Under the pieces are notes generated by a model that saw only the letters and a program-made list of their open reading frames with translations, was not told the DNA's origin and did not search any database. From Amoebophrya sp. A120 (taxonomy: Eukaryota > Protista > Dinoflagellata), in NCBI GenBank assembly GCA_905178155.1, contig CAJINV010000002.1:6850743-6914742 (forward strand): a DNA stretch of 64,000 nucleotides, given 5' to 3'. A program made the position numbers and the translations under genes. Of this stretch, positions 1-64,000 are shown piece after piece; position 1 is the stretch's first letter, and the number at the start of each line of letters is the position of its first letter.

Positions 1-432
1 CGCCTTTTGGGTGACTTTTGGTCCTGGGGCAGTGGACAAGCGATTCGCCAGAGTCCAGGCCCCCTCCAATAGCACGCAGGTCAATCCTCATCCGGGGCGC
101 CCGGGCTCGGCTTCCCACCCCCGAACGCCCCAGCTGTGGCGCTGGCCATCTTCCCTGCTGACGAGGCTGCAACGCAGGCGGGGTGGCGTCCCGCACATGC
201 TCACCCAGCAAGTGCCTTGCCAGATCCCTCCTGTTAGCTAGCTAAGTCATCACATCAAGCGGCCACTAGTTGCTTCGTGACATTCCTCCTTCCAACTCAA
301 TCAAAACACTACGCACGCCCTACTATCCCGGCGAGGAAAAAAAGGAAAAAATAACGAGGCTTTTTTTTGAAAAAAAAGTGGCATTTTTTAGGTAAAAGTG
401 GGTGCGTGTATGATTATGATCATTTTTTTCAG

Positions 433-3149
433 CGCGATATCGGAGGTGGAGACAACATCGGATCGCCGACGAGTCTTGTTTCCTTCGTTATGCCTTGCAC
501 GGTCGTTAGCATACAGAATGGTGAATTTGCAGTGAATTTGTATTGCATGACTTGCATTTACTAACAAAAGAGAAGGGCGCTGCGTAGGTATGGACACGAA
601 CCCAAGCAGCCCACGCAGCGTGAAGGGCTGCTCGTCGCCCGGTGGCACTTGCAGCACCGAAAAAAGTGGTCTTGCGGGGGCCCGCCGGACTGTGTGGGGC
701 ACGCATATGTAACCAAAGATGGTGAATCGTGTGGCTCTTGTTCATCTGCGCGTCTGCCTCAGAAGTTCCTCTCCGGAAAGGCCGGGAGGGAGGGCGACGC
801 CTGAACACAGGGGCACTAGTTCAACACGTGCGCTCTCACGAGTTGTGGATGTGGCTTGGAATTGGATATCTGGGAGTAGCCTCGGGTGGAAAGGAAGGCA
901 CGACTCGGCTACGGGCACTAGCTTGCTTGGCCTGGTGTGCTCGGCTTACAACTCCCAAGGCGTGTTTTTGCCCCCGGAGCAAGTCTGTTTCGACGTGGCT
1001 CTCAGGTCAAGAATTCTCTTGGTGAATTTTGAGGCTTTTTGTTTTTGCGACACTTTTTTGAAGCCCCCAAACCCGGAGTTTCTCACGCGCTAGCGAATTT
1101 TGAAAAGGAGCCGGAGGCCAAAATTCACCGGCGCCCTTTTCAAAATCCACCCCAAAATTCACCGGGCGCCCATTTTCGACCGTGATAAGCAAACTTTAGC
1201 GCAGAAAAGTACTCAAAAAAGTGCACAGATAGGCCATGAGAAGGAACGCAAAGGGGGAAAAAGCGGAGTCCTCTGCTGCCCTAAGCCCGTCTGTATTCTG
1301 CTGAAAATGCCGCAAGATTTCACGCGCCTGCCGGGAAAATGCGTCAAAGCTCTCGGCCGGGTCCTTTCGTCCTTGCCTGCCTTCTTGCTTAGTTGTATGC
1401 GCTTCGCAGCCTTTATTTCTGGCGTCTTTGCCGCGGCTGCTGCAGTGCTCTTCTGCGAGAACCCGGAGGCGCAAAAATCTGCCCAAAGAACGGCGCCCGG
1501 GCCATGTCCTCTGGCTGCCCACTGCACAAAAGCCCGCGGCTGCTGCGCGGTGCAGGGCCTTCTACTTCCCAGAACAGGGCCAAGAGGGACAATGTCCCGG
1601 CGGGCTCATCTGCAATTTGGCATGCAAAATTCACTGCAAATTCACCACTTCTCATGCTAACGGGTGTTAAAGCTCTAGTTCCTTCGGAGGTGGAGACAAC
1701 ATCGGATCGCCGACGAGTCTCTCATCTCTGCAGAAGCAGTTCTCTATCGGCGGCAATGGTCCCCTGGCCGGCGGCGCGGGTGATAGTACGAGCTTGAGTT
1801 TCAGAAAACTGCGAACCACACAGCAGCTCGACAGTCCCCCCGGCGCGATGGCTTTGAGCAGTCCGCTGAACCAGAGCCAAAACATCCGTGCTTCGCGGTG
1901 GCGGAAGTTGCGTGCGGTTACGAAATTCGTTGTACAGCAGCAACACGCGCCGGCGGCAGCCTCTGCGGGCGATGCTGATGATCAGAAAACGGACGGTCGG
2001 AGGAGTCTGACGCATACACAATCACAAGTGGCAGAACATGGAGAAGACGCGGAAGCGGAAGCGTCACAGAGTCAGGATGCTTACCACGACGTTGCGGATG
2101 TTGAGGAGCCGCGGTCGCACCATTTACCTGTTACAAAAGTCGCATCCTTCCCGAGGACCCCCGCGGGAACAAATGTAAACCAATCCAACAACGCAGGAGC
2201 TGCAGGACCACGAGGTGGAGCGAATGGCAATGACGTTGAACAACCTGGATTGGTAGAACAAACTCGTGGCACCTTCTCTCCGAATCTGTATGGTCCTGCT
2301 TTTGGACTGCGCAAAACTACCTCATCGTTGGCCAACACAAAAAGTACCAGGAATAATTACAACACGGCGACAGCAGCACCAGTTGTTTCTTCTCCACCTC
2401 CGGAAGAAAGCATAAGCAGAGGTCCTCGCACAGGTAACGATGATTCATCAGCGACAGGCTCGAATGTGAGGAGTCTCACTACGGGGATCTTTTTCTCCCC
2501 AAATAGACAGGCGGGAACTGCAGCTGCATCTCCTGCGCGGCCATCAAGTGCGATGAAAGCGGGGGCCGCGTCAACTTCATCTCCACATAATGTTCCCGAG
2601 ACCACACCACTTGCGAACAAGAGCAAGATCGGAAAAACTACCTCTCTTGGCGGGGGCCAGATCAGGAAAGCTGTTGCCACGGCAACTTCTGCGAGCGGGC
2701 GGAGCCTTGATGGTGTCAGCATCGCAACCGCAGGAACATCGAATAAACTGCCGCTTGCCACGGCTACAACCAGGACAACAACCCTCGCAGACGTGATCAA
2801 GTTGAAGCATGCTTCGAACGAGCAAGAAGCCAAAACTTCGTCGCGTAAGACGGAAGGAGGGTCTTTTTGTTCGGTGGAAGATAGCAAAATCTTCGCTACT
2901 TCTGGAGTAGAAGGGGATGCTCGTGGTGGTGGTGGTGGTGTCTCCTCCACAAACAACACGGGCCACCACGATATCCTAAACGGCGACGGCGTAAACGTAG
3001 TGGATGCATCTTCCTTCGCTGTGGGGGACTTCATCCGCAGTAGCGTTGATCAGCTGATAAGCCTGCGGCGGGGAAGCGGGCTCAACCGGACTTTGAACTA
3101 TCCGACGGCGCCAAGGCGAAGCAATTCCCCATCGGGAGATAGCTTGTAA
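433..3149 (+). CDS. Partial low-complexity S/T/G-rich protein of unknown function; exon ~433-487 joined to ~1687-3149 across a 1.2-kb element; probably frameshifted near 3095
   Basis: Removing the element and one ttccttcg copy joins ...GGGDNIGSPTSLVSF to GGGDNIGSPTSLSSLQKQ..., which runs into ORF 1794-3149. An acceptor-like ttttttcag ends at 432. The 5' end is not resolved. Confidence 0.5.
488..1678. mobile_element. ~1.2-kb non-autonomous inverted-repeat element within coding sequence
   Basis: gttagcatacagaatggtgaatttgcagtgaattt (~505-540) is the reverse complement of aaattcactgcaaattcaccacttctcatgctaac (~1627-1661). Flanking DR ttccttcg (480-487 / 1679-1686). Frame is restored on removal. 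Confidence 0.65.
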
Positions 3150-6100
3150 AAAGCTGGTAAATGATGAAGATCGCGTTGTAAAATTATTGAGAGCTCTAGT
3201 ACTACAACCGTATGACGATGTCGAAGACGAAGATGAAGATGAGGAATCTTCTGTAGCTGCACTTGATGAAATTGAAAAGGAAACTTCGAGACACTCCTGC
3301 CCAGCTGATGCTACGGCGGAAAGTGCAAAACTTTTCTCTCAAAAGCACAATCGGGGCCTAGAGGTGAATAAAGCTACAAAATGAAGTACCAGAACCTGAT
3401 CGGCCAACAAGCCAAAATTGCATACGCGCTCAGGCGGGGTCCGTTTGTGGATGCCGCATTGACTCTGTTCTCCCTGTTTTATCTTCATGCAGGGTGAAGA
3501 AGAAGTAGAAGAAAAACAAGATGAAGTAGATTAGTCTAGATGAACGAAGTTATCTCCTGTGATATCACTTATCGTGTAGTAAGCAAGACGCTTCGTTTTT
3601 AAGTGTCACGCATTTTACTTTTTCATCTTCGACTTCGCGCCTGCCCCAAGTGGGCGTGCAATTGAAAATATGCGTCGTTCTCGTTTCCGTGGAGCAATCT
3701 CTTTTCGCATCGGTCTCAGTTCTTCTTACTTATTTGGTTTTTCTTTTTGAGACGCCGATCGTAATGAATATCAATATGCTTTTGGCTTTGTCGTGGTGCT
3801 CGGTTTGGGTTTACAAAAACCTCGCGATCGCAGACGCAGACGGACCGCTTGTTAGAATTGCTGATAGCGGCAAGAGTTTAGTATTCACAGCTCTACTTGT
3901 GACTTCTGTACAACAGGCACATGCTCAAATAGAAAAACGCTTGAGTACAAAAGTATAATCGACTTTACATGTCGGCTTGTGTCCAACGTATTTACGTTAT
4001 GCGGTAGGTTTGAGACCTACGGCAGGAAGCCTCTACATTCGGTTATGTCTTTACAGGCCAATGTGCTTATCTCTGTAACGTCAGAATGCCTTTATTTTTC
4101 GAATCGAATCCGCGTGCCTATGTCGCAGCGCATGATCGGGGGATATATTTACTGCTTTAGCTCTTGATGAAATCGGAGGTGGAAGCGGAAGCGGAAGCGT
4201 CACAGAGTCAGGATGCTTACCACGACGTTGCGGATGTTGAGGAGCCGCGGTCGCACCATTTACCTGTTACAAAAGTCGCATCCTTCCCGAGGACCCCCGC
4301 GGGAACAAATGTAAACCAATCCAACAACGCAGGAGCTGCAGGACCACGAGGTGGAGCGAATGGCAATGACGTTGAACAACCTGGATTGGTAGAACAAACT
4401 CGTGGCACCTTCTCTCCGAATCTGTATGGTCCTGCTTTTGGACTGCGCAAAACTACCTCATCGTTGGCCAACACAAAAAGTACCAGGAATAATTACAACA
4501 CGGCGACAGCAGCACCAGTTGTTTCTTCTCCACCTCCGGAAGAAAGCATAAGCAGAGGTCCTCGCACAGGTAACGATGATTCATCAGCGACAGGCTCGAA
4601 TGTGAGGAGTCTCACTACGGGGATCTTTTTCTCCCCAAATAGACAGGCGGGAACTGCAGCTGCATCTCCTGCGCGGCCATCAAGTGCGATGAAAGCGGGG
4701 GCCGCGTCAACTTCATCTCCACATAATGTTCCCGAGACCACACCACTTGCGAACAAGAGCAAGATCGGAAAAACTACCTCTCTTGGCGGGGGCCAGATCA
4801 GGAAAGCTGTTGCCACGGCAACTTCTGCGAGCGGGCGGAGCCTTGATGGTGTCAGCATCGCAACCGCAGGAACATCGAATAAACTGCCGCTTGCCACGGC
4901 TACAACCAGGACAACAACCCTCGCAGACGTGATCAAGTTGAAGCATGCTTCGAACGAGCAAGAAGCCAAAACTTCGTCGCGTAAGACGGAAGGAGGGTCT
5001 TTTTGTTCGGTGGAAGATAGCAAAATCTTCGCTACTTCTGGAGTAGAAGGGGATGCTCGTGGTGGTGGTGGTGGTGTCTCCTCCACAAACAACACGGGCC
5101 ACCACGATATCCTAAACGGCGACGGCGTAAACGTAGTGGATGCATCTTCCTTCGCTGTGGGGGACTTCATCCGCAGTAGCGTTGATCAGCTGATAAGCCT
5201 GCGGCGGGGAAGCGGGCTCAACCGGACTTTGAACTATCCGACGGCGCCAAGGCGAAGCAATTCCCCATCGGGAGATAGCTTGTAAAAAGCTGGTAAATGA
5301 TGAAGATCGCGTTGTAAAATTATTGAGAGCTCTAGTACTACAACCGTATGACGATGTCGAAGACGAAGATGAAGATGAGGAATCTTCTGTAGCTGCACTT
5401 GATGAAATTGAAAAGGAAACTTCGAGACACTGGCACTGCCCAACTGCTGCTACGGCGGAAAGTGCAAAACTTTTCTCCCAACAGCACAATTGGGGCCTAA
5501 ACAAGGTGAATAAAGCTACAAAATGAAGTATCAGAACCTGATCGGCCAACAAGCCAAAATTGCATACGCGCTCAGGGGTCCGTTTGTGGATGCCGCATTG
5601 ACTCTGTTCTCCCTGTTTTATCTTCGTGCAGGGTGAAGAAGAAATAGAAGAACAAGATGAAGTAGATTAGTCTAGACGAACGAAGTTATCTCCTGTGATA
5701 TCACTTATCGTGTAGTAAGCAAGACGCTTCGTTTTTAAGTGTCACGTATTCTACTTTTTCATCTTCGACTTCGACCCTGCCTCAAGTGGGCGAGCAAATA
5801 TGCGTCGTTCTCGTTTCCGTGGAGCAATCTCTTTTGCTTTTCGCATCGGTCTCAGTTCTTCTTACTATTTGGTTTTTCTTTTTGAGACGCCGATCGTAGC
5901 GATGAATATCAATATGCTCATCTTGGCTTCATCGTGGTGCTCGGTTTGGGTTCACAAAAACCTCGCGATCGCAGACGCAGACCGCTTGTTTCAATTGCTG
6001 ATAGTGGCAAGAGTTTAGTATTCACAGCTCTAGTACTTCTGACTTCTGTACAACAGGCACATGGACATGCTCAAATAGAAATACGCTTGTTGAGTACAAA

Positions 6101-6333
6101 AGTATAATCGACTTTACATGTCGGCTTGTGTCCAACGTATTTACGTCAGGCGGTAGGTTTCTTGAAACCTACGGCAGGAAGCCTCTACATTCGGTTATGT
6201 CTTTACAGGCCAATGTCCCAGCACCAGAGTGCTTATCTCTGTAACGTCACTGCCTTTATTATAATTTTTCGACGAATCAAATCTGCGTGCCTATGTCGCA
6301 GCGCATAATCGGAGGATATATTTAGCTCTTGAT
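2049..6333 (+). repeat. Tandem segmental duplication, period 2136 bp (2049-4168 and 4185-6333)
   Basis: ORFs 1794-3149 and 4164-5285 are identical from AEAEASQSQ onward. The copies look identical over 2049-3295 vs 4185-5431 and then diverge with substitutions and indels. Confidence 0.95.
4164..5285 (+). pseudogene. 5'-truncated duplicate of the upstream low-complexity CDS
   Basis: Second unit of the tandem duplication; lacks the N-terminal part present in copy 1. Confidence 0.55.
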
Positions 6334-6350
6334 TAACCTTGAAAATAAAG

Positions 6351-9300
6351 ATGCGCAACTGCATGTCTTGTGCGACGTCACAGATGGTGGGTTTCCCAAG
6401 TTGCGTTTTAGTTTTTTGCATCAGAGTTGTCGCCGTATCGACCTTTATCAAATGTAAAAATGTCTGGGTCTGGAAGATTCTGAGACTTGTCATGCATGTT
6501 TTGCCTGGGCCATGATGTCTGTGATGCAGGCCCTAGCATCACAGATTTTTTGAGGGCGTCGCGATGCCTTTTCCGCATGACAAATGCCCTCTCAGCGTAG
6601 CAAAAATCACACTCCCTTTGCTGCTCATGCAATACAGATTTTTTTGGAATCCAAATTCAGCATCACAAGTTGCATTCTTCCAGACCCAGACATTTTTACA
6701 TTTGATAACCTTGTTTGTTGCTGCGATCCAACATCCGCCGGGTGAGGGTCCGGGGCCGCCGGGATCATTGTCTGGAAGGAGCACACGGCAGACCGCTTTG
6801 CAGCAGGACGCTACTGGGGACGAGGAGGAGAACTACGATATGGGCGTTAGCACCTTCCGGCCGCGCCAGCGTCACCACGAAAAAACTTCTCCTCGCCAGG
6901 AAAGGCAGCTACAAGACGCGGCGGCCACGGAGGTGGACGACGGTCAATTTACGGACGAAGTTGCGGACGAAGATTTCGATGCGGATTATGGCTTGCTCAG
7001 ATGTTAAATCTCATTCTCAACTGTTACATAAAGCATCTGGATTTTGTCTCGCGTGAGCAGGAGCATGGGCAGCATACAGAGCTTTGCGCTTTTCGGTACA
7101 ATGAATTTCGCCATAATATGTGTAATTTCACTGTGGTTCTTTGGGGCTCGTCCGGATGAACTTGCTATGCGCGGCGATACTGCTAGACGCGAAGAGTATG
7201 CTGGCTATGGCTAGGTCATGCACTCGCTGTTGCACCTCCGATTTCCATTTCGTGTTGTAACGGCTGGGATTGTAACGCCTGCGTAAGTCATACGGATCAG
7301 TCCCTTTTTCTGGAAATCAACGCCGCGGCAGACAGTGGCAGTGCTATGCCCAGGATTTCGATATCTTCGCAGGAATCCTCGGAAACCGAAGCGGATAAAG
7401 AGAAAGAAACGGTCAGCACAATCGGGGATGCGGAACGCGACGCACCACACCGCTTCCAAGATGATCTACCAGATCTCAACACTGATCCTGCTCAGCAGGC
7501 GTCTGAGCTTACTTCGGCTTACCGGGAATACCTTAGTCGCTCTGTTGCTAGCATGCATGGTCGCAATATGATAATCCCCGACCCGGGGGAGACAGATGAT
7601 GATGCGCCGGGTTCTATGACTGTGCACAAGCTGTAGAAAGTAGTAGATCCCCTACGTCGCTAGCGCTACTACAATTACGGTTTTAAAGCATACGAGAGCT
7701 GCGAGTTCGAACAGGTGCTTTGATGTCCCTTGTGATATGCCTCGCCGATGGTAAAAACTAGGTGCGCACACTTTTCAAAAAACACTGCAGCTGGAAAAAG
7801 TAAAAGCTGCGCGTCGACGTTCTTTGTTCGTGCAAAATATGTATCTGCATTTTTGTACTGGAAATGTTGCTATTGCTTCATTTGATGTAGTTGCAGCTGT
7901 GGTGGACTGGATGAACCACTTCCCGGTCTTCATTGAATTTGCTACTTCTGTGAACATCAGCAACATCAAGGCGGGGGATTTACAAGTCTGCTTGTGCACC
8001 TTTCCCATAGTGAACGACGATAGCGCTCCTGACGACGTGCGGGCTTTCATCGAGAGAACACAGCGACATCATGCCGACGAACAGAAGCACGAAGAAGAGC
8101 AAGAACAACAAAATGAATATGAAAAACCATATCAAGACCAGTCCCGACGTACTACCAGTTACCTGAATGTGTGTCGGCACAGTCAGATAGTCGGCCAGGT
8201 GTTGCGTCACTTTTTCTTGCGCGACGAGAAAAGGCTGCAGTCTTACGCAGACAAGGAAAAATTTTACGTGCACTTCGAAACGGATCGCGGAGACGAGGAT
8301 GATGAGAATTTTTTAGCCGGCGGGGGTCCTCCTTTATTCCATGCTGAGGACGATCCGGGTGGACCGGGCCGCCCACTCCGCGAGCGAGTATTAACCGGGG
8401 ACGAGCTTAGTACTACCACATCCGGAGGTGAACAAATAGATTTTCGAAGTAGAAAGGATGACACAAAAGCACTGTTTACTGAAGCGGCTAGGCATCAGCT
8501 CGAGGAGAGGAGCTCTGGTAGTACTTCTTCAAGCAGCAAGCCGCAAGAACTGGGAGATTCTACCAGAACTACCACTACAAGCTCCTCCATCAAGATAGCC
8601 GGCGCGGAGAATTTGGCGCAGCAGGAACCTTCGGCAGTAATACCAGCGGGCAGTAGTGGTAGAAGTACAGCTTCTACCGGCGGTAGCTCTACTGGTAGCA
8701 CCCCTGCTTCGACGACTTCTCCCACCACGTCCTCCTCTTGGTGGGGCTCTAGTACCGCGTCTTCCTGGTGGAGTTGGGCAAAGGAAAAGGTAAAGCAAAA
8801 GGTTTACCAGCCCGTGGCGAATATGTTTTCGTCCTCCGGAGCAAGTAATGAAGTAGAAAATGCTGCAACTGCAGGTACAACAACGGCCCCGGTAGGCAAG
8901 AGTGAAGACATGGTTGATGCTGGGAGGAAAAAAGGAAATAATGATGACGACAAGAAGCAGAAATACCACAGTACTCGAAAAACCGTAATTAGCGGCTAAG
9001 TTGGTACGGCCCACAGAACAAGAGCAAGCGAATGAAACTTTTTCCGCACGACTGCTAGCTCCTGCATTCTCCGACTTCCCAAGCTAAGTGCTGCAGGATT
9101 GCTCTCCTTCTGCTTTTTCCCTGGGGGAAAAACCGCGCGCGTCCGTACTTGAGATTTTGCGTTTTATTCACTCGATGACGATGATGCGCAAATGCAAAAA
9201 CTCTGAGGCATAAGTTCCCTAATGGCACGTGCCATTAGGGAACTTATGTTTTTGCATTTTCGAAAAACATAAGTTCCCTATTGGCACGTGCAACTAGGGA

Positions 9301-12300
9301 ACTTATGGCTCGAGATTTTGGGTTTTTTTTACTCGATGATGCGCAAGTGGAAATGCAAAAACTCTGAAGCATAAGTTCCCTAATGGCTCGGGCCATTAGG
9401 GAGCTTATGTTTTTGCATTTTCGAAAAGCATAGAAATAGATATCCTATTTGAGCGCGTAAATAGGAAGCTACTCCTTTGATGAAGCTTTGGTTTTTTTCC
9501 GCAAAGGGAGCGCTTTGAAGCTTTGGCTTTTTTCCGCAAGAATAGAAGGGGAGCGCCTCGCCCTGGTGCAAGGGTTTTCATTTCTGCTCGTGTCATGGGG
9601 ACCACGCACGGCGCGACGCAATACTAGCTTTCTTGTGTTGTGGCTCGGAAAGAGTTACCACTTTAGCCGCTTATTACGGTATGCCGAGTAGCACGCAAGG
9701 GACATCAGCAAGAACAAGCTCGTCGAAAATAAATATCGCTAGCAAGCTTCCGAAGTTTCATTCCTCGGCGTACGAAGTGCACGAGGAATTGGCGCCCCTG
9801 ATGAACATGTTGCAAAATCTGTACACGTTTGACGAAGTCAGGCGCGTGTGGAGGCAGAAAACGAACGACGAACTAAGTCCAGCAGTGATGGAGGGAAACA
9901 CTAAACTCGCGCACACCGGCAACCATTTGTATGGTCGGGAGCTGACGCACCTGAAGCCACGCGAATCCTTCCACTCGCATAACGACGCCAGGCGCGACAC
10001 CGCGGTCACGGTAGACACGGGCGCTCCGCGGCATGGGGAGCTCGCCCGAAACGTGTTGCAGGAGGCAAAACTGGATCCGCACTTTTTGCCCTACATGGAA
10101 ACCGTTGTGAACGAATCTATGCATTTTTGCAAAAGAAGTATCGCTACACAGTACTACCAGTACTAGTGTAAAAATGAAATCGCATGTTGACCACGACGAG
10201 TTGGATCAAGTACAGAAACAGATTCCGGTAGGAATTTTGATTTGTCATGCATCACTCTGATTAGTACGAGCGCAATACTTGTTTTGCACTGGATAAAATT
10301 GGCGCACGGGCATTTCTTCGGCGAGGAGCTTGATGTTGCCGTTGCGCCAGCTCGCCCCGACCAGTCGGGTGAGCAGTATGGGATTCTCAAACGTACGCCT
10401 ACATTGCACGCTGTTGCACGATTTGTCACGCTGCTAATTCAGCATGTCACCCTCATCCTCCGCACGATGAGGCTGCTTCGCCTCCATGGCATGGAAATTA
10501 TGCCAAGATGAATACGTTCTAGATTTGTAGTAACGCGAGACGCGCATAAAAAAAACTCCCAACTGTTCACTTTTTCTGTTCTTGCATCGCAAAAGAATTA
10601 TGCAACAGCTATCAATGACGTTGCAACGCGTGCGAACTCCATAAGGAGGAAGTCGCTGGTCCTGCTACTTCTTCACCAGGAACACCAGGAGAAGACGACA
10701 AACACACATCATTTTTGGACCAGCAGAGCAGCAGCACGAAAATAAATGCTACAACTGCTATTGATAAGACCGTCGCCGGGACAGTCGGGAGGGTCCTCGG
10801 CAAAAAAAACGCAACGCGTAACAGAGCGATTGCTGGGGCCACAGCACCAGCTCCTGCAGCTCCTTCTTCACCATTAGCTTCATTGCCGTCGCGTGGAAAT
10901 AAAACTGCTGTTCGTAGGACGAGAGAAGCTACAAGAACTCCATCGACCCGCGTCACGCAAGAAATTGTGACCAGTGCTCGCGCTAGTAGAAAGATTGGCC
11001 GAAGCTCTACTGTAGATGAGGAGAAAACAAAAACAGACCACGAAGAGGAAGATGTTGAAGACGTTGTGACCACGAGTGATCGCGGCCCCAGTGAAAATGG
11101 CGTTCGACACCAACACGAACACAAGAATGACCGACCCGAAAAGCTGCTTTCCACTATGGCCGAACACGTGCTGCTGGACTACCCCGTCACGCTGAACTTC
11201 GACGCTGTAGCGGCGGCCGCGGAGGCCACCTTGACCAAAACGGTGACAGACAACCCGATGACTTGGAAAAAGATGACCGAAAAACTAGGGGAGTTGGCGC
11301 AACTCGGGCACAAAAAGAACGACGAAGGACGAGACAAGAGAAAAAGTGGCGGGGGACCACAATCACAAAGTAGAGTCTTGGACGTCGCGGACCAAGTCCA
11401 TTTCTCCGGTGTGCGATCTTCCACTGCTCCGGAGCACATTTGGTTCTTCGACCGCTTCGTGGTGAAACTGGTTCAGACGCAAGCGTTATCATAAGGAAAA
11501 ATCCCCCCTCCCCATATTGAAAACGTATCCGACTGAAAATTTGTGATGCGCATTTGTGACCTCAAACCCTGTCTGTCTTGCAAGAAGGCAAGTCCAGAGA
11601 GCGCCCCGCATTTTGCAGGCGGTTTGTGATGCTGTTGGGCTTAGAGCATGCACGTTTGTCATGCTAGGCGCCTACGTCAAAGCCTCTCGACTGAGGCTTA
11701 GCATATGCCTGCAGTCCTCTACTGCGAGACAAGTCTGATTTGTGTACGGAAATCCAGCAGCAGAAACTTCGTTTCGATATGGGGGGGGGATTTTTCCTTT
11801 TGATAAGCGTATGAGGACCAGATGTTCTGGTTCCGCGATCCGGATCTGCATATGTCCTTCCTCGAGAAACTGATCGACCACCTACGCTATGCATTGCATC
11901 AGTCATCTCGTACGACCCGTAAGTAGTAATTTTTATCTCAATCAGGCCAAAGTCAAAAAGCAAGCGCAAAAGCCTTTTTATCTTTTTTTCCTTATCGCTT
12001 TTTTCTAGTTACACAACGTCCCTACCGCCGCTTTCGAGCGAGCATTTGTAAACTTACTCTTTATGAGTATTTACAAAAAACTATCTGATCTGATCTGATC
12101 TGCATGAGCATGATGCATGATCCAACTCCGAGCTAAACCTAAATCAGCATGACAAATTCCATTTGAGGAAGATGTCATGCTGAGCTCCTAAATAGAATTC
12201 GCAATGTTGCACGTGAGTACTACTTCTAGTGCGTCGTCGATACTTTTGCAATGCATAAACGCCACCATCGGAATTCCCTCCTCACGCCCTTTTTCGGCCT

Positions 12301-15300
12301 CATCCGGGTGGAAAAGGTGCGCGACAGAAACGACCACATCGACGACTTCCGAATCAGAGTCAAAAACTCCACGACCCCGTCCGGCCCTCCCTCGGAAGCA
12401 GGAGCAGCACCTCTGGGAACTACAAAATCTGCCACAGAAGAACCTTCTGCTGCCGGAAGTGGTGGAAAAGATATTAACGGCGCACCACCAGTAGTGGTAG
12501 TAGAAGGCAACGCGCGCGGGAGATCATTCGAAACCACAGCGCCGCGGCCTGCTCTGTCCGAAGCGGAGCTGCTGCCAGCTGAGCGGCAGCGATACCGCAG
12601 GGATCGGAAGCGGATCGAGAAGGGGCTCGAGCGCTTGCCTTCTTGCGCCTACGTTGTCTTGCCAAACTTGTACTACGGTACTAAAACCGTTGCCAAGAGG
12701 ACGGTGCGTCGGGGTGGAGGCGCTGGACAAGGAAAAAAAAAGAAGATGTTGACAAGCTCTGGAAAGAACGGAAATGATAAAGGGAAGTCCGCCAGACCCT
12801 CATCCGCTCCACGCCCGTCAGTGGTCTCCGAGACGGGCAGTCAAGAAGAACAAATGGGATTTTCGAGGAGCACCACCTCAGAAGGTCAAGGTGAAGTAGG
12901 TTTTGTGAAAGAACAAGAAGTACAAAACGAAAACAAGGAGCAAACTTTATTTACAGCTCCGACGACAAGAGCATCAAGCGGTGAGGGCCACCTCCGAGGT
13001 CGACAGCGCCAGCGGGTTCGCGCCAGTACACTGCTGTTTGAGTTGAAGGGCAGCGCTGGCGACACCATCGACGAGGGGCCCCGCCGAGCCTGCGGCCTGA
13101 AACGGTGCGACGTCAACTGGGCGAAGGGGTCCCACAAATCTTTCGCGGAAAAGTACATCGCCCCCAAAGTCCGTACCCTGCTGAACTCAATGCACGACCT
13201 GCGGGACGACGCTGCGTGGAACTGGCGTCGGATGCGGCATGAAATTCGACATAACGGCGTTTGGGTTTTTTTGGGTACCTTACTGCACTGCAAAAGTATC
13301 GTTTGTACTAAGTTTGAGTACAACTACAAGTACTAGAAATTTCATTGCTACGTCGAATAAAGTTTCTCTTTCTCAAAAGGTGGAAAGAACAGAGTGCAAT
13401 TTGTAATGATGAAGAACGAAGAACATGAACAAGATTCAAAGCCAAATAAAATGGAAGACTTGCCATGCAATCTTGCAATTAGGACGACCGCGATACTTTT
13501 GCACAGGATTGAGATACGTGACCAAGCCCTTCGGAGCTGCTGCGTCCACCTTCTTCGGACGGATAGGGGATTCGCTTGCCCGGCCCTTTCGCGCTGCGTT
13601 CCGCTGGTTGTTCCCCGGAGTGCAGGGGGACGAGAATCAGGGTGAATCGTCTCCCTATCCAGGAAAAAACACCCATCCACATCCAATTTGTCATGCAAAA
13701 CATACATAAAACTCTGTGTTTGTCGTGCAAAAAATGGATGTGGATGGGTTTTTTTCTGTGGATACTCCCACGACGAACCACACAAAGAGCAGTACGACGT
13801 CTCCTGAAGTAGATCCGACGAAGAACGTCGCACTGAGTGGGCGGTGGAACAAGCCGACCTCTGGCACGGGGACGAGTGCTAATCCTAATGCAGCAGCTCG
13901 GGTGACGCCCTCGGTGATTTGGCAACAAAATGTGCGCGACATCTTGAAGTACTATCAAGTTTTGCCCCGCGTGGCCAGCACTTTCTTGAAGAAGAACATC
14001 CATTACGTTCACGGGGCCGTCGACGACCGCCAAGTAATGGTAAAATGGAAGGTGGATAAGGATCCGGTGTCTACCCTCGTTGCCAGAGCATCGGAAGCTC
14101 GCGAAGAGTTCTTGTACTCACATCAAGGATTTATTTTGGCAGGGCAGGAGCGAGTTGGTCCGGGTCGTACTCATGTTCATGCACGCGAAGAAGTGGTAGA
14201 AAGTGATGCTATGAAGAAGATCTTCTCCCCCGATAGCGCCGACGTCGCCAAGAAGTCCCAGCAAGTTCGCGACGTTGCAAACGTGACAATACTTCCGAAT
14301 GATACCCAGCGTCGTCTTGCTAAACATGTTGGGCACGACGGGGAGTCAACGGAAGGTTCGCGAGAAACCATCAGAAATCTGGACCTTGAGCGTCGACTGA
14401 AAAAAATGCGAAAAGAGGGAAAATTTGACACGCTCTGGGCCCTTGAAGAGTATGCCTTTGAGGAGAAGACGCTTTTGAACATGGACTTTCTTGTCAGTTC
14501 TGCCGCGGACAACTGGCTACTTGAAATATTTGGTAGGTTTTTTGGGGAGGCGCTGGGATTGTGGCGGGGGATTAATCACACTATCGTCTCCAGGGAGGAT
14601 CTTCTTCGTGTCGAGTCACAAGCGAGTACTATGTTCCGCCGGACTATTATCTCACGAAAAAAGTGTTAAGTACAGTTACACATTTGTTGGAGTTTCGGCA
14701 TCACAAATTTTCTCTGTGTGGCAGAGAAAACTTGTAATGCAAGGATCATAAGGGAAAATACGTAGGAAACGAGACTCGCAAGCATTTCCTGCATGACAAA
14801 GGTTGTCTGTCTTGCGGCTCCTGCAACACATGTACTAACTGTAACACTTTTTTCTTGCGATAACTATGCGCGACTTGCTGCAACCACTGGAGTTCCAAGA
14901 CTACGACTTCTACTATGGCGTTCTCAAACGTTACATTCTCACTCTCAACTGTTACATGGTTTGTCATGCAGAATTGCCTTCAGAATCCACACCATCAAGC
15001 TGCTTCGCATGACAAATTCTTAGAGGACCAAACAGGCTGATAACCGGCGCCAAATCTGTCATGCACGACGCGCAAGATCTCTCCTATCATTTTTGCCATT
15101 CTTGCATCGCAAATTCATGTACCAGTTGAGAATGTAACAGCTGAGAACGCCATATCTACGATGCTTTTCTCCGTTTCAATGGGTACGAAGCCACCACGCT
15201 GGCCGGTGCGGAAGGTGTACTGCAGAATCTTCTTGCTTCTTCTACTGTGGGCTCTTACGGCGAGCACTATAATATGTCGCGGTCTGCTCGTGCTCCCACG

Positions 15301-18300
15301 GAAGCAGGAGAACTGGAGCAAGCTTATAGGCAACGTCCGCCGTCGTTTTGTTCTCCTGGAGCCCGGTTCGAAAATGATCGCAGCCCGCCCGGAGCAGCTG
15401 AGCAAGTGGGCCGAGCCTCCGCTGGCGATCGCTCTTATTTTGCGGAAGATTTGCTTCTCAGGCCGGGGGCAGAGAGTGTACAAGAAAGAGCTGGTCCTCC
15501 GAACGGGGAGGAGCTGCGCGGCGGAGACGACCTGCAGGGCAGTCCACGGACGAGGAATGATGGTACACCCGAGAAGTGGTCCATGACCTCCTCGGGAGCT
15601 GGTGCGGCAATCTTCGCGGAGCGACCGGTGTGCTCTTTTTTCTACGCAGCCTCGGGTGCTTACTCCTACCTCCCGGCCGCGGAGGCGCGCCTTAATCGGG
15701 CCACTGTCTTTGCGATGGCTAAAAACACGCCGCACTTGCTTCGTAAACTGTACATAGACGTTCTGGCGAAGGGGAAGATAAAACTAAAACAACAACACGA
15801 GGAACAGGACTCCTCCAGCCACGACTACACAACTTCATCTGCCACAGTTGGCAAAGATAATTATAACAACAGCACCAGCTCGGCGAGAGGATCGAATTAT
15901 AGCAATTCTAGTCGTGTAGCGCTGACCACCAGCCGCCACGGAGAGGTGGGAGGACATCAAGTGCATCAAGCTGTTGACGCTCTCCCACCTGTGGCGGACC
16001 TGGACGCAGATCGAGCGAACGGCACCGCAACAGTGCGCAACGTGCTCACCGGGTTTCTGGAGGACTACGTGGCGCAGTGGTTGCAGAGGATGGATGCTCC
16101 TTACTTTGCGGACAACGGGACCAAGATTGTGGAGAGTGTGAGCCCCTGGGCGTGGCTGGAGACGGGGAAGCGAGGCGCGGCCACTTTTTTCCAGGAGTTC
16201 GCCTACCTGCGAGGTTGGTACCATCCCCGCCACGACTTACCGAATGTCACAGTCGCGTACGACTTCGTGAGGCAAAATTGTTTCTCTTGGCTCCCGGATA
16301 TAACATGCTCAGGTGTTACATCTCGTCAAACGTTTAGTTACAAGAGAAATGGAAGTCCGTGCTGCAAAGAGTGATGAATCATCTGAGTCTAACCTACTCT
16401 CAGTCTCACAGGTGGATAGCGCATGACAAGTTTCGGATTCGAGGCTTTTAGACCTCATGAGAATCTGGAGAAATTATTTGCGCTCAGAAATGCGCAAAAC
16501 CCTGCATGTTCGTCGCTCATGCTCTCTATGGAAGACAAAGTCCAGACTTTATCGCAACGGTTGAGATAGAGATTGTAAAACCTGAGGGCGTCATACCGGA
16601 AGCTGGTGTGGTCTCAGAGCACGAGGCCGGTGGCCAAGAAGAGCAAGAGGAACAGCAAGAACGACCACAAGAATCCGAAGCAGAAACAGGTGCGATGCAA
16701 CTGTCACCGTGGGGAAAAGCGACGAAGCGGTGGCTGGAGTACCGCTCCCATTTTGACTACACACTGTACCTGCGGGACCTCGACCTAGAGGCCTTCAACG
16801 CGCAGCACCTGCACCCCCAGGCGCTGGAAGATTTGGGGCGAGGGGTGGTGGAGGGAAGTGTTGATATCGCCTCATCTTCTCAGGCTCCAACTCCCCAAGG
16901 TAGACCAAGCCAGTTTTTCAACTATTCGCACTTTGATCAGAAGCAGCTCCACGCGGGCGGGACATTTTTTCCGCAGCGCGCACTGGATCTGAGCGCGCTC
17001 GCGGACCGTGGCGAACTGAGAAGCATCCTGCTTCAACAGCCCCTGTTGGCTGCGAGCGGCGGCACCGGCGTCTCGGCGGGCGGGTCGTTCGCCACTACTT
17101 GCGAGGATGTCTTTCTCGAGCACGGTGGACGAGTGGAGAAGGTACTGCTGCAACTAGTGCATGACTTGACGACCACGAGCAGCGCCGCGGGCGCGGCGCA
17201 CCACCAGGGGCAGGCGAAAATTGGGGAACAGCAGTTGTTCCGAGATGTTGTAGACTTGCTTACGGGTGGCGGAGAAGATCCTGCAGCGAGCAGGGCGGAA
17301 CTTGAGGACCCTGACAATTTTCCTTGCTGGGAAAGTTTGGACGTGGTGGCGTCGCTAATGCGAAGCGCTTTGCTGGTCAATACGAAGACCGCAACACGGG
17401 CGACAAAGAACGAGGACGATCTTCAGACGAAAAAACGCATCCACGAAGGTGGGCCGCCCAGCACTGGTCGACGCGGCTCCGAAGATGAAGATGTGTACGC
17501 TGAGGCATTGCGTCTCTGGCGTGCGCAAATTTCTACTTCCAACATAGTGTACTTCAATTCGACCGGAAACAAAAGTGCAGGTGGGATAAGATTTGCAGAG
17601 AAAATCTGGGAATTTTTTTCCAAACATTACACGCCCCCGGTGAACAAGGATGAGACGAAGATTTATGCATTGCAAATTTATAATAATGGTGCTTTAATAT
17701 GTCATCTGGGTCTGGGAAGTTGTCGTGCGCCCACACGAATGACAAAAGGACCACTCCGCCCACTGGACGGAGTACGCAGCCAAGCATGACAAATTTTTGA
17801 GCGGTGCTGTCTCGCGTACCACACATGAGACCTTCGTTTTTGCATAACACAGAACAACCGCTAGTATTCATCCGCAACCACATCAACACGCATTCATTAC
17901 AAAGTAAGTTCGGGACTCCTGTGATCGAGGGTTCATCTCTTCTATCTTGCTCGGGAGCGCTACAAATCTTGCAATTTTCCAGACCTCCCAGACCACACAT
18001 TTTTTGATTTTTGCATCTGATAACCGACGGCGAGAAAAAGGGGCTTCATCTAGTGCAGCTGGCGCAGGCGCTGCGGAAGCGGACGAGGTAGTATCGAAAC
18101 CTGCGACACACCAGAATGTCGCTGGTGGGTCGCGAAGCGATCATCTTCAAGAAACGCAGAATATGTTTAAAAGAGTCTCGGACTTATGGCGGCTCTCCCG
18201 TTATCCAATGCAAAAGCATCCTCGCGCTCGTAGTCGTAAGTACTAATCCGAGGACGAGCCAAGGACCATGACAGGTCTTTTGCTTACGGGAAACAGGCTG

Positions 18301-21300
18301 CATTCCAATAAATTACTTTTTTCTCTTGGAGTAGAAATATAGGCAAGTAAAGTCCACCCTACGGTAGTACTACAACGATTATACTTTTGCGATGCATACC
18401 CGTAAAACACAGCTTGTGAGCATTGTCCTTCAGAACACTGCTGCTGCTGTGTTCAACGCAACGCTCGTATCCACGAAAAAAAGACCCATCCTCATCCAAA
18501 TTGTCATGCAAAACACGTCCAAAGTCCTTTGTTTGTCATGCAAAAGATGGACGGGAATGGGTCTTTTTTTGTGGATAGCTCGAGCTCGCCTCGCGGCGCC
18601 TATGACATTGCACAACTACCCCAGCACCTTCTGCCCCTCATTCCTTGTCAACCAAAGTTTCAAACTCAGCTACTGCCTTGAGGAACTGCTTGTATGACGA
18701 ATTCGAGATCATGAAGGAGCCCAAACAGTAACTAAGTGTAACAGTACAACCACACTTCTTGGTGCTGCATGAACTTTTCCTGCACAGGCTGCATTGATTG
18801 TCGCTCCTGATATTTCAGTTTCAGTTGCTCCTCATGCACTCCAAATGTCTGAGGGCGAGGCGAAGTAGTTCTTGTGAACTCGGATAGCGGCTGGAGCGGA
18901 TGCAGAGGGCGAGTACCACAGTCGGCGCGCCTGTTATGGCGTTCTCAAACGTTACATTCTCAACTGTTACATGATTTGTAATGCAAAATGATCATCAAGA
19001 TCCACACGATCAAGCTGCTCCGCATGACAAATTTGCGAATGGCTAAACAGCACCCAAATCTGTTCGGAATTTGTAATGCTACAGATGCAACCTCCCCCCT
19101 TTCACTTTTCCCATTCTTGCATGACAAATCCATGTAACACTTGAGAATGTAACAGTTGAGAACGCCATACCTGTTCTGGAAAACCTCGTCTTGAAGTCGA
19201 AACCGCTGTTTCCCGACCGTCGCATCCCTATCGTAAGGAAAAATCCCCCCTCCCCATATCGAAAAAGTTGGTCTCAAAAAATTTGCAATGCTTATTTGTG
19301 ACCACAAATCGTCTCTGTCTTGCAAGCACGCAACTCAACAGGCTCCGCCGCATTCTGCAGGCGGTTTGTGATGCTGTTAGTCCTACAGCCTAGACGTTTG
19401 CCATGCTCGGCGCCTAGCTAGCCCAGAACCTCTCTGCTCAGGCTCAGTATAGGCCTGCAGTCCCCGCCTCCAGCAAGACAGCTCTGATTTGTGTACGCAA
19501 ATCCAGCATCAGGCACTTTGTTTCGATATGGGGAGGGGGGATTTTTCCTTTTGATAATCCCCGCCGGGTTTTTTGTGCATCCTGAGGACGCGCCGAAGCT
19601 GCAGAATTTTTTCCGCGCTCTCGATCGCGACTTGGAATTCTTGCAAGCCCGAAAAGTTTGGGACTACTCGTTGATCGTGACAGCATCCTTTGATGAGCAG
19701 GATGAGGAGGACGAACAGGATGAGGAGGAACCGGATGAGGAGCCTGAGGACACTGATGTAGATGTGGGGGCAAGGACTGGCTCAGGAGAAGGAACTAGTC
19801 CTCCAAATGTAGTTGAGCAAGGGTTTCTTCTTTCACCAGGACGAGACCAAGAGAAGCGCCGCGAAGAGGAGGCAACACCTTATCCTCCCAATCTGCTTCC
19901 CGTACACTTCTACTCTAGTACTTCCGGCGCAGCCGCCACCAGAACGAAGAGGCGGACTGCACCGAACACGGCAAGAACAGGAACGCCCACCAATGTTGAC
20001 GACGAGAGCAGAGCTACAGCTACTTCTGCCTCTGGCACCAAGAAGAGTAGTACGACTAGAACTGCAACAAACCCGAGAGGTCGTGGAACCACCTCATCAG
20101 GTCGCGAAGTAGAAGCTGCAGGTCGGAAAAATAAAGCTACAAACTACCGCAAAAGTTTTGGCGAGTTGCGGTTCGGCATTGTTGACTTTGACTCCACATC
20201 CCACTACGCCGTGGTGGACCAAACCGCAAAAGAGAACTTTGATAATTTCAAGGTTCGAAAGACGGAGGAGCATTTGAAGACGCTGTTATGCATTTTTGCA
20301 AAAGTTGTATCGCATTAGCTAGAAGTAGCATATACAACAACGAATTTTTTCTAGAACGAACAATGAAAAAACTTGTGACGCAGATTAGCTCAGAAACCAG
20401 GAGATCTGTCATGCTCATGCATGTTGACAAGAACTGCAATATATACGAATACGATACTTTAACTTTTGCAGAGCATAGCTGCTGACCAACCACAATGTCG
20501 CGTTCCCACCGTTCACGCACTTTCACCCCATGCAGTTCCTGAATCAGCAAGGTTCTGACTTGTTATCTCCTTCTTTATCTCCTGCTGATTCCAGCGTGAA
20601 GACCATGACTTCGGATGAACCACATCAAGCCAGCATGACGAATGTACCGTCTTCAGCACGACCGTCGTCGAGAACCCCAAGCAGCCAAAATCGTGGGGCC
20701 GTTCTACTCTATACGCAGACAGGCTTGCTCTCGACCGATTTTCCGCAGTCCTTTGTGGGCAAACGAAATAGCGAAATTCTGCGGCCCTTGTCTATATCCA
20801 GGAAAAAACACCCATCCCCATCCAATTTGTGATGCAAAACATGCATAAAATCCCCCCGTATTTGTCATGCAAAAAATGGATGGGGATGGGTGTTTTTTCC
20901 TGGATAGTCTACCCCTCAGTCGCCGTCGATCTACGCAGATCGGCTGCGGAATTTCGTCATAAAGGCACAGTCCGTAGCTCAGGTGGACGACTTTGTCGAT
21001 GATAGCGAGGACGAGGTGGATCTAGCAGCAGGAGCACACGAACAAGGAATGAGCTCTACTTCTATGCTTCTTGATCGTTCATCGCAGGCCGGCATGGCCA
21101 AGAACACGACAAGCGGCGACGAAATAAAGAGTGAACATCAAATAATCGACGACCACGAGGAAGGCCGCGGAAACGGAGACCAAGAGGAAGAGGAGCAGAG
21201 CGAACCCGAGCCGCGTCGTCCAGAAGTGTTTCTGCGGAGCACGCGGAACTCGTTGCGTAAAGATGTTGACTTTTCGGTGGAGCTTGCCATGGCGGCCGGC

Positions 21301-24300
21301 GGTGCGTATGCATTGCAAAAGTATGATCGTACTAGTACGAATTGCCATTGCGGTTGCGTCTTCACTCAAGATGAACAAAAATGCAATATTGTCATGCTAG
21401 TTGAGGTAGAAAGTTGTGTTTGTCAACATGCATGACTACGAGCGCAGTATTACTTTTGCAGATGATAGTGCGACGATTCGCACCATTGCCGGTATTCAGG
21501 TGGCCGCCCTGGAGGAGTCGAGACTGACCACGCTTTTCTTTGACCTGAGCTCCAGCATTTCGAGCTGGTTGAAGAAACTTCCCACTTTGCTGACTGTCTT
21601 CAAGAAAGGCGAGGAGGAAAATCCGGTCGGAGAAGTTGTACCGGCGCACCAGCAGCAAGACGAACCTCATCTAAACATACAAGTAACTTCTACAGAGGAC
21701 GACGACGAGAATCATCTACCCCTGTTTCCCGAGGCTGCTGTTCCTCCAATTGATGCTCCTCGTGCTGCTGGTTCTTACGAAGATCATGTCAGGGAAGGAG
21801 GAGCCCATGGGCGGGGTCGCGCGGCCGCGGAGGTGTCATCTATAAGGCCAAAGAACAGCACGTCGAGCTCCTCGACCTTGCGTCTTCCGCATATGATGAG
21901 CTCGAAGCGAATCCGCGGGGCGGCTGCGCAAGCGGTGACGCGGCTGCGCCAGGGAATTGATAGCGCTAGCGAGAAGTTGCACGAGGTGGCGGCTGAGGGA
22001 AGTGGAGCAGAGCTCACCTCAGAAGCGGCTCGCGAGAAGCGGATCCGGAAAAGGACGAAGGAGCAGCTGATCACTTCTATCCAGAGAAGAGCCATGACGC
22101 ACAAACAGTTGCACGGGTGTAGCAGCCCCCACTTCCTGATCCCCTTGTATACGGAGATTTTGATGCACCCCAGGCTACAGGAAAGCATAAAATACCACAA
22201 CCCCGATGACGACGACGACCTGGAGGCTCCTCTCCGCACGGCTTTGCACGAGGAACGCGACGAGGACTATTCCCTGAAAATTTTTCACCATGATGGCCAC
22301 CATGATCCAATTTGTCACGCAAAACATCTAGCAAATGCACATGCAGCAAAATTATCTGTGTTTTGTCATACAAAAAAATTATGGGGATGTCGTTTGATTT
22401 TCAGGGAATATGATGGTGGAACTGGAACATGACGACGACGAGGCCTCAGCCGCCTCCGCGCCGGAGTACGTCGGGACTGCGGAGCTGTCTGTCCCGCTGT
22501 ACGCCTTATGCATTGCAAAAGCAAGAGCGCACTAGTATAAATCGCATGACAAATATTTTTTTCAAGAAGAAAATTGGAAGTTGTAGTGCAGAATTAGGTG
22601 TAGAAAGTAGATTTGTCATGCACCATGACTGCAATTAATACAAGTGCGATACTCAATGCATACGCCTTCGTCCCCGACGAAAAGACGGGAGCAATGCGAA
22701 GCGTGAAGCACAAACTTATCCACAGACAAGGACCCATTGATTCCCATTGCAAAACATCATGCATCAAGTATTTAGTCCAGTGTAGGTATCCTGCAAAATA
22801 AAATGGATGGAAGTGGGTCTTCGTCTTTTTTTGTGGATAAAACCTATCCAGCAGTACCTCGACAACAGTGTTTGGTATGACCGGATCTTTGCCAAGCGGC
22901 TGTACCAGCGGAAACGACGGCGGCACAAGAGCGAGCGTTTCTTGGAGGCGGACACTCAACTCAACAAGGAGCGCATGGGCTGGTTTATGGGATTCTCAAA
23001 CGTTACACGCTCACCTGTAGTTGCATGATTTGCGACGCGGAAAAATCACCAGCAGCCTCCAGCACACGATGAAGCTGCCACGCGTGTTGTTAAATTCTTC
23101 AATGGGTGAATAGCATGGAAATGATCGGCTCCTAAGGTGTAATGCAAGTGGCGCAAAATACCCTCCCCCGGCCAATTTTGCTACTGTTCTTGCATGGCAG
23201 TTGAGAGTGTACTAACGTTATTTGAGAACTCCATATAGTTCCGCCGCACGTTCGACTATTTGTTCGGTAGCTTAAAAACGCAGTCGAAACGCAGCGTGTA
23301 CGAGCTGGGGCATTACTTCAGCAGTGACCACGACCTCCACCCTCCAGAGCCCGGCGCTGGCGACGAGGACGAAGAGGAAGACGATTTGGACGAGGGCGAT
23401 GAAGTATCGACCGCAAGGACATCATCTTCCAAGCGTAACAAGGACGGTGTCCTGCGTGTTGATAAAAAAAAGCCCAAAACGTGGAACCGCTGGAATCGCT
23501 GGAAAGACACAGAGTCCTTTCTTTGGGAAAACGAAGACGACGCCAAGGACGACTACGATGAATTTTTTCGATACCTTGGGGTCAACAAGGTTTACAAGAC
23601 AAGCGGTAGAACGCGCAAGTACGTCCGGCTGATGATGAAAAAGTTGCGCAGATATTCCTACTATGGATTGCAAAAGTATCGCACTCGTATAAATGCATAA
23701 TTACAAATTTCCTCAGCATGAGAAATAGAATTTGTAATGCGGATTTCACTTGACAAAAAGATTTGCATGATTGCAATACGAGTGCGATGCTTTTGCACAG
23801 GATACCTACGGGAACTATATGGACGTGGTCGACATCGCTGCCACCTCCAATTGCGATTACGCGGAGGAGTGCAACCCGGTGAGCAGCATGCAGCGGATGC
23901 AGTCTTTGTACAGCTGGAACAAGACCGATTCCAGTTGGAACTGGGTTTCGCCGCCGTCCGACGAAGTCACTGCCGGAAATGACCTTCTTGGCACTCTCGC
24001 TCTTCCCACCACACCGCGGACCTCCTCTTCTTCGCAGAGAGCCGCAGCTCGCTCGACGTCTTGGCGCGGTGGCAGTAGTCGAAGTAGTTCTGGAGCAGGT
24101 CGTGGTGAGCAAGGCAATCCGGCCGACTTGAACTTGTTGGACGACTTATCCACACAAAAAAAACCATCCCCATCCATTTTTTGCATGAAAAAGAACACAG
24201 GACTACTTTATACGTGTTTTGCGTGACATATTGGATGGGGATGGGTGTTGTTTTTTCCTTGATACAACTGGACGTTACCGTACAACACACCTCGTCCACA

Positions 24301-27300
24301 GGAGCAGGGTACCCATGGTGGCGCGGCGAATGGCGGCGCTGCAGGTGGATTGACGAACCTACTTGCCGAAGCCAGGTCAGACTGGTATGGCGTTCTCAAA
24401 TGTTACATTCTCAACTGTTACATAATTTGTCACGCAAACAAACTATCACTCTTAACACGATCAAGCCTTCTCCACAGTAAGGAAAAGATAATATAAGCGC
24501 CCGGGGATGAAGATATACTCGCGATACTTTTCGCGGTTCTGACCCTAGATCTCCTGCGACCGTAGCTGCTTGCGGCGACGGTGCAAAGGTTTTCGATATG
24601 GTGCAGTCGGGTATGCATGACAACTTCTCGACGCGCTAGATAGCATTATAATCTGCTCCAAACCTGTAAAGCAAAAGGCGCAAGAACGTTTTCCCTATTC
24701 ACTTTTGCCATTCATTACAAATTTTATGTAACAGTAGTTGAGAATGTAACGTTTGGGAACGCCATAACTGGAACTTCCAGCGGGTTTTGATGCAAGAGCT
24801 GCGAAAGCTGATACAGCAAATGGAGGTGCTCGAGTCCGGAAACCGAGCAGACAAACGGGGCTCGGAGGAAACAAGTGCAAAGAACAAAAAGCGGGGGCTA
24901 CACGACCCGCCCGCAGCGCACCAGCATCGACATCGACGCGAGGACCATCTTAGGGACATCGAACAGGGAACAGTAAACGCCGAGCAGAGCTTTCAAGGCG
25001 CGAGGCTGCGGGGCGCCTATTCAGGACCATTGCCTCGTGCTGGGACGACGAGTGACCATCAGGACAAGCAGGCTGCTGATAGTAATATTAACCGTGAGGG
25101 TCACCTACTACATCGTGATGACGATCAAAAATCTTCCGGTTATTTGTCGTCAACTACAACCACGGAAGTAGATCATAACAGTACAACTAATAGCACTAGT
25201 ACTTCTGTCGAAGCGAAAAAGTTAGGGGAGGCGTTGGGGTTTTCCGGAGCAAAGCTTTTCTTTATCGACCGCTTCACGTGGAAACAGATATTGCAGAGCG
25301 AACGTTTCATTTTCGAAACCAGCACGTCCCGTGGCGTTGAATTTTCAGAAAGCGTGTTGTGGAACAAGTTTCACCGCAGAAACCTCTTCCACGAACGCTG
25401 GGAAGATGATGAGGCAAGTAGGTCGAGGACCGCCCGTCGTGGAGATGAGGACGAAGAGGAGGACGATGCGCTTCTTGCAGTGGGCGCCCGTGACCGCGCT
25501 GCTGCAGACGTCGAACTCCTGGGTCGCTCTTCTTCTTCCTATTTTTCTACGTCCTCGGCGGCCACGATTCAAAACTTGAAAGACATGGCCTCTGGCGCGG
25601 TAAAGGCTGCAGCGACAGCGACAACTGGGAAGATGGGAATGGCGTCCTTCTCCACGGAGCAGTCCACGTCAGCAGCAGCACCTCGTACTAGTAGTAGCCC
25701 ACAGGCGGGAGGTAGAAGTTCTGATACCGGGCCCGGGCTCCAAAAAGCCATCGATGCCGAGTCCCGCGCAGACGTCGACGGGGAGAATACCGCCATGAAC
25801 CTTATTCCCGGGCAAAATACGTTCTTCGAGTCGATGTTGGGCCACCTAGAGCGGAGGAAGGGCAACTCTCTGCTGGTGCCGTTTTTCGGTGCGTGGCGGG
25901 TCACGCCACAAATGGATGTGGAGGACGATGATGATGCAGCTCCGGGTTATTTCGGTGCGAGGGTCGAGCAGGTGGAACACGGCCCCGGAGGACGGTCCAC
26001 CCCCGGGCACGCTTCGGGCGTGACTACCGAGGCCAGCTGCTACTACACCCTGATGCCAAACATTGCCTTCAAGCGCAAAAAGATCGAGCAGCAGGAGGCG
26101 ACGCGTCGGAAAAAGCAACAGCGCGAAGAACTTCGGAAAGCGAAGGAGAATAAAGCCCGTCGAGGTACTAGTGGGGGGGCAGCTACAGCTACTAGTACAT
26201 CAACAGCTACAGCTAATACGACAAAGAACACCAAGACCGCTTCATCACCTCTTGCAAGCGAGAACCCAGGAGGACAAGCTCCTGTGTTGATGTCACCGGC
26301 TTACAATCCAGCTGAGACTTGGTGGTGGAATAAACAGTGGGCGAGACGCAGAGAGCTGCAGACGGGGGACATCACTCCTGCAGAGGCTAATATCTGGCAC
26401 GATGCAGGAGTGCAGCCAGTGGAGGACTACATCAAGAACTCTTCCTCGCGATTATACGAGAATCTGCTTAAAAACGCAACACGAGGCCAGTCAGATGTAG
26501 AAAGTACGGCGTTTGGTCGTGGAGGTGCGCCGGGCGGAGCAGACAGACAGATTACAACAGCGAGCAGTTCTTTGTCACCACGACCTGCAGGCATCAAGAA
26601 GAACAAGCCCAACATCAGGAAGCAGAAATCGAAGACGTCGATCCTCTTCTTCGATACCAAAGGATCGGCGGGCGACACCATCGACACCGGCCCCCGGCGC
26701 GCTTGTGCCGTGTTGGAGCTCGGGCGAAAAGAAAATATCCTCACCTCTGCCTTTTTTGGGAGGGTGTACCAGGCCAAGGCATACTCAAAAGGAGTAAACT
26801 ACCAGTCTGTCGTCTCCACCCTGGCGACCCGGTTTCCCGGAATTAGGTACCGGGGGCTGAATACGAGTGATTTATTCGAATTCTTCCGCCTCGCGAAATC
26901 GGAGTGGCTCGGGCTGAATCAGACGAGTATCGGTGAGAGGTGCGCGGAGGAAATTGCGTTGGGGCATTTGCTATCAAATGCAAATATGTCTGGGTCTGTA
27001 AGGATGCAGCCTGTGATGCTACCTCTGGACTCTACATAAAATCTGTATTGCATGAACACCAAAAAGAAAAATAAAAGGTCCAGTTTTTTGCTACGCGGAG
27101 AGGGCACCATTTCTCATGTGGTATGAGCATCAGGAAGTCCTGCTCGCAGAGGCTGTGATGCTGCGGCATGCATCGCAGACATCATGGGTCGTGCAAAATC
27201 TGCATAACACCAGACCCAGACATATTTGCATTTGATATTTGCTGAGCCCCAATTGTACGGCCCAAACACGAGGACATCCGGACGTTCCCTACCACAAGCA

Positions 27301-30300
27301 TTCGGACCGCCTCGTTTTACCTGCAACCTTCTTCCAGCCCGCTGCGAAAACTCAGAACAAGTACAAGGGAACAGCCAGCAGCACGAGCAAGAAGAACGTG
27401 CTCAACAACGTGAGGAAAAGCTCCAGGGACGTCGAGCCAGGGCGGACAAGAACTACAACAACGGCGAGGATGAGCACAAATTCTGTACCAACTTCTGCGC
27501 AGTCGTTTGCTGAAACAAGAGGTCACAGTAGTACTCGAAAAAGTAGTTTTGTGCCTGATTCAGCCGATGATCCTGAAGATTTCCTCGACGACCACCTCCT
27601 GGAGTTAGAATTTGAAACCGCCCTGACTGGTGAAAAAGGGCTTCTGGAAGTAATGTCAGATGCAAAAGTACAGGATGTTGTCCTCGCGGAAAACAAAATG
27701 AAAGTAAAGAATGTCGCGGAAAACAAGATGAAAAACAGCGACCGAGAGAAACAGCAGGCAGAAGCTTATAAATCGCTATACGATCAAACGAAAGCGTATC
27801 TGAGTTTTGCCCATTTGTATTCGGGTACAGGAGCAGACGGAAGTAGTGGTTTAAGTGTTTTGATGAACAATCTTTTTCGCCATTGGGCCCGGGCCGCGGT
27901 GTCGAATGAAAAGGGTCCGGGTCTTGTTGTTAATCTCCGCATATCAACTGCAAGTATCGATCTGGGTGGTCTGGAAGATGAATGCGAATGTTCGTCATGC
28001 TTGCTAGTGGTCTAAAATGCACGCAGAGCATAAACATGTTTGCGGCGGCTTTCGTATTTCTCGCCTGCGTTAGAATGCCCTGGTCGAGAGACAAGATGGA
28101 TCACGTATCTTTTGCTGACTAGTATGCAAGACATATTCATATTTTCCAAAACCAAAAGCACCATAAGGACAAGAATAAGTAGAAATATCTTCGACAGATT
28201 TGCAGACTTCCAGACGACCAGGACATATTTGCATTTGATAACGCCTACCGGTTTACAATTCAATGGAGGACGCCCTAGCCGACGCCATCAGTGATTTTGC
28301 ACAGCGGATTATCCTCTATAAAAGCGATCCCGCATAATTACTAGACCTCCTGTCACGCAAATCTGCATGCCTAAAATGCTTCCACTCATCAAGAATGATG
28401 ATTGTGCGCAGTCCCATAGGGCGCATTTTGTTATTTTGATTTTCTCAATTTTTCCCTCTGGATATGATTTGAAATTTGTCATGATGTTCTGTATGATTGA
28501 GATGAAGATGGATGCACTCGCTAAACATCGGACTACAGAAGTGCGAGCCCCCGAGGCTCATCGTCATGCGCAACAGGAGCCAATAAAACAATTTACTGAC
28601 TTGTGTAGCAGATTCGACCCCATGTTGTAGTTTGTTAGTGGTGTGGGCCTTGTTTTTTAACCGGATACGGATGTCTGTGTGGGGGCGCCGAGTCGAGAAA
28701 GAGCTGCTCGAAAACGATACTTATTTCGATCGGGACTCGGGAGCGCGCATCGAAGAATTTTCTGTACCTATCAGCGAGCATGCCCGCGACGTCCTCTCGA
28801 GTAGAACCTCAAGGGACCACAGTGGCAAGAACGTCAGCAGTGGGCACGAGCTTCGCACCACGACATCGACCGATAGAACAGCGGTGGTGGAGAAACTTCG
28901 ACAATTGGGCGCCGACGACGAGGGGTCATTCTCATTTTGGCAAGATTTCGGGTTTGCGCAAATCAAGGAGCCTCCGGCTTCCAGGCGATTTTTTGTCGCT
29001 CGACCTCCGACAGGCACGGCTTATCAAGCTGGTGGAACTACCAGTAGTGCTGCAGCCTCTACTAGAGATAGAAATAGACGTGGTTCGACGTCTAGGAGGT
29101 CGAGGTCTAGCACTAGCACCTCCAGGCGGACGACGGAGGCTGAGGACATACTCTCGAGCGCTACATATTCACCCTCAGTACAACTAGGGCCAGAGGGCGA
29201 GGAATCTCCTGACGACCTGGCGGGCGATGGTGCCGGGGATCTTTCTGGCGACGCTGTGGAGAGCTTTCTGTGGCGGAGCCATCTGCAAACTGCTGGAACA
29301 TCTGCTTTGCCGCTCACAGCCTTGCTGGCAGCCTTGCGCGGACACTTCCACTCTGCTATGGAGGATGGCACACAAGAGCAGGGTCGCGCACCTGATCTCC
29401 AGAGTGGTGTAGTTGGCCGAGACGGTGGTGGTGCTCCCGAGCAGGACAACAAGGGCGGCCCTTTCTTTTATCATGATGAAGAGCGAAATAAAAATGCCAA
29501 ACAAAAAGAGCAGCAGGAGGAGTCCTACAACCGTGCTGGTCGTCGTGACCACCTAGACCTACGAGAAGTGGACTACACGAAGCGGTACCGTATCTCTATC
29601 TCAGTACACGAGCTCAACAACCAAACCGACGTCGACCAAGGGCCTCTACTCCCGGCCAGAGAATTCTTTCGCTTCGACGTAGTTCCTGTTGCTCCTGTGG
29701 TGAAGACCGATGCTGTATCGCGAGGAAAAATCGCCTCTCCTCATATTCAATCTCAAAGCGGAGACTTATTGTATTGCTGATTTGTGGCCACGACGCACCG
29801 CCTCTGTCTTGCAAGAGGGCAATGCCAGGGGTGTCCGTCGCATTGCGGGGTTGCCTCCTGATGTTGTCTCGGACCTTCGTGAGAGCCGTCTGCCATGCGA
29901 AGCAGCCATTCGCATGCGTCCCTTCTGCAGCAACTTCTCAGGATTTTTACAATCTGCCTGCGATTTATTTTCCCTACTTGTGCAGGACGAGTTACCAGAT
30001 AATTTGTGTACACAAGAAATCCGGTTCCGGCACCACAGATTTCGTTTTGAATTTGGGGAGGGGAGATGTTTCGTTTTGATATGTCGAAACGGCTGCGGCC
30101 GGAGGGGACCAGGACGCGATTGAAGATCTTCGCGACGGCGAATTCTTCCTAGCCACAGACAAGCGCTCTCGCTTTTTGCGCAGGTTCCTGCGCGAAAATG
30201 GCCAGTGGTGGTACCTTCCGAAAGGTGGTCCGTTTGTCGCGGAATACATCAACCGCAATTGCGTCAACTTCCACCTGAATAGCTGGGACTCTAGCTACCT

Positions 30301-33300
30301 GACCGGCGATGAGCCCTTCGCGCAGAGAATGCGCACCGCGTACAGCTATGGAACTGTCAGGATCGAAATTAACAAAATCGAAAAATTTGTGATGCATAAA
30401 ATGCATGACGCGAAACACGTGCGATGCAGAGCAGGCAAGTGAGGCCGATTGTAAGCCTGTTTGGGGTTATAGCTCGAGCTGCTAAAAAAGCAGCATGAGA
30501 TTATCAGTCTTCTTTGCCTAAACAGCATTACAAACTGTATTCAGGCACCACCAGAATTTGTCATGCGCCGCTTAGAAACTGGGTTCGAGCTGGAATCTAT
30601 TTTATGCATGACAAATCATTTCGATTTTGTCAATTTCGATTCTGACACTCCCATAACAGCGCAGCCCTGGAGAGAAGGACGACATCCTTGTTGAGCCTGA
30701 GCCCCCCAGGCGATATTAAAAGTGATGTAGTGGTCCACCAAGATGAAACGACTCTCAATCTTCAAAGTGCAGCCGGCGCGAGCACCACTTCACAACAGGT
30801 CGGTGGGACGAAAGAGCAGGCTTTCGACGTCGAGCAGCAGCTGCTGCTACCGGAGCAGGCTGCAAACCTGCACTACTTTGAAAAACTGGCCGAGTACGTG
30901 CAAGATCAGAACGGACCCCAGGAAGTGTTTCGCGATCTGGACTGGGAGGCCTTTGTTGCCTCGCACCTGCACCCGCACGCGTTTACACAACTGAACTTGA
31001 TCAGCAGCTTGATGGCGTTTGTGGCCTCCTACACAGTCGAGGCCCCTGAGATAGAGATAAGGCCCGCTGCGGGAGGATCATGGTCCTCATCATCATCATC
31101 ATCATCATCATCCTCCTCGGGCATATTATTTACAACTGCAAATACGTCTGCGATTGTGGATCTGAATGTGAATAGTTCACAACCTGCACCTCAAAAAGTA
31201 GCAGGTGTAGCAGAACCGAGGACCACCACACCGAGTTCGTCCGCCTCTGCAGGCGAAAAAATAGGTCCTTCATCTCCATCCAAAAACAATACTAGGAACA
31301 AGAACAGTAACGAACAGGAAGTTCTTACCGCGGCGGAGCAGGGAGCTCTTGGTGGAGACACAGCGAGCAGTCCGTCCTCATTCTCCCAAAGACCGACCCC
31401 TGCTGGCAAACCTGGGGGAAAAAATCCGAATTTAGAAGAGGAGCCTGCAATATTTGGGTTCGAAAATGAAAATAATACTGGCCCGATCATCTCCGAAGGT
31501 GAAAAGGGAAATAAGAACACGAACGCAATTTCGGGGCGCCGCGGCCCTGTGCTGGATGAAGTATCTCGCTTCAACATCACTGAAGAGGAAGACTGGTACC
31601 TCCGTGAACTGAAAGGCAAAATCAGGAACATATCCAACGAAAAAACTGTTTCACTGTGATGATTTTGCAAGAACCGCATCACAAGTTTGCTACACATGAC
31701 ACAGAAAATTTGCCATGCGCGTTTCCCAAAAGAAAACACGCTTGAAAGTCCAATGTCTTGCAGGTATAGCAAGAGAGACACTTTGGTGCTTCATTTTCTG
31801 CATCACAAGTTCACAGTGAAGCAGTTTTTTCTTGCGATAGAACACCACCAGAGAATATTGGAAGAAAGATATCCAAGACATCCTCCACAGCCAATTCCAG
31901 ACACTTTCGGACAACATTATGGAGTATCCAGGAAAAAACACCCATGATCCCCATCCAATTTGTCATGCAAAACGTGCATAAATTCCTTTGTTTGTCATGC
32001 AAAAAATGGATGGGGATGGGTGTTTTTTTCTGGATATGGAGACGGTCCACTTTGCCCAGATACCTATCCCCGGAGGACTCTACACAGATAGTGAGGAAGA
32101 CTATATCACAAGAAAAAGTGTAGTTAAAAACCAACGTTAAACGGTTTTATTCACAGACTCCAGTCATGCATCGCATCAAATGTAGCCCAATTGCATGCTA
32201 ATATGCAAAACAAATTTTCTTGTTTTTGGCACGTTTGGTGATGCATTGCTGCGTCACAAATTCGGTTAACGTCATAAGTATAACACTTTTTCCTGCGATA
32301 GACTACGACAAATTGCGAGACTTTCTTGCCGCTGATCTCGACTTCCTGGAGGGCAGCCCTTTTCAACTGTCAGACTACAGCCTTGTGTTTTCCCTTGTAT
32401 CAGAGGTGGAGGACGCACGTGCGTTGTTGCAAAATGTGTCTTCTGAGCGGCAAGGTGGAGGATTAAACTCTAATCAAAGCGAGGAGACGACGAGTACGCT
32501 CTTCGAGTCCCTTCCCCCCGCCGCTGCGTTTCTGCGAGAAAAATTCGAGCGCGAGTTTGAAGTGAACCTTTTCGCGGACGTATAAGAGTGAGCAAGTCCC
32601 CCTCCCCCACATTTGTAGGGCATGAACAGCAAAGCTATTACAAGCATTGACAGGAGTGCAGATTTTGCATGCCAAATTCACACAGGAAGATCGCAGTTGT
32701 AGCGTTGGGCGGGCTCCTGCCAGAATCTGTCATGCAAATAGAAATAGCGAGAAGAAGCAAAGCAAAGACGGCTGCTGGATTTGGCATTTTGCATGACAAA
32801 TGAAGGGGACGCCCTTAGCCTTCCAACGTGACAAATGAGGGGGAGAGGAGTTCTTGTGCACTCTCATAAGAGGACTCGAGTCTTCTCAAGAAGCAAATTA
32901 CCAGTGCACTGCAACAGCTGACAGAAACCACCGCACGTGCCCTCGCGATAGCAGATGAGGCTTTCCCTTCCTTGAATCGCAATCGACGCCTCAAAGCATT
33001 TGAGAGGGTCAGGCATGGCACCTCGCGCATCCGGGTCCGAGCCGACCCCAGCACCTGTGCGCGGAGAATACTAACGAAGCACAACCTGCTCGGCGGAGCG
33101 AGGGGCAAGGAGCAGGACCAGGAAGAGAAGACAAACTACACGAAGACGAACGCAAAATCTTCATCAAGTGCCTCGTCTTACCAGGGCAAAGCTGGTAACA
33201 CAAAATCAGGAATGCGAAAGAAAACGCCGTACGATATTCCGGTGCACTTCTACTACCAAAATGGAAAGCTGGGTCGTCGTCGTGATGAAGAAGTAGAAGC

Positions 33301-35685
33301 TACAAAGGGCGGAAGCACTAGAAAGGCTGCGCCTCAACTAGCTGCAAGTGACGACGAGGAGGAGATGCAAACTTTTATATCCAGGAAAAAACACCCATCC
33401 CCATCCAATTTGTCATGCAAAACAAGCATAAAATCCACTATTTGTGATGCAAAAAATGGATGGGGATGGGTGTTTTTTCCTGGATGTTTTACCAAGGTGT
33501 GCCTAACACTGGAGTTGGGTCTTTTGGACTTTGGTCTGCGCTTCGAGAAGAGCTCCCTCTCCCGGATAGCATCGGTGAACCTGAAGCAACACGGCATTTT
33601 TGAGCGCACATTCAGCGCAGAAGTGTGGGACCGGTTTCGCAATTTTTGGTCCAGCGGTGGTGCTGATGTTGATCATGGGGAAAATACAAATAGAACATTC
33701 AAATCCGTTAGATGGCATGCTAGCAAGTATGAGACCAAACTCGCGGAGAATATGGACTCGATACGGAACGATTGGGATTGGCGTGGCGTGACACACGACG
33801 TGGCGTCACTCATGCGAAAAGGCTTCGCCCACACTGCGGAAAAGGGATGGAATGTTACCAAAAAAACCTTCCAAGGAATAAAAAACTTGTTTTCATCACC
33901 CGGACAATGGTGGTCCGTCTCGAGCTCAGGAGGATCTGCATCTGCCTCTAGTACTGCCGACCGAGACGAGGATATGGAAGCGTCAGGTTGGAAATAATTG
34001 ACAAAGTTGAAAGGATTGGCGGCGAAGATGCATAAAACCGACGAGGCCCACTTGATCCATAACTTCTATAGAGGCATAATGCCGCTCTTAGAAATTATGG
34101 TTCCAGTAGCGGCATGAACGCCGCCAATGCTTCACTTCTGGTGATGATGCCATCATCAGAAGTGAAGTCTTGGAGGCGTTGCTTGTGTTGCACGATCAGA
34201 AGAGCAACAAGACTAGCATTCCAGGCAAGCCGAGCCATGTCAGGATGTCAGGCTCAGGTCTTTCCAGACGCGGGCAGTCCGTCTCTCACTCTGTCTAATA
34301 AAGCAAAAGCAAGTAGGGCTTTTGTCATGCTTTTCCGCACCCCCATTGCCCATGAGCCTGGGCAGGCTTACAATCTGCCTCGGTTGCCTCCAGTGCAACG
34401 CCGACACGACTTTGCGCACTGGTGCATGTTATGCATGATAAAAGGTTCACTTTCAACCTTGAGATTTTTCAACCTGTCGCTGCCATAGAGAAGGCCGAAG
34501 CTGAGGAGAGCGACGAGTCGTCAGGACCAGCAGGCTCGAAACAGCAGGGTCCTATGGGTCGGGAGGAGGAAGTTCAAGTTATGGTGGATTGCAAATATGT
34601 CCTTGTCCTCTGGGTCTGCTGGATTTACTGTGGTCATGCAAAACGAAAACTTCTTCAAGCATAAAAAGATCTGTGAAGATGCCTGACCCCGAGTCGTTTT
34701 CGCCTTTTTTGTGATGTTCGAAGCCTGTGTGTCGTGCAAAATTATACCTAGTACGGTTACGGTTACCGTAATAAGATCCGAAAAACTTCTTTTCACGGTG
34801 CTTTCGTGTGCTGCAAAGGGCCGCTTTATTGTCACGCAACATGCAGCATGGCAAATCTTCGCGCGCTTTCAACGAACTTTATTCAGACCCAGACATGAGT
34901 CCTTATTTCCATTTGATAGACGTAGAGCGGCAGCAGCAAACACTCTTCCACAATCGAACAAACGGGAAGGCACCAGCCCCAGCCGCGGCCGACCTGAAAC
35001 AGAAGAGAAAAGGCGGCGATTTTTGGGCATCAGAAACCAACTCCTGGAACACGATATTTACCCCGATGGACTTGGCTTCGAGAGACATCGAAGATATTCG
35101 GCTCCGGCAAGAAATCGACGCGCACGTCACCGATTGGGGCGCTTTCAGTGAGTTTCTTCGGTTCCCCGCTTCGCAGCAGAAGCAAGTGGGTGCCGCGAAC
35201 ACGAAATTTTCCGATCCCGGGTCGGTCGGTGTAGGAGATCTGTTGCACAGTAAGGGTGTTGATTATACTTTCGTGTCCAACTATCCCACGAAAAAACTGT
35301 TTCACTGTGAACTTGCGATGCATGGAATGGAACACAAAAATATTTGTCTTGCTACACATGCAAGACATTGGATTTTTAGGGCTGTTTTCCCTTGGGAATC
35401 AATTGCGCATGGCAAATTTTTTGTGCCATGTGTAGCAAACTTGTGATGCAAATCTTGCAAAATCATCACAGTGAAGCAGTTTTTTCGTGCGATACCAACA
35501 CGGGAAAGTGGTCTTGGGACGGTTTCCCGTCGCGAAACTACGCGCTCACCGATCGCCTCTATCCAGACGCGCAGCCGCCCCTCGTCTACGCGAATCGAAT
35601 GCGCACCTGGCTTCTTGACTTCGATTCTGTATTGAAACTAGACCCATGGCGTGACGCGCTGAACAACGCGACTTCTACGCGATAA
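6351..35685 (+). CDS. Giant (~6,139 aa) protein with two tandem, insertion-rich phosphatidylinositol-phosphate kinase (PIP5K-like) domains; 43 exons, 42 introner-type introns; hydrophobic N-terminus
   Basis: Manual removal of 42 elements (10,915 bp in total) from 29,335 bp leaves 18,420 bp, divisible by 3, and every junction stays in frame. Domain 1 motifs: DRFVVK, RNSLLTPFFGLIRV, YVVLPNL, FELKGS, DLEFLQARKVWDYSLIV, FGIVDF, PSIYADRLRNF. Domain 2 motifs: DRFTWK, GNSLLVPFFGAWRV, YTLMPNI, FDTKGS, DLDFLE..SDYSLVF, LGLLDF, PLVYANRMRTW. The start ATG (6351, 6363 or 6384) is uncertain. Confidence 0.8.
6446..6707. mobile_element. Introner family A
   Basis: TIR tatcaaatgtaaaaatgtctgggtctggaag / cttccagacccagacatttttacatttgata; DR acctt/acctt; join reads VAVSTLFVAA. 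Confidence 0.95.
6987..7292. mobile_element. Introner family B (degenerate)
   Basis: tatggcttgctcag...ctgcgtaagtcata; DR cggat/cggat; join DADQSLF. Confidence 0.85.
7549..7889. mobile_element. Introner, orphan and degenerate
   Basis: tagcatgcatggtcgcaata...tattgcttcatttgatgta; DR gttgc/gttgc; join RSVAAVVDW. Confidence 0.75.
8972..9690. mobile_element. Introner-like element containing a palindrome array
   Basis: tactcgaaaaaccgtaattagcggctaagttggta...taccactttagccgcttattacggtatgccgagta; removing 717 bp at the shared agta joins KYHSSTQG; no clean 5-bp DR. Confidence 0.7.
9209..9409. repeat. Three 40-bp palindromic units (9209-9248, 9268-9307, 9370-9409)
   Basis: cataagttccctaatggcac|gtgccattagggaacttatg is a perfect palindrome; the other two copies carry a few substitutions. 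Confidence 0.92.
10118..10295. mobile_element. Introner family C
   Basis: tatgcatttttgcaaaag...ttttgcactggata; DR gaatc/aaatt (diverged); in-frame join to AHGHFF. Confidence 0.8.
10377..10643. mobile_element. Introner family B
   Basis: tatgggattctca...tgcgaactccata; DR agcag/aggag; in-frame join. Confidence 0.85.
11487..11805. mobile_element. Introner family D
   Basis: tatcataaggaaaaatcccccc...gggggatttttccttttgata; DR agcgt/agcgt; join TQAYEDQ. Confidence 0.95.
11888..12257. mobile_element. Introner family C
   Basis: tatgcattgca...tgcaatgcata; DR tacgc/aacgc; join DHLRHHRNSLL (PIP5K motif). Confidence 0.9.
13276..13508. mobile_element. Introner family C (ends approximate)
   Basis: tgcaaaagtatcg...cgatacttttgca; best in-frame DR ttggg/ttgag; join VFL.YVTK. 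Confidence 0.7.
13656..13764. mobile_element. Introner family E
   Basis: tatccaggaaaaaacacccatcc...ggatgggtttttttctgtggata; DR ctccc/ctccc. Confidence 0.95.
14648..14862. mobile_element. Introner family F
   Basis: tatctcacgaaaaaagtgtta...taacacttttttcttgcgata; DR actat/actat. Confidence 0.92.
14914..15154. mobile_element. Introner family B
   Basis: tatggcgttctca...tgagaacgccata; DR tctac/tctac. Confidence 0.95.
16299..16595. mobile_element. Introner, B-like
   Basis: tataacatgctcagg...cctgagggcgtcata; DR ccgga/ccgga; join WLPEAG. Confidence 0.88.
17664..18005. mobile_element. Introner, degenerate A-like (ends approximate)
   Basis: Internal ctgggtctgggaag / ttccagacctcccagac arms; removing 346 bp at gatttatgcat/gatttttgcat is in frame. 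Confidence 0.7.
18202..18398. mobile_element. Introner family C
   Basis: tatccaatgcaaaag...cttttgcgatgcata; DR cccgt/cccgt. Confidence 0.9.
18468..18577. mobile_element. Introner family E
   Basis: tatccacgaaaaaaagacccat...atgggtctttttttgtggata; DR gctcg/gctcg. Confidence 0.95.
18601..18886. mobile_element. Introner, orphan and degenerate
   Basis: tatgacattgcacaactac...gtagttcttgtgaactcggata; DR gcgcc/gcggc; join SRRLERM. Confidence 0.75.
18935..19169. mobile_element. Introner family B
   Basis: tatggcgttctcaa...ttgagaacgccata; DR cctgt/cctgt. Confidence 0.95.
19229..19556. mobile_element. Introner family D
   Basis: tatcgtaaggaaaaatcccccctcccc...ggggaggggggatttttccttttgata; DR atccc/atccc. 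Confidence 0.95.
20287..20477. mobile_element. Introner family C
   Basis: tatgcatttttgcaaaagtt...aacttttgcagagcata; DR gctgt/gctgc. Confidence 0.9.
20795..20906. mobile_element. Introner family E
   Basis: Perfect TIR tatccaggaaaaaacacccatccccatcca; DR gtcta/gtcta. Confidence 0.96.
21307..21467. mobile_element. Introner family C
   Basis: tatgcattgcaaaagta...tacttttgcagatgata; DR gtgcg/gtgcg. Confidence 0.92.
22268..22410. mobile_element. Introner family E (diverged)
   Basis: tattccctgaaaat...attttcagggaata; DR lost (aggac/tgatg) but removing element +5 nt is in frame. Confidence 0.82.
22507..22662. mobile_element. Introner family C
   Basis: tatgcattg...caatgcata; DR cgcct/cgcct. Confidence 0.92.
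22717..22839. mobile_element. Introner family E
   Basis: tatccaca...tgtggata; DR aaact/aaacc. Confidence 0.88.
22986..23235. mobile_element. Introner family B
   Basis: tatgggattctcaaa...tttgagaactccata; DR tggtt/tagtt. Confidence 0.9.
23662..23804. mobile_element. Introner family C
   Basis: tatggattgcaaaagtatcgcactcgta...tacgagtgcgatgcttttgcacaggata; DR cctac/cctac. Confidence 0.95.
24147..24264. mobile_element. Introner family E (inverted interior)
   Basis: tatccacacaaaaaaaaccatccccatcc...ggatggggatgggtgttgttttttccttgata; DR cgact/caact. Confidence 0.9.
24386..24766. mobile_element. Introner family B (enlarged, 381 bp)
   Basis: tatggcgttctcaaatgttacattctcaact...agttgagaatgtaacgtttgggaacgccata; DR actgg/actgg. 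Confidence 0.95.
26972..27237. mobile_element. Introner family A
   Basis: tatcaaatgcaaatatgtctgggtctg...cagacccagacatatttgcatttgata; DR tttgc/tttgc. Confidence 0.95.
27942..28240. mobile_element. Introner family A
   Basis: tatcaactgcaagtat...atatttgcatttgata; DR ccgca/acgcc. Confidence 0.88.
28310..28667. mobile_element. Introner, orphan
   Basis: tatcctctataaaagcgatccc...gggccttgttttttaaccggata; DR cggat/cggat; join QRMSVW. Confidence 0.82.
29716..30081. mobile_element. Introner family D
   Basis: tatcgcgaggaaaaatcgcctctcc...ggggaggggagatgtttcgttttgata; DR tgctg/tgtcg. Confidence 0.88.
30347..30655. mobile_element. Introner family G (long ~55-bp TIR)
   Basis: tatggaactgtcaggatcgaaattaacaaaatcgaaa...tttcgattttgtcaatttcgattctgacactcccata; DR acagc/acagc. 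Confidence 0.94.
31631..31839. mobile_element. Introner family F
   Basis: tatccaacgaaaaaactgtttcactgtga...tcacagtgaagcagttttttcttgcgata; DR gaaca/gaaca. Confidence 0.95.
31925..32036. mobile_element. Introner family E
   Basis: tatccaggaaaaaacacccat...atgggtgtttttttctggata; DR tggag/tggag. Confidence 0.95.
32104..32300. mobile_element. Introner family F
   Basis: tatcacaagaaaaagtgt...acactttttcctgcgata; DR gacta/gacta. Confidence 0.92.
32581..32868. mobile_element. Introner, D-like
   Basis: tataagagtgagcaag...cttgtgcactctcata; DR ggacg/agagg (diverged); removal +5 nt is in frame. Confidence 0.8.
33378..33486. mobile_element. Introner family E (3' end ggatg instead of ggata; read-through is open)
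   Basis: Family E TIR; DR tttta/tttta; 114 nt with no in-frame stop. Confidence 0.93.
33973..34487. mobile_element. Introner family G
   Basis: tatggaagcgtcaggttggaaa...ttttcaacctgtcgctgccata; DR gagga/gagaa; contains the apparent stop at 33995-33997. Confidence 0.9.
34580..34918. mobile_element. Introner family A (degenerate)
   Basis: Arms with tctgggtctg / cagacccaga; ends tat...ata; DR caagt/gacgt; join VQVERQQ. Confidence 0.82.
35282..35494. mobile_element. Introner family F (interior inverted relative to the 31631 copy)
   Basis: tatcccacgaaaaaactgtttcactgtga...tcacagtgaagcagttttttcgtgcgata; DR ccaac/ccaac. Confidence 0.95.
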
Positions 35686-37660
35686 CATTTTATTTTCAGA
35701 CTGCACCACGGATAAACGTACCTAATACATAGTAATACATCAACGACCAGCACTAGTATGCTAGGAAACTACTAACAAACTGATCAATACTACTTAAGTA
35801 GATACCTCTCTAGTTGTTCTGACTTGAGATTCATCAAGAGAAAGTATGGCACAAACAAATTATGTAAGTCTAACGGTAACGATATAATTCTAGAAAAAAA
35901 GCTAAGCGGGCGGCGCTTAAAGTAAGTGTTTTTTGAGGAATTGTGTATGAAGGAGCAGGCAAAGTCCCCGTCCCCGATCATGCTCTATGGAATTTGAGAA
36001 TTTTTGAAAAGAGATAGACGAATGGACTCGTCGTTAATGTCAACGCATAAGCAGCTTTATTGATTTCTTTCAAGTTCTTGCCAACCACCCACTCTACTCA
36101 GGAACTCAAATAGCACGCATAACAGTCACCCGCTCGCGTTTGAAGCGAGGAGCACACGATTGTTTTTTTCAAAATTACTTGTTTTTTTTTTCATTGTAGC
36201 AAGTTTTTTTTTCAACAGAAGCAAGTACAGCAACCGTTTCGTATAAGTTGGTTCAAGCTGTATGTAGTGCACCAGTCTCGGAAAACGAGCGAAGAAGCGA
36301 CGCAAAAACCCTGGTAAAATGACGCAGACAGCGAAGCAATGTGAGTTAAGAATGGCGTTTGGGTTTGCCCTTGTCACTATTTCATCACCGCCTTTTTTTG
36401 GTTACTGGCGGCGCAGCACTCGCGGTGCAATTTCAACGTCTGGGGGGTCCTCGTTGTGCTACGGTGGGTAAGTAAGCAGGCACTTGGTTGACGGATCCAT
36501 TTGTTTCTTTGATGGTCAATGGAATCGCGTCTCGACAGCTCAGTCGGTTTATTTGCTCGTAGCCTGTAGTACATCTACCTCCTTGCAGCTTGTACCCTTG
36601 AAGAAATCATGTTTTGAATCCAGTGCCGGGTCATCTGGGAACGCTACGACTCACACTCAATATGATCGGTTGACGTCATCATGCTCATCCATGCTCCTCA
36701 TGTTTGTATTGTCATCGGTCGAAGTACTAGGTAATCGGTGTAGATCAGTATTGATTTCTCCTACTTTGATGGTGACGTTGTATGATGGGGCTTATTTGAT
36801 GAAGTTTAAGTCGCTGGCTCATCTCTTCGGTTTGCTTCCCCGTCAGGGCAACGTCGGTCGCTAGCCGACATTTTACGATACTAGCAGTATCAAGTTGGTC
36901 TTTGCTCCTGTGCAAAGAGATGCAAGATTTTATCAAATCGCTCACTAACAAGTAGACAAGAGGCCTCATCTTACTGAAGATGTACCACAGGACTACAATA
37001 ACCAGAACTACATAAAAGTTAACAGCTCTTAATTATGCCACTTCGTGATTGTCTTGATATTAGACAGCCCAGCCTTATTCATATTCTTTCAGAAGATTAC
37101 CTAGCCTAGCCCTAGCCTAGGCAAATTCTAGAGATAGAGTCGTCAGTAAGCTGTAAGCAGCGAGGACCACCCACGTTGGCTATCATGGCGACCCCACGCA
37201 CCTCATCGATCGACTCGAGCCATCTGACGTCTCTGACAGTGCTCCCGACGGATGTCTTTCTCTTGCAGTCGCTCATCTTGTGCATCGGGGTAGGAAAACG
37301 CAAAACGTTATCACAGCTTTTCGACAAGTTCTTGTAGTTTACAACTTTCCGACCGCTCTCATCTTGGGCATGATGAACGAATAGAAATAAATGCGGTCTG
37401 AGATGAAAAGTATGATCTTATTCAGGTAGCTTCGTCATCCAGGAGCAACATAATGTACTCCGCGCATGTGCAGGAACAGGATGTCGAGCTGAATAAATGC
37501 AAAAAGTTCAATTTTTACGAAGTAATAGTAATCCAATCCTGTAGTAGTTCTCGCACCACGGAGAGCTGCAGCTGCAATAAAATCTTTCGAAAAAATAAGA
37601 TACCGTTTTCTGTTTTGATACGACCGGCCCGGGGACTACCGAACCCGAAGGAGACGAAGT

Positions 37661-38080
37661 ATGAACCTGCTGAATAATGCAAATGCCACAGGAAGACCAC
37701 GTGAAGAGTTGCAGCGTCTTCATCATGATCCCGGAGGAGCACCAGCAGCAGGGGTAGACCGGCTACAAGAAAGCGATGGCATACCAGATCGAAACCCAGC
37801 AAGAAGGTCCTCTTCCAGTATGGTTCAACTAGACCTCGCGACAGCAAGTACAACACTCACCCAGAAGCTTCTGCTCCTCATCGTGCGCTTCCGGAACCTG
37901 TTCGCGTTCTCGTCCGGTATGTGCATCGCCTTAGCGATACAGATGTACTTTTACTACTGTCTGCGAAAGACGGGACCGCCGTTTGGTTTGGTTTATTACG
38001 AGACCGTTTCGCAGTGCTGGGCCCCGGGCGGGGCCTGGTCATGGGTTTCTGGCGGGGAACCAGGGAACGGATGGTATTGA
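37661..38080 (+). CDS. Possible small hypothetical membrane protein (139 aa)
   Basis: ATG-initiated ORF on the same strand as its neighbours, with a hydrophobic segment (LFAFSSGMCIALAIQMYFYYC); no recognisable domain. Confidence 0.35.
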   Translation: MNLLNNANATGRPREELQRLHHDPGGAPAAGVDRLQESDGIPDRNPARRSSSSMVQLDLATASTTLTQKLLLLIVRFRNLFAFSSGMCIALAIQMYFYYCLRKTGPPFGLVYYETVSQCWAPGGAWSWVSGGEPGNGWY

Positions 38081-38883
38081 CGAAAGGTGGTCTAGCTGCG
38101 AGCAGATTGTGAGTGATCGCGTTGTGAACAGCGAGTAGCGCAGAATGTGTTGGTCTACTTGTGTGATAGTTTACGCTCCTGTCCATCCGGTAGAATAGCG
38201 AAGTAAAGCTACTGAAGTGGGCTGTTTCTTTACAGCTGCAAATAATTATTCACTCGCAAGGGACCCACGTACTACTCTGCTTAGTCAACACCAGAAATAG
38301 GAGGTTGGATTTGGGAGGCTTTCGTAAACATGGATACTAGTTAGTACAACGAAGAAACGGCAGGTTCCTTCATGCACCAAGTTGGACAACATCAACAGAT
38401 TTTTAACACAACAAAGTAAAACGCTGCCTCTGCAGGTGGACAACTATGAGCACGACAATCTGCTCGCTCCTCTGAGTTTTTGAACAGAATTTTCTTTTGG
38501 CGCATCGCCTTTGGTGGCACATTTGGACTTTTTGAAACAAGACAAAATCTACTTGACATAGAGCTTCAGATGAAGAGCAGCATAGGCCCGTTTCGTTCCA
38601 CGATCGGACACAGCCGAAAGTTGAGCATTGTTCGTTCCATGCGTCGTGTTTTCGTATTCTTAGGCTCAGATGAATAATGACCGCACTGGTTGCTTCTTGT
38701 CGTACTAGTTTTGGGATTTGTAATTGTACTCCTTCTCAGTCAAGACGAAGACGAACATATTTCACGACCAGACAGCTCGTTGCATCTGGTACGATCCATG
38801 TGGATTGCGATAGGGCCGCTTTCGACACGGATGCCGGTGGAAGCAGACTAAAGAAAACTGAAAGTAAGTTCTCCTAAGTCTAA

Positions 38884-41766
38884 ATGGAGAAAATAATGAC
38901 GGAGGTCGATGAAGAGTCTCTTTCTTCTACCTTCCCGGATTCGTCCTCTTCCCTTGGCTACGGTGATGTGAGTTATGGACCGCGGTCCTCCGAAGATGTT
39001 GCGCACGACTTGTTACGGACGGTTCTGATATTCGGCCTCACCGTCGGCAGCGCGCTGCTCCAGCAACCCTTCCTCTTCAAGCGAGCTTTTCGGGAGCTCT
39101 CGCTTTTCTACACACAGCATGTTGGTCCCGTAGCTGTGCCAACAGGACGAGGAGCATTAAAGGACGTCGCGTCATCTACTGTGGCGCATGATGAAGATCA
39201 TCTTCCGGATGCTGCAAAAGGGAGGAATTCTTTTTGTGAACGAGCTGCAGGTCGTGGATCAAGAACCACTACGAACTTTCTCCTCTTACTCGGCATCGGC
39301 TGCGAGTTGGCCGTGATAACTCTGTTACCCTTGAGCTTGGCTTCGGCGCTGCTTGTGACGGTGCAGTTTGTGGTGCTACTGAAGTTGCAAGCCGTGACGG
39401 CGGGGGCTGTCGTGGATGAAAAAAATCCTCCGATGAAGCTTTTGCGCGCAAGTAGGTGTCACCAGCTCTGCACCAACGCGGCGGCGGTGATAGTGTGCTT
39501 TGTCGTGTTGGATTTTTGCCTACTGTCTGGGAATGGAACCAGTCGCAGCTTTGCAGGAGTTGCGAGAAATAGTGGTAGACTAACAACAGGAGCCAGAGTC
39601 TTCACTACGACAAATAGAATCACTTGTTTGCTGTTCGCCATTGGGAGCTTGGTGCTGGGAAAATACTGCTGCAAAGTTGTTGCCGAAGAGGAGGAGGCGG
39701 CGAGGGTGGGAGGTTCTACTTTTCTTGCAACAGTACAACTACACAGTAGCGCCACGCATTCGGCCGATGACCAGGCGCTGCTCGGCAAGATTCGCGTTTT
39801 GCTTCTCCCCTTTTTCTTTACAGTGCCGATTCTGATTGGTTTGAAATGCGTCCCGGCACTGCTGTTCCATTTCGACAGCCAGAACTACAGTGGGCACCAT
39901 CACTTAGGGAGGAAAACCGGGCGCGACGACGTGGATCCGAAAATTTTTTTTGCAAGGGCGCGCAAGCGGTTGTTTTCGGACGGTCATAGCTCTTTCCTTT
40001 TTTTCCCCTTGACTCATCGTCTTCACGTCCAACCTTCGCCGTCATCGTCCTGTGATGTTGGTGGTCCTTCTATGAAAGTGCAAGCAGACACGTTCTGCCC
40101 ATCACTGTCCATCATGCCTTGCCCCTCTTGGCAAGAGTGGAACTCCCTCTGGTTGTCCCTCACCATCCGTCGGAAGCGGGTGTTCGGAAGCGGGCCCGGC
40201 CGGAAGATTTGGGGGGACTTGTGTTCGGGCGGGACGGCCCGGTCCGGGCCGGGGCCAGATCCGGGCCAAATTTTCACGCCGTCCCCCGCCTACATTCCAA
40301 CAAAATCCCTGTCAAATCTGGCCCAAATCCGGGACGGCCGGAAATTCCCGGAAATTCCCCCGGTTTGGCCCAGGATTTGCCCCCTTCCGGGGGGCCAATC
40401 GGCGCGAAATCCCCGGCAAATCCGGTTCAAATTTTCACGCCGTCCGCCGCTTACATTCCAACACAATCCCTTTCAAATCTGGCCGATTTCTGGCGAATAT
40501 CCCGGGAAAATATCTGGCCCCCAGAAATGTCCCGGATTTGTCCCGGATCCGGGAAAATCCGGGATGGGCCCCAAACGTTCGGACGGGGGCTCGGGCCCGG
40601 GCGCCCGGGGCCGGCAGCACCCCTGTGGGGGCGGGGCGCGCGCGGGGCGGCGCGCTTGACCAGCAGCCGGCGGCGCAAACGGCGGGATGGGGTCCGCGGC
40701 CGAGGCGGCCACCACTGTGAGGCAGCTCAGCCAGGTGGCGCAAGTGCTTCCGCTACTTGTGGGCGCGAGTTGTTAGTCGTGTTGTGGGTGTTGCCTGCAG
40801 GGGCCCCCGGCCATCGCAACAATGCAGGGCAATGGGTACGCCTTTGAGCGGGAATTCGCACAGTTGTTGCGCTTTCTGAATGCAAAGAGTTGACATGAGC
40901 AGCCCGGGGGCTGATACCGACCAAAAGCAACCACTCCCGTGCTCTTGCAAAAAAAATTTTCGGATCCACGTCGTCGCGCCCGGTTTTCCTCCCTAAATCA
41001 CGACCAGCACCAGCAGTCTCACGACGTTTATTCTTTCTTCTCCATCTCCCTCTTCGCCCTCCTTTACTTCGTCGCCCGCCAAGAGCAGCAGGGCTGCCTC
41101 TCCAACGCACTTGCTCGCTGCGGCGGACCGTTGGTGACTCTGCATTATGGCATCGGGACGGTTTTGGTTTCGTTAGTTCTCGGCCGCTTGCTGTTTCTGG
41201 ACTCCCTGTTTTATACCGCGCCTGTGGACAATCTGAGTCCACGAAGACCACCCCACGAAGGCATTTTAATTCTGAAGCACGTGGTGCCCATCCTTCTCGC
41301 GGTTTTTTTCTGTCTCATCCCGGTGGCAATCAGTAACGCGGAGACGTCCGTGGGCGGCACGAGCAGTAGCATAACAACTACCTCTGGTGCAGAACAAGTG
41401 AATACGAACGGCGACATGGAAAGCGAGGTGCTGGGGAATAGCTACGCGTCGAAAAGAAAAGTAGAAGCAGAAGGTGAGCTAGTAGGTGCTGGGAACATCA
41501 GCGGAGAGGATTATATCGACGAAGACGATATTTTGGAGTCGGCAGGAACCGCGGTCATTGGCGACGAGCAGGGGCAGGACGCAAGCAGAACGCAGCACAT
41601 AGAGCAGAAATACAAAGGCGACGAGGTCCTCGCGCCGGTACAACAGATCAATGATGAGTTTGATCTTTTGGGTATTGAGGTACCGAGAAACGTGGATCTG
41701 TTACAGGATCTTGACGAAAATATTAACGCCGACCAAGCTCGTGGTCCTGTCGTAAAGGCAATGTAG
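38884..41766 (+). CDS. Multi-pass membrane protein, NIPA/DMT Mg2+-transporter-like (~594 aa; exons 38884-39903, 41002-41766)
   Basis: About 9 hydrophobic segments. LGIGCELAVITLLPLSLASALLVTVQFVV and QQGCLSNALARCGGPLVTLHYGIGTVLVSLVLGRLLF resemble NIPA-family motifs by eye. The frame is restored by removing the 39904-40996 element plus one DR. Confidence 0.65.
39904..40996. mobile_element. 1093-bp TIR element (TT...AA ends) with GC-rich internal repeats, inside the NIPA-like CDS
   Basis: ~53-bp perfect TIR ttagggaggaaaaccgggcgcgacgacgtggatccgaaaattttttttgcaag, imperfect to ~80 bp; DR atcac/atcac; join HHHDQHQQ. Confidence 0.95.
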
Positions 41767-42401
41767 TGACGTGGAGCTATGAATAACTCGATGAAGCGAA
41801 GTGCTATTCCTTTTCCTGAAGAATTAACTAGAAGATCAGAACCACGGTGACGGATGAAATTAGAAAAGTAGAGCCTTCCTCTACGAATAGGCTACCGGGC
41901 CGTTATTAGATAGAATCCGCCCTGCTCCTGACCGTCGCGTGTCAGAAGGCCCTGTTGTAGTTGTTATACGAACAACTCCTACGCGTAGGCGTACGCCGCC
42001 GATCAGACGAGCGCGAGCGCGTTATTTCTCCTGGTCGGCATCGTCCGCATGTTGACCCGCGCAAGAAGAACCAGTCCTTTGAGCAGTCGTGCTGCCCCTG
42101 CGCCGGACGAAGAAGTGAAAGTGTATTTTCTGGGAGATGTTGGAGAGACCAGCACCAGTGGGATTGGTCACAGACAGGTTGCTGGTGGATCCTGCGAGCA
42201 GACGAGCGCAGGCTATGAACGGGAAGCAAATAAAAAATTGAGAGTTGTGATTTCGATTTCCGCTTGATGAATGAGAGTAAAGCAAAAAAGTCAAGGAGGA
42301 GGACTGGCTAGAAACAGAAAGCCTATTAACTTTCGTCATCAAGTGTGACCCTACTGACTCGGATTCGGAGAGTACTAGAAAAGCGACACTCTTAACACAA
42401 G

Positions 42402-45400
42402 ATGGAGGCCGCCAAAGCCCGCACGGCGGCGGCCTTCGGTGCGGCCCGGGGCTTCCAGAAGATGTTTTTTTCTGCTTCGTTGCCGACCTTTTTCTTCTGG
42501 TCGTTTGTTTTCTACATCTTTGCGGGCACCTGGTGCATGATCAGCATGCCGGCGCTGAAGGCGTACCTGTGCGGCATACCGGCCGAGGACACCAAATTGC
42601 ACCGCACCTACATGCCGGACGCCATGAAGCCTGGGCTGGGGTGTCCCAACTGCACGGACTTGATATTGACCTGTGGGAAGTCGGACTGCGTGCAGGCGGC
42701 GTTCCAGCGGAGTTACGTGTACGAAGTCGTCGTAAACTTAGTTCGCCATCAACATCGTGCGTCCTACAATTTTGCTGCTGAAGATACATTCTGTGACTTA
42801 TTTCAGTCTGCCTGTCCTCTTCTAGTCCTAGAAGTACAAGTTGTATGAAGAGCGCTCCGTTCTTGTAGCCAGAAAAGCAATCATCTAAAATCAACCGGAA
42901 ATAACCGAGATTCACCAACACTGTACCATCTCAGCCTCTACGGAAGCGCCGCGCCCTTGAACACCAGTCATATTCTCGGCGACTCCATGATCAAAGACAC
43001 GTTGCAAGAAACCGTGCTCGACGCTATCCAGGATACCGAGTGCAACACCGCGGTGACGTCTGGAACGACTGTCCACGGCATCACCTTGGACGCCATCGCG
43101 AAGCGCGCAGCGGCGGCCGCTGCCAACAACGCGGACGGGCTGACGGCCAAGTGCGTGAAAGTCATGTGCCAGAATTTGTACTCGTTGTTCGTCACGAACA
43201 ATTATGCAATGCAAAAGTATCTTACTAGTATAGATTGCATTACAAATTCCCCAGCATTACAAATTGAATATGTAATGCTGATTTACCTTGAGAAAGAGAT
43301 TTGTAATGCATAAAATGCAATTACTACGAGTACGATACTTTTGCACAGGATAAAAATGCCTCTGGCACGCCGGAACCGACCACCACCGCGATCTCAGAGT
43401 GTACGGCGGAAGCGGTGTGGAGTCTCGCGAGCGCGAAGACCATGCTGGACGCCTGCGACCAGTTTTCAGACTACAAGGCGGTTCTGTCGGGGCACGCGTA
43501 CGAGCGCATCATCGCCACGAAAAACACCTGCATGCAGCCGGCCATTGACAACGCCAAAACGGCGTTCGCGGCCGAGTACGCGGCGATTATCGACATTAGT
43601 GGGGCGGCGGGGAGCACCGCGGTTACGGATCGGAACACCTGTTTCGGTCTGCTCAGTGCGGCGAACGACTTGGTGACTTTAGTCAAGAATATCAAGGAGG
43701 CGAGGATTTCGGTACAGTGTGAGAAGAAGTTGCGCATTTTCAATGATTATGATTTTTTTTTCGTCTTTCTCTTAAACTTGAACTTCTACGACTTCTGCGG
43801 TATAATCACGCCTGATGAAGCGATGTCCTATTATAATTTTGATTTCCAGAATGAACAAGTAGACAATGACAATTCCAGCCCGCCGGCAATTTCGACAACG
43901 GCAATGTCTGCGGGCGTTTTTTCTGCAACGCCTTGTACAATGCCGGCACGTTTCCGAATCAAGCCACGCCCCCTGCGACCGTCGTCACAGCCTGCACCTA
44001 CACCGGTGCTTCCTCCGCGGGGTTCGCGATCAAAGATATTTTGGCCACTTTAATTCAGGGCCCGGGCACCGGGGATACCTACGACGCGATGGACATCCCG
44101 ACGTATTGCAACGAAGCCAGCGGCGGCGTAATTGGTATTTCGGACTTCCGAAGTCTGCTGACGGAATTTCAGGCGCAGTACACAGCGAATTTGGGAAATC
44201 CAAGAAGGGAGTTAATTGGGGCATCAACTACTACGGGAGCAGGAGGTGGCGGAAGTGCAAAAGTAGATGAAGCAGACGAAAGTGTTGGAGGGAGATTATT
44301 TGCGGACGAAGTAGGTCAACAAGGTCATCATGCTGATGCAACAAGCAAAGCTTCAACATCATCTTCGTCTACCACCAGCGAAAGCGAGAGCGGGGGCCCC
44401 GCCGCCGCGGCCCTAGGTGGCAAGTCTAACCACGCAGCAGCTGCTGAAACTGAGAAATTCGTTCAAGAACTGATCCAAGACCATAAGCTGAACAGCGTAA
44501 TCCTGCTGCACGAAGAGGATGTGAATACGAAGAAAAGTGAGTCGGATAGTAAAAACAGTAAGTCAATAACATCCTGCGGCAGGGCACCAGCATCTTCGCT
44601 AAAAAATATTGACAAGAAGACAAGCCAGCATCCTTCACTTCCGTACAAGGAGAAAATCGTGCTGGTGGAAGATCTTTTCATCCCCGAAAGTTTCAGGGAA
44701 GAAGAAAAACGATCCATCAAGCACAAGCTGGAACAATATGCGTCGGAGAACCAGGCGGAGAGAATAAGACGGAAAAGAGCTGCGGATTTGGCAGCGGCGG
44801 TTGATGCTGAGAAAGACGGTCGCACAACAGCTACACAAGAGTTTGGCGCGGCCGGTAGTACCGATAGCGGCACCACGACATCACCTTCCTCGCAGGCACA
44901 CCTTCGATTCTCTGTTTCCTCGCTTGTTCCAGAGCTTCTTAGCACTTTTTTCGCACGGGTTTTGCCGATACCTGTAGTAGAACTACTGGGCAGCACAAGC
45001 AGAAGTGTTTCACCTGAGGACGACGGAGCTGTAGAGAATGCGTCTACGACGTCCTCTGAAGATCTCTTTGTCCAGACTGTCATCAAGACAATACCAAACC
45101 TGTACGCTTGGATGTACTTGCAACACGACCCGATATTCGGGGACTATAATAGAGGGGCACCAACATCTTCGTCCACCGCAAATAATCTTCCCTCATCCGC
45201 AGTTTCTACATCACGACCCATAAACGTACATCCTCTTCAAATTAGCACGCCGCCCTTTGTGCTGGAGTTAGAAGCTTCGATCTCTTCAGATCCAGGTCGT
45301 TCCACCGTCGACGTCCAAGATAGCCCACATGATCTAGTCGACTCACCCGCCGCGCCACTAGCCACAAGCTACAGCTCTCGTTTTGGGGCCATCGGCGACT

Positions 45401-46698
45401 TGAACTCCGACGAGGATTTGCGCACTAGTGAGACAAAAGACGCGACCATTCCGAGTCAGCGCGAAGTTCTTGCGATGCATCGAGTAGAGAAGACATCCGC
45501 GGCAAAGGACACGGATTCAACGCGACAACCGCCTGGCGGGCGACCACATCAACGAAAAGACCTTTCAAGGAGAAATGAGTACCCTACTGCTTCCCCCGCA
45601 GAAGGTCATAGACCAACGAACCAAGAGGAGCCTCCTGATGCGCTTACAACTCCGCCGCCTCCGCCTCCAATAATAGTCGACGCAGGATACGATGCAGCAG
45701 AGCAGGAGCAGCTATACTACGAGAGAAGAAACAAAAGGAATCGCAACAGAAATCGGCAACTCCAGTCAAATGACGACCTGGACGACTATGAAGAGGGCGA
45801 CTGGTCGTTGTGCAATTGCTACACCATGTGCATGCCCGGCTTGCAGACGCGAAAGGTCGACTGCTACGCCAGCGCCTGCGCAGAACCAAAGCCGGCAACC
45901 AAGCAGGCCTGCGAGTGCACGCACTGCGCGGATTGTCAAGTTCTGCTCAACCTGCTCATCATCGCAATCTTCTACTTCATCCAGGTATGTTACTAGATGT
46001 TGATGTAGTACATAAGACATCGACCTTGTCTTTGAAGATTTTCTTTCTCGCTCGAACTAAAGCTTGCTTGCGTGCAGCTACATCGAAAAAATCGCATTCG
46101 CATTGCCTTTACGAGCTGGTGCGGTTTTAGTTGCTGAGTACAGAAACTGAAACAGAAACTCTCATCTTCATTCAATTTCTACAACTATCAGGGCGGCATC
46201 GCGTTTGTCGTGTGGCTCGGATTTCTCTACTGGTCCAGCAAAACGCAGGATGACCTCGTCGGCCTCAACATTTGCCAGAAATGCCTGGCGATCATGTGCA
46301 AGAAGCTTCCGACCTTCGTCCGGATCTTGACCTTTATCCAGGAAAAAACACCCATCCCCATGCATTTTTTGCATGACAAACAAAGGAGTTTATGCATGTT
46401 TTGCATGACAAATTGGATGGGGATGGGTGTTTTTTCCTGGATAACCCTGATCATGTTCTTCCAGCTGTGCTTCCTTGCCACCCAAGCCTTCGCGCCGTAC
46501 GACATGCTCGCGTGGCAGATGGATTGCAAGTTTCCGGATATGTGGGTCACGGCGGGCGTGATCTCGATTGTTTGGATTTTCCAATTGATGCTGGGCATGA
46601 TGGCGAAATTGATGATCGTATTGCCGCCTTATCTGTTCACCCCAATAAGCAGGAACACTGGATTTCTGGTCAAATTGCTGAGAAGTTTAGGACCGTAA
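42402..46698 (+). CDS. Cys-rich multi-pass membrane protein with a thrombospondin type-1 (TSP1) repeat (~1,145 aa; exons 42402-42718, 42935-43202, 43358-43711, 43879-45984, 46192-46334, 46449-46698)
   Basis: N-terminal TM segment; GDWSLCNCYTMCMPGLQTRKVDC...C..PKPATKQAC fits the TSP1 pattern; ~3 C-terminal TM segments; exon sum 3438 nt is divisible by 3. Confidence 0.72.
42719..42934 (+). other. Canonical GT-AG intron (predicted)
   Basis: gtacga...catctcag; join SYVLYGS is in frame. Confidence 0.6.
43203..43352. mobile_element. Introner family C
   Basis: tatgcaatgcaaaagtatc...gatacttttgcacaggata; DR acaat/aaaat. Confidence 0.92.
43712..43878 (+). other. Canonical GT-AG intron (predicted)
   Basis: gtacag...aattccag; join ARISPAGNFD links two ORF frames. 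Confidence 0.7.
45985..46191 (+). other. Canonical GT-AG intron (predicted)
   Basis: cag|gtatgt...ctatcag|; join FIQGGIAFVVW continues a TM helix. Confidence 0.8.
46335..46443. mobile_element. Introner family E (inverted interior)
   Basis: Family E TIR; DR acctt/accct; 114 nt, read-through is open. Confidence 0.94.
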
Positions 46699-47889
46699 AA
46701 ATATTCGTGCTGTTACTTTTTTTTTCCCGCTCGCGATTTATCACCAGCTGAGGGTTGATGAGATTGAGTTTGAGCGTTTTGGTTCTGCTGAGTTGAAGCA
46801 TTGTTTTGAAGAATGTTTGTAGCTAGAGCTTCGCTTTTTATTTCCTAATCGAGGTCGCCAACCTCGATTACGATTTGGCTGGCTTTTTAGGAGGAACTTT
46901 CCCCCGAACCCGCTGAACAGGACCCCGCAGAGTTACTTGAGTAGTGTCGTTAACGAACAATAGAGAGCCTGCTCCTACGCTTAGAAAGCTGACACGATAT
47001 GAAAACTTCCTGCATATTGCTGGACGACCATCTCCGACTTGCTTCTTCAAGGTGAGAGCCTCGCTGTAGCCGTATTGAAGACAAATGTAGTCCCGAGAAA
47101 TAAGAATGAATACAACAATGCAACGGATTCAGTACTTCTCATGATGAGCCAGGGATACTTGTTTGGTACCCTTCGCGCAACACAATTTTCGAGCTCGAAA
47201 AAATGTTGTGCTAGAGAGTTTGTCGCCGCCCTAGCGTGCAGCTGACATAGTATCATGCAACTGAGCGTGGCGAACAATTATGCAGACCACGCATCGGTTT
47301 ATGTAGCTGCTCTCGCGGCACGGACAACGAGCGAAAGCGAGCTACTAATTCTGGTGATAACAAATTCGATCTCTGGAGCTGCATCTCGTCGTACAGCAAA
47401 TCGACATCATCAAAGAACATTCGAGTCGCCAGCACGAAAAGACCTACTTACTTTGATACTTCATGATGATTCTGTGACCGTTTATCGCCGCTTAATTTTT
47501 GGCGGAGTTTTTATCGCAAAGAAAAACTTCGGCGCTGATGCAAGACATTCAGGACGCTTGTCGCGGAGAGAAGTGGTAGCATATTACTTTTGAGCAGAAA
47601 AATACATTACATCTATGCAGCATTTTCACTGTTTGTCTTTGCCCAATAACATGTTCGTGTTGCTTCTTTACTCATATAGGAGTAGAGCGAAGATCGCATC
47701 GAGCCAAGGACTCGCAGCTGCTCTTTGTGAATGTTATTCACTGAACAAGACGAGGCACCCGGACAATACTAGAGGATGGGTAGATTGACGCAAGGTGGAC
47801 TTGTTCAAACATTAATAAGTACATTGGTAACGACTTTGAGTTTATAGTCTTCATTCCAAAAATTTCATCCAACGAGAATAAACTCTAAA

Positions 47890-50800
47890 ATGCACAACTC
47901 CCCGGCCGGCACCACCCATGGCGGCGGGTCGCAGCCATCCAGGATGGGAGGCGGTAACAATCACCCCAACCGTCGTGGAGGTGCCAATAACAAGAAGCAA
48001 AACACGCCATCGCCCATTTCCGCCGCGAACAACAAAACTGCTGCATCGAACTCCTCTCCAGCAAGTAATAGCCTCTCGGATCGCATGCGGAGGCGCGTTC
48101 AAACGGACTTGTCCTTCGGAGGTTCCGGCTCCGAAGCGGAGAGCGGCTTTGGGAGCGGTACGAGTTACGGCTACTTCGGCGGTATCTTCCGTCTCCCCGT
48201 ATCAAACGTAAAAATGTCTGGGTCTGGAAGAGGCATGCTGTTTCTGCATGACACGGAAGGTCTGGCATGGAAGCTCTAGCATCACAGGTATCGAGAAGCT
48301 TCCGCAATGCCGAACCCGCATGACAAATCCCCCATTTTTGTGACAGAAAGTGGGCAGCCTTTGCCACCTATGCATGAGAGATTTTTCTGTGTTCTGAAAT
48401 GCGCATCACAGGTTACATCCTTCCAGACCCAGACATTTTTGCATTTAATACCCCGGCGCCGCGTACGATTGGATAAAGGGGGCGACGACCAAGAGAAGTA
48501 GAAGCTCTTTGTCAAGAAGTTACAGCATCAGCCCCATGCCGACGCCGAGTTCCAGCAAGGGCCGTGATCACGATGGGACTGCCGCGGCTTTTGCATCACG
48601 CAGCACCACGACCGGCAGTATAATTCCCGGCAGTGGTCAGCACCAATACGGTGGTAGTTCCACCGCCGCTCAGCACCAGGCCGTGTTTCCGGGGTTCAAC
48701 CAGTTTTCTTTCAAAGTTCGGGAGTTGCGGCGGAAATTCTCCGACGCGATGCTGGACTTCCGGGAGGACTTGGACCGGATAGACACGAAAGGGAGCAGTT
48801 TGTCCACCAGCACGGACAACTCGGGGGTTGAGGGCGGCTTGTCGAGATCCGGGTCTTTGATCCCCCCCGGCCGGCTACCCGACGTGCACAATGAACAGTC
48901 GAGTGCGTCGTCGTCCTCTGATAGGGATCAACTAGACGAGTCGTCGTCCTCTCGAATGGAGGATATGGTCGACCAAAACAAGCTCTTCTTCGACAAAAAG
49001 CATCATGGAGGTGGAGGCAGACTCGGCGGTGGTTTTTCAGCAGGAGGCACGCATGACAGCAGTGACAGTGACACGGAATCCACGGCTACTTCTACATCTG
49101 TTTCCATCGCGAGGGAACGGAGTGACTCGCACTCCCCGACACGGACTAGAGCAGGGCTGCTCTCCAGCGCAGGCTCCCGGTCGAACTCCGCAGCGAGAGG
49201 AAGGAGTTCGCGAGGTGCTGGGCATTTGGACGAAGAGAAAGGGTTCAGTCCTAGAGGAACTACAAATATTAACTCAAGAAGCCGGAATGACGACCGCAGC
49301 ATCTCCAGCAGGAAAAACGAGAAAAGCAAGAAGTCCAAGCTGAAGCAGTCCTCGCTTCTGCCCGGCGGCGCCGCAGCTAGTGCAAACAATGACGTCGATT
49401 ACTGCAGCAAGTACGGAACTGTTCCGAAGAACAAAACGACCTGTCTCCGGATTTTCCTCCTCCAGTTCGCTCTATCAACTCGCAAATGCGGCAGGTTTGT
49501 GAACGATTTGTCGTGCGGGTACTTGGGTTTGTTGCTTTGTGGGAAACCAAGAAAAGGCAAAAGCAGTATCGGTCCGAACGGGATGTTCCGATCGAATGGG
49601 AAGTGGTCCGTCGCAACGTCCAACCCGTCGCCAACGGGTGGTGGACCCCCGAACGGGCTGCTTTTTGGGAATAGTAGTGTAACTTCGCCTCAGAAGATGA
49701 AGCTCCGCACCTGGTTCGCGCTGATGGGAATCGGGATTGCGTTGAGCGCCTTGCTGTACATTTTAGTGTACAGCTCCGAGGACTTGAAGAGCCTCCTCTC
49801 CTCAGTGTTTGGCGCGGATTTTCTGCCAAATTTCAGCTCCGGTGCAGCTGGGTCGTTTTTGTCAATGCCGACGTTTTCGCTCTTCAACAAGCAGACCACT
49901 CCCGATGACGAAGGGAGTACTAGTTCCGACGCGAAGCACGAAAAGAAATTGGCAGAAATTCCGGAGATCGAGGTATTGGTGGAGCTGGAAGATACCCCGC
50001 CTTCTGCTGCAGGCGAACCCCATGCAAAGAAACCGCATCCGTTTTTCGAAACAACAAATACCGGCGCTCCTGCAGCTCTAGAGAACAAAGTAGCCGGCGA
50101 GGCGGAGCGGCACGTGCCGCGGAACAAACTTCCCGAAGAGGACTCTGGAGGTGCTGCAGGAGGAGCTTTGTCATCCGCGTCTAGTAACGAGTTACCTTTG
50201 GAAGCCGAGCGAGAAGGCAGTACTAGTGAAACTACTAACTCCGGCGGGCTTCGAACCTCCACCGCGCCCGTCGCCGGCGACACTGCGGTGAATATGGAAG
50301 GCGGTTCGGCGATGAGTATCGGCTCCAGTAGGTTGCTGGGGAGGGACAGCTCGTCCTCGTCTGGCAATAACGCTGCGAACGCAGCCAATAGCAATAATTT
50401 GCGATCTGCTGCCGGTACCACGACACCTCCAACGGAAGACAGTGATGCGACTATTCCCGATCCGCTCACAGATCCTCTCGCGGACGACCCCGACAAACCT
50501 TTACCCGTGGTTGCCAGTGCAGAAGACGATAACACTTTAGTCTCCTCCACAGTGCCACCAAGTCCTGGTATGGCTGGCGCAACCGGAGGTGCGCAAGACA
50601 TCATTAACAGTATAGGGAACAACAATAAAGATCACCAGCAGCACTCGTCTGGTGATCACCAGCTGTTGTCTCGCGCTTCCAGGATTCACAGAAATAAGGA
50701 GCAGCCCGATGATGGAGTTGAATCCTCCGAGGTGCCTCACCAAGACTCACCGCAGAGCGAACACGCCGACGTACTGGACGAAGAAGAAACTGCGCATCAC

Positions 50801-53800
50801 GGAGGGCGACGTAGAGCTTCTGGAATCACGAGGCCAGGAGGAGGATCAGGAACAAGTAGCACTGCGTCTGCACCAAAAGTAGCTGCGTCAAACAAGGACG
50901 AGGACGACAGAAATACTAAAGCTGGTGCGCCGACGAGCAACAACTCCGAAGAAGCGACCGGCGAAGCAGGTGAACATAACGCCGCGCGCGACATCAACAA
51001 CATGCAGGATGAGGGGGCGGAGCAGGTCGTTTCCGCGGAGGTGAGCGAAGACGAGGAGCTGAACGCCCATCCCGTGAAGGTGGATAGTGTGATATGCAAG
51101 AAAAAAACTGTGTAAGTGTAACTCTGTAATGCAGAACATGCGTCAGAGTTACACTTACACCTGTCATGCCAGACAACCATGGAGTCCTCTTTTCGCGTGT
51201 GTTTTCCCTTACAAGCCGCGCATGACAGGCTTCCTCTGTCATGCTCATGTAGAGCAAATTTGTGATGCTGTCAACCAAAGAAAGTTACACTAACACAGTT
51301 TTTTTCTTGGATATGTGAAAGTAGTCTACACGGTGGTCGGGATTGTCTGCATCCTGGCTCTTGCGGTGTGGTATGCGAACAAAACGAACAAGAGATGCGT
51401 ACTTCTTTGTGGCGTTTTTCTGATTTTGTAATTGTATTCGCAATCGCAAATTAACCTTAACGTACCTGTCGGTTTGAATAATTGCTTGGTACTGCCATGA
51501 AGACAAAGTACTTAAGTAGCCAGCAAGGTGCCTCCACTGAACATAAAACGTCAACTACTACAAATCAGCCCTGGCCCAGGTGGATGCGTTCTTGGTTCGA
51601 CCCTGACTTCGGGAAGATCAGCATCGCGCTCGACGGCGAAGAGATGCTGCAGAAGAATCTGCAAAACCCCCGCGCCGCCACGCACTTCCAGCACACGGGG
51701 GATAGAGCGGCTTCCGAGCGAAATCGCTCGGGCAGTACTAGCTCCGCGGTCGGAGGACGAGGCGCAAACAGTAGTAACACGAAGTTCCAGCTCCCTTTAA
51801 AATCCGCTGGGCTACCCGGCTTCGACCACGATTTGCATGCGCAAGACATGCGGGGCACGAACATCATCGAGCGGACAATGCGGTTTGGCCGCTACAGAAG
51901 AGTTTCCGACACCATCCTGGGGCACGGGAGCTGCAAAGTCGTGTACCTAGCGGAGAACGTGGAAACGGGCAAAAGGGTCGCCTGGAGCCAGATCGGCGTC
52001 CAGGAGGAGCAGAGGAGAAGGTCGAGGGCTCTGTCGGTGTCGACGCAGTTGGAGCAAACGAAAAACGAACTGCAATTATTGATCGCTGCAACACAACCCG
52101 GAATGCCGCAAAATACGACGAGTGGTTCAACATCTTCTGCGAACAAAGGGAACCAAAACCAGAAAATGAACATCCAGGAATTAGACCGGCAGAAAATCCT
52201 GAAACTTCTCGATTACTGCTTCGACACCATAGAGGAGCCGAATCTCGCCGGAGGGCCGAACAGAACGGTGCAAACCACCGAACGGATCCACATGATCACG
52301 GAGCTCCACCCGGGAGGGTGTCTGCGGAAGTGGCACTACAATGTCTCGAACGGCATCCATCCGGAAACGAACGAAAAGGGGTTCAAGTTCGCCGGGGAAA
52401 TGTGTCGGGAGTTGAAAAACTGCGCGATTTCGGTGTCCCAGGGATTGCGGTATCTCCACAACACGAAGATCATCCATAGAGACGTATCAAATGTAAAAAA
52501 TGTCTGGGTCTGGAAACTTGTAATGCTGCGCTGCGAATAGTGAATGAAATGTTCTGTAATGCACAGGCAAGCATGAGAAATGTCTGCGCTTCTTCGTGTT
52601 GCGTTTTTCGCATGACAAACTGCGTTTTTGCATGCCAGGCAAAAGGGTCTCCTCTTTGCATGACAGGCAAAAGGGGACCGGGAAATCGCTTGCTGGTTAA
52701 CATGTATGCGTGACAAGCTGGCTGCGTTTTGCATTCGTGGCAGTCCAGGAAAGAAGAAGAACTAGTGAAGCGATCGGATCGACGAGGTGCGTCAGGGGGC
52801 GTCACTCATTCATTCACTCACACTCTTGGACACGCATCACAAATTTTTTGGTCATGCCAGACAAGCATGACAAAGCCCGCAAGCTTCCAGACCCAGACAC
52901 TTCTACATTTGATAAGACGTCCGACCGGACAACATTTTCGTCAAAGTCGACCGTGGGGGGAAGATTCAGGACGCGGTTTTGGCGGATCTGGGGTTGTTTC
53001 GCTTCGCAGTGGAGCCAACAAAGACGAAAAACGCCAGTAGTGGTCAGCAGAGCAGAAACGCGAGTACGAAGGTGACCACAAGGTCTTCTTCGAAGAACAA
53101 AAACAGCACGACACCGCCGGGCATTACTAGTAGTACTGGGAAGGTACTTGGAGGTACTACAACTGGTAGTCAGCAGCGCAACAGCAACAGAACGCCGGCG
53201 GTAAGCAGCAGTGCGGCCGCAACCCCGACCCCAAACAGCAATACAAACGCAGCTGCTGCGTCGACGCCACGGAACCCCAGCGCAGCGGGGGGCATTCTGT
53301 CGAACACGCCAACTCCGACCGGAGCCAGTGGGACGTCGAGTGGTGGCACGACATCAAGTGGCATAGCAGGGCCACCACCTCCCCCGGGCTCGGGTCAAAA
53401 TTCGGTCGTTCCTCCGCCGCCCCCGCCCAGGACGCCCAGGACAACGACGACCACGACGCCAGGAGTGAACACCTCGTCATCCAGTCTGCAGTTCGAGTTT
53501 GTCTCTGCGGGAGGAGATATGAAGAACACAACGACTACTTCCATCGCAGCAACGAGCACTAGCACAATCATCCCTGGACTCATAGATCCCCCACCTCCCC
53601 CCGCGCCAAAGTCGCTCTCCGGAACTTCCGCGGTCTCCGCTGCGTCAGGACCACCAGTTGTGGCTCCACCCCCCATGCGGGGCTCTCCGACGAGCACTCC
53701 GACGCAGCAGGCAGCGGCGCCGCGAGATGCTTTGCCGCTTTTGAGTGCTGGTGGCCCAGTGGCGGGGGAAGCGGATTTGGACTCTTTGATCCAACCTTTG

Positions 53801-55057
53801 GCACACCCATTACTGAATACGGGCGCTCACAATCAAGGAGATCACCGGGGAAGTAGAAACAAGCAATCAGGATCGTCACATCAGCATCACGTTGTGCAAC
53901 CACACCACCCAAGGCCGAGCAACATTCCTATGATTGCGACTTCCGCTTCGCAACTCGACCCCATCGGAAACAGTGTGTCGAGCTCCAGCGCTGTTTTTCA
54001 GCCGCCAACCCCCCCGATGGTGACACCACCGAGCGTCGCGATGACACCCCCGGGCGTGGTCGTCTCAAATGGGCCGCCTCTACTGCACCATGGCTCGTCA
54101 CGAGCCGACCACGGCGCAGCTACATCGAAGCAATCGACTTCGAATGACAACAACTCGTCTCGCCCGAGTAGTACGAACCCCAGTCCAAAATCTTCCACGA
54201 ATACGACACCAATAACCGCCCAAACGCCGTTCGGGAACGGCATCCTGCAGCAGCAGGCTTCCGGAACCAGTGCCGCGAGTTCATCCTCCACAACTGCGCA
54301 TCATCACACTCCTATCCACCACCAGCAAACCTCGTCTAGCTCCGCCTCAAATGTAATCGATCGGCAGATCTCTAATTCTGATATCGATAACGATAGGCAG
54401 ACAGACACCGAGTTTATGGGAGGTAACAATACCTTCACGCAGCACAGCACGTTTGAGACAAGTACGAAGTTCACGATTTCCGGGAATGACGCTTATTACC
54501 CGCCGGAAGTGATCAAGCAACTCCTGGAAAACCCGCCAAATTTCATGGACTTGACGGCGAAGGTCAGGTGTGAATTCGACTCAAAACTCGACATCTACAT
54601 GTTTGGGCTGTCGATTCTCGAGATGTTTTTGGACGGGCGGAGGAGAACGTTTGTGAAGAACTACGCAGAGTATGACGAGTACGAGGAGTATGCGCTTGCG
54701 TTAGAGCATGAGAAGTCCAAGGTGTTAAGCGAAGCGAGGCATAAGTTCGCCGAAGACCAATTCTCCCACACGCAGCTGAATTACTTCCTGGCGGGCGCTT
54801 TAAAGACGGATCCAGAACGCCGGTGGACGGCGAATGACTGCCATCACGGTTTAACGCAGTACCAGACCATGGGCGGCGGAGCAGGGGGTGCTTCGAGCTC
54901 GTCGGGGAACGCGGGAGTTGGAGGTGGGAACAGCGCGGATCCGAGCTCGGTACTGTTCATGAACTTGCTTCTACTTTGGAGGTCTGCCTTTAGCCAGGTT
55001 TTCTCAGATGCCTGCCACCAGACCTCGACGTTGACCTTAATTATAAAGCAAAAGTGA
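47890..55057 (+). CDS. WNK-like Ser/Thr protein kinase, probably fused to a long N-terminal region with two TM segments; 3' end uncertain (may continue to ~58273)
   Basis: GRYRRVSDTILGHGSCKVVY...VAWSQI (Lys in the Gly loop and VAW in place of VAIK, the WNK hallmark), MITEL, IIHRDVRPDNIFV after introner removal, DLGL, YYPPE, DIYMFGLSILEM, DPERRW. The junction at ~51370-51525 and the last intron (~54950-55112) are unresolved. Confidence 0.75.
48200..48450. mobile_element. Introner family A
   Basis: tatcaaacgtaaaaatgtctgggtctggaag...cttccagacccagacatttttgcatttaata; DR ccccg/ccccg. Confidence 0.95.
51093..51313. mobile_element. Introner family F-like
   Basis: tatgcaagaaaaaaactgtgtaagtgtaact...agttacactaacacagtttttttcttggata; DR tgtga/tgtga. 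Confidence 0.94.
52485..52914. mobile_element. Introner family A inside the kinase catalytic loop
   Basis: Family A TIR; DR agacg/agacg; join HRD-V-RPDN. Confidence 0.96.
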
Positions 55058-55275
55058 AAGTCAGTGTGAAGGTGGACTACGTTTGTTTTTTTTTTCTTTT
55101 TTCCTCTGACAGTATCAGTAGAACACCAACAAGAAACAAAAAAAAATCGCAGCCTCTCGGCGGCGGGATGGTAGGACCCGAACACACCGGGCGCAAGGAG
55201 AGCCACGATAACAGCTCGACGATAAGCTGCACGCCCATGCCTGCTGGTAGCACAGCCGGCTTTGACGACCTGGAG

Positions 55276-58257
55276 TTACAACCATAACGGGGGGTCTAGT
55301 CATCGGCTCCAGAACTTTTGGAAAACTTTTCGAAAACTTTGAATTTCCTGAAGGCCTGCTCGTCCGAGAGGCTTTCTCCAAACTTCGTAGCCAGCGACCA
55401 CGCGGCCAGCACGAGAATGGGCCGCAGCTTGCCATCGTGGTTCCTGTGTGACCGATGGGGCCCTGCGTTTTTCGTGGGTCCCCAGCTTGCGCACTTCACC
55501 AGAGTGAAAAGCGCCCGCATCAGAGAAGGCTGGGGCCGCGCCGAGCCTGGTGGCACAACGTGCAGCATCGGCGTGCTTCGTGGTCAAGGCCAAGGACCAA
55601 AGAGATTTGCTCGCTGTTCGTAGTATCAAAGAGAGACCCCTAGCACCAAAATAAAAGCCCAAAAGCCTAGCCTGGCTCAGGAATCCCCTTGCGCCGCAAA
55701 AGCAAAGGCATTGGCGAAAATAAGAAAAAAACGCCAACAGCTTGGCAGCGGGTTCGGAACAATGCAGAGTTGTCCCAAGCACGCACTTGGGTGGCCATGT
55801 TGTTTGTTTGACCGAGGGGCCAACGCACTGGGGTGGCCATCCCCCCATCCGGGGCCAGCCCTCCTCCTTTGTGGCTAGCAGGGTCTAGGGTTTAGGGTTT
55901 GGCCCTCCTCCTTTTCACCTCGCACAGGGCTTGGGTTTGGGGTTTAGGGCTTAGGGCCTAGGGCCTCGGTTCTCAGGCGCAGCGCGCCGGCCGCGAGAGG
56001 CGTGTCAGTCTGGAGAGATCCAGGGGGCGCGCCCCTGCGCCGCGTTGCGTTTGTAATTACTACAAGAAAAAGCGGCGCAGTCGAAGAAGCAAACTCTGGC
56101 CGCTGCTATCTTTTTGGCGCCTGTTCTGACCCCAGGCACGGCGGCACGCTGCCAGAAAGGAGCTGGGCTGTGAGTCTTCAAAAAGTACAAACGAAGCGCT
56201 TCCCAGACACGAAGCAGGGTGGTACTGCCTGCGAAATCGGCAAAGCTCACGGCTCAGGTTTTGTCGTCTTTGTGGCGCCGTGCCGTCGTGTTTCGTGGCC
56301 ATATACGTTGACCGATAAAAGGCGTGCGCGCTGCCGTCGGTCACACGTGAATCGCGGGCGGAATCTTCTCAGCAGATTTTTAATTTATTACGCGTCTGAA
56401 CAGCGTGCCGCCCTGTTTCGTGATAGGTTTGGACCCCGGAGCCGGGGCGAAAAGTTGTATATTTTACATGCGACGAATAACGTGGGGGGTAATGTTATCC
56501 ATGGCGGCACCGCGTAGGCAAAAAAGCGCGCTTTTTCAACTTTTGCTCAAATTCTGAGGCAAGACGCGGCCTGTGCGTCTATTTTGAAAAGTTTTTTTTT
56601 GCAGTTTTGCACTATATGCGAAAAACCAAAACCGATGGCATGGCGCCGCTTTTCTGGCCCTTAAAATAAAATGAATCCCGAGCTAATTCCCGAAAAAAAA
56701 AACTTTTGAAAAACTTTCCAAAAGCTTCCATTTGGGGCACCAAAACAGTGCCGGCCCCAAGCAGAATCCGCCGCGGGGAGCTTCGAGAAGGGAGGCCAGA
56801 AAAAAAGTTTTTTCGAAGTCTTTTCGGGCTCATTTCGGGCTCACCGAAATAGCACAGCAAAAAAGTCGCATTTTTTGGCCTCCGCCGTACCACCGTGCCA
56901 AAGTCGGCACTGCTCCAGCGCCGATGGTATGCTGGTGGTGTTTTTTTGTTATGTTTTGTCAATGCCGGCACTTTTGCGATGGATGGGGTTCGCTTAGTCA
57001 AGCTTTTGGGTTTTTGGATATTGGATCGGATGGCGAAGGGAGGGATATGCGTGGGCTTGGGTCTTAGTTCCGGGATGGGTTGGAGTTGGGGATTGGTACT
57101 GGATTGGGTATCACTATATTTATTTCCCGACTTGAGAGACTACTCTCGGAAGCCACTCAGGCAGCAATGCAAGTTCGGGATGAGTTGGAGCGCGTCACGC
57201 CCCGCGAGGTAGAAGAAGAGGACAGCGACGCGACGCAGAAGGGGGGTTGTCGGATTTAGAGCCGGCCGCCTCGAGGAAGTGGAAGACGCAGCACAGCCCG
57301 GAGATGGGATTTCTTTCTACTCGGAAGCCACTACCTTCTTGGGCCCGCCTGGAGGAGTTGGAGTCTGTGGCGCAACGCGAGGCAGGTAGAAGAGGGGGAC
57401 AGTGGCGCGAGGTAGAAGGGGGGGGGCTGTGGGATTGACAGCCGGCCGGCTCGAGGACGCCCGCGGGGGATGAGGTAGAGCCTGGCGATGAGGCTATTCT
57501 GATTTTGGCTCGAGGGCATGGCGGGGGCCAAAAAGTGGAAGGCTTACCTTCGCCGTCCTCTTTTGATGCGCCTGAAAAGAGCCGGGCAAAACCTCTGCCG
57601 AGATTCTGGCCTGGCGTCTCTTCTAGAAGCCCTCCGCGGCGGATTCTGCTCGGGCCCGGAACTGTTTCGGTGCCCCTTTTCGAAGTTTTGCAAAAGTCCA
57701 TTTCAAGTTTTCTTTTTTGCTTGTTAGCCCTGGACAAAAAAACGGGTGGTCGGGAAAGTGGCGTGGAGGCTTCGGCTTCCATTTTTCGGGAGCAGCGTAA
57801 AAGTGCAAAAAAGAACGTGCGCAAATCGCCACGCAGATCCTGCGAAAGCAATACCCTCAGCAATGCTTTGGGCGTTCGCGTCTTTGACCCTGCGCCGTGC
57901 CGTGTTGCACAAGGTTGCCCACGACGGTGGGCGCCGCATGTAAAAAGTACAGCCGTCAGCTCCGGCCCCGGGGTCGAAACCTATCACGAAGCAGCATGCC
58001 ACGCGGCCCAAACGCGTAAGAGGTTAGCAGTTTCGTAAGAGGATTCCGCCCGCGATTCACGTGTGACCGGCGCCAGCGCGCTCGCCTCCCTTGTGTCGGC
58101 CATCATATACGACCACGAAACACGGCGGCACGGCGCCAAGAAAAGAGCGCCGGCCCTTGGTGGCTTCGCGTCGTCTATTTTCTCTGCTTTTCAAAGTTTT
58201 CGAAAAGTTTTCTGCAAGTTCTGAAGTTTTAATATAGACCCCCCGTTATGGTTGTAA
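55276..58257. mobile_element. 2982-bp non-autonomous foldback-like TIR element (TT...AA ends)
   Basis: 23-bp perfect TIR ttacaaccataacggggggtcta / tagaccccccgttatggttgtaa, imperfect to ~70 bp; DR tggag/tggag; long internal inverted arms; no recognisable transposase ORF. Confidence 0.93.
55880..55965 (+). repeat. Degenerate telomere-like (TTTAGGG) repeats inside the large element
   Basis: agggtctagggtttagggttt and gggcttgggtttggggtttagggcttagggcctaggg. Confidence 0.6.
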
Positions 58258-59816
58258 TGGAGTCTGAGCCATGATGTGAGAGCAATGCGGGCGGCGTTCA
58301 TGCTGGTGTTGCGCCACAACTCCCGTGGACACAACGCGCAATGCATCAACGGAAAATAGAAACTCGTCTCGAAGAGAACTTACTAGCACTCAGCAGTCGC
58401 AAAGCGCTGGCGCTGTCGTTAGATTTGTATCACGTCCTGGCTGCGTCTAAGTCTATCTACACCTACAGGAGAAAAAAATGAACCGTGACGATGAGAAACA
58501 GAAAGAGAAAGAATCACGAGCATGCTTGTACCATATTAAAGATCGAAATAAGAATTTTCACGCTAATTCTACTTTACTTGTACCAAACATAACCCACAAT
58601 TGTTGTTGAGCAGTTATCGATACGACTAGTACGACTTTTACTCCATCTACCCCACTGTAAATTTTTACCCTAATCGTGTTTCTTGTACCATCACGACCGA
58701 GAGAGGTTTTCCCTTTCCCACCTTGAAGAGCACCAGGAGGTGTATTGCTGGGTGCGAAGCCTCGTGCTTTGGATCCGCAACGCAGCTCCGAGTTATGGTG
58801 CTACCAGTACATTACCCTCTTTTGTCCAGCAGAACAGAACTTTTCGCGTCATTCAGTAGCGACTTATCTTTTGCCTCAACACTGCAGATCGAACTAGAAT
58901 CATCTTGCAAAGCCAATAAATCTTGTTTTGATACACCACGACGCCCTTTGATCTAATTTCCTGCCCTCGTTTTCAATCCCGATACCGAAGCCCTTCTGAT
59001 TTAGTCGAGTACTACCCGTTCTAGAACTACTAGTGTCAGCTGTCGAACGGAATGCATCTCGAGGAATGACACCAATTGTGGTTAAAAGTCTTCGCGTGGC
59101 CACCTTTATTGAGTGGCTCTTGCTACCTATGTCTTCATCGTGGTGCTTTCGCTTGATTTCTGAACGTCGTGAACTCTTTTGCGCGGCTTGTTGATGTTGT
59201 ACTGACGATACCTACGCTTATATTCCTGCCCTTGCTTTTTGGATTTGCGAGTTGTGCCAACTTTGATCTGTAGCATGAAAAGATTCTCAAAGAAAACTGC
59301 CTCAGCACTGGTAGTGCGCTGAATGGCCACTGGACGAGGACAAGTTACTCTACTCCAATGGCCATTCGTTTTACGTCCGACAGGATGAAGACGGCAGACA
59401 TCTTCAGTGTTCTGCGAGATGAAGATCTTCAATTATCTTCTTCCCCTCCAAGGTCCAGAAACTTTGAAGTCTGTAGCTAAACGGCGCTTCAGCAATGAGA
59501 CTACAGAAGAAGTAGAAGTTAGTAGGCGCCATTGTCTATCGTCTCGATCTAGACTCACTCCTACAACGTACAGCGATCTGTTATCATCTAAGATTGGCTT
59601 CGACCGCTGATAATTTTAGTTTGAGTTTCACCTTCACGACCCATAGGACAAAGAGGAGAAGACGCACTACGTCTCTCCTCTTCAGTTCGTTGTCGCACAT
59701 GTTCTTGTAAGACCTTCCGAGAAGTGAATTTTCGTCTCATGTGTCACTAGCCAAGCTCAACATCGGCACAACAAGAGACCACCTCCGGACCACGTGAGAA
59801 CAACAAAGGAACAACA

Positions 59817-62800
59817 ATGGCCCACCTTCTGGAATACGCGAAGCAGTCTATGGCTGCGGTGAGAGAGGAATTGGAAGAGGCATTGAAGCAGGAAGAAGAA
59901 GAGGACCCCGGCGAGTTTGCCGACGGGGCACAGCGAACAAATCAAGGCGGAGATACCCACCACGACGAACAACCGCAGCTCGGTTTTTCCAAGCTCGCAG
60001 AGGCGATCGGGGCCGGTGTGACCCAGATCGTTGAGCAGGCAAACGACTACCATGCCGCCGCTAGTCAAAGCAGAGCTGCTGCGGCCGCAAGCGGGGGAAA
60101 TGCTTTTAGCATTGGAAGTGCTGGATTGAAGCAGCCTGCGCCGCCACCGCTAAGTGCAACGGCAGGCGTTGCTGCGCCTCATCATCCTCAGCCGCCACCA
60201 ATGCCGCAGAGCAGAACAAACCCGCTTACTGGTGGCCCCATAATTCTCGCCGGTGGTTCAACTGCTGGCAGCTCCTCATCTTCTACAGCGCCTGTGGCAG
60301 GGTACGCAGCTCCTGCTGCACCGGCCAGTAAATCCGGAGGCCGAGGTCCGTTGTTTTCCACCTCCTCCGCCCCCTTGGACACCGGCGGAGACGAACAAGT
60401 GCTTGCGAATCTGCGAAATTTGCAAGGAGGGGGCGGCGACCAAGCTGCACGACCTCCCGCACTGGGCACTGCGACGTCAGCACCAAACACGACTTCGCAA
60501 CGGGAGTTTTCCCCGAAAGCACGACCTGCAGTCCAACAGCAACATCCCAATAGTGCACAAATCATGACTCCGTCCCAGCTAACACCCACACTGGTGCCTG
60601 CAGGGGGAGCAGTAGATCCTGGAGCTACAACTGCTAGTGCAGTTGCTTCCACCGCGGTGGGAGGTGTACAAGAACTTCCCGTCGGCCCCGGCGTGCCGCG
60701 AAGTGCAGCTGCACAAAATGCGGGCCACCTGAGCCCAAGGTCTGCAGCTGCCGGAGTGGGCCTCGCAGGTAAAAATCCGTTGCAGCAGCAGCAGCTCCCT
60801 GGTGCGAGCGCAACGCCAACTGCTTCGAGCGCATTGTCCGGTGCTACTAGCCAACCGCCTAGGCCTCCCCTGACCCCACCCTTAACGACCGCGACATCCT
60901 CTACAGGTTCGTCCGCGCCAGCAGCAATGCCCCCAGCACCACCAACCGCAGCTGAGCAGCTCACAGCGGCCGCAGCGGGCCGGCCGCTTTTCGGAGGTCC
61001 CACAACTACACCCGCACCGCCGAGTGTGAACAACCCAAATCCACTTCCAAGACCGATTCCTCAGCACCAGCAAACCCCGCTGGCAGTTGCACCAACTCCA
61101 CCATCAACCTTGGTCTCGGCTGCGCAAGTTTCAGCCCAGCATCCCCCACCAGGTACTGGTGGCCATGGTACGGCGCAGCAGTCGCTCGGAGTTCTTGCAG
61201 AGCACAGCACGACGACCGCAGCGGGGGCCTTGGGCGCAGCTGCAGGCAGCATCAAGATCAACCCAACCAGCAACCAGTTCTTCGAGCAATTGCAGCAATT
61301 CGCGGGCAGTGCCCAGCAAGCGATCTCGGAGTCGGTGACCCAGGTGCAGAAGCAACTGCAGGACCCAACCCAGCAACTCGAGCAGACCATCGCGGCTATC
61401 AAGCTGACGGACCACAAGGCGATTTGTGGGCTGGATTATCCAGGAAAAAACACCCATCCCCATCCATTTTTTGCATGACAAATAGCGGATTTTATGCATG
61501 TTTTGCATGACAAGTTGGATGGGGATGGGTGTTTTTTCCTGGATATGGATTTGCAGGTTTACATGCAAATATTGCTGTCCATGCGAATTTTGCCCGAGGA
61601 CCACAGGACCGTGTTTATGGAGATGCTCACGCAGAACGATTTGGGAACACCGTATTTGGAAAATTGATTTTGAGGACTGATTAGAAGAAATTGAATGAAA
61701 TTATCTCCTTGCTGATTTCGAGATGCAGTTTTGTGCCGACAACGTGCCTGGGTTTTTCTAGTAACTATAGTAGAGAGGAACTTTTTCGCACGGAGTTCGT
61801 TGAAGTTGATTCATTTCAGCAGAAAATGAATATCCCAGTGACCTCCAGCGCGAGGGGTTGCAGTACCTGCTTCTGTACATCACGAAACTGAACCGCAAGA
61901 TGAAGATGATGCAGGCCGACATCCAGAAGGTCGGGCAGGACTACCTGCTGTTGCAGCAAAACTACAAGGAGGCGCAGGAAGAAGTCCGGAATCACCAGGC
62001 GGACGAGGCTCTTCGACAGGAACTGGAAACGGCGAAAATGAAGGTCGCGAAACTGGAGGAAGTGCTGCGGGAAAAGGAAGAAGTATTTATCTATTTTGGA
62101 TGATCGTCTTTTTGTAAGAGATGAGCATGAAGTAAGAGGATGAGCGACTGGTGCGAGAGATGCGTGAGAGTTCTTTCCTCACCACAACCGCAAGGAATCG
62201 ACTCCGGTTCCTTCATCAAAAAGTCTATTGAGATGAAACTATTCTGGCTAAAGATAAAGAACCTAGAAATCCATGCAAATTTCAACAAGAATCCACTTTC
62301 GGAGATCTGCCTTGCAAACCTCCAGCTAATATCACTATTTCACTACTACAGCAACAAGGAACCTCCTTGAACCTGCTGCAGCAGACCTTCGAGGACCTGA
62401 CGGCCGAGCACGACCAGACCCTCCGCCGCTTAGCCGCGGTGAGGGAGGAAAATGAGGCGCTGAAGAACAAAACTACAGGTGGTACCAATTCTACTTCCGG
62501 TGGAGGAGCGACAGCATCTACTTCTTCCGCAGGCAATGCAAACCACTCCTCTGGCGTAAATTCGACTTTGCAGCGGACCATCAATCCCAAATCTCCCAGT
62601 TCGTCCAACAGCAAGGAATCCACAGCTACCCCACTGCACGACAACGATTCCGAGGCCCAGCAGCAACAGATCGACGCACTGCAGAAGCAGGTCAAGGGGT
62701 TACACCGAGATTTGGAGCGACTCCTCCGGGAAAAGGAAGAACATTTTTTCGAGAAAGAAAATTTCGTCGATAGAAGGTTAGTTCTGTCCATGGCCTCGCA

Positions 62801-63191
62801 ACTCCAGAGCGAGCCAAAACCGGCGCTGAAGGACAAGATTTTAGCGCAGATGATCGAAGTGCTCTGTGTCGACGAAACGTGGAAGCAGTTGATGCCCCAG
62901 AGACCGGTGTCGACGCGGAACTCCAGAGACGACCTTGGGCGGGGCGCTAACGGAAAGCCCGCGCCCCTGTCCGATGCGCTGATTGATTTTGTCGATCGGG
63001 AGATCGAAGGGGCGGAAACGGGAGTAGTAGTCGGGGGCAGTAGATCTCCAGGCGCGGGGACGGGAGGAGGTGGTCCTTCTGTGGGCGCTGGCGGGATCAC
63101 GCCGACCGGGATTGCTGGTAGTTCTGCAGCGAGCAGTGGAAACAGCAATTCGGCGGGGTCTAGTCCGAGCTTTCCCGCCGTGCCGGGATAG
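59817..63191 (+). CDS. Golgin-like coiled-coil protein with a C-terminal GRAB domain (GMAP-210/Rud3/GC3-4-like), ~934 aa; exons 59817-61436, 61551-61651, 61839-62082, 62352-63191
   Basis: Coiled-coil heptads; VDRRLVLSM...KILAQMIEVLCVDETWKQ followed by LSDALIDFVDREI fits the GRAB + GA1 pattern by eye; exon sum 2805 nt is divisible by 3. Confidence 0.72.
61437..61545. mobile_element. Introner family E (inverted interior)
   Basis: Perfect family E TIR; DR tggat/tggat; contains an in-frame stop. Confidence 0.96.
61652..61838 (+). other. Canonical GT-AG intron (predicted)
   Basis: gtattt...atcccag; join LGTPDLQREG. Confidence 0.75.
62083..62351 (+). other. Canonical GT-AG intron (predicted)
   Basis: gtattt...ctacag; join EKEEQQGTSLN. 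Confidence 0.78.
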
Positions 63192-64000
63192 AAGCAGCTG
63201 TCACAGTATTGATGAAGCCAAAGGTGGTCGTGAAAACCACACTTCGAAACGACATAGCGACTTTTTTTCTCATGAAAATAGAATAGTACTACCTCCTACG
63301 ACGCGACGCGAGTGTAAGTTTGTAAATTTCTCTACCACATGCACTCCTGGTCGAATGAAGACCAGGCGCTGGCTGTCGTAACGTGCGCGTAGACGAGAAG
63401 CGAGAGGAAGGGCTCCTGTTAGTTTGAAAGCTCACCTCATGAAGATGATCTTCTCACGACCCAGTCCGGTAATTTTAATTCATCGATCATGGTAAAATTT
63501 GATGAACGACTTCGATGAAAAATTATTTTTCGAAAGAACACGATCGAAGTACAACTAGTAGAAGGAGAAACAGTTGTCGGTGAAAAATTGAAAGAATTCT
63601 GCAGCTCGGTCTCTTTTGGAAAAGGATCACTGCTCGGATATATGATTCATCGGTCAACAGCAGCTGGCACCAAGTCCAAAACCGAGTTTCGCTTTTTTGC
63701 AGCCAACTTTCAAAGTTAATGTGATACAGCAGGGAAATAACGGAAACTACGAAAAAAGTGACGACGACCAGTGCGAGCTTTATATACTTTTAGTTACCTC
63801 GACGCCATTTTGATTTCTGAATGCACAAACCTGCTTACAACGAACACAATCAGAAGTTACCTTTTACCATTACCACACTTACTCACTATTCAACACGAAC
63901 GACGCGTAGCGTGACCTCACTTTTACTTCTCGATCCGACACCTTTATTGAGCTTCAGTGCTTAGTAGATCTTTGTACTTACTCCAAGATCTTTCTGCTCG

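Follow-up and report, generated by a model that had tools for sequence, protein, structure and literature searches.

A probable giant gene in Amoebophrya sp. A120, mostly absent from the public annotation, cut by about 40 transposon-like introns and predicted to carry two PIP-kinase-like domains

The introner elements and non-canonical introns of Amoebophrya strains A25 and A120 have been described by Farhat et al. (2021, BMC Biol 19:1; PMC7789003). In A120 they comprise 29,850 repeated introns, with inverted repeats of 8–20 nt that begin with TAT and end in a run of A, and with direct repeats of 3–5 nt (PMC7789003). The introns of the gene described here share with these the TAT-start inverted repeats, the A stretches and the direct repeats that span the borders, as well as hairpins, a division into many families and the lack of GT-AG ends; there is no difference in kind (PMC7789003). 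The locus is a further example of the published introner type, and because the phenomenon has already been published for A120 itself, the introners are not a discovery. What is added is a reconstruction at the level of a gene, a -1/+4 cut register where the border position had been left open (PMC7789003), and a second class of element, with TACTCG ends and an excision length fitting a TA duplication.

The elements also resemble the MITE-derived introners of Micromonas, Aureococcus, Polarella and other dinoflagellates (Gozashti 2022, PMC9860276), in being intron-creating non-autonomous TIR (terminal inverted repeat) elements with target-site duplications, removed together with one duplication copy. 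The TAT class has both the TIRs and the fixed-length target-site duplication of a MITE, here 5 nt long. MITE-derived introners reportedly use canonical GT/GC-AG sites, partly built from the duplication and dependent on orientation. In contrast, the ends observed in our gene include CT..AT and GC..TA, and elements in both orientations occur within a stop-free frame.

The window analysed is a stretch of 64,000 nt from contig CAJINV010000002.1 of A120, a parasitic dinoflagellate. Between 6351 and 35685 its plus-strand ORFs are repeatedly broken by TIR-bounded elements. A first-pass annotation had placed here a single hidden gene of 6,139 aa with two PIP5K domains, read in one frame from 6351 and containing 42 introns, all of them introners. 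The main features, as they now appear, are as follows.

6351–7636 (+): block B1, ATG 6351 to TAG 7634–7636; 235 codons after two introners are removed
7637–7838 (+): gap g1, from the end of B1 to the ATG that opens the long frame; unique in the genome
7839–35685 (+): best-supported gene model, ATG 7839 to TAA 35683–35685; stop-free once elements are excised
8972–9690 (+): second-class element TACTCG...CGAGTA, 719 nt; TIRs of about 40 nt, internal palindromic 40-mers
11399–20955 (+): predicted PIPK-like domain 1, aa ~797–2757; from a Pfam PF01504 match on exon 17 and a motif series
25237–35610 (+): predicted PIPK-like domain 2, aa ~3680–5922; from collinear blastp matches to half 1 and local alignment

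The stretch thus appears to hold one very long, largely unannotated gene cut by about 40 transposon-like introns. The best-supported model has 40 exons, 39 introns, a CDS of 17,841 nt and a product of 5,946 aa, whose codons are open in a single frame after 39 rule-based excisions: those of the 38 TAT…ATA elements downstream of 7839 (element plus 5 nt) and one of 717 nt at 8972–9690. The earlier length of 6,139 aa was not reproduced, and the count of 42 introns gives way to 40 TAT..ATA elements in the span and 39 introns in the model. It had also been claimed that the gene is hidden and needs no canonical intron. Both points stand: zero canonical introns are required across 7839–35685, and the public protein set has only a 468-aa "partial" fragment, the catalytic exon and the blocks at the 5' end having no entry there. 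These observations support a hidden, very long double-PIP5K gene in which every intron of the 7839–35685 model is an introner element. We consider it likely that this is a single gene invaded about 40 times by TIR elements, with two PIPK-like domains and a product of 5,946 aa. The result is a corrected gene model for a locus nearly missed by public annotation.

Strict criteria, which ask for TA..TA ends, a 5-nt direct repeat free of mismatches and at least 12 of 16 TIR matches, pick out 19 elements in the span; the reversed sequence yields 0 and shuffled sequences about 0.05. Relaxed criteria give 40 TAT..ATA elements. The direct repeats (DR) of these are exact over 5 nt in 24, have one mismatch in eight and are degenerate in eight. 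All start with TAT except 13281 (TAC), giving 39/40, and 38/40 end with ATA, the exceptions being 13510 and 33486. At least 12 of 16 TIR positions match ungapped in 19 elements. Sizes in the gene range from 109 to 719 nt over both classes. The ends of the degenerate elements 13281, 17664 and 34580 were placed partly by eye. The TAT..ATA class is listed below.

6446–6707 (+): introner in B1, 262 nt; exact DR ACCTT, perfect 24-nt TIR
6987–7292 (+): introner in B1, 306 nt; exact DR CGGAT
10118–10295 (+): introner, 178 nt; degenerate DR GAATC/AAATT; +5 keeps frame
10377–10643 (+): introner, 267 nt; DR AGCAG/AGGAG
11487–11805 (+): introner, 319 nt; exact DR AGCGT
11888–12257 (+): introner, 370 nt; DR TACGC/AACGC
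13281–13510 (+): degenerate introner, ~230 nt; ends by eye against family consensus; +5 keeps frame; weakest evidence class
13656–13764 (+): 110-nt-family introner; exact DR CTCCC
14648–14862 (+): introner, 215 nt; exact DR ACTAT
14914–15154 (+): introner, 241 nt; exact DR TCTAC
16299–16595 (+): introner, 297 nt; exact DR CCGGA
17664–18022 (+): degenerate introner, 359 nt; no DR (AGATT/ACCGA); TIR TATGCATTGCAA/TTGCATCTGATA; +5 keeps frame
18202–18398 (+): introner, 197 nt; exact DR CCCGT
18468–18577 (+): 110-nt-family introner; exact DR GCTCG
18601–18886 (+): introner, 286 nt; weak TIR; DR GCGCC/GCGGC; frame kept
18935–19169 (+): introner, 235 nt; exact DR CCTGT
19229–19556 (+): introner, 328 nt; exact DR ATCCC
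20287–20477 (+): introner, 191 nt; 196-nt excision in RNA contig
20795–20906 (+): 110-nt-family introner; 117-nt excision in RNA contig
21307–21467 (+): introner, 161 nt; exact DR GTGCG
22268–22410 (+): introner between the paralogous halves, 143 nt; perfect 14-nt TIR; 148-nt excision in RNA contig
22507–22662 (+): introner, 156 nt; exact DR CGCCT; at least 39 nt retained in one RNA contig
22717–22839 (+): introner, 123 nt; DR AAACT/AAACC
22986–23235 (+): introner, 250 nt; DR TGGTT/TAGTT
23662–23804 (+): introner, 143 nt; exact DR CCTAC
24147–24264 (+): 110-nt-family introner, opposite orientation; DR CGACT/CAACT
24386–24766 (+): introner, 381 nt; exact DR ACTGG
26972–27237 (+): introner, 266 nt; exact DR TTTGC; excised in public partial protein
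27942–28240 (+): introner, 299 nt; DR CCGCA/ACGCC; frame kept
28310–28667 (+): introner, 358 nt; exact DR CGGAT; weak TIR
29716–30081 (+): introner, 366 nt; DR TGCTG/TGTCG; frame kept
30347–30655 (+): introner, 309 nt; exact DR ACAGC
31631–31839 (+): introner, 209 nt; exact DR GAACA
31925–32036 (+): 110-nt-family introner; exact DR TGGAG
32104–32300 (+): introner, 197 nt; exact DR GACTA
32581–32868 (+): introner, 288 nt; DR GGACG/AGAGG; frame kept
33378–33486 (+): 110-nt-family introner, opposite orientation; exact DR TTTTA; 114-nt excision in frame
33973–34487 (+): introner, 515 nt; DR GAGGA/GAGAA; TIR score 16; holds apparent stop 33995–33997
34580–34918 (+): degenerate introner, ~339 nt; right end a clear family match, left degenerate; +5 keeps frame
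35282–35494 (+): introner, 213 nt; exact DR CCAAC; 31631 family, opposite orientation

Near the 3' end the first reading was accurate. The apparent stop, which it had assigned to an element, lies 22 nt into 33973–34487, and the last motif, PLVYANRMRTW at 35578, is in frame in the last exon.

While 35 of the 39 excisions are inferred from the open frame, three joints were seen in RNA contigs, all at the predicted places: 20281>20478 (196 nt skipped), 20789>20907 (117) and 22266>22415 (148). The contigs have a depth of 2–4, come from two runs (X4 and X5) whose RNA nature is a guess, and were compared with 6 kb of the gene; the raw-read RNA runs X7 and X8 gave zero reads. A fourth junction is provided by the public 468-aa protein (P0001), which maps to 26092–26971 plus 27243–27766 and thus uses the excision at 26972. 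A public protein look-up with exon 17 gave no match. The excised ends at the RNA joints are GC..TA, GT..TA (ambiguous) and CT..AT, which are non-canonical sites. At 20281>20478, four bases of the repeat fit both copies and the fifth base of the right copy is kept, fitting the -1/+4 register. At two imperfect-repeat junctions the cut can be placed exactly, 1 nt ahead of TAT and 4 nt past ATA, which narrows the possible splicing mechanisms. Accurate excision is supported, but the high-fidelity process proposed in the first-pass annotation, which would follow from the open frame, is overstated: RNA bears on only 3–4 junctions, and X5 contig 13 extends to 22545, 39 nt into the following intron, which is retained.

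X4 and X5 are only guessed to be RNA runs, and the skipped forms might then be DNA, with elements cut out of the genomic DNA of a part of the cells and no RNA splicing. However, these runs hold about one third of the words of the stretch, against 0.89 for DNA runs, and the published annotation and paper derive introns from RNA-seq (PMC7789003). Excision from DNA is extremely unlikely, and we read the joints as splicing.

The joint at 22266>22415, which removes 22267–22414, is unambiguous and fuses the two halves of the gene (X5 contig 13). It bears on the alternative of a tandem pair of paralogous PIPK genes, each coding for about 2,800 aa, with the boundary at 22268–22430. The halves are collinear paralogs that differ little in length, the unspliced frame closes at TGA 22430, and ATG ATG is found at 22410–22415. 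Yet in the contig 22266 runs straight into 22415 with the frame kept, a second one (X4 contig 6) stops exactly at 22266, and 22268–22410 has a perfect 14-nt TIR, as in other spliced elements. We regard two genes as highly unlikely, and retain a single one.

The element at 8972–9690 belongs to a different class, with a different excision length. Its boundaries were set by at least five other genomic copies, the TACTCG family having at least six. The +5 rule was rejected here, as it gives the wrong frame; the in-frame excision is 717 nt (the element with one flanking TA), not 724. In 4/4 informative copies (this one and three others) the long flanking ORFs are in phase only with an excision of L-2 mod 3. 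The excision length of the class would thus fit a TA duplication, the TA flanks being deduced from the four copies, and the join at 8972–9690 is suggested by the phase agreement among them. Alternatively, the gene might begin only at ATG 9681, with 8972–9690 intergenic and 7839–8999 a separate gene of 386 aa. The frame 7755–8996 does close at TAA 8997–8999, ATG 9681 is in frame with the downstream ORF, and the +5 rule breaks down at this place. The stop, though, is 25 nt inside the element, and ATG 9681 is part of the conserved right end in all TACTCG copies, being out of phase downstream in two others. Moreover, each of the four informative copies lies between long ORFs on the same strand, with phases that fit a single class of excision length, and a public protein look-up for 7839–8996 found no separate protein. 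A start at 9681 is unlikely, and the start at 7839 is preferred. The second class would follow the same logic of restoring the pre-insertion sequence with another duplication length, which likewise narrows the possible mechanisms.

The single frame from 6351 that had been claimed was not reproduced for the first 1.5 kb of the span: 6351–7636 terminates in a stop, and no introner joins it onward. For gap g1 and the join 7633–7755, direct-repeat, TIR and GT-AG solutions were enumerated and no TIR or direct-repeat element was found; several GT..AG pairs of the right length class lie around g1, for example 7622–7790. A strict-rule path from ATG 6351 halts at the stop at 7634, and relaxed searches add only chance pairs. 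The 8-nt repeat pair 7551–7872 and the 10-nt inverted pair 7622/7990 were rejected as elements, being near chance level. A public protein look-up with 7187–7633 of B1 gave no match.

The first-pass model of one gene from ATG 6351 to 35685 would need B1 to be joined via an intron within 7450–7900. B1 is a real coding block on the same strand, with two introners and only 200 nt upstream, and the frame stays open with numerous candidate introns whose length is 1 mod 3, among them GT..AG 7622–7790 and the 8-nt direct-repeat pair. Against this, the gap has no TIR or direct-repeat element and its sequence occurs just once in the genome, TAG closes B1 and ATG 7839 opens the following frame. The implied intron lengths also stand against it: 10,915 nt of introns minus the 40 elements leaves 1,048 nt, read as 324 + 724 nt, and with any such pair of introns the stretch from 7298 to 10117 still has at least 26 stops in frame. 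Two frame errors offset each other in that model, and only for this reason does its frame arithmetic work out. The splice product is free of stops across 7839–35685, and is not so with the 5' introns first implied. We find the full-length model rather unlikely. If B1 is joined, its intron is no introner, and so the claim of 42 introners fails either way. Most probably B1 is a small gene of its own, upstream of the long one, or else a set of 5' exons attached via an ordinary, non-introner intron.

In the predicted product, the tandem arrangement of insert-laden PIP-kinase-like domains is unusual. Domain 1 has the motifs HFSG..DRFVVKL, NSLLTPFFG, FELKGS (13037), WDYSLI (19659), GIVDF (20175) and IYADRLRNF (20929). 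Exon 17, in half 1, matches PF01504 at profile positions 138–244 with 34.2 bits (cut-off 27; 29.6 bits in the genome scan), and is the only exon to exceed the Pfam threshold; domain 1 also matches PIP4K2B structures at 1e-5. Domain 2 has GFSGAKLFFIDRFTWK, NSLLVPFFG, FDTKGS (26650), SDYSLV (32370), GLLDF (33518) and VYANRMRTW (35584). The halves are collinear paralogs by blastp (E 3e-8 to 0.04), and the VVK/TWK, DYSL and G(I/L)(V/L)DF positions, with their conserved Lys and Asp, are present in both by alignment. Searched against the ESM Atlas, exon 27 of domain 2 finds PIP5K clusters at 0.90–0.92 and exon 37 finds no match. The Pfam match supports the double-PIP5K claim for domain 1; for the putative domain 2 the claim draws on collinear paralogy to half 1, the motif series and the ESM Atlas clusters, and exon-level Pfam and PDB searches of half 2 gave no PIP5K match.

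Both halves share with PIP5K/PIP4K (PF01504; PIP4K2B structure 1BO1) the G-loop, the IIK-like Lys, SLL..FFG, DLKGS, MDYSLL and GIID-like motifs and the C-terminal YAxRF. Unlike PIP5K/PIP4K, there are two domains per chain, with large inserts and degenerate G-loops. The motifs of each domain are spread over about 2,000 aa, with inserts of more than 1,600 aa, about 1,300 aa of it between KGS and DYSL. Because the G-loops are degenerate, kinase activity of the predicted domains is uncertain. The genome carries at least four further canonical PIP5K loci.

We hypothesise that non-autonomous TIR transposons, the introner elements, have inserted about 40 times into the coding sequence of a single, weakly expressed gene. 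On leaving the RNA, every element would take along one of the two copies of the duplicated target site, 5 nt in the TAT...ATA families and TA in the TACTCG...CGAGTA family, and the pre-insertion reading frame would thereby be restored. The terminal inverted repeats would pair to form a hairpin, at whose base the two exon ends meet; for element hairpins, z = -3.1 and -3.3. Since both orientations are found in the stop-free frame, it is probably the symmetric stem that is recognised, and not directional intron signals. The product would be two very divergent paralogous PIP-kinase domains in tandem, stretched by long inserts. PIP5K/PIP4K enzymes work as dimers, and the tandem pair may therefore act as a covalent pseudo-dimer. 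More tentatively, and as a proposal we would not yet favour, the hairpin alone could set a structure-measured cut in both classes, in either orientation and with no fixed terminal dinucleotides, the product being a built-in dimer. In the TAT class this cut would lie 1 nt ahead of the stem and 4 nt beyond it, and in the TACTCG class it would take out the element with one TA. If so, each transposon family would bring its own exact 'undo' signal, and the gene would tolerate about 40 insertions. By a simple rule, in which each element is taken out along with a single target duplication, very long A120 genes can be reassembled, and the rule could therefore recover many hidden Amoebophrya genes.

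Five multi-copy element families are found inside the gene, whereas 22 elements occur only once in the window. Genome-wide, at least 810 candidate copies of the 110-nt family were counted, and 40 scored copies are 92–97% identical. One of its members in the gene, 33378–33486, is itself open and sits within the genomic ORF 32870–33994.

The region between 7839 and 35685 is a very long double-PIPK gene, and all 39 of its recognised introns are introner elements. The model runs from ATG 7839 to TAA 35685 in 40 exons (17,841 nt, 5,946 aa); it is free of internal stops and contains no canonical intron. The first-pass annotation had proposed a single frame over 6351–35685, with 42 introners (10,915 nt of intron) and about 6,139 aa. 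Its central idea, one long double-PIPK gene with introners as its only introns, was largely right, but the 5′ end, the intron count, the length and the use of a single excision rule were wrong.

A strict scan for TAT..ATA elements, which had to have TA..TA ends, a 5-nt direct repeat without mismatch and terminal inverted repeats (TIRs) that match without gaps at 12 or more of 16 positions, identified 19 within 6351–35685 and four in the rest of the window; the reversed sequence gave none, and 20 shuffles gave one in total. The four outside the gene, listed here, lie in neighbouring genes, which therefore also bear introners.

TAT..ATA elements outside the gene
48200–48450, in a + strand neighbouring gene, exact 5-nt repeat
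51093–51313, in a + strand neighbouring gene, exact 5-nt repeat
52485–52914, in a + strand neighbouring gene, exact 5-nt repeat
61437–61545, in a + strand neighbouring gene, exact 5-nt repeat

Gapped TIR scoring with one repeat mismatch allowed raised the set to 31, and nine further degenerate copies were located precisely at the remaining breaks of the ORF chain. The resulting 40 elements are 109–515 nt long (median 241), with direct repeats that are exact in 24, carry one mismatch in eight, and two or more in the other eight. Five introner families repeat within the gene, with members in both orientations. One family, of 110 nt, is represented by at least 810 candidate copies across the genome, and the 40 that were scored are 92–97% identical. 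Its member at 33378–33491 is itself stop-free and has an in-frame excision length of 114 nt, such that its retention would insert 38 aa and leave the protein unbroken.

In strain A120, non-canonical introns make up more than 60% of the total, and 29,850 of them are repeated ‘introner elements’; no U1 snRNA was found in this strain (Farhat et al., 2021, PMC7789003). The published elements have inverted repeats of 8–20 nt, with TAT at the start and a run of A at the end, and direct repeats of 3–5 nt spanning their borders, and they form hairpins (PMC7789003). The phenomenon is thus already known, and the long PIPK gene is a further example. Since the intron class has been described, what is new here is limited to the gene model and a few details; the additions are modest, namely the cut register, a second element class, and the presence of both element orientations inside an open frame.

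When each element plus 5 nt was cut at 39 of the 40 elements (all except 22268–22410), the region collapsed to four blocks.

Blocks after excision
6351–7633, open block of 235 codons
7755–8996, open block of 414 codons
9546–22429, open block of 2,863 codons, 18 introns
22398–35682, open block of 2,813 codons, 19 introns

The last two unite at element 22268–22410, which has a perfect 14-nt TIR, on removal of 148 nt. Between the second and third lies another kind of element, TACTCG...CGAGTA at 8972–9690, whose ends are set to the base by at least five other genomic copies. Removal of this element plus 5 nt gives the wrong frame, and removal of 717 nt (the element with one flanking TA) keeps it. 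At three other copies lying between long ORFs, excision of the element length less 2 nt joins frames of 207/349, 228/408 and 391/500 codons, and excision of the full length, or of the length plus 5 nt, fails to do so; agreement in four of four copies would arise by chance in about 1–4% of cases. ATG 9681 falls within the conserved end of the element, and in two copies its frame does not match that of the ORF downstream. On the basis of the copy-fixed ends, the phase agreement and the origin of this ATG, we take 8972–9690 to be a probable intron of a second class. This class would obey the same logic as the TAT class, the element being removed together with one target duplication. Within it, at 9148–9432, are three copies of a perfect 40-nt palindrome, CATAAGTTCCCTAATGGCACGTGCCATTAGGGAACTTATG, in 161-nt tandem units; other genomic copies vary from 719 to 1,160 nt, apparently by the number of these units.

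At the 5′ end, no element with TIRs and direct repeats was found between TAG 7634 and ATG 7839, and this stretch is unique in the genome. The 40 elements account for 9,867 of the 10,915 nt originally assigned to introns, leaving 1,048 nt, which we infer to have been made up of 724 (719 + 5) and 324 nt. With any such pair of excisions, 26 or more stops remain in 7298–10117, and 42 introners in one frame from 6351 were thus not reproduced; the original total of 18,420 nt is divisible by three because two frame errors cancel. Block 6351–7636 is genuinely coding and contains two introners; it is either a separate gene or joined through a non-introner intron, for which several GT..AG pairs are suitable, for example 7622–7790. 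Further upstream, about 2.14 kb of sequence is repeated in tandem at 2046–6160 (blocks 92–100% identical, spaced 2,130–2,149 nt). The ...CATGCAG|G acceptors there look canonical and point to a duplicated gene with ordinary introns.

RNA was compared over one 6-kb stretch, 17600–23599, using contigs (depth 2–4) from two runs of one sample, probably RNA. The contigs skip 196 nt (20281>20478), 117 nt (20789>20907) and 148 nt (22266>22415), exactly the predicted lengths. These are the three covered joints, the other ten junctions in the stretch having no coverage. The 148-nt joint is unambiguous: 22267–22414 is removed, that is, from 1 nt before TAT to 4 nt after ATA. In the 196-nt joint, base five of the right-hand repeat is retained, which fits the same −1/+4 register; a second contig stops exactly at 22266. 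Both informative elements are predicted to fold with the TIRs as basal stem (z = −3.1 and −3.3). The contig joining the two halves extends 39 nt (22507–22545) into the next introner, which is unspliced there. Excision is therefore independent for each intron of a transcript and is sometimes incomplete. At 18800–19600, short terminal-repeat pieces of two introner families are covered by many RNA contigs (summed depth up to 182); these contigs run on into unrelated sequence and so derive from other copies, and element-derived RNA appears to be abundant. Two 2026 RNA-seq runs with the same species label (X7 and X8) gave zero reads on 6 kb of the gene at 95% likeness, which is no test of the gene; possible reasons are a different strain of origin or a lack of expression of the gene in these samples.

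The expectation that gene finders would miss or fragment the gene is borne out by the public set. The only public protein for it is P0001 (‘unnamed protein product, partial [Amoebophrya sp. A120]’, 468 aa), the single match to the longest exon (24772–27036); none was found for 7839–8996, 7187–7633 or exon 17. P0001 aligns to 26092–26971 and 27243–27766, and thus uses the excision of the element at 26972.

The kinase domains were searched exon by exon. Exon 17 (19563–20285) matches Pfam PIP5K with 34.2 bits (cut-off 27, profile positions 138–244), and PIP4K2B structures at 1e-5 via ...FLQARKVWDYSLIV.... In the second half, exon-level Pfam and PDB searches gave no match, and the ESM Atlas places exon 27 with PIP5K clusters (0.90–0.92). 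The two halves give four collinear blastp matches to each other (E = 3e-8, 3e-4, 6e-4 and 0.04), and their local alignment pairs KLQNFFRALDRDLEFLQARKVWDYSLIV with KLRDFLAADLDFLEGSPFQLSDYSLVF. The full motif series is present in both, at aa 797–2757 and aa 3680–5922, with a KGS–DYSL spacing of about 1,300 and 1,190 aa, respectively. Low-entropy windows cover about 17% of the protein. Pfam matches are far stronger (up to 149 bits) at other PIP5K loci in the same genome, where they lie within long single ORFs.

Other PIP5K loci (contig:positions)
C7:2212825–2214222
C2:8127027–8128484
C7:3161024–3162496
C3:7950145–7950570
C13:393649–394800

Because the genome contains four or more additional canonical PIP5K loci, the double-PIPK gene is a divergent extra copy.
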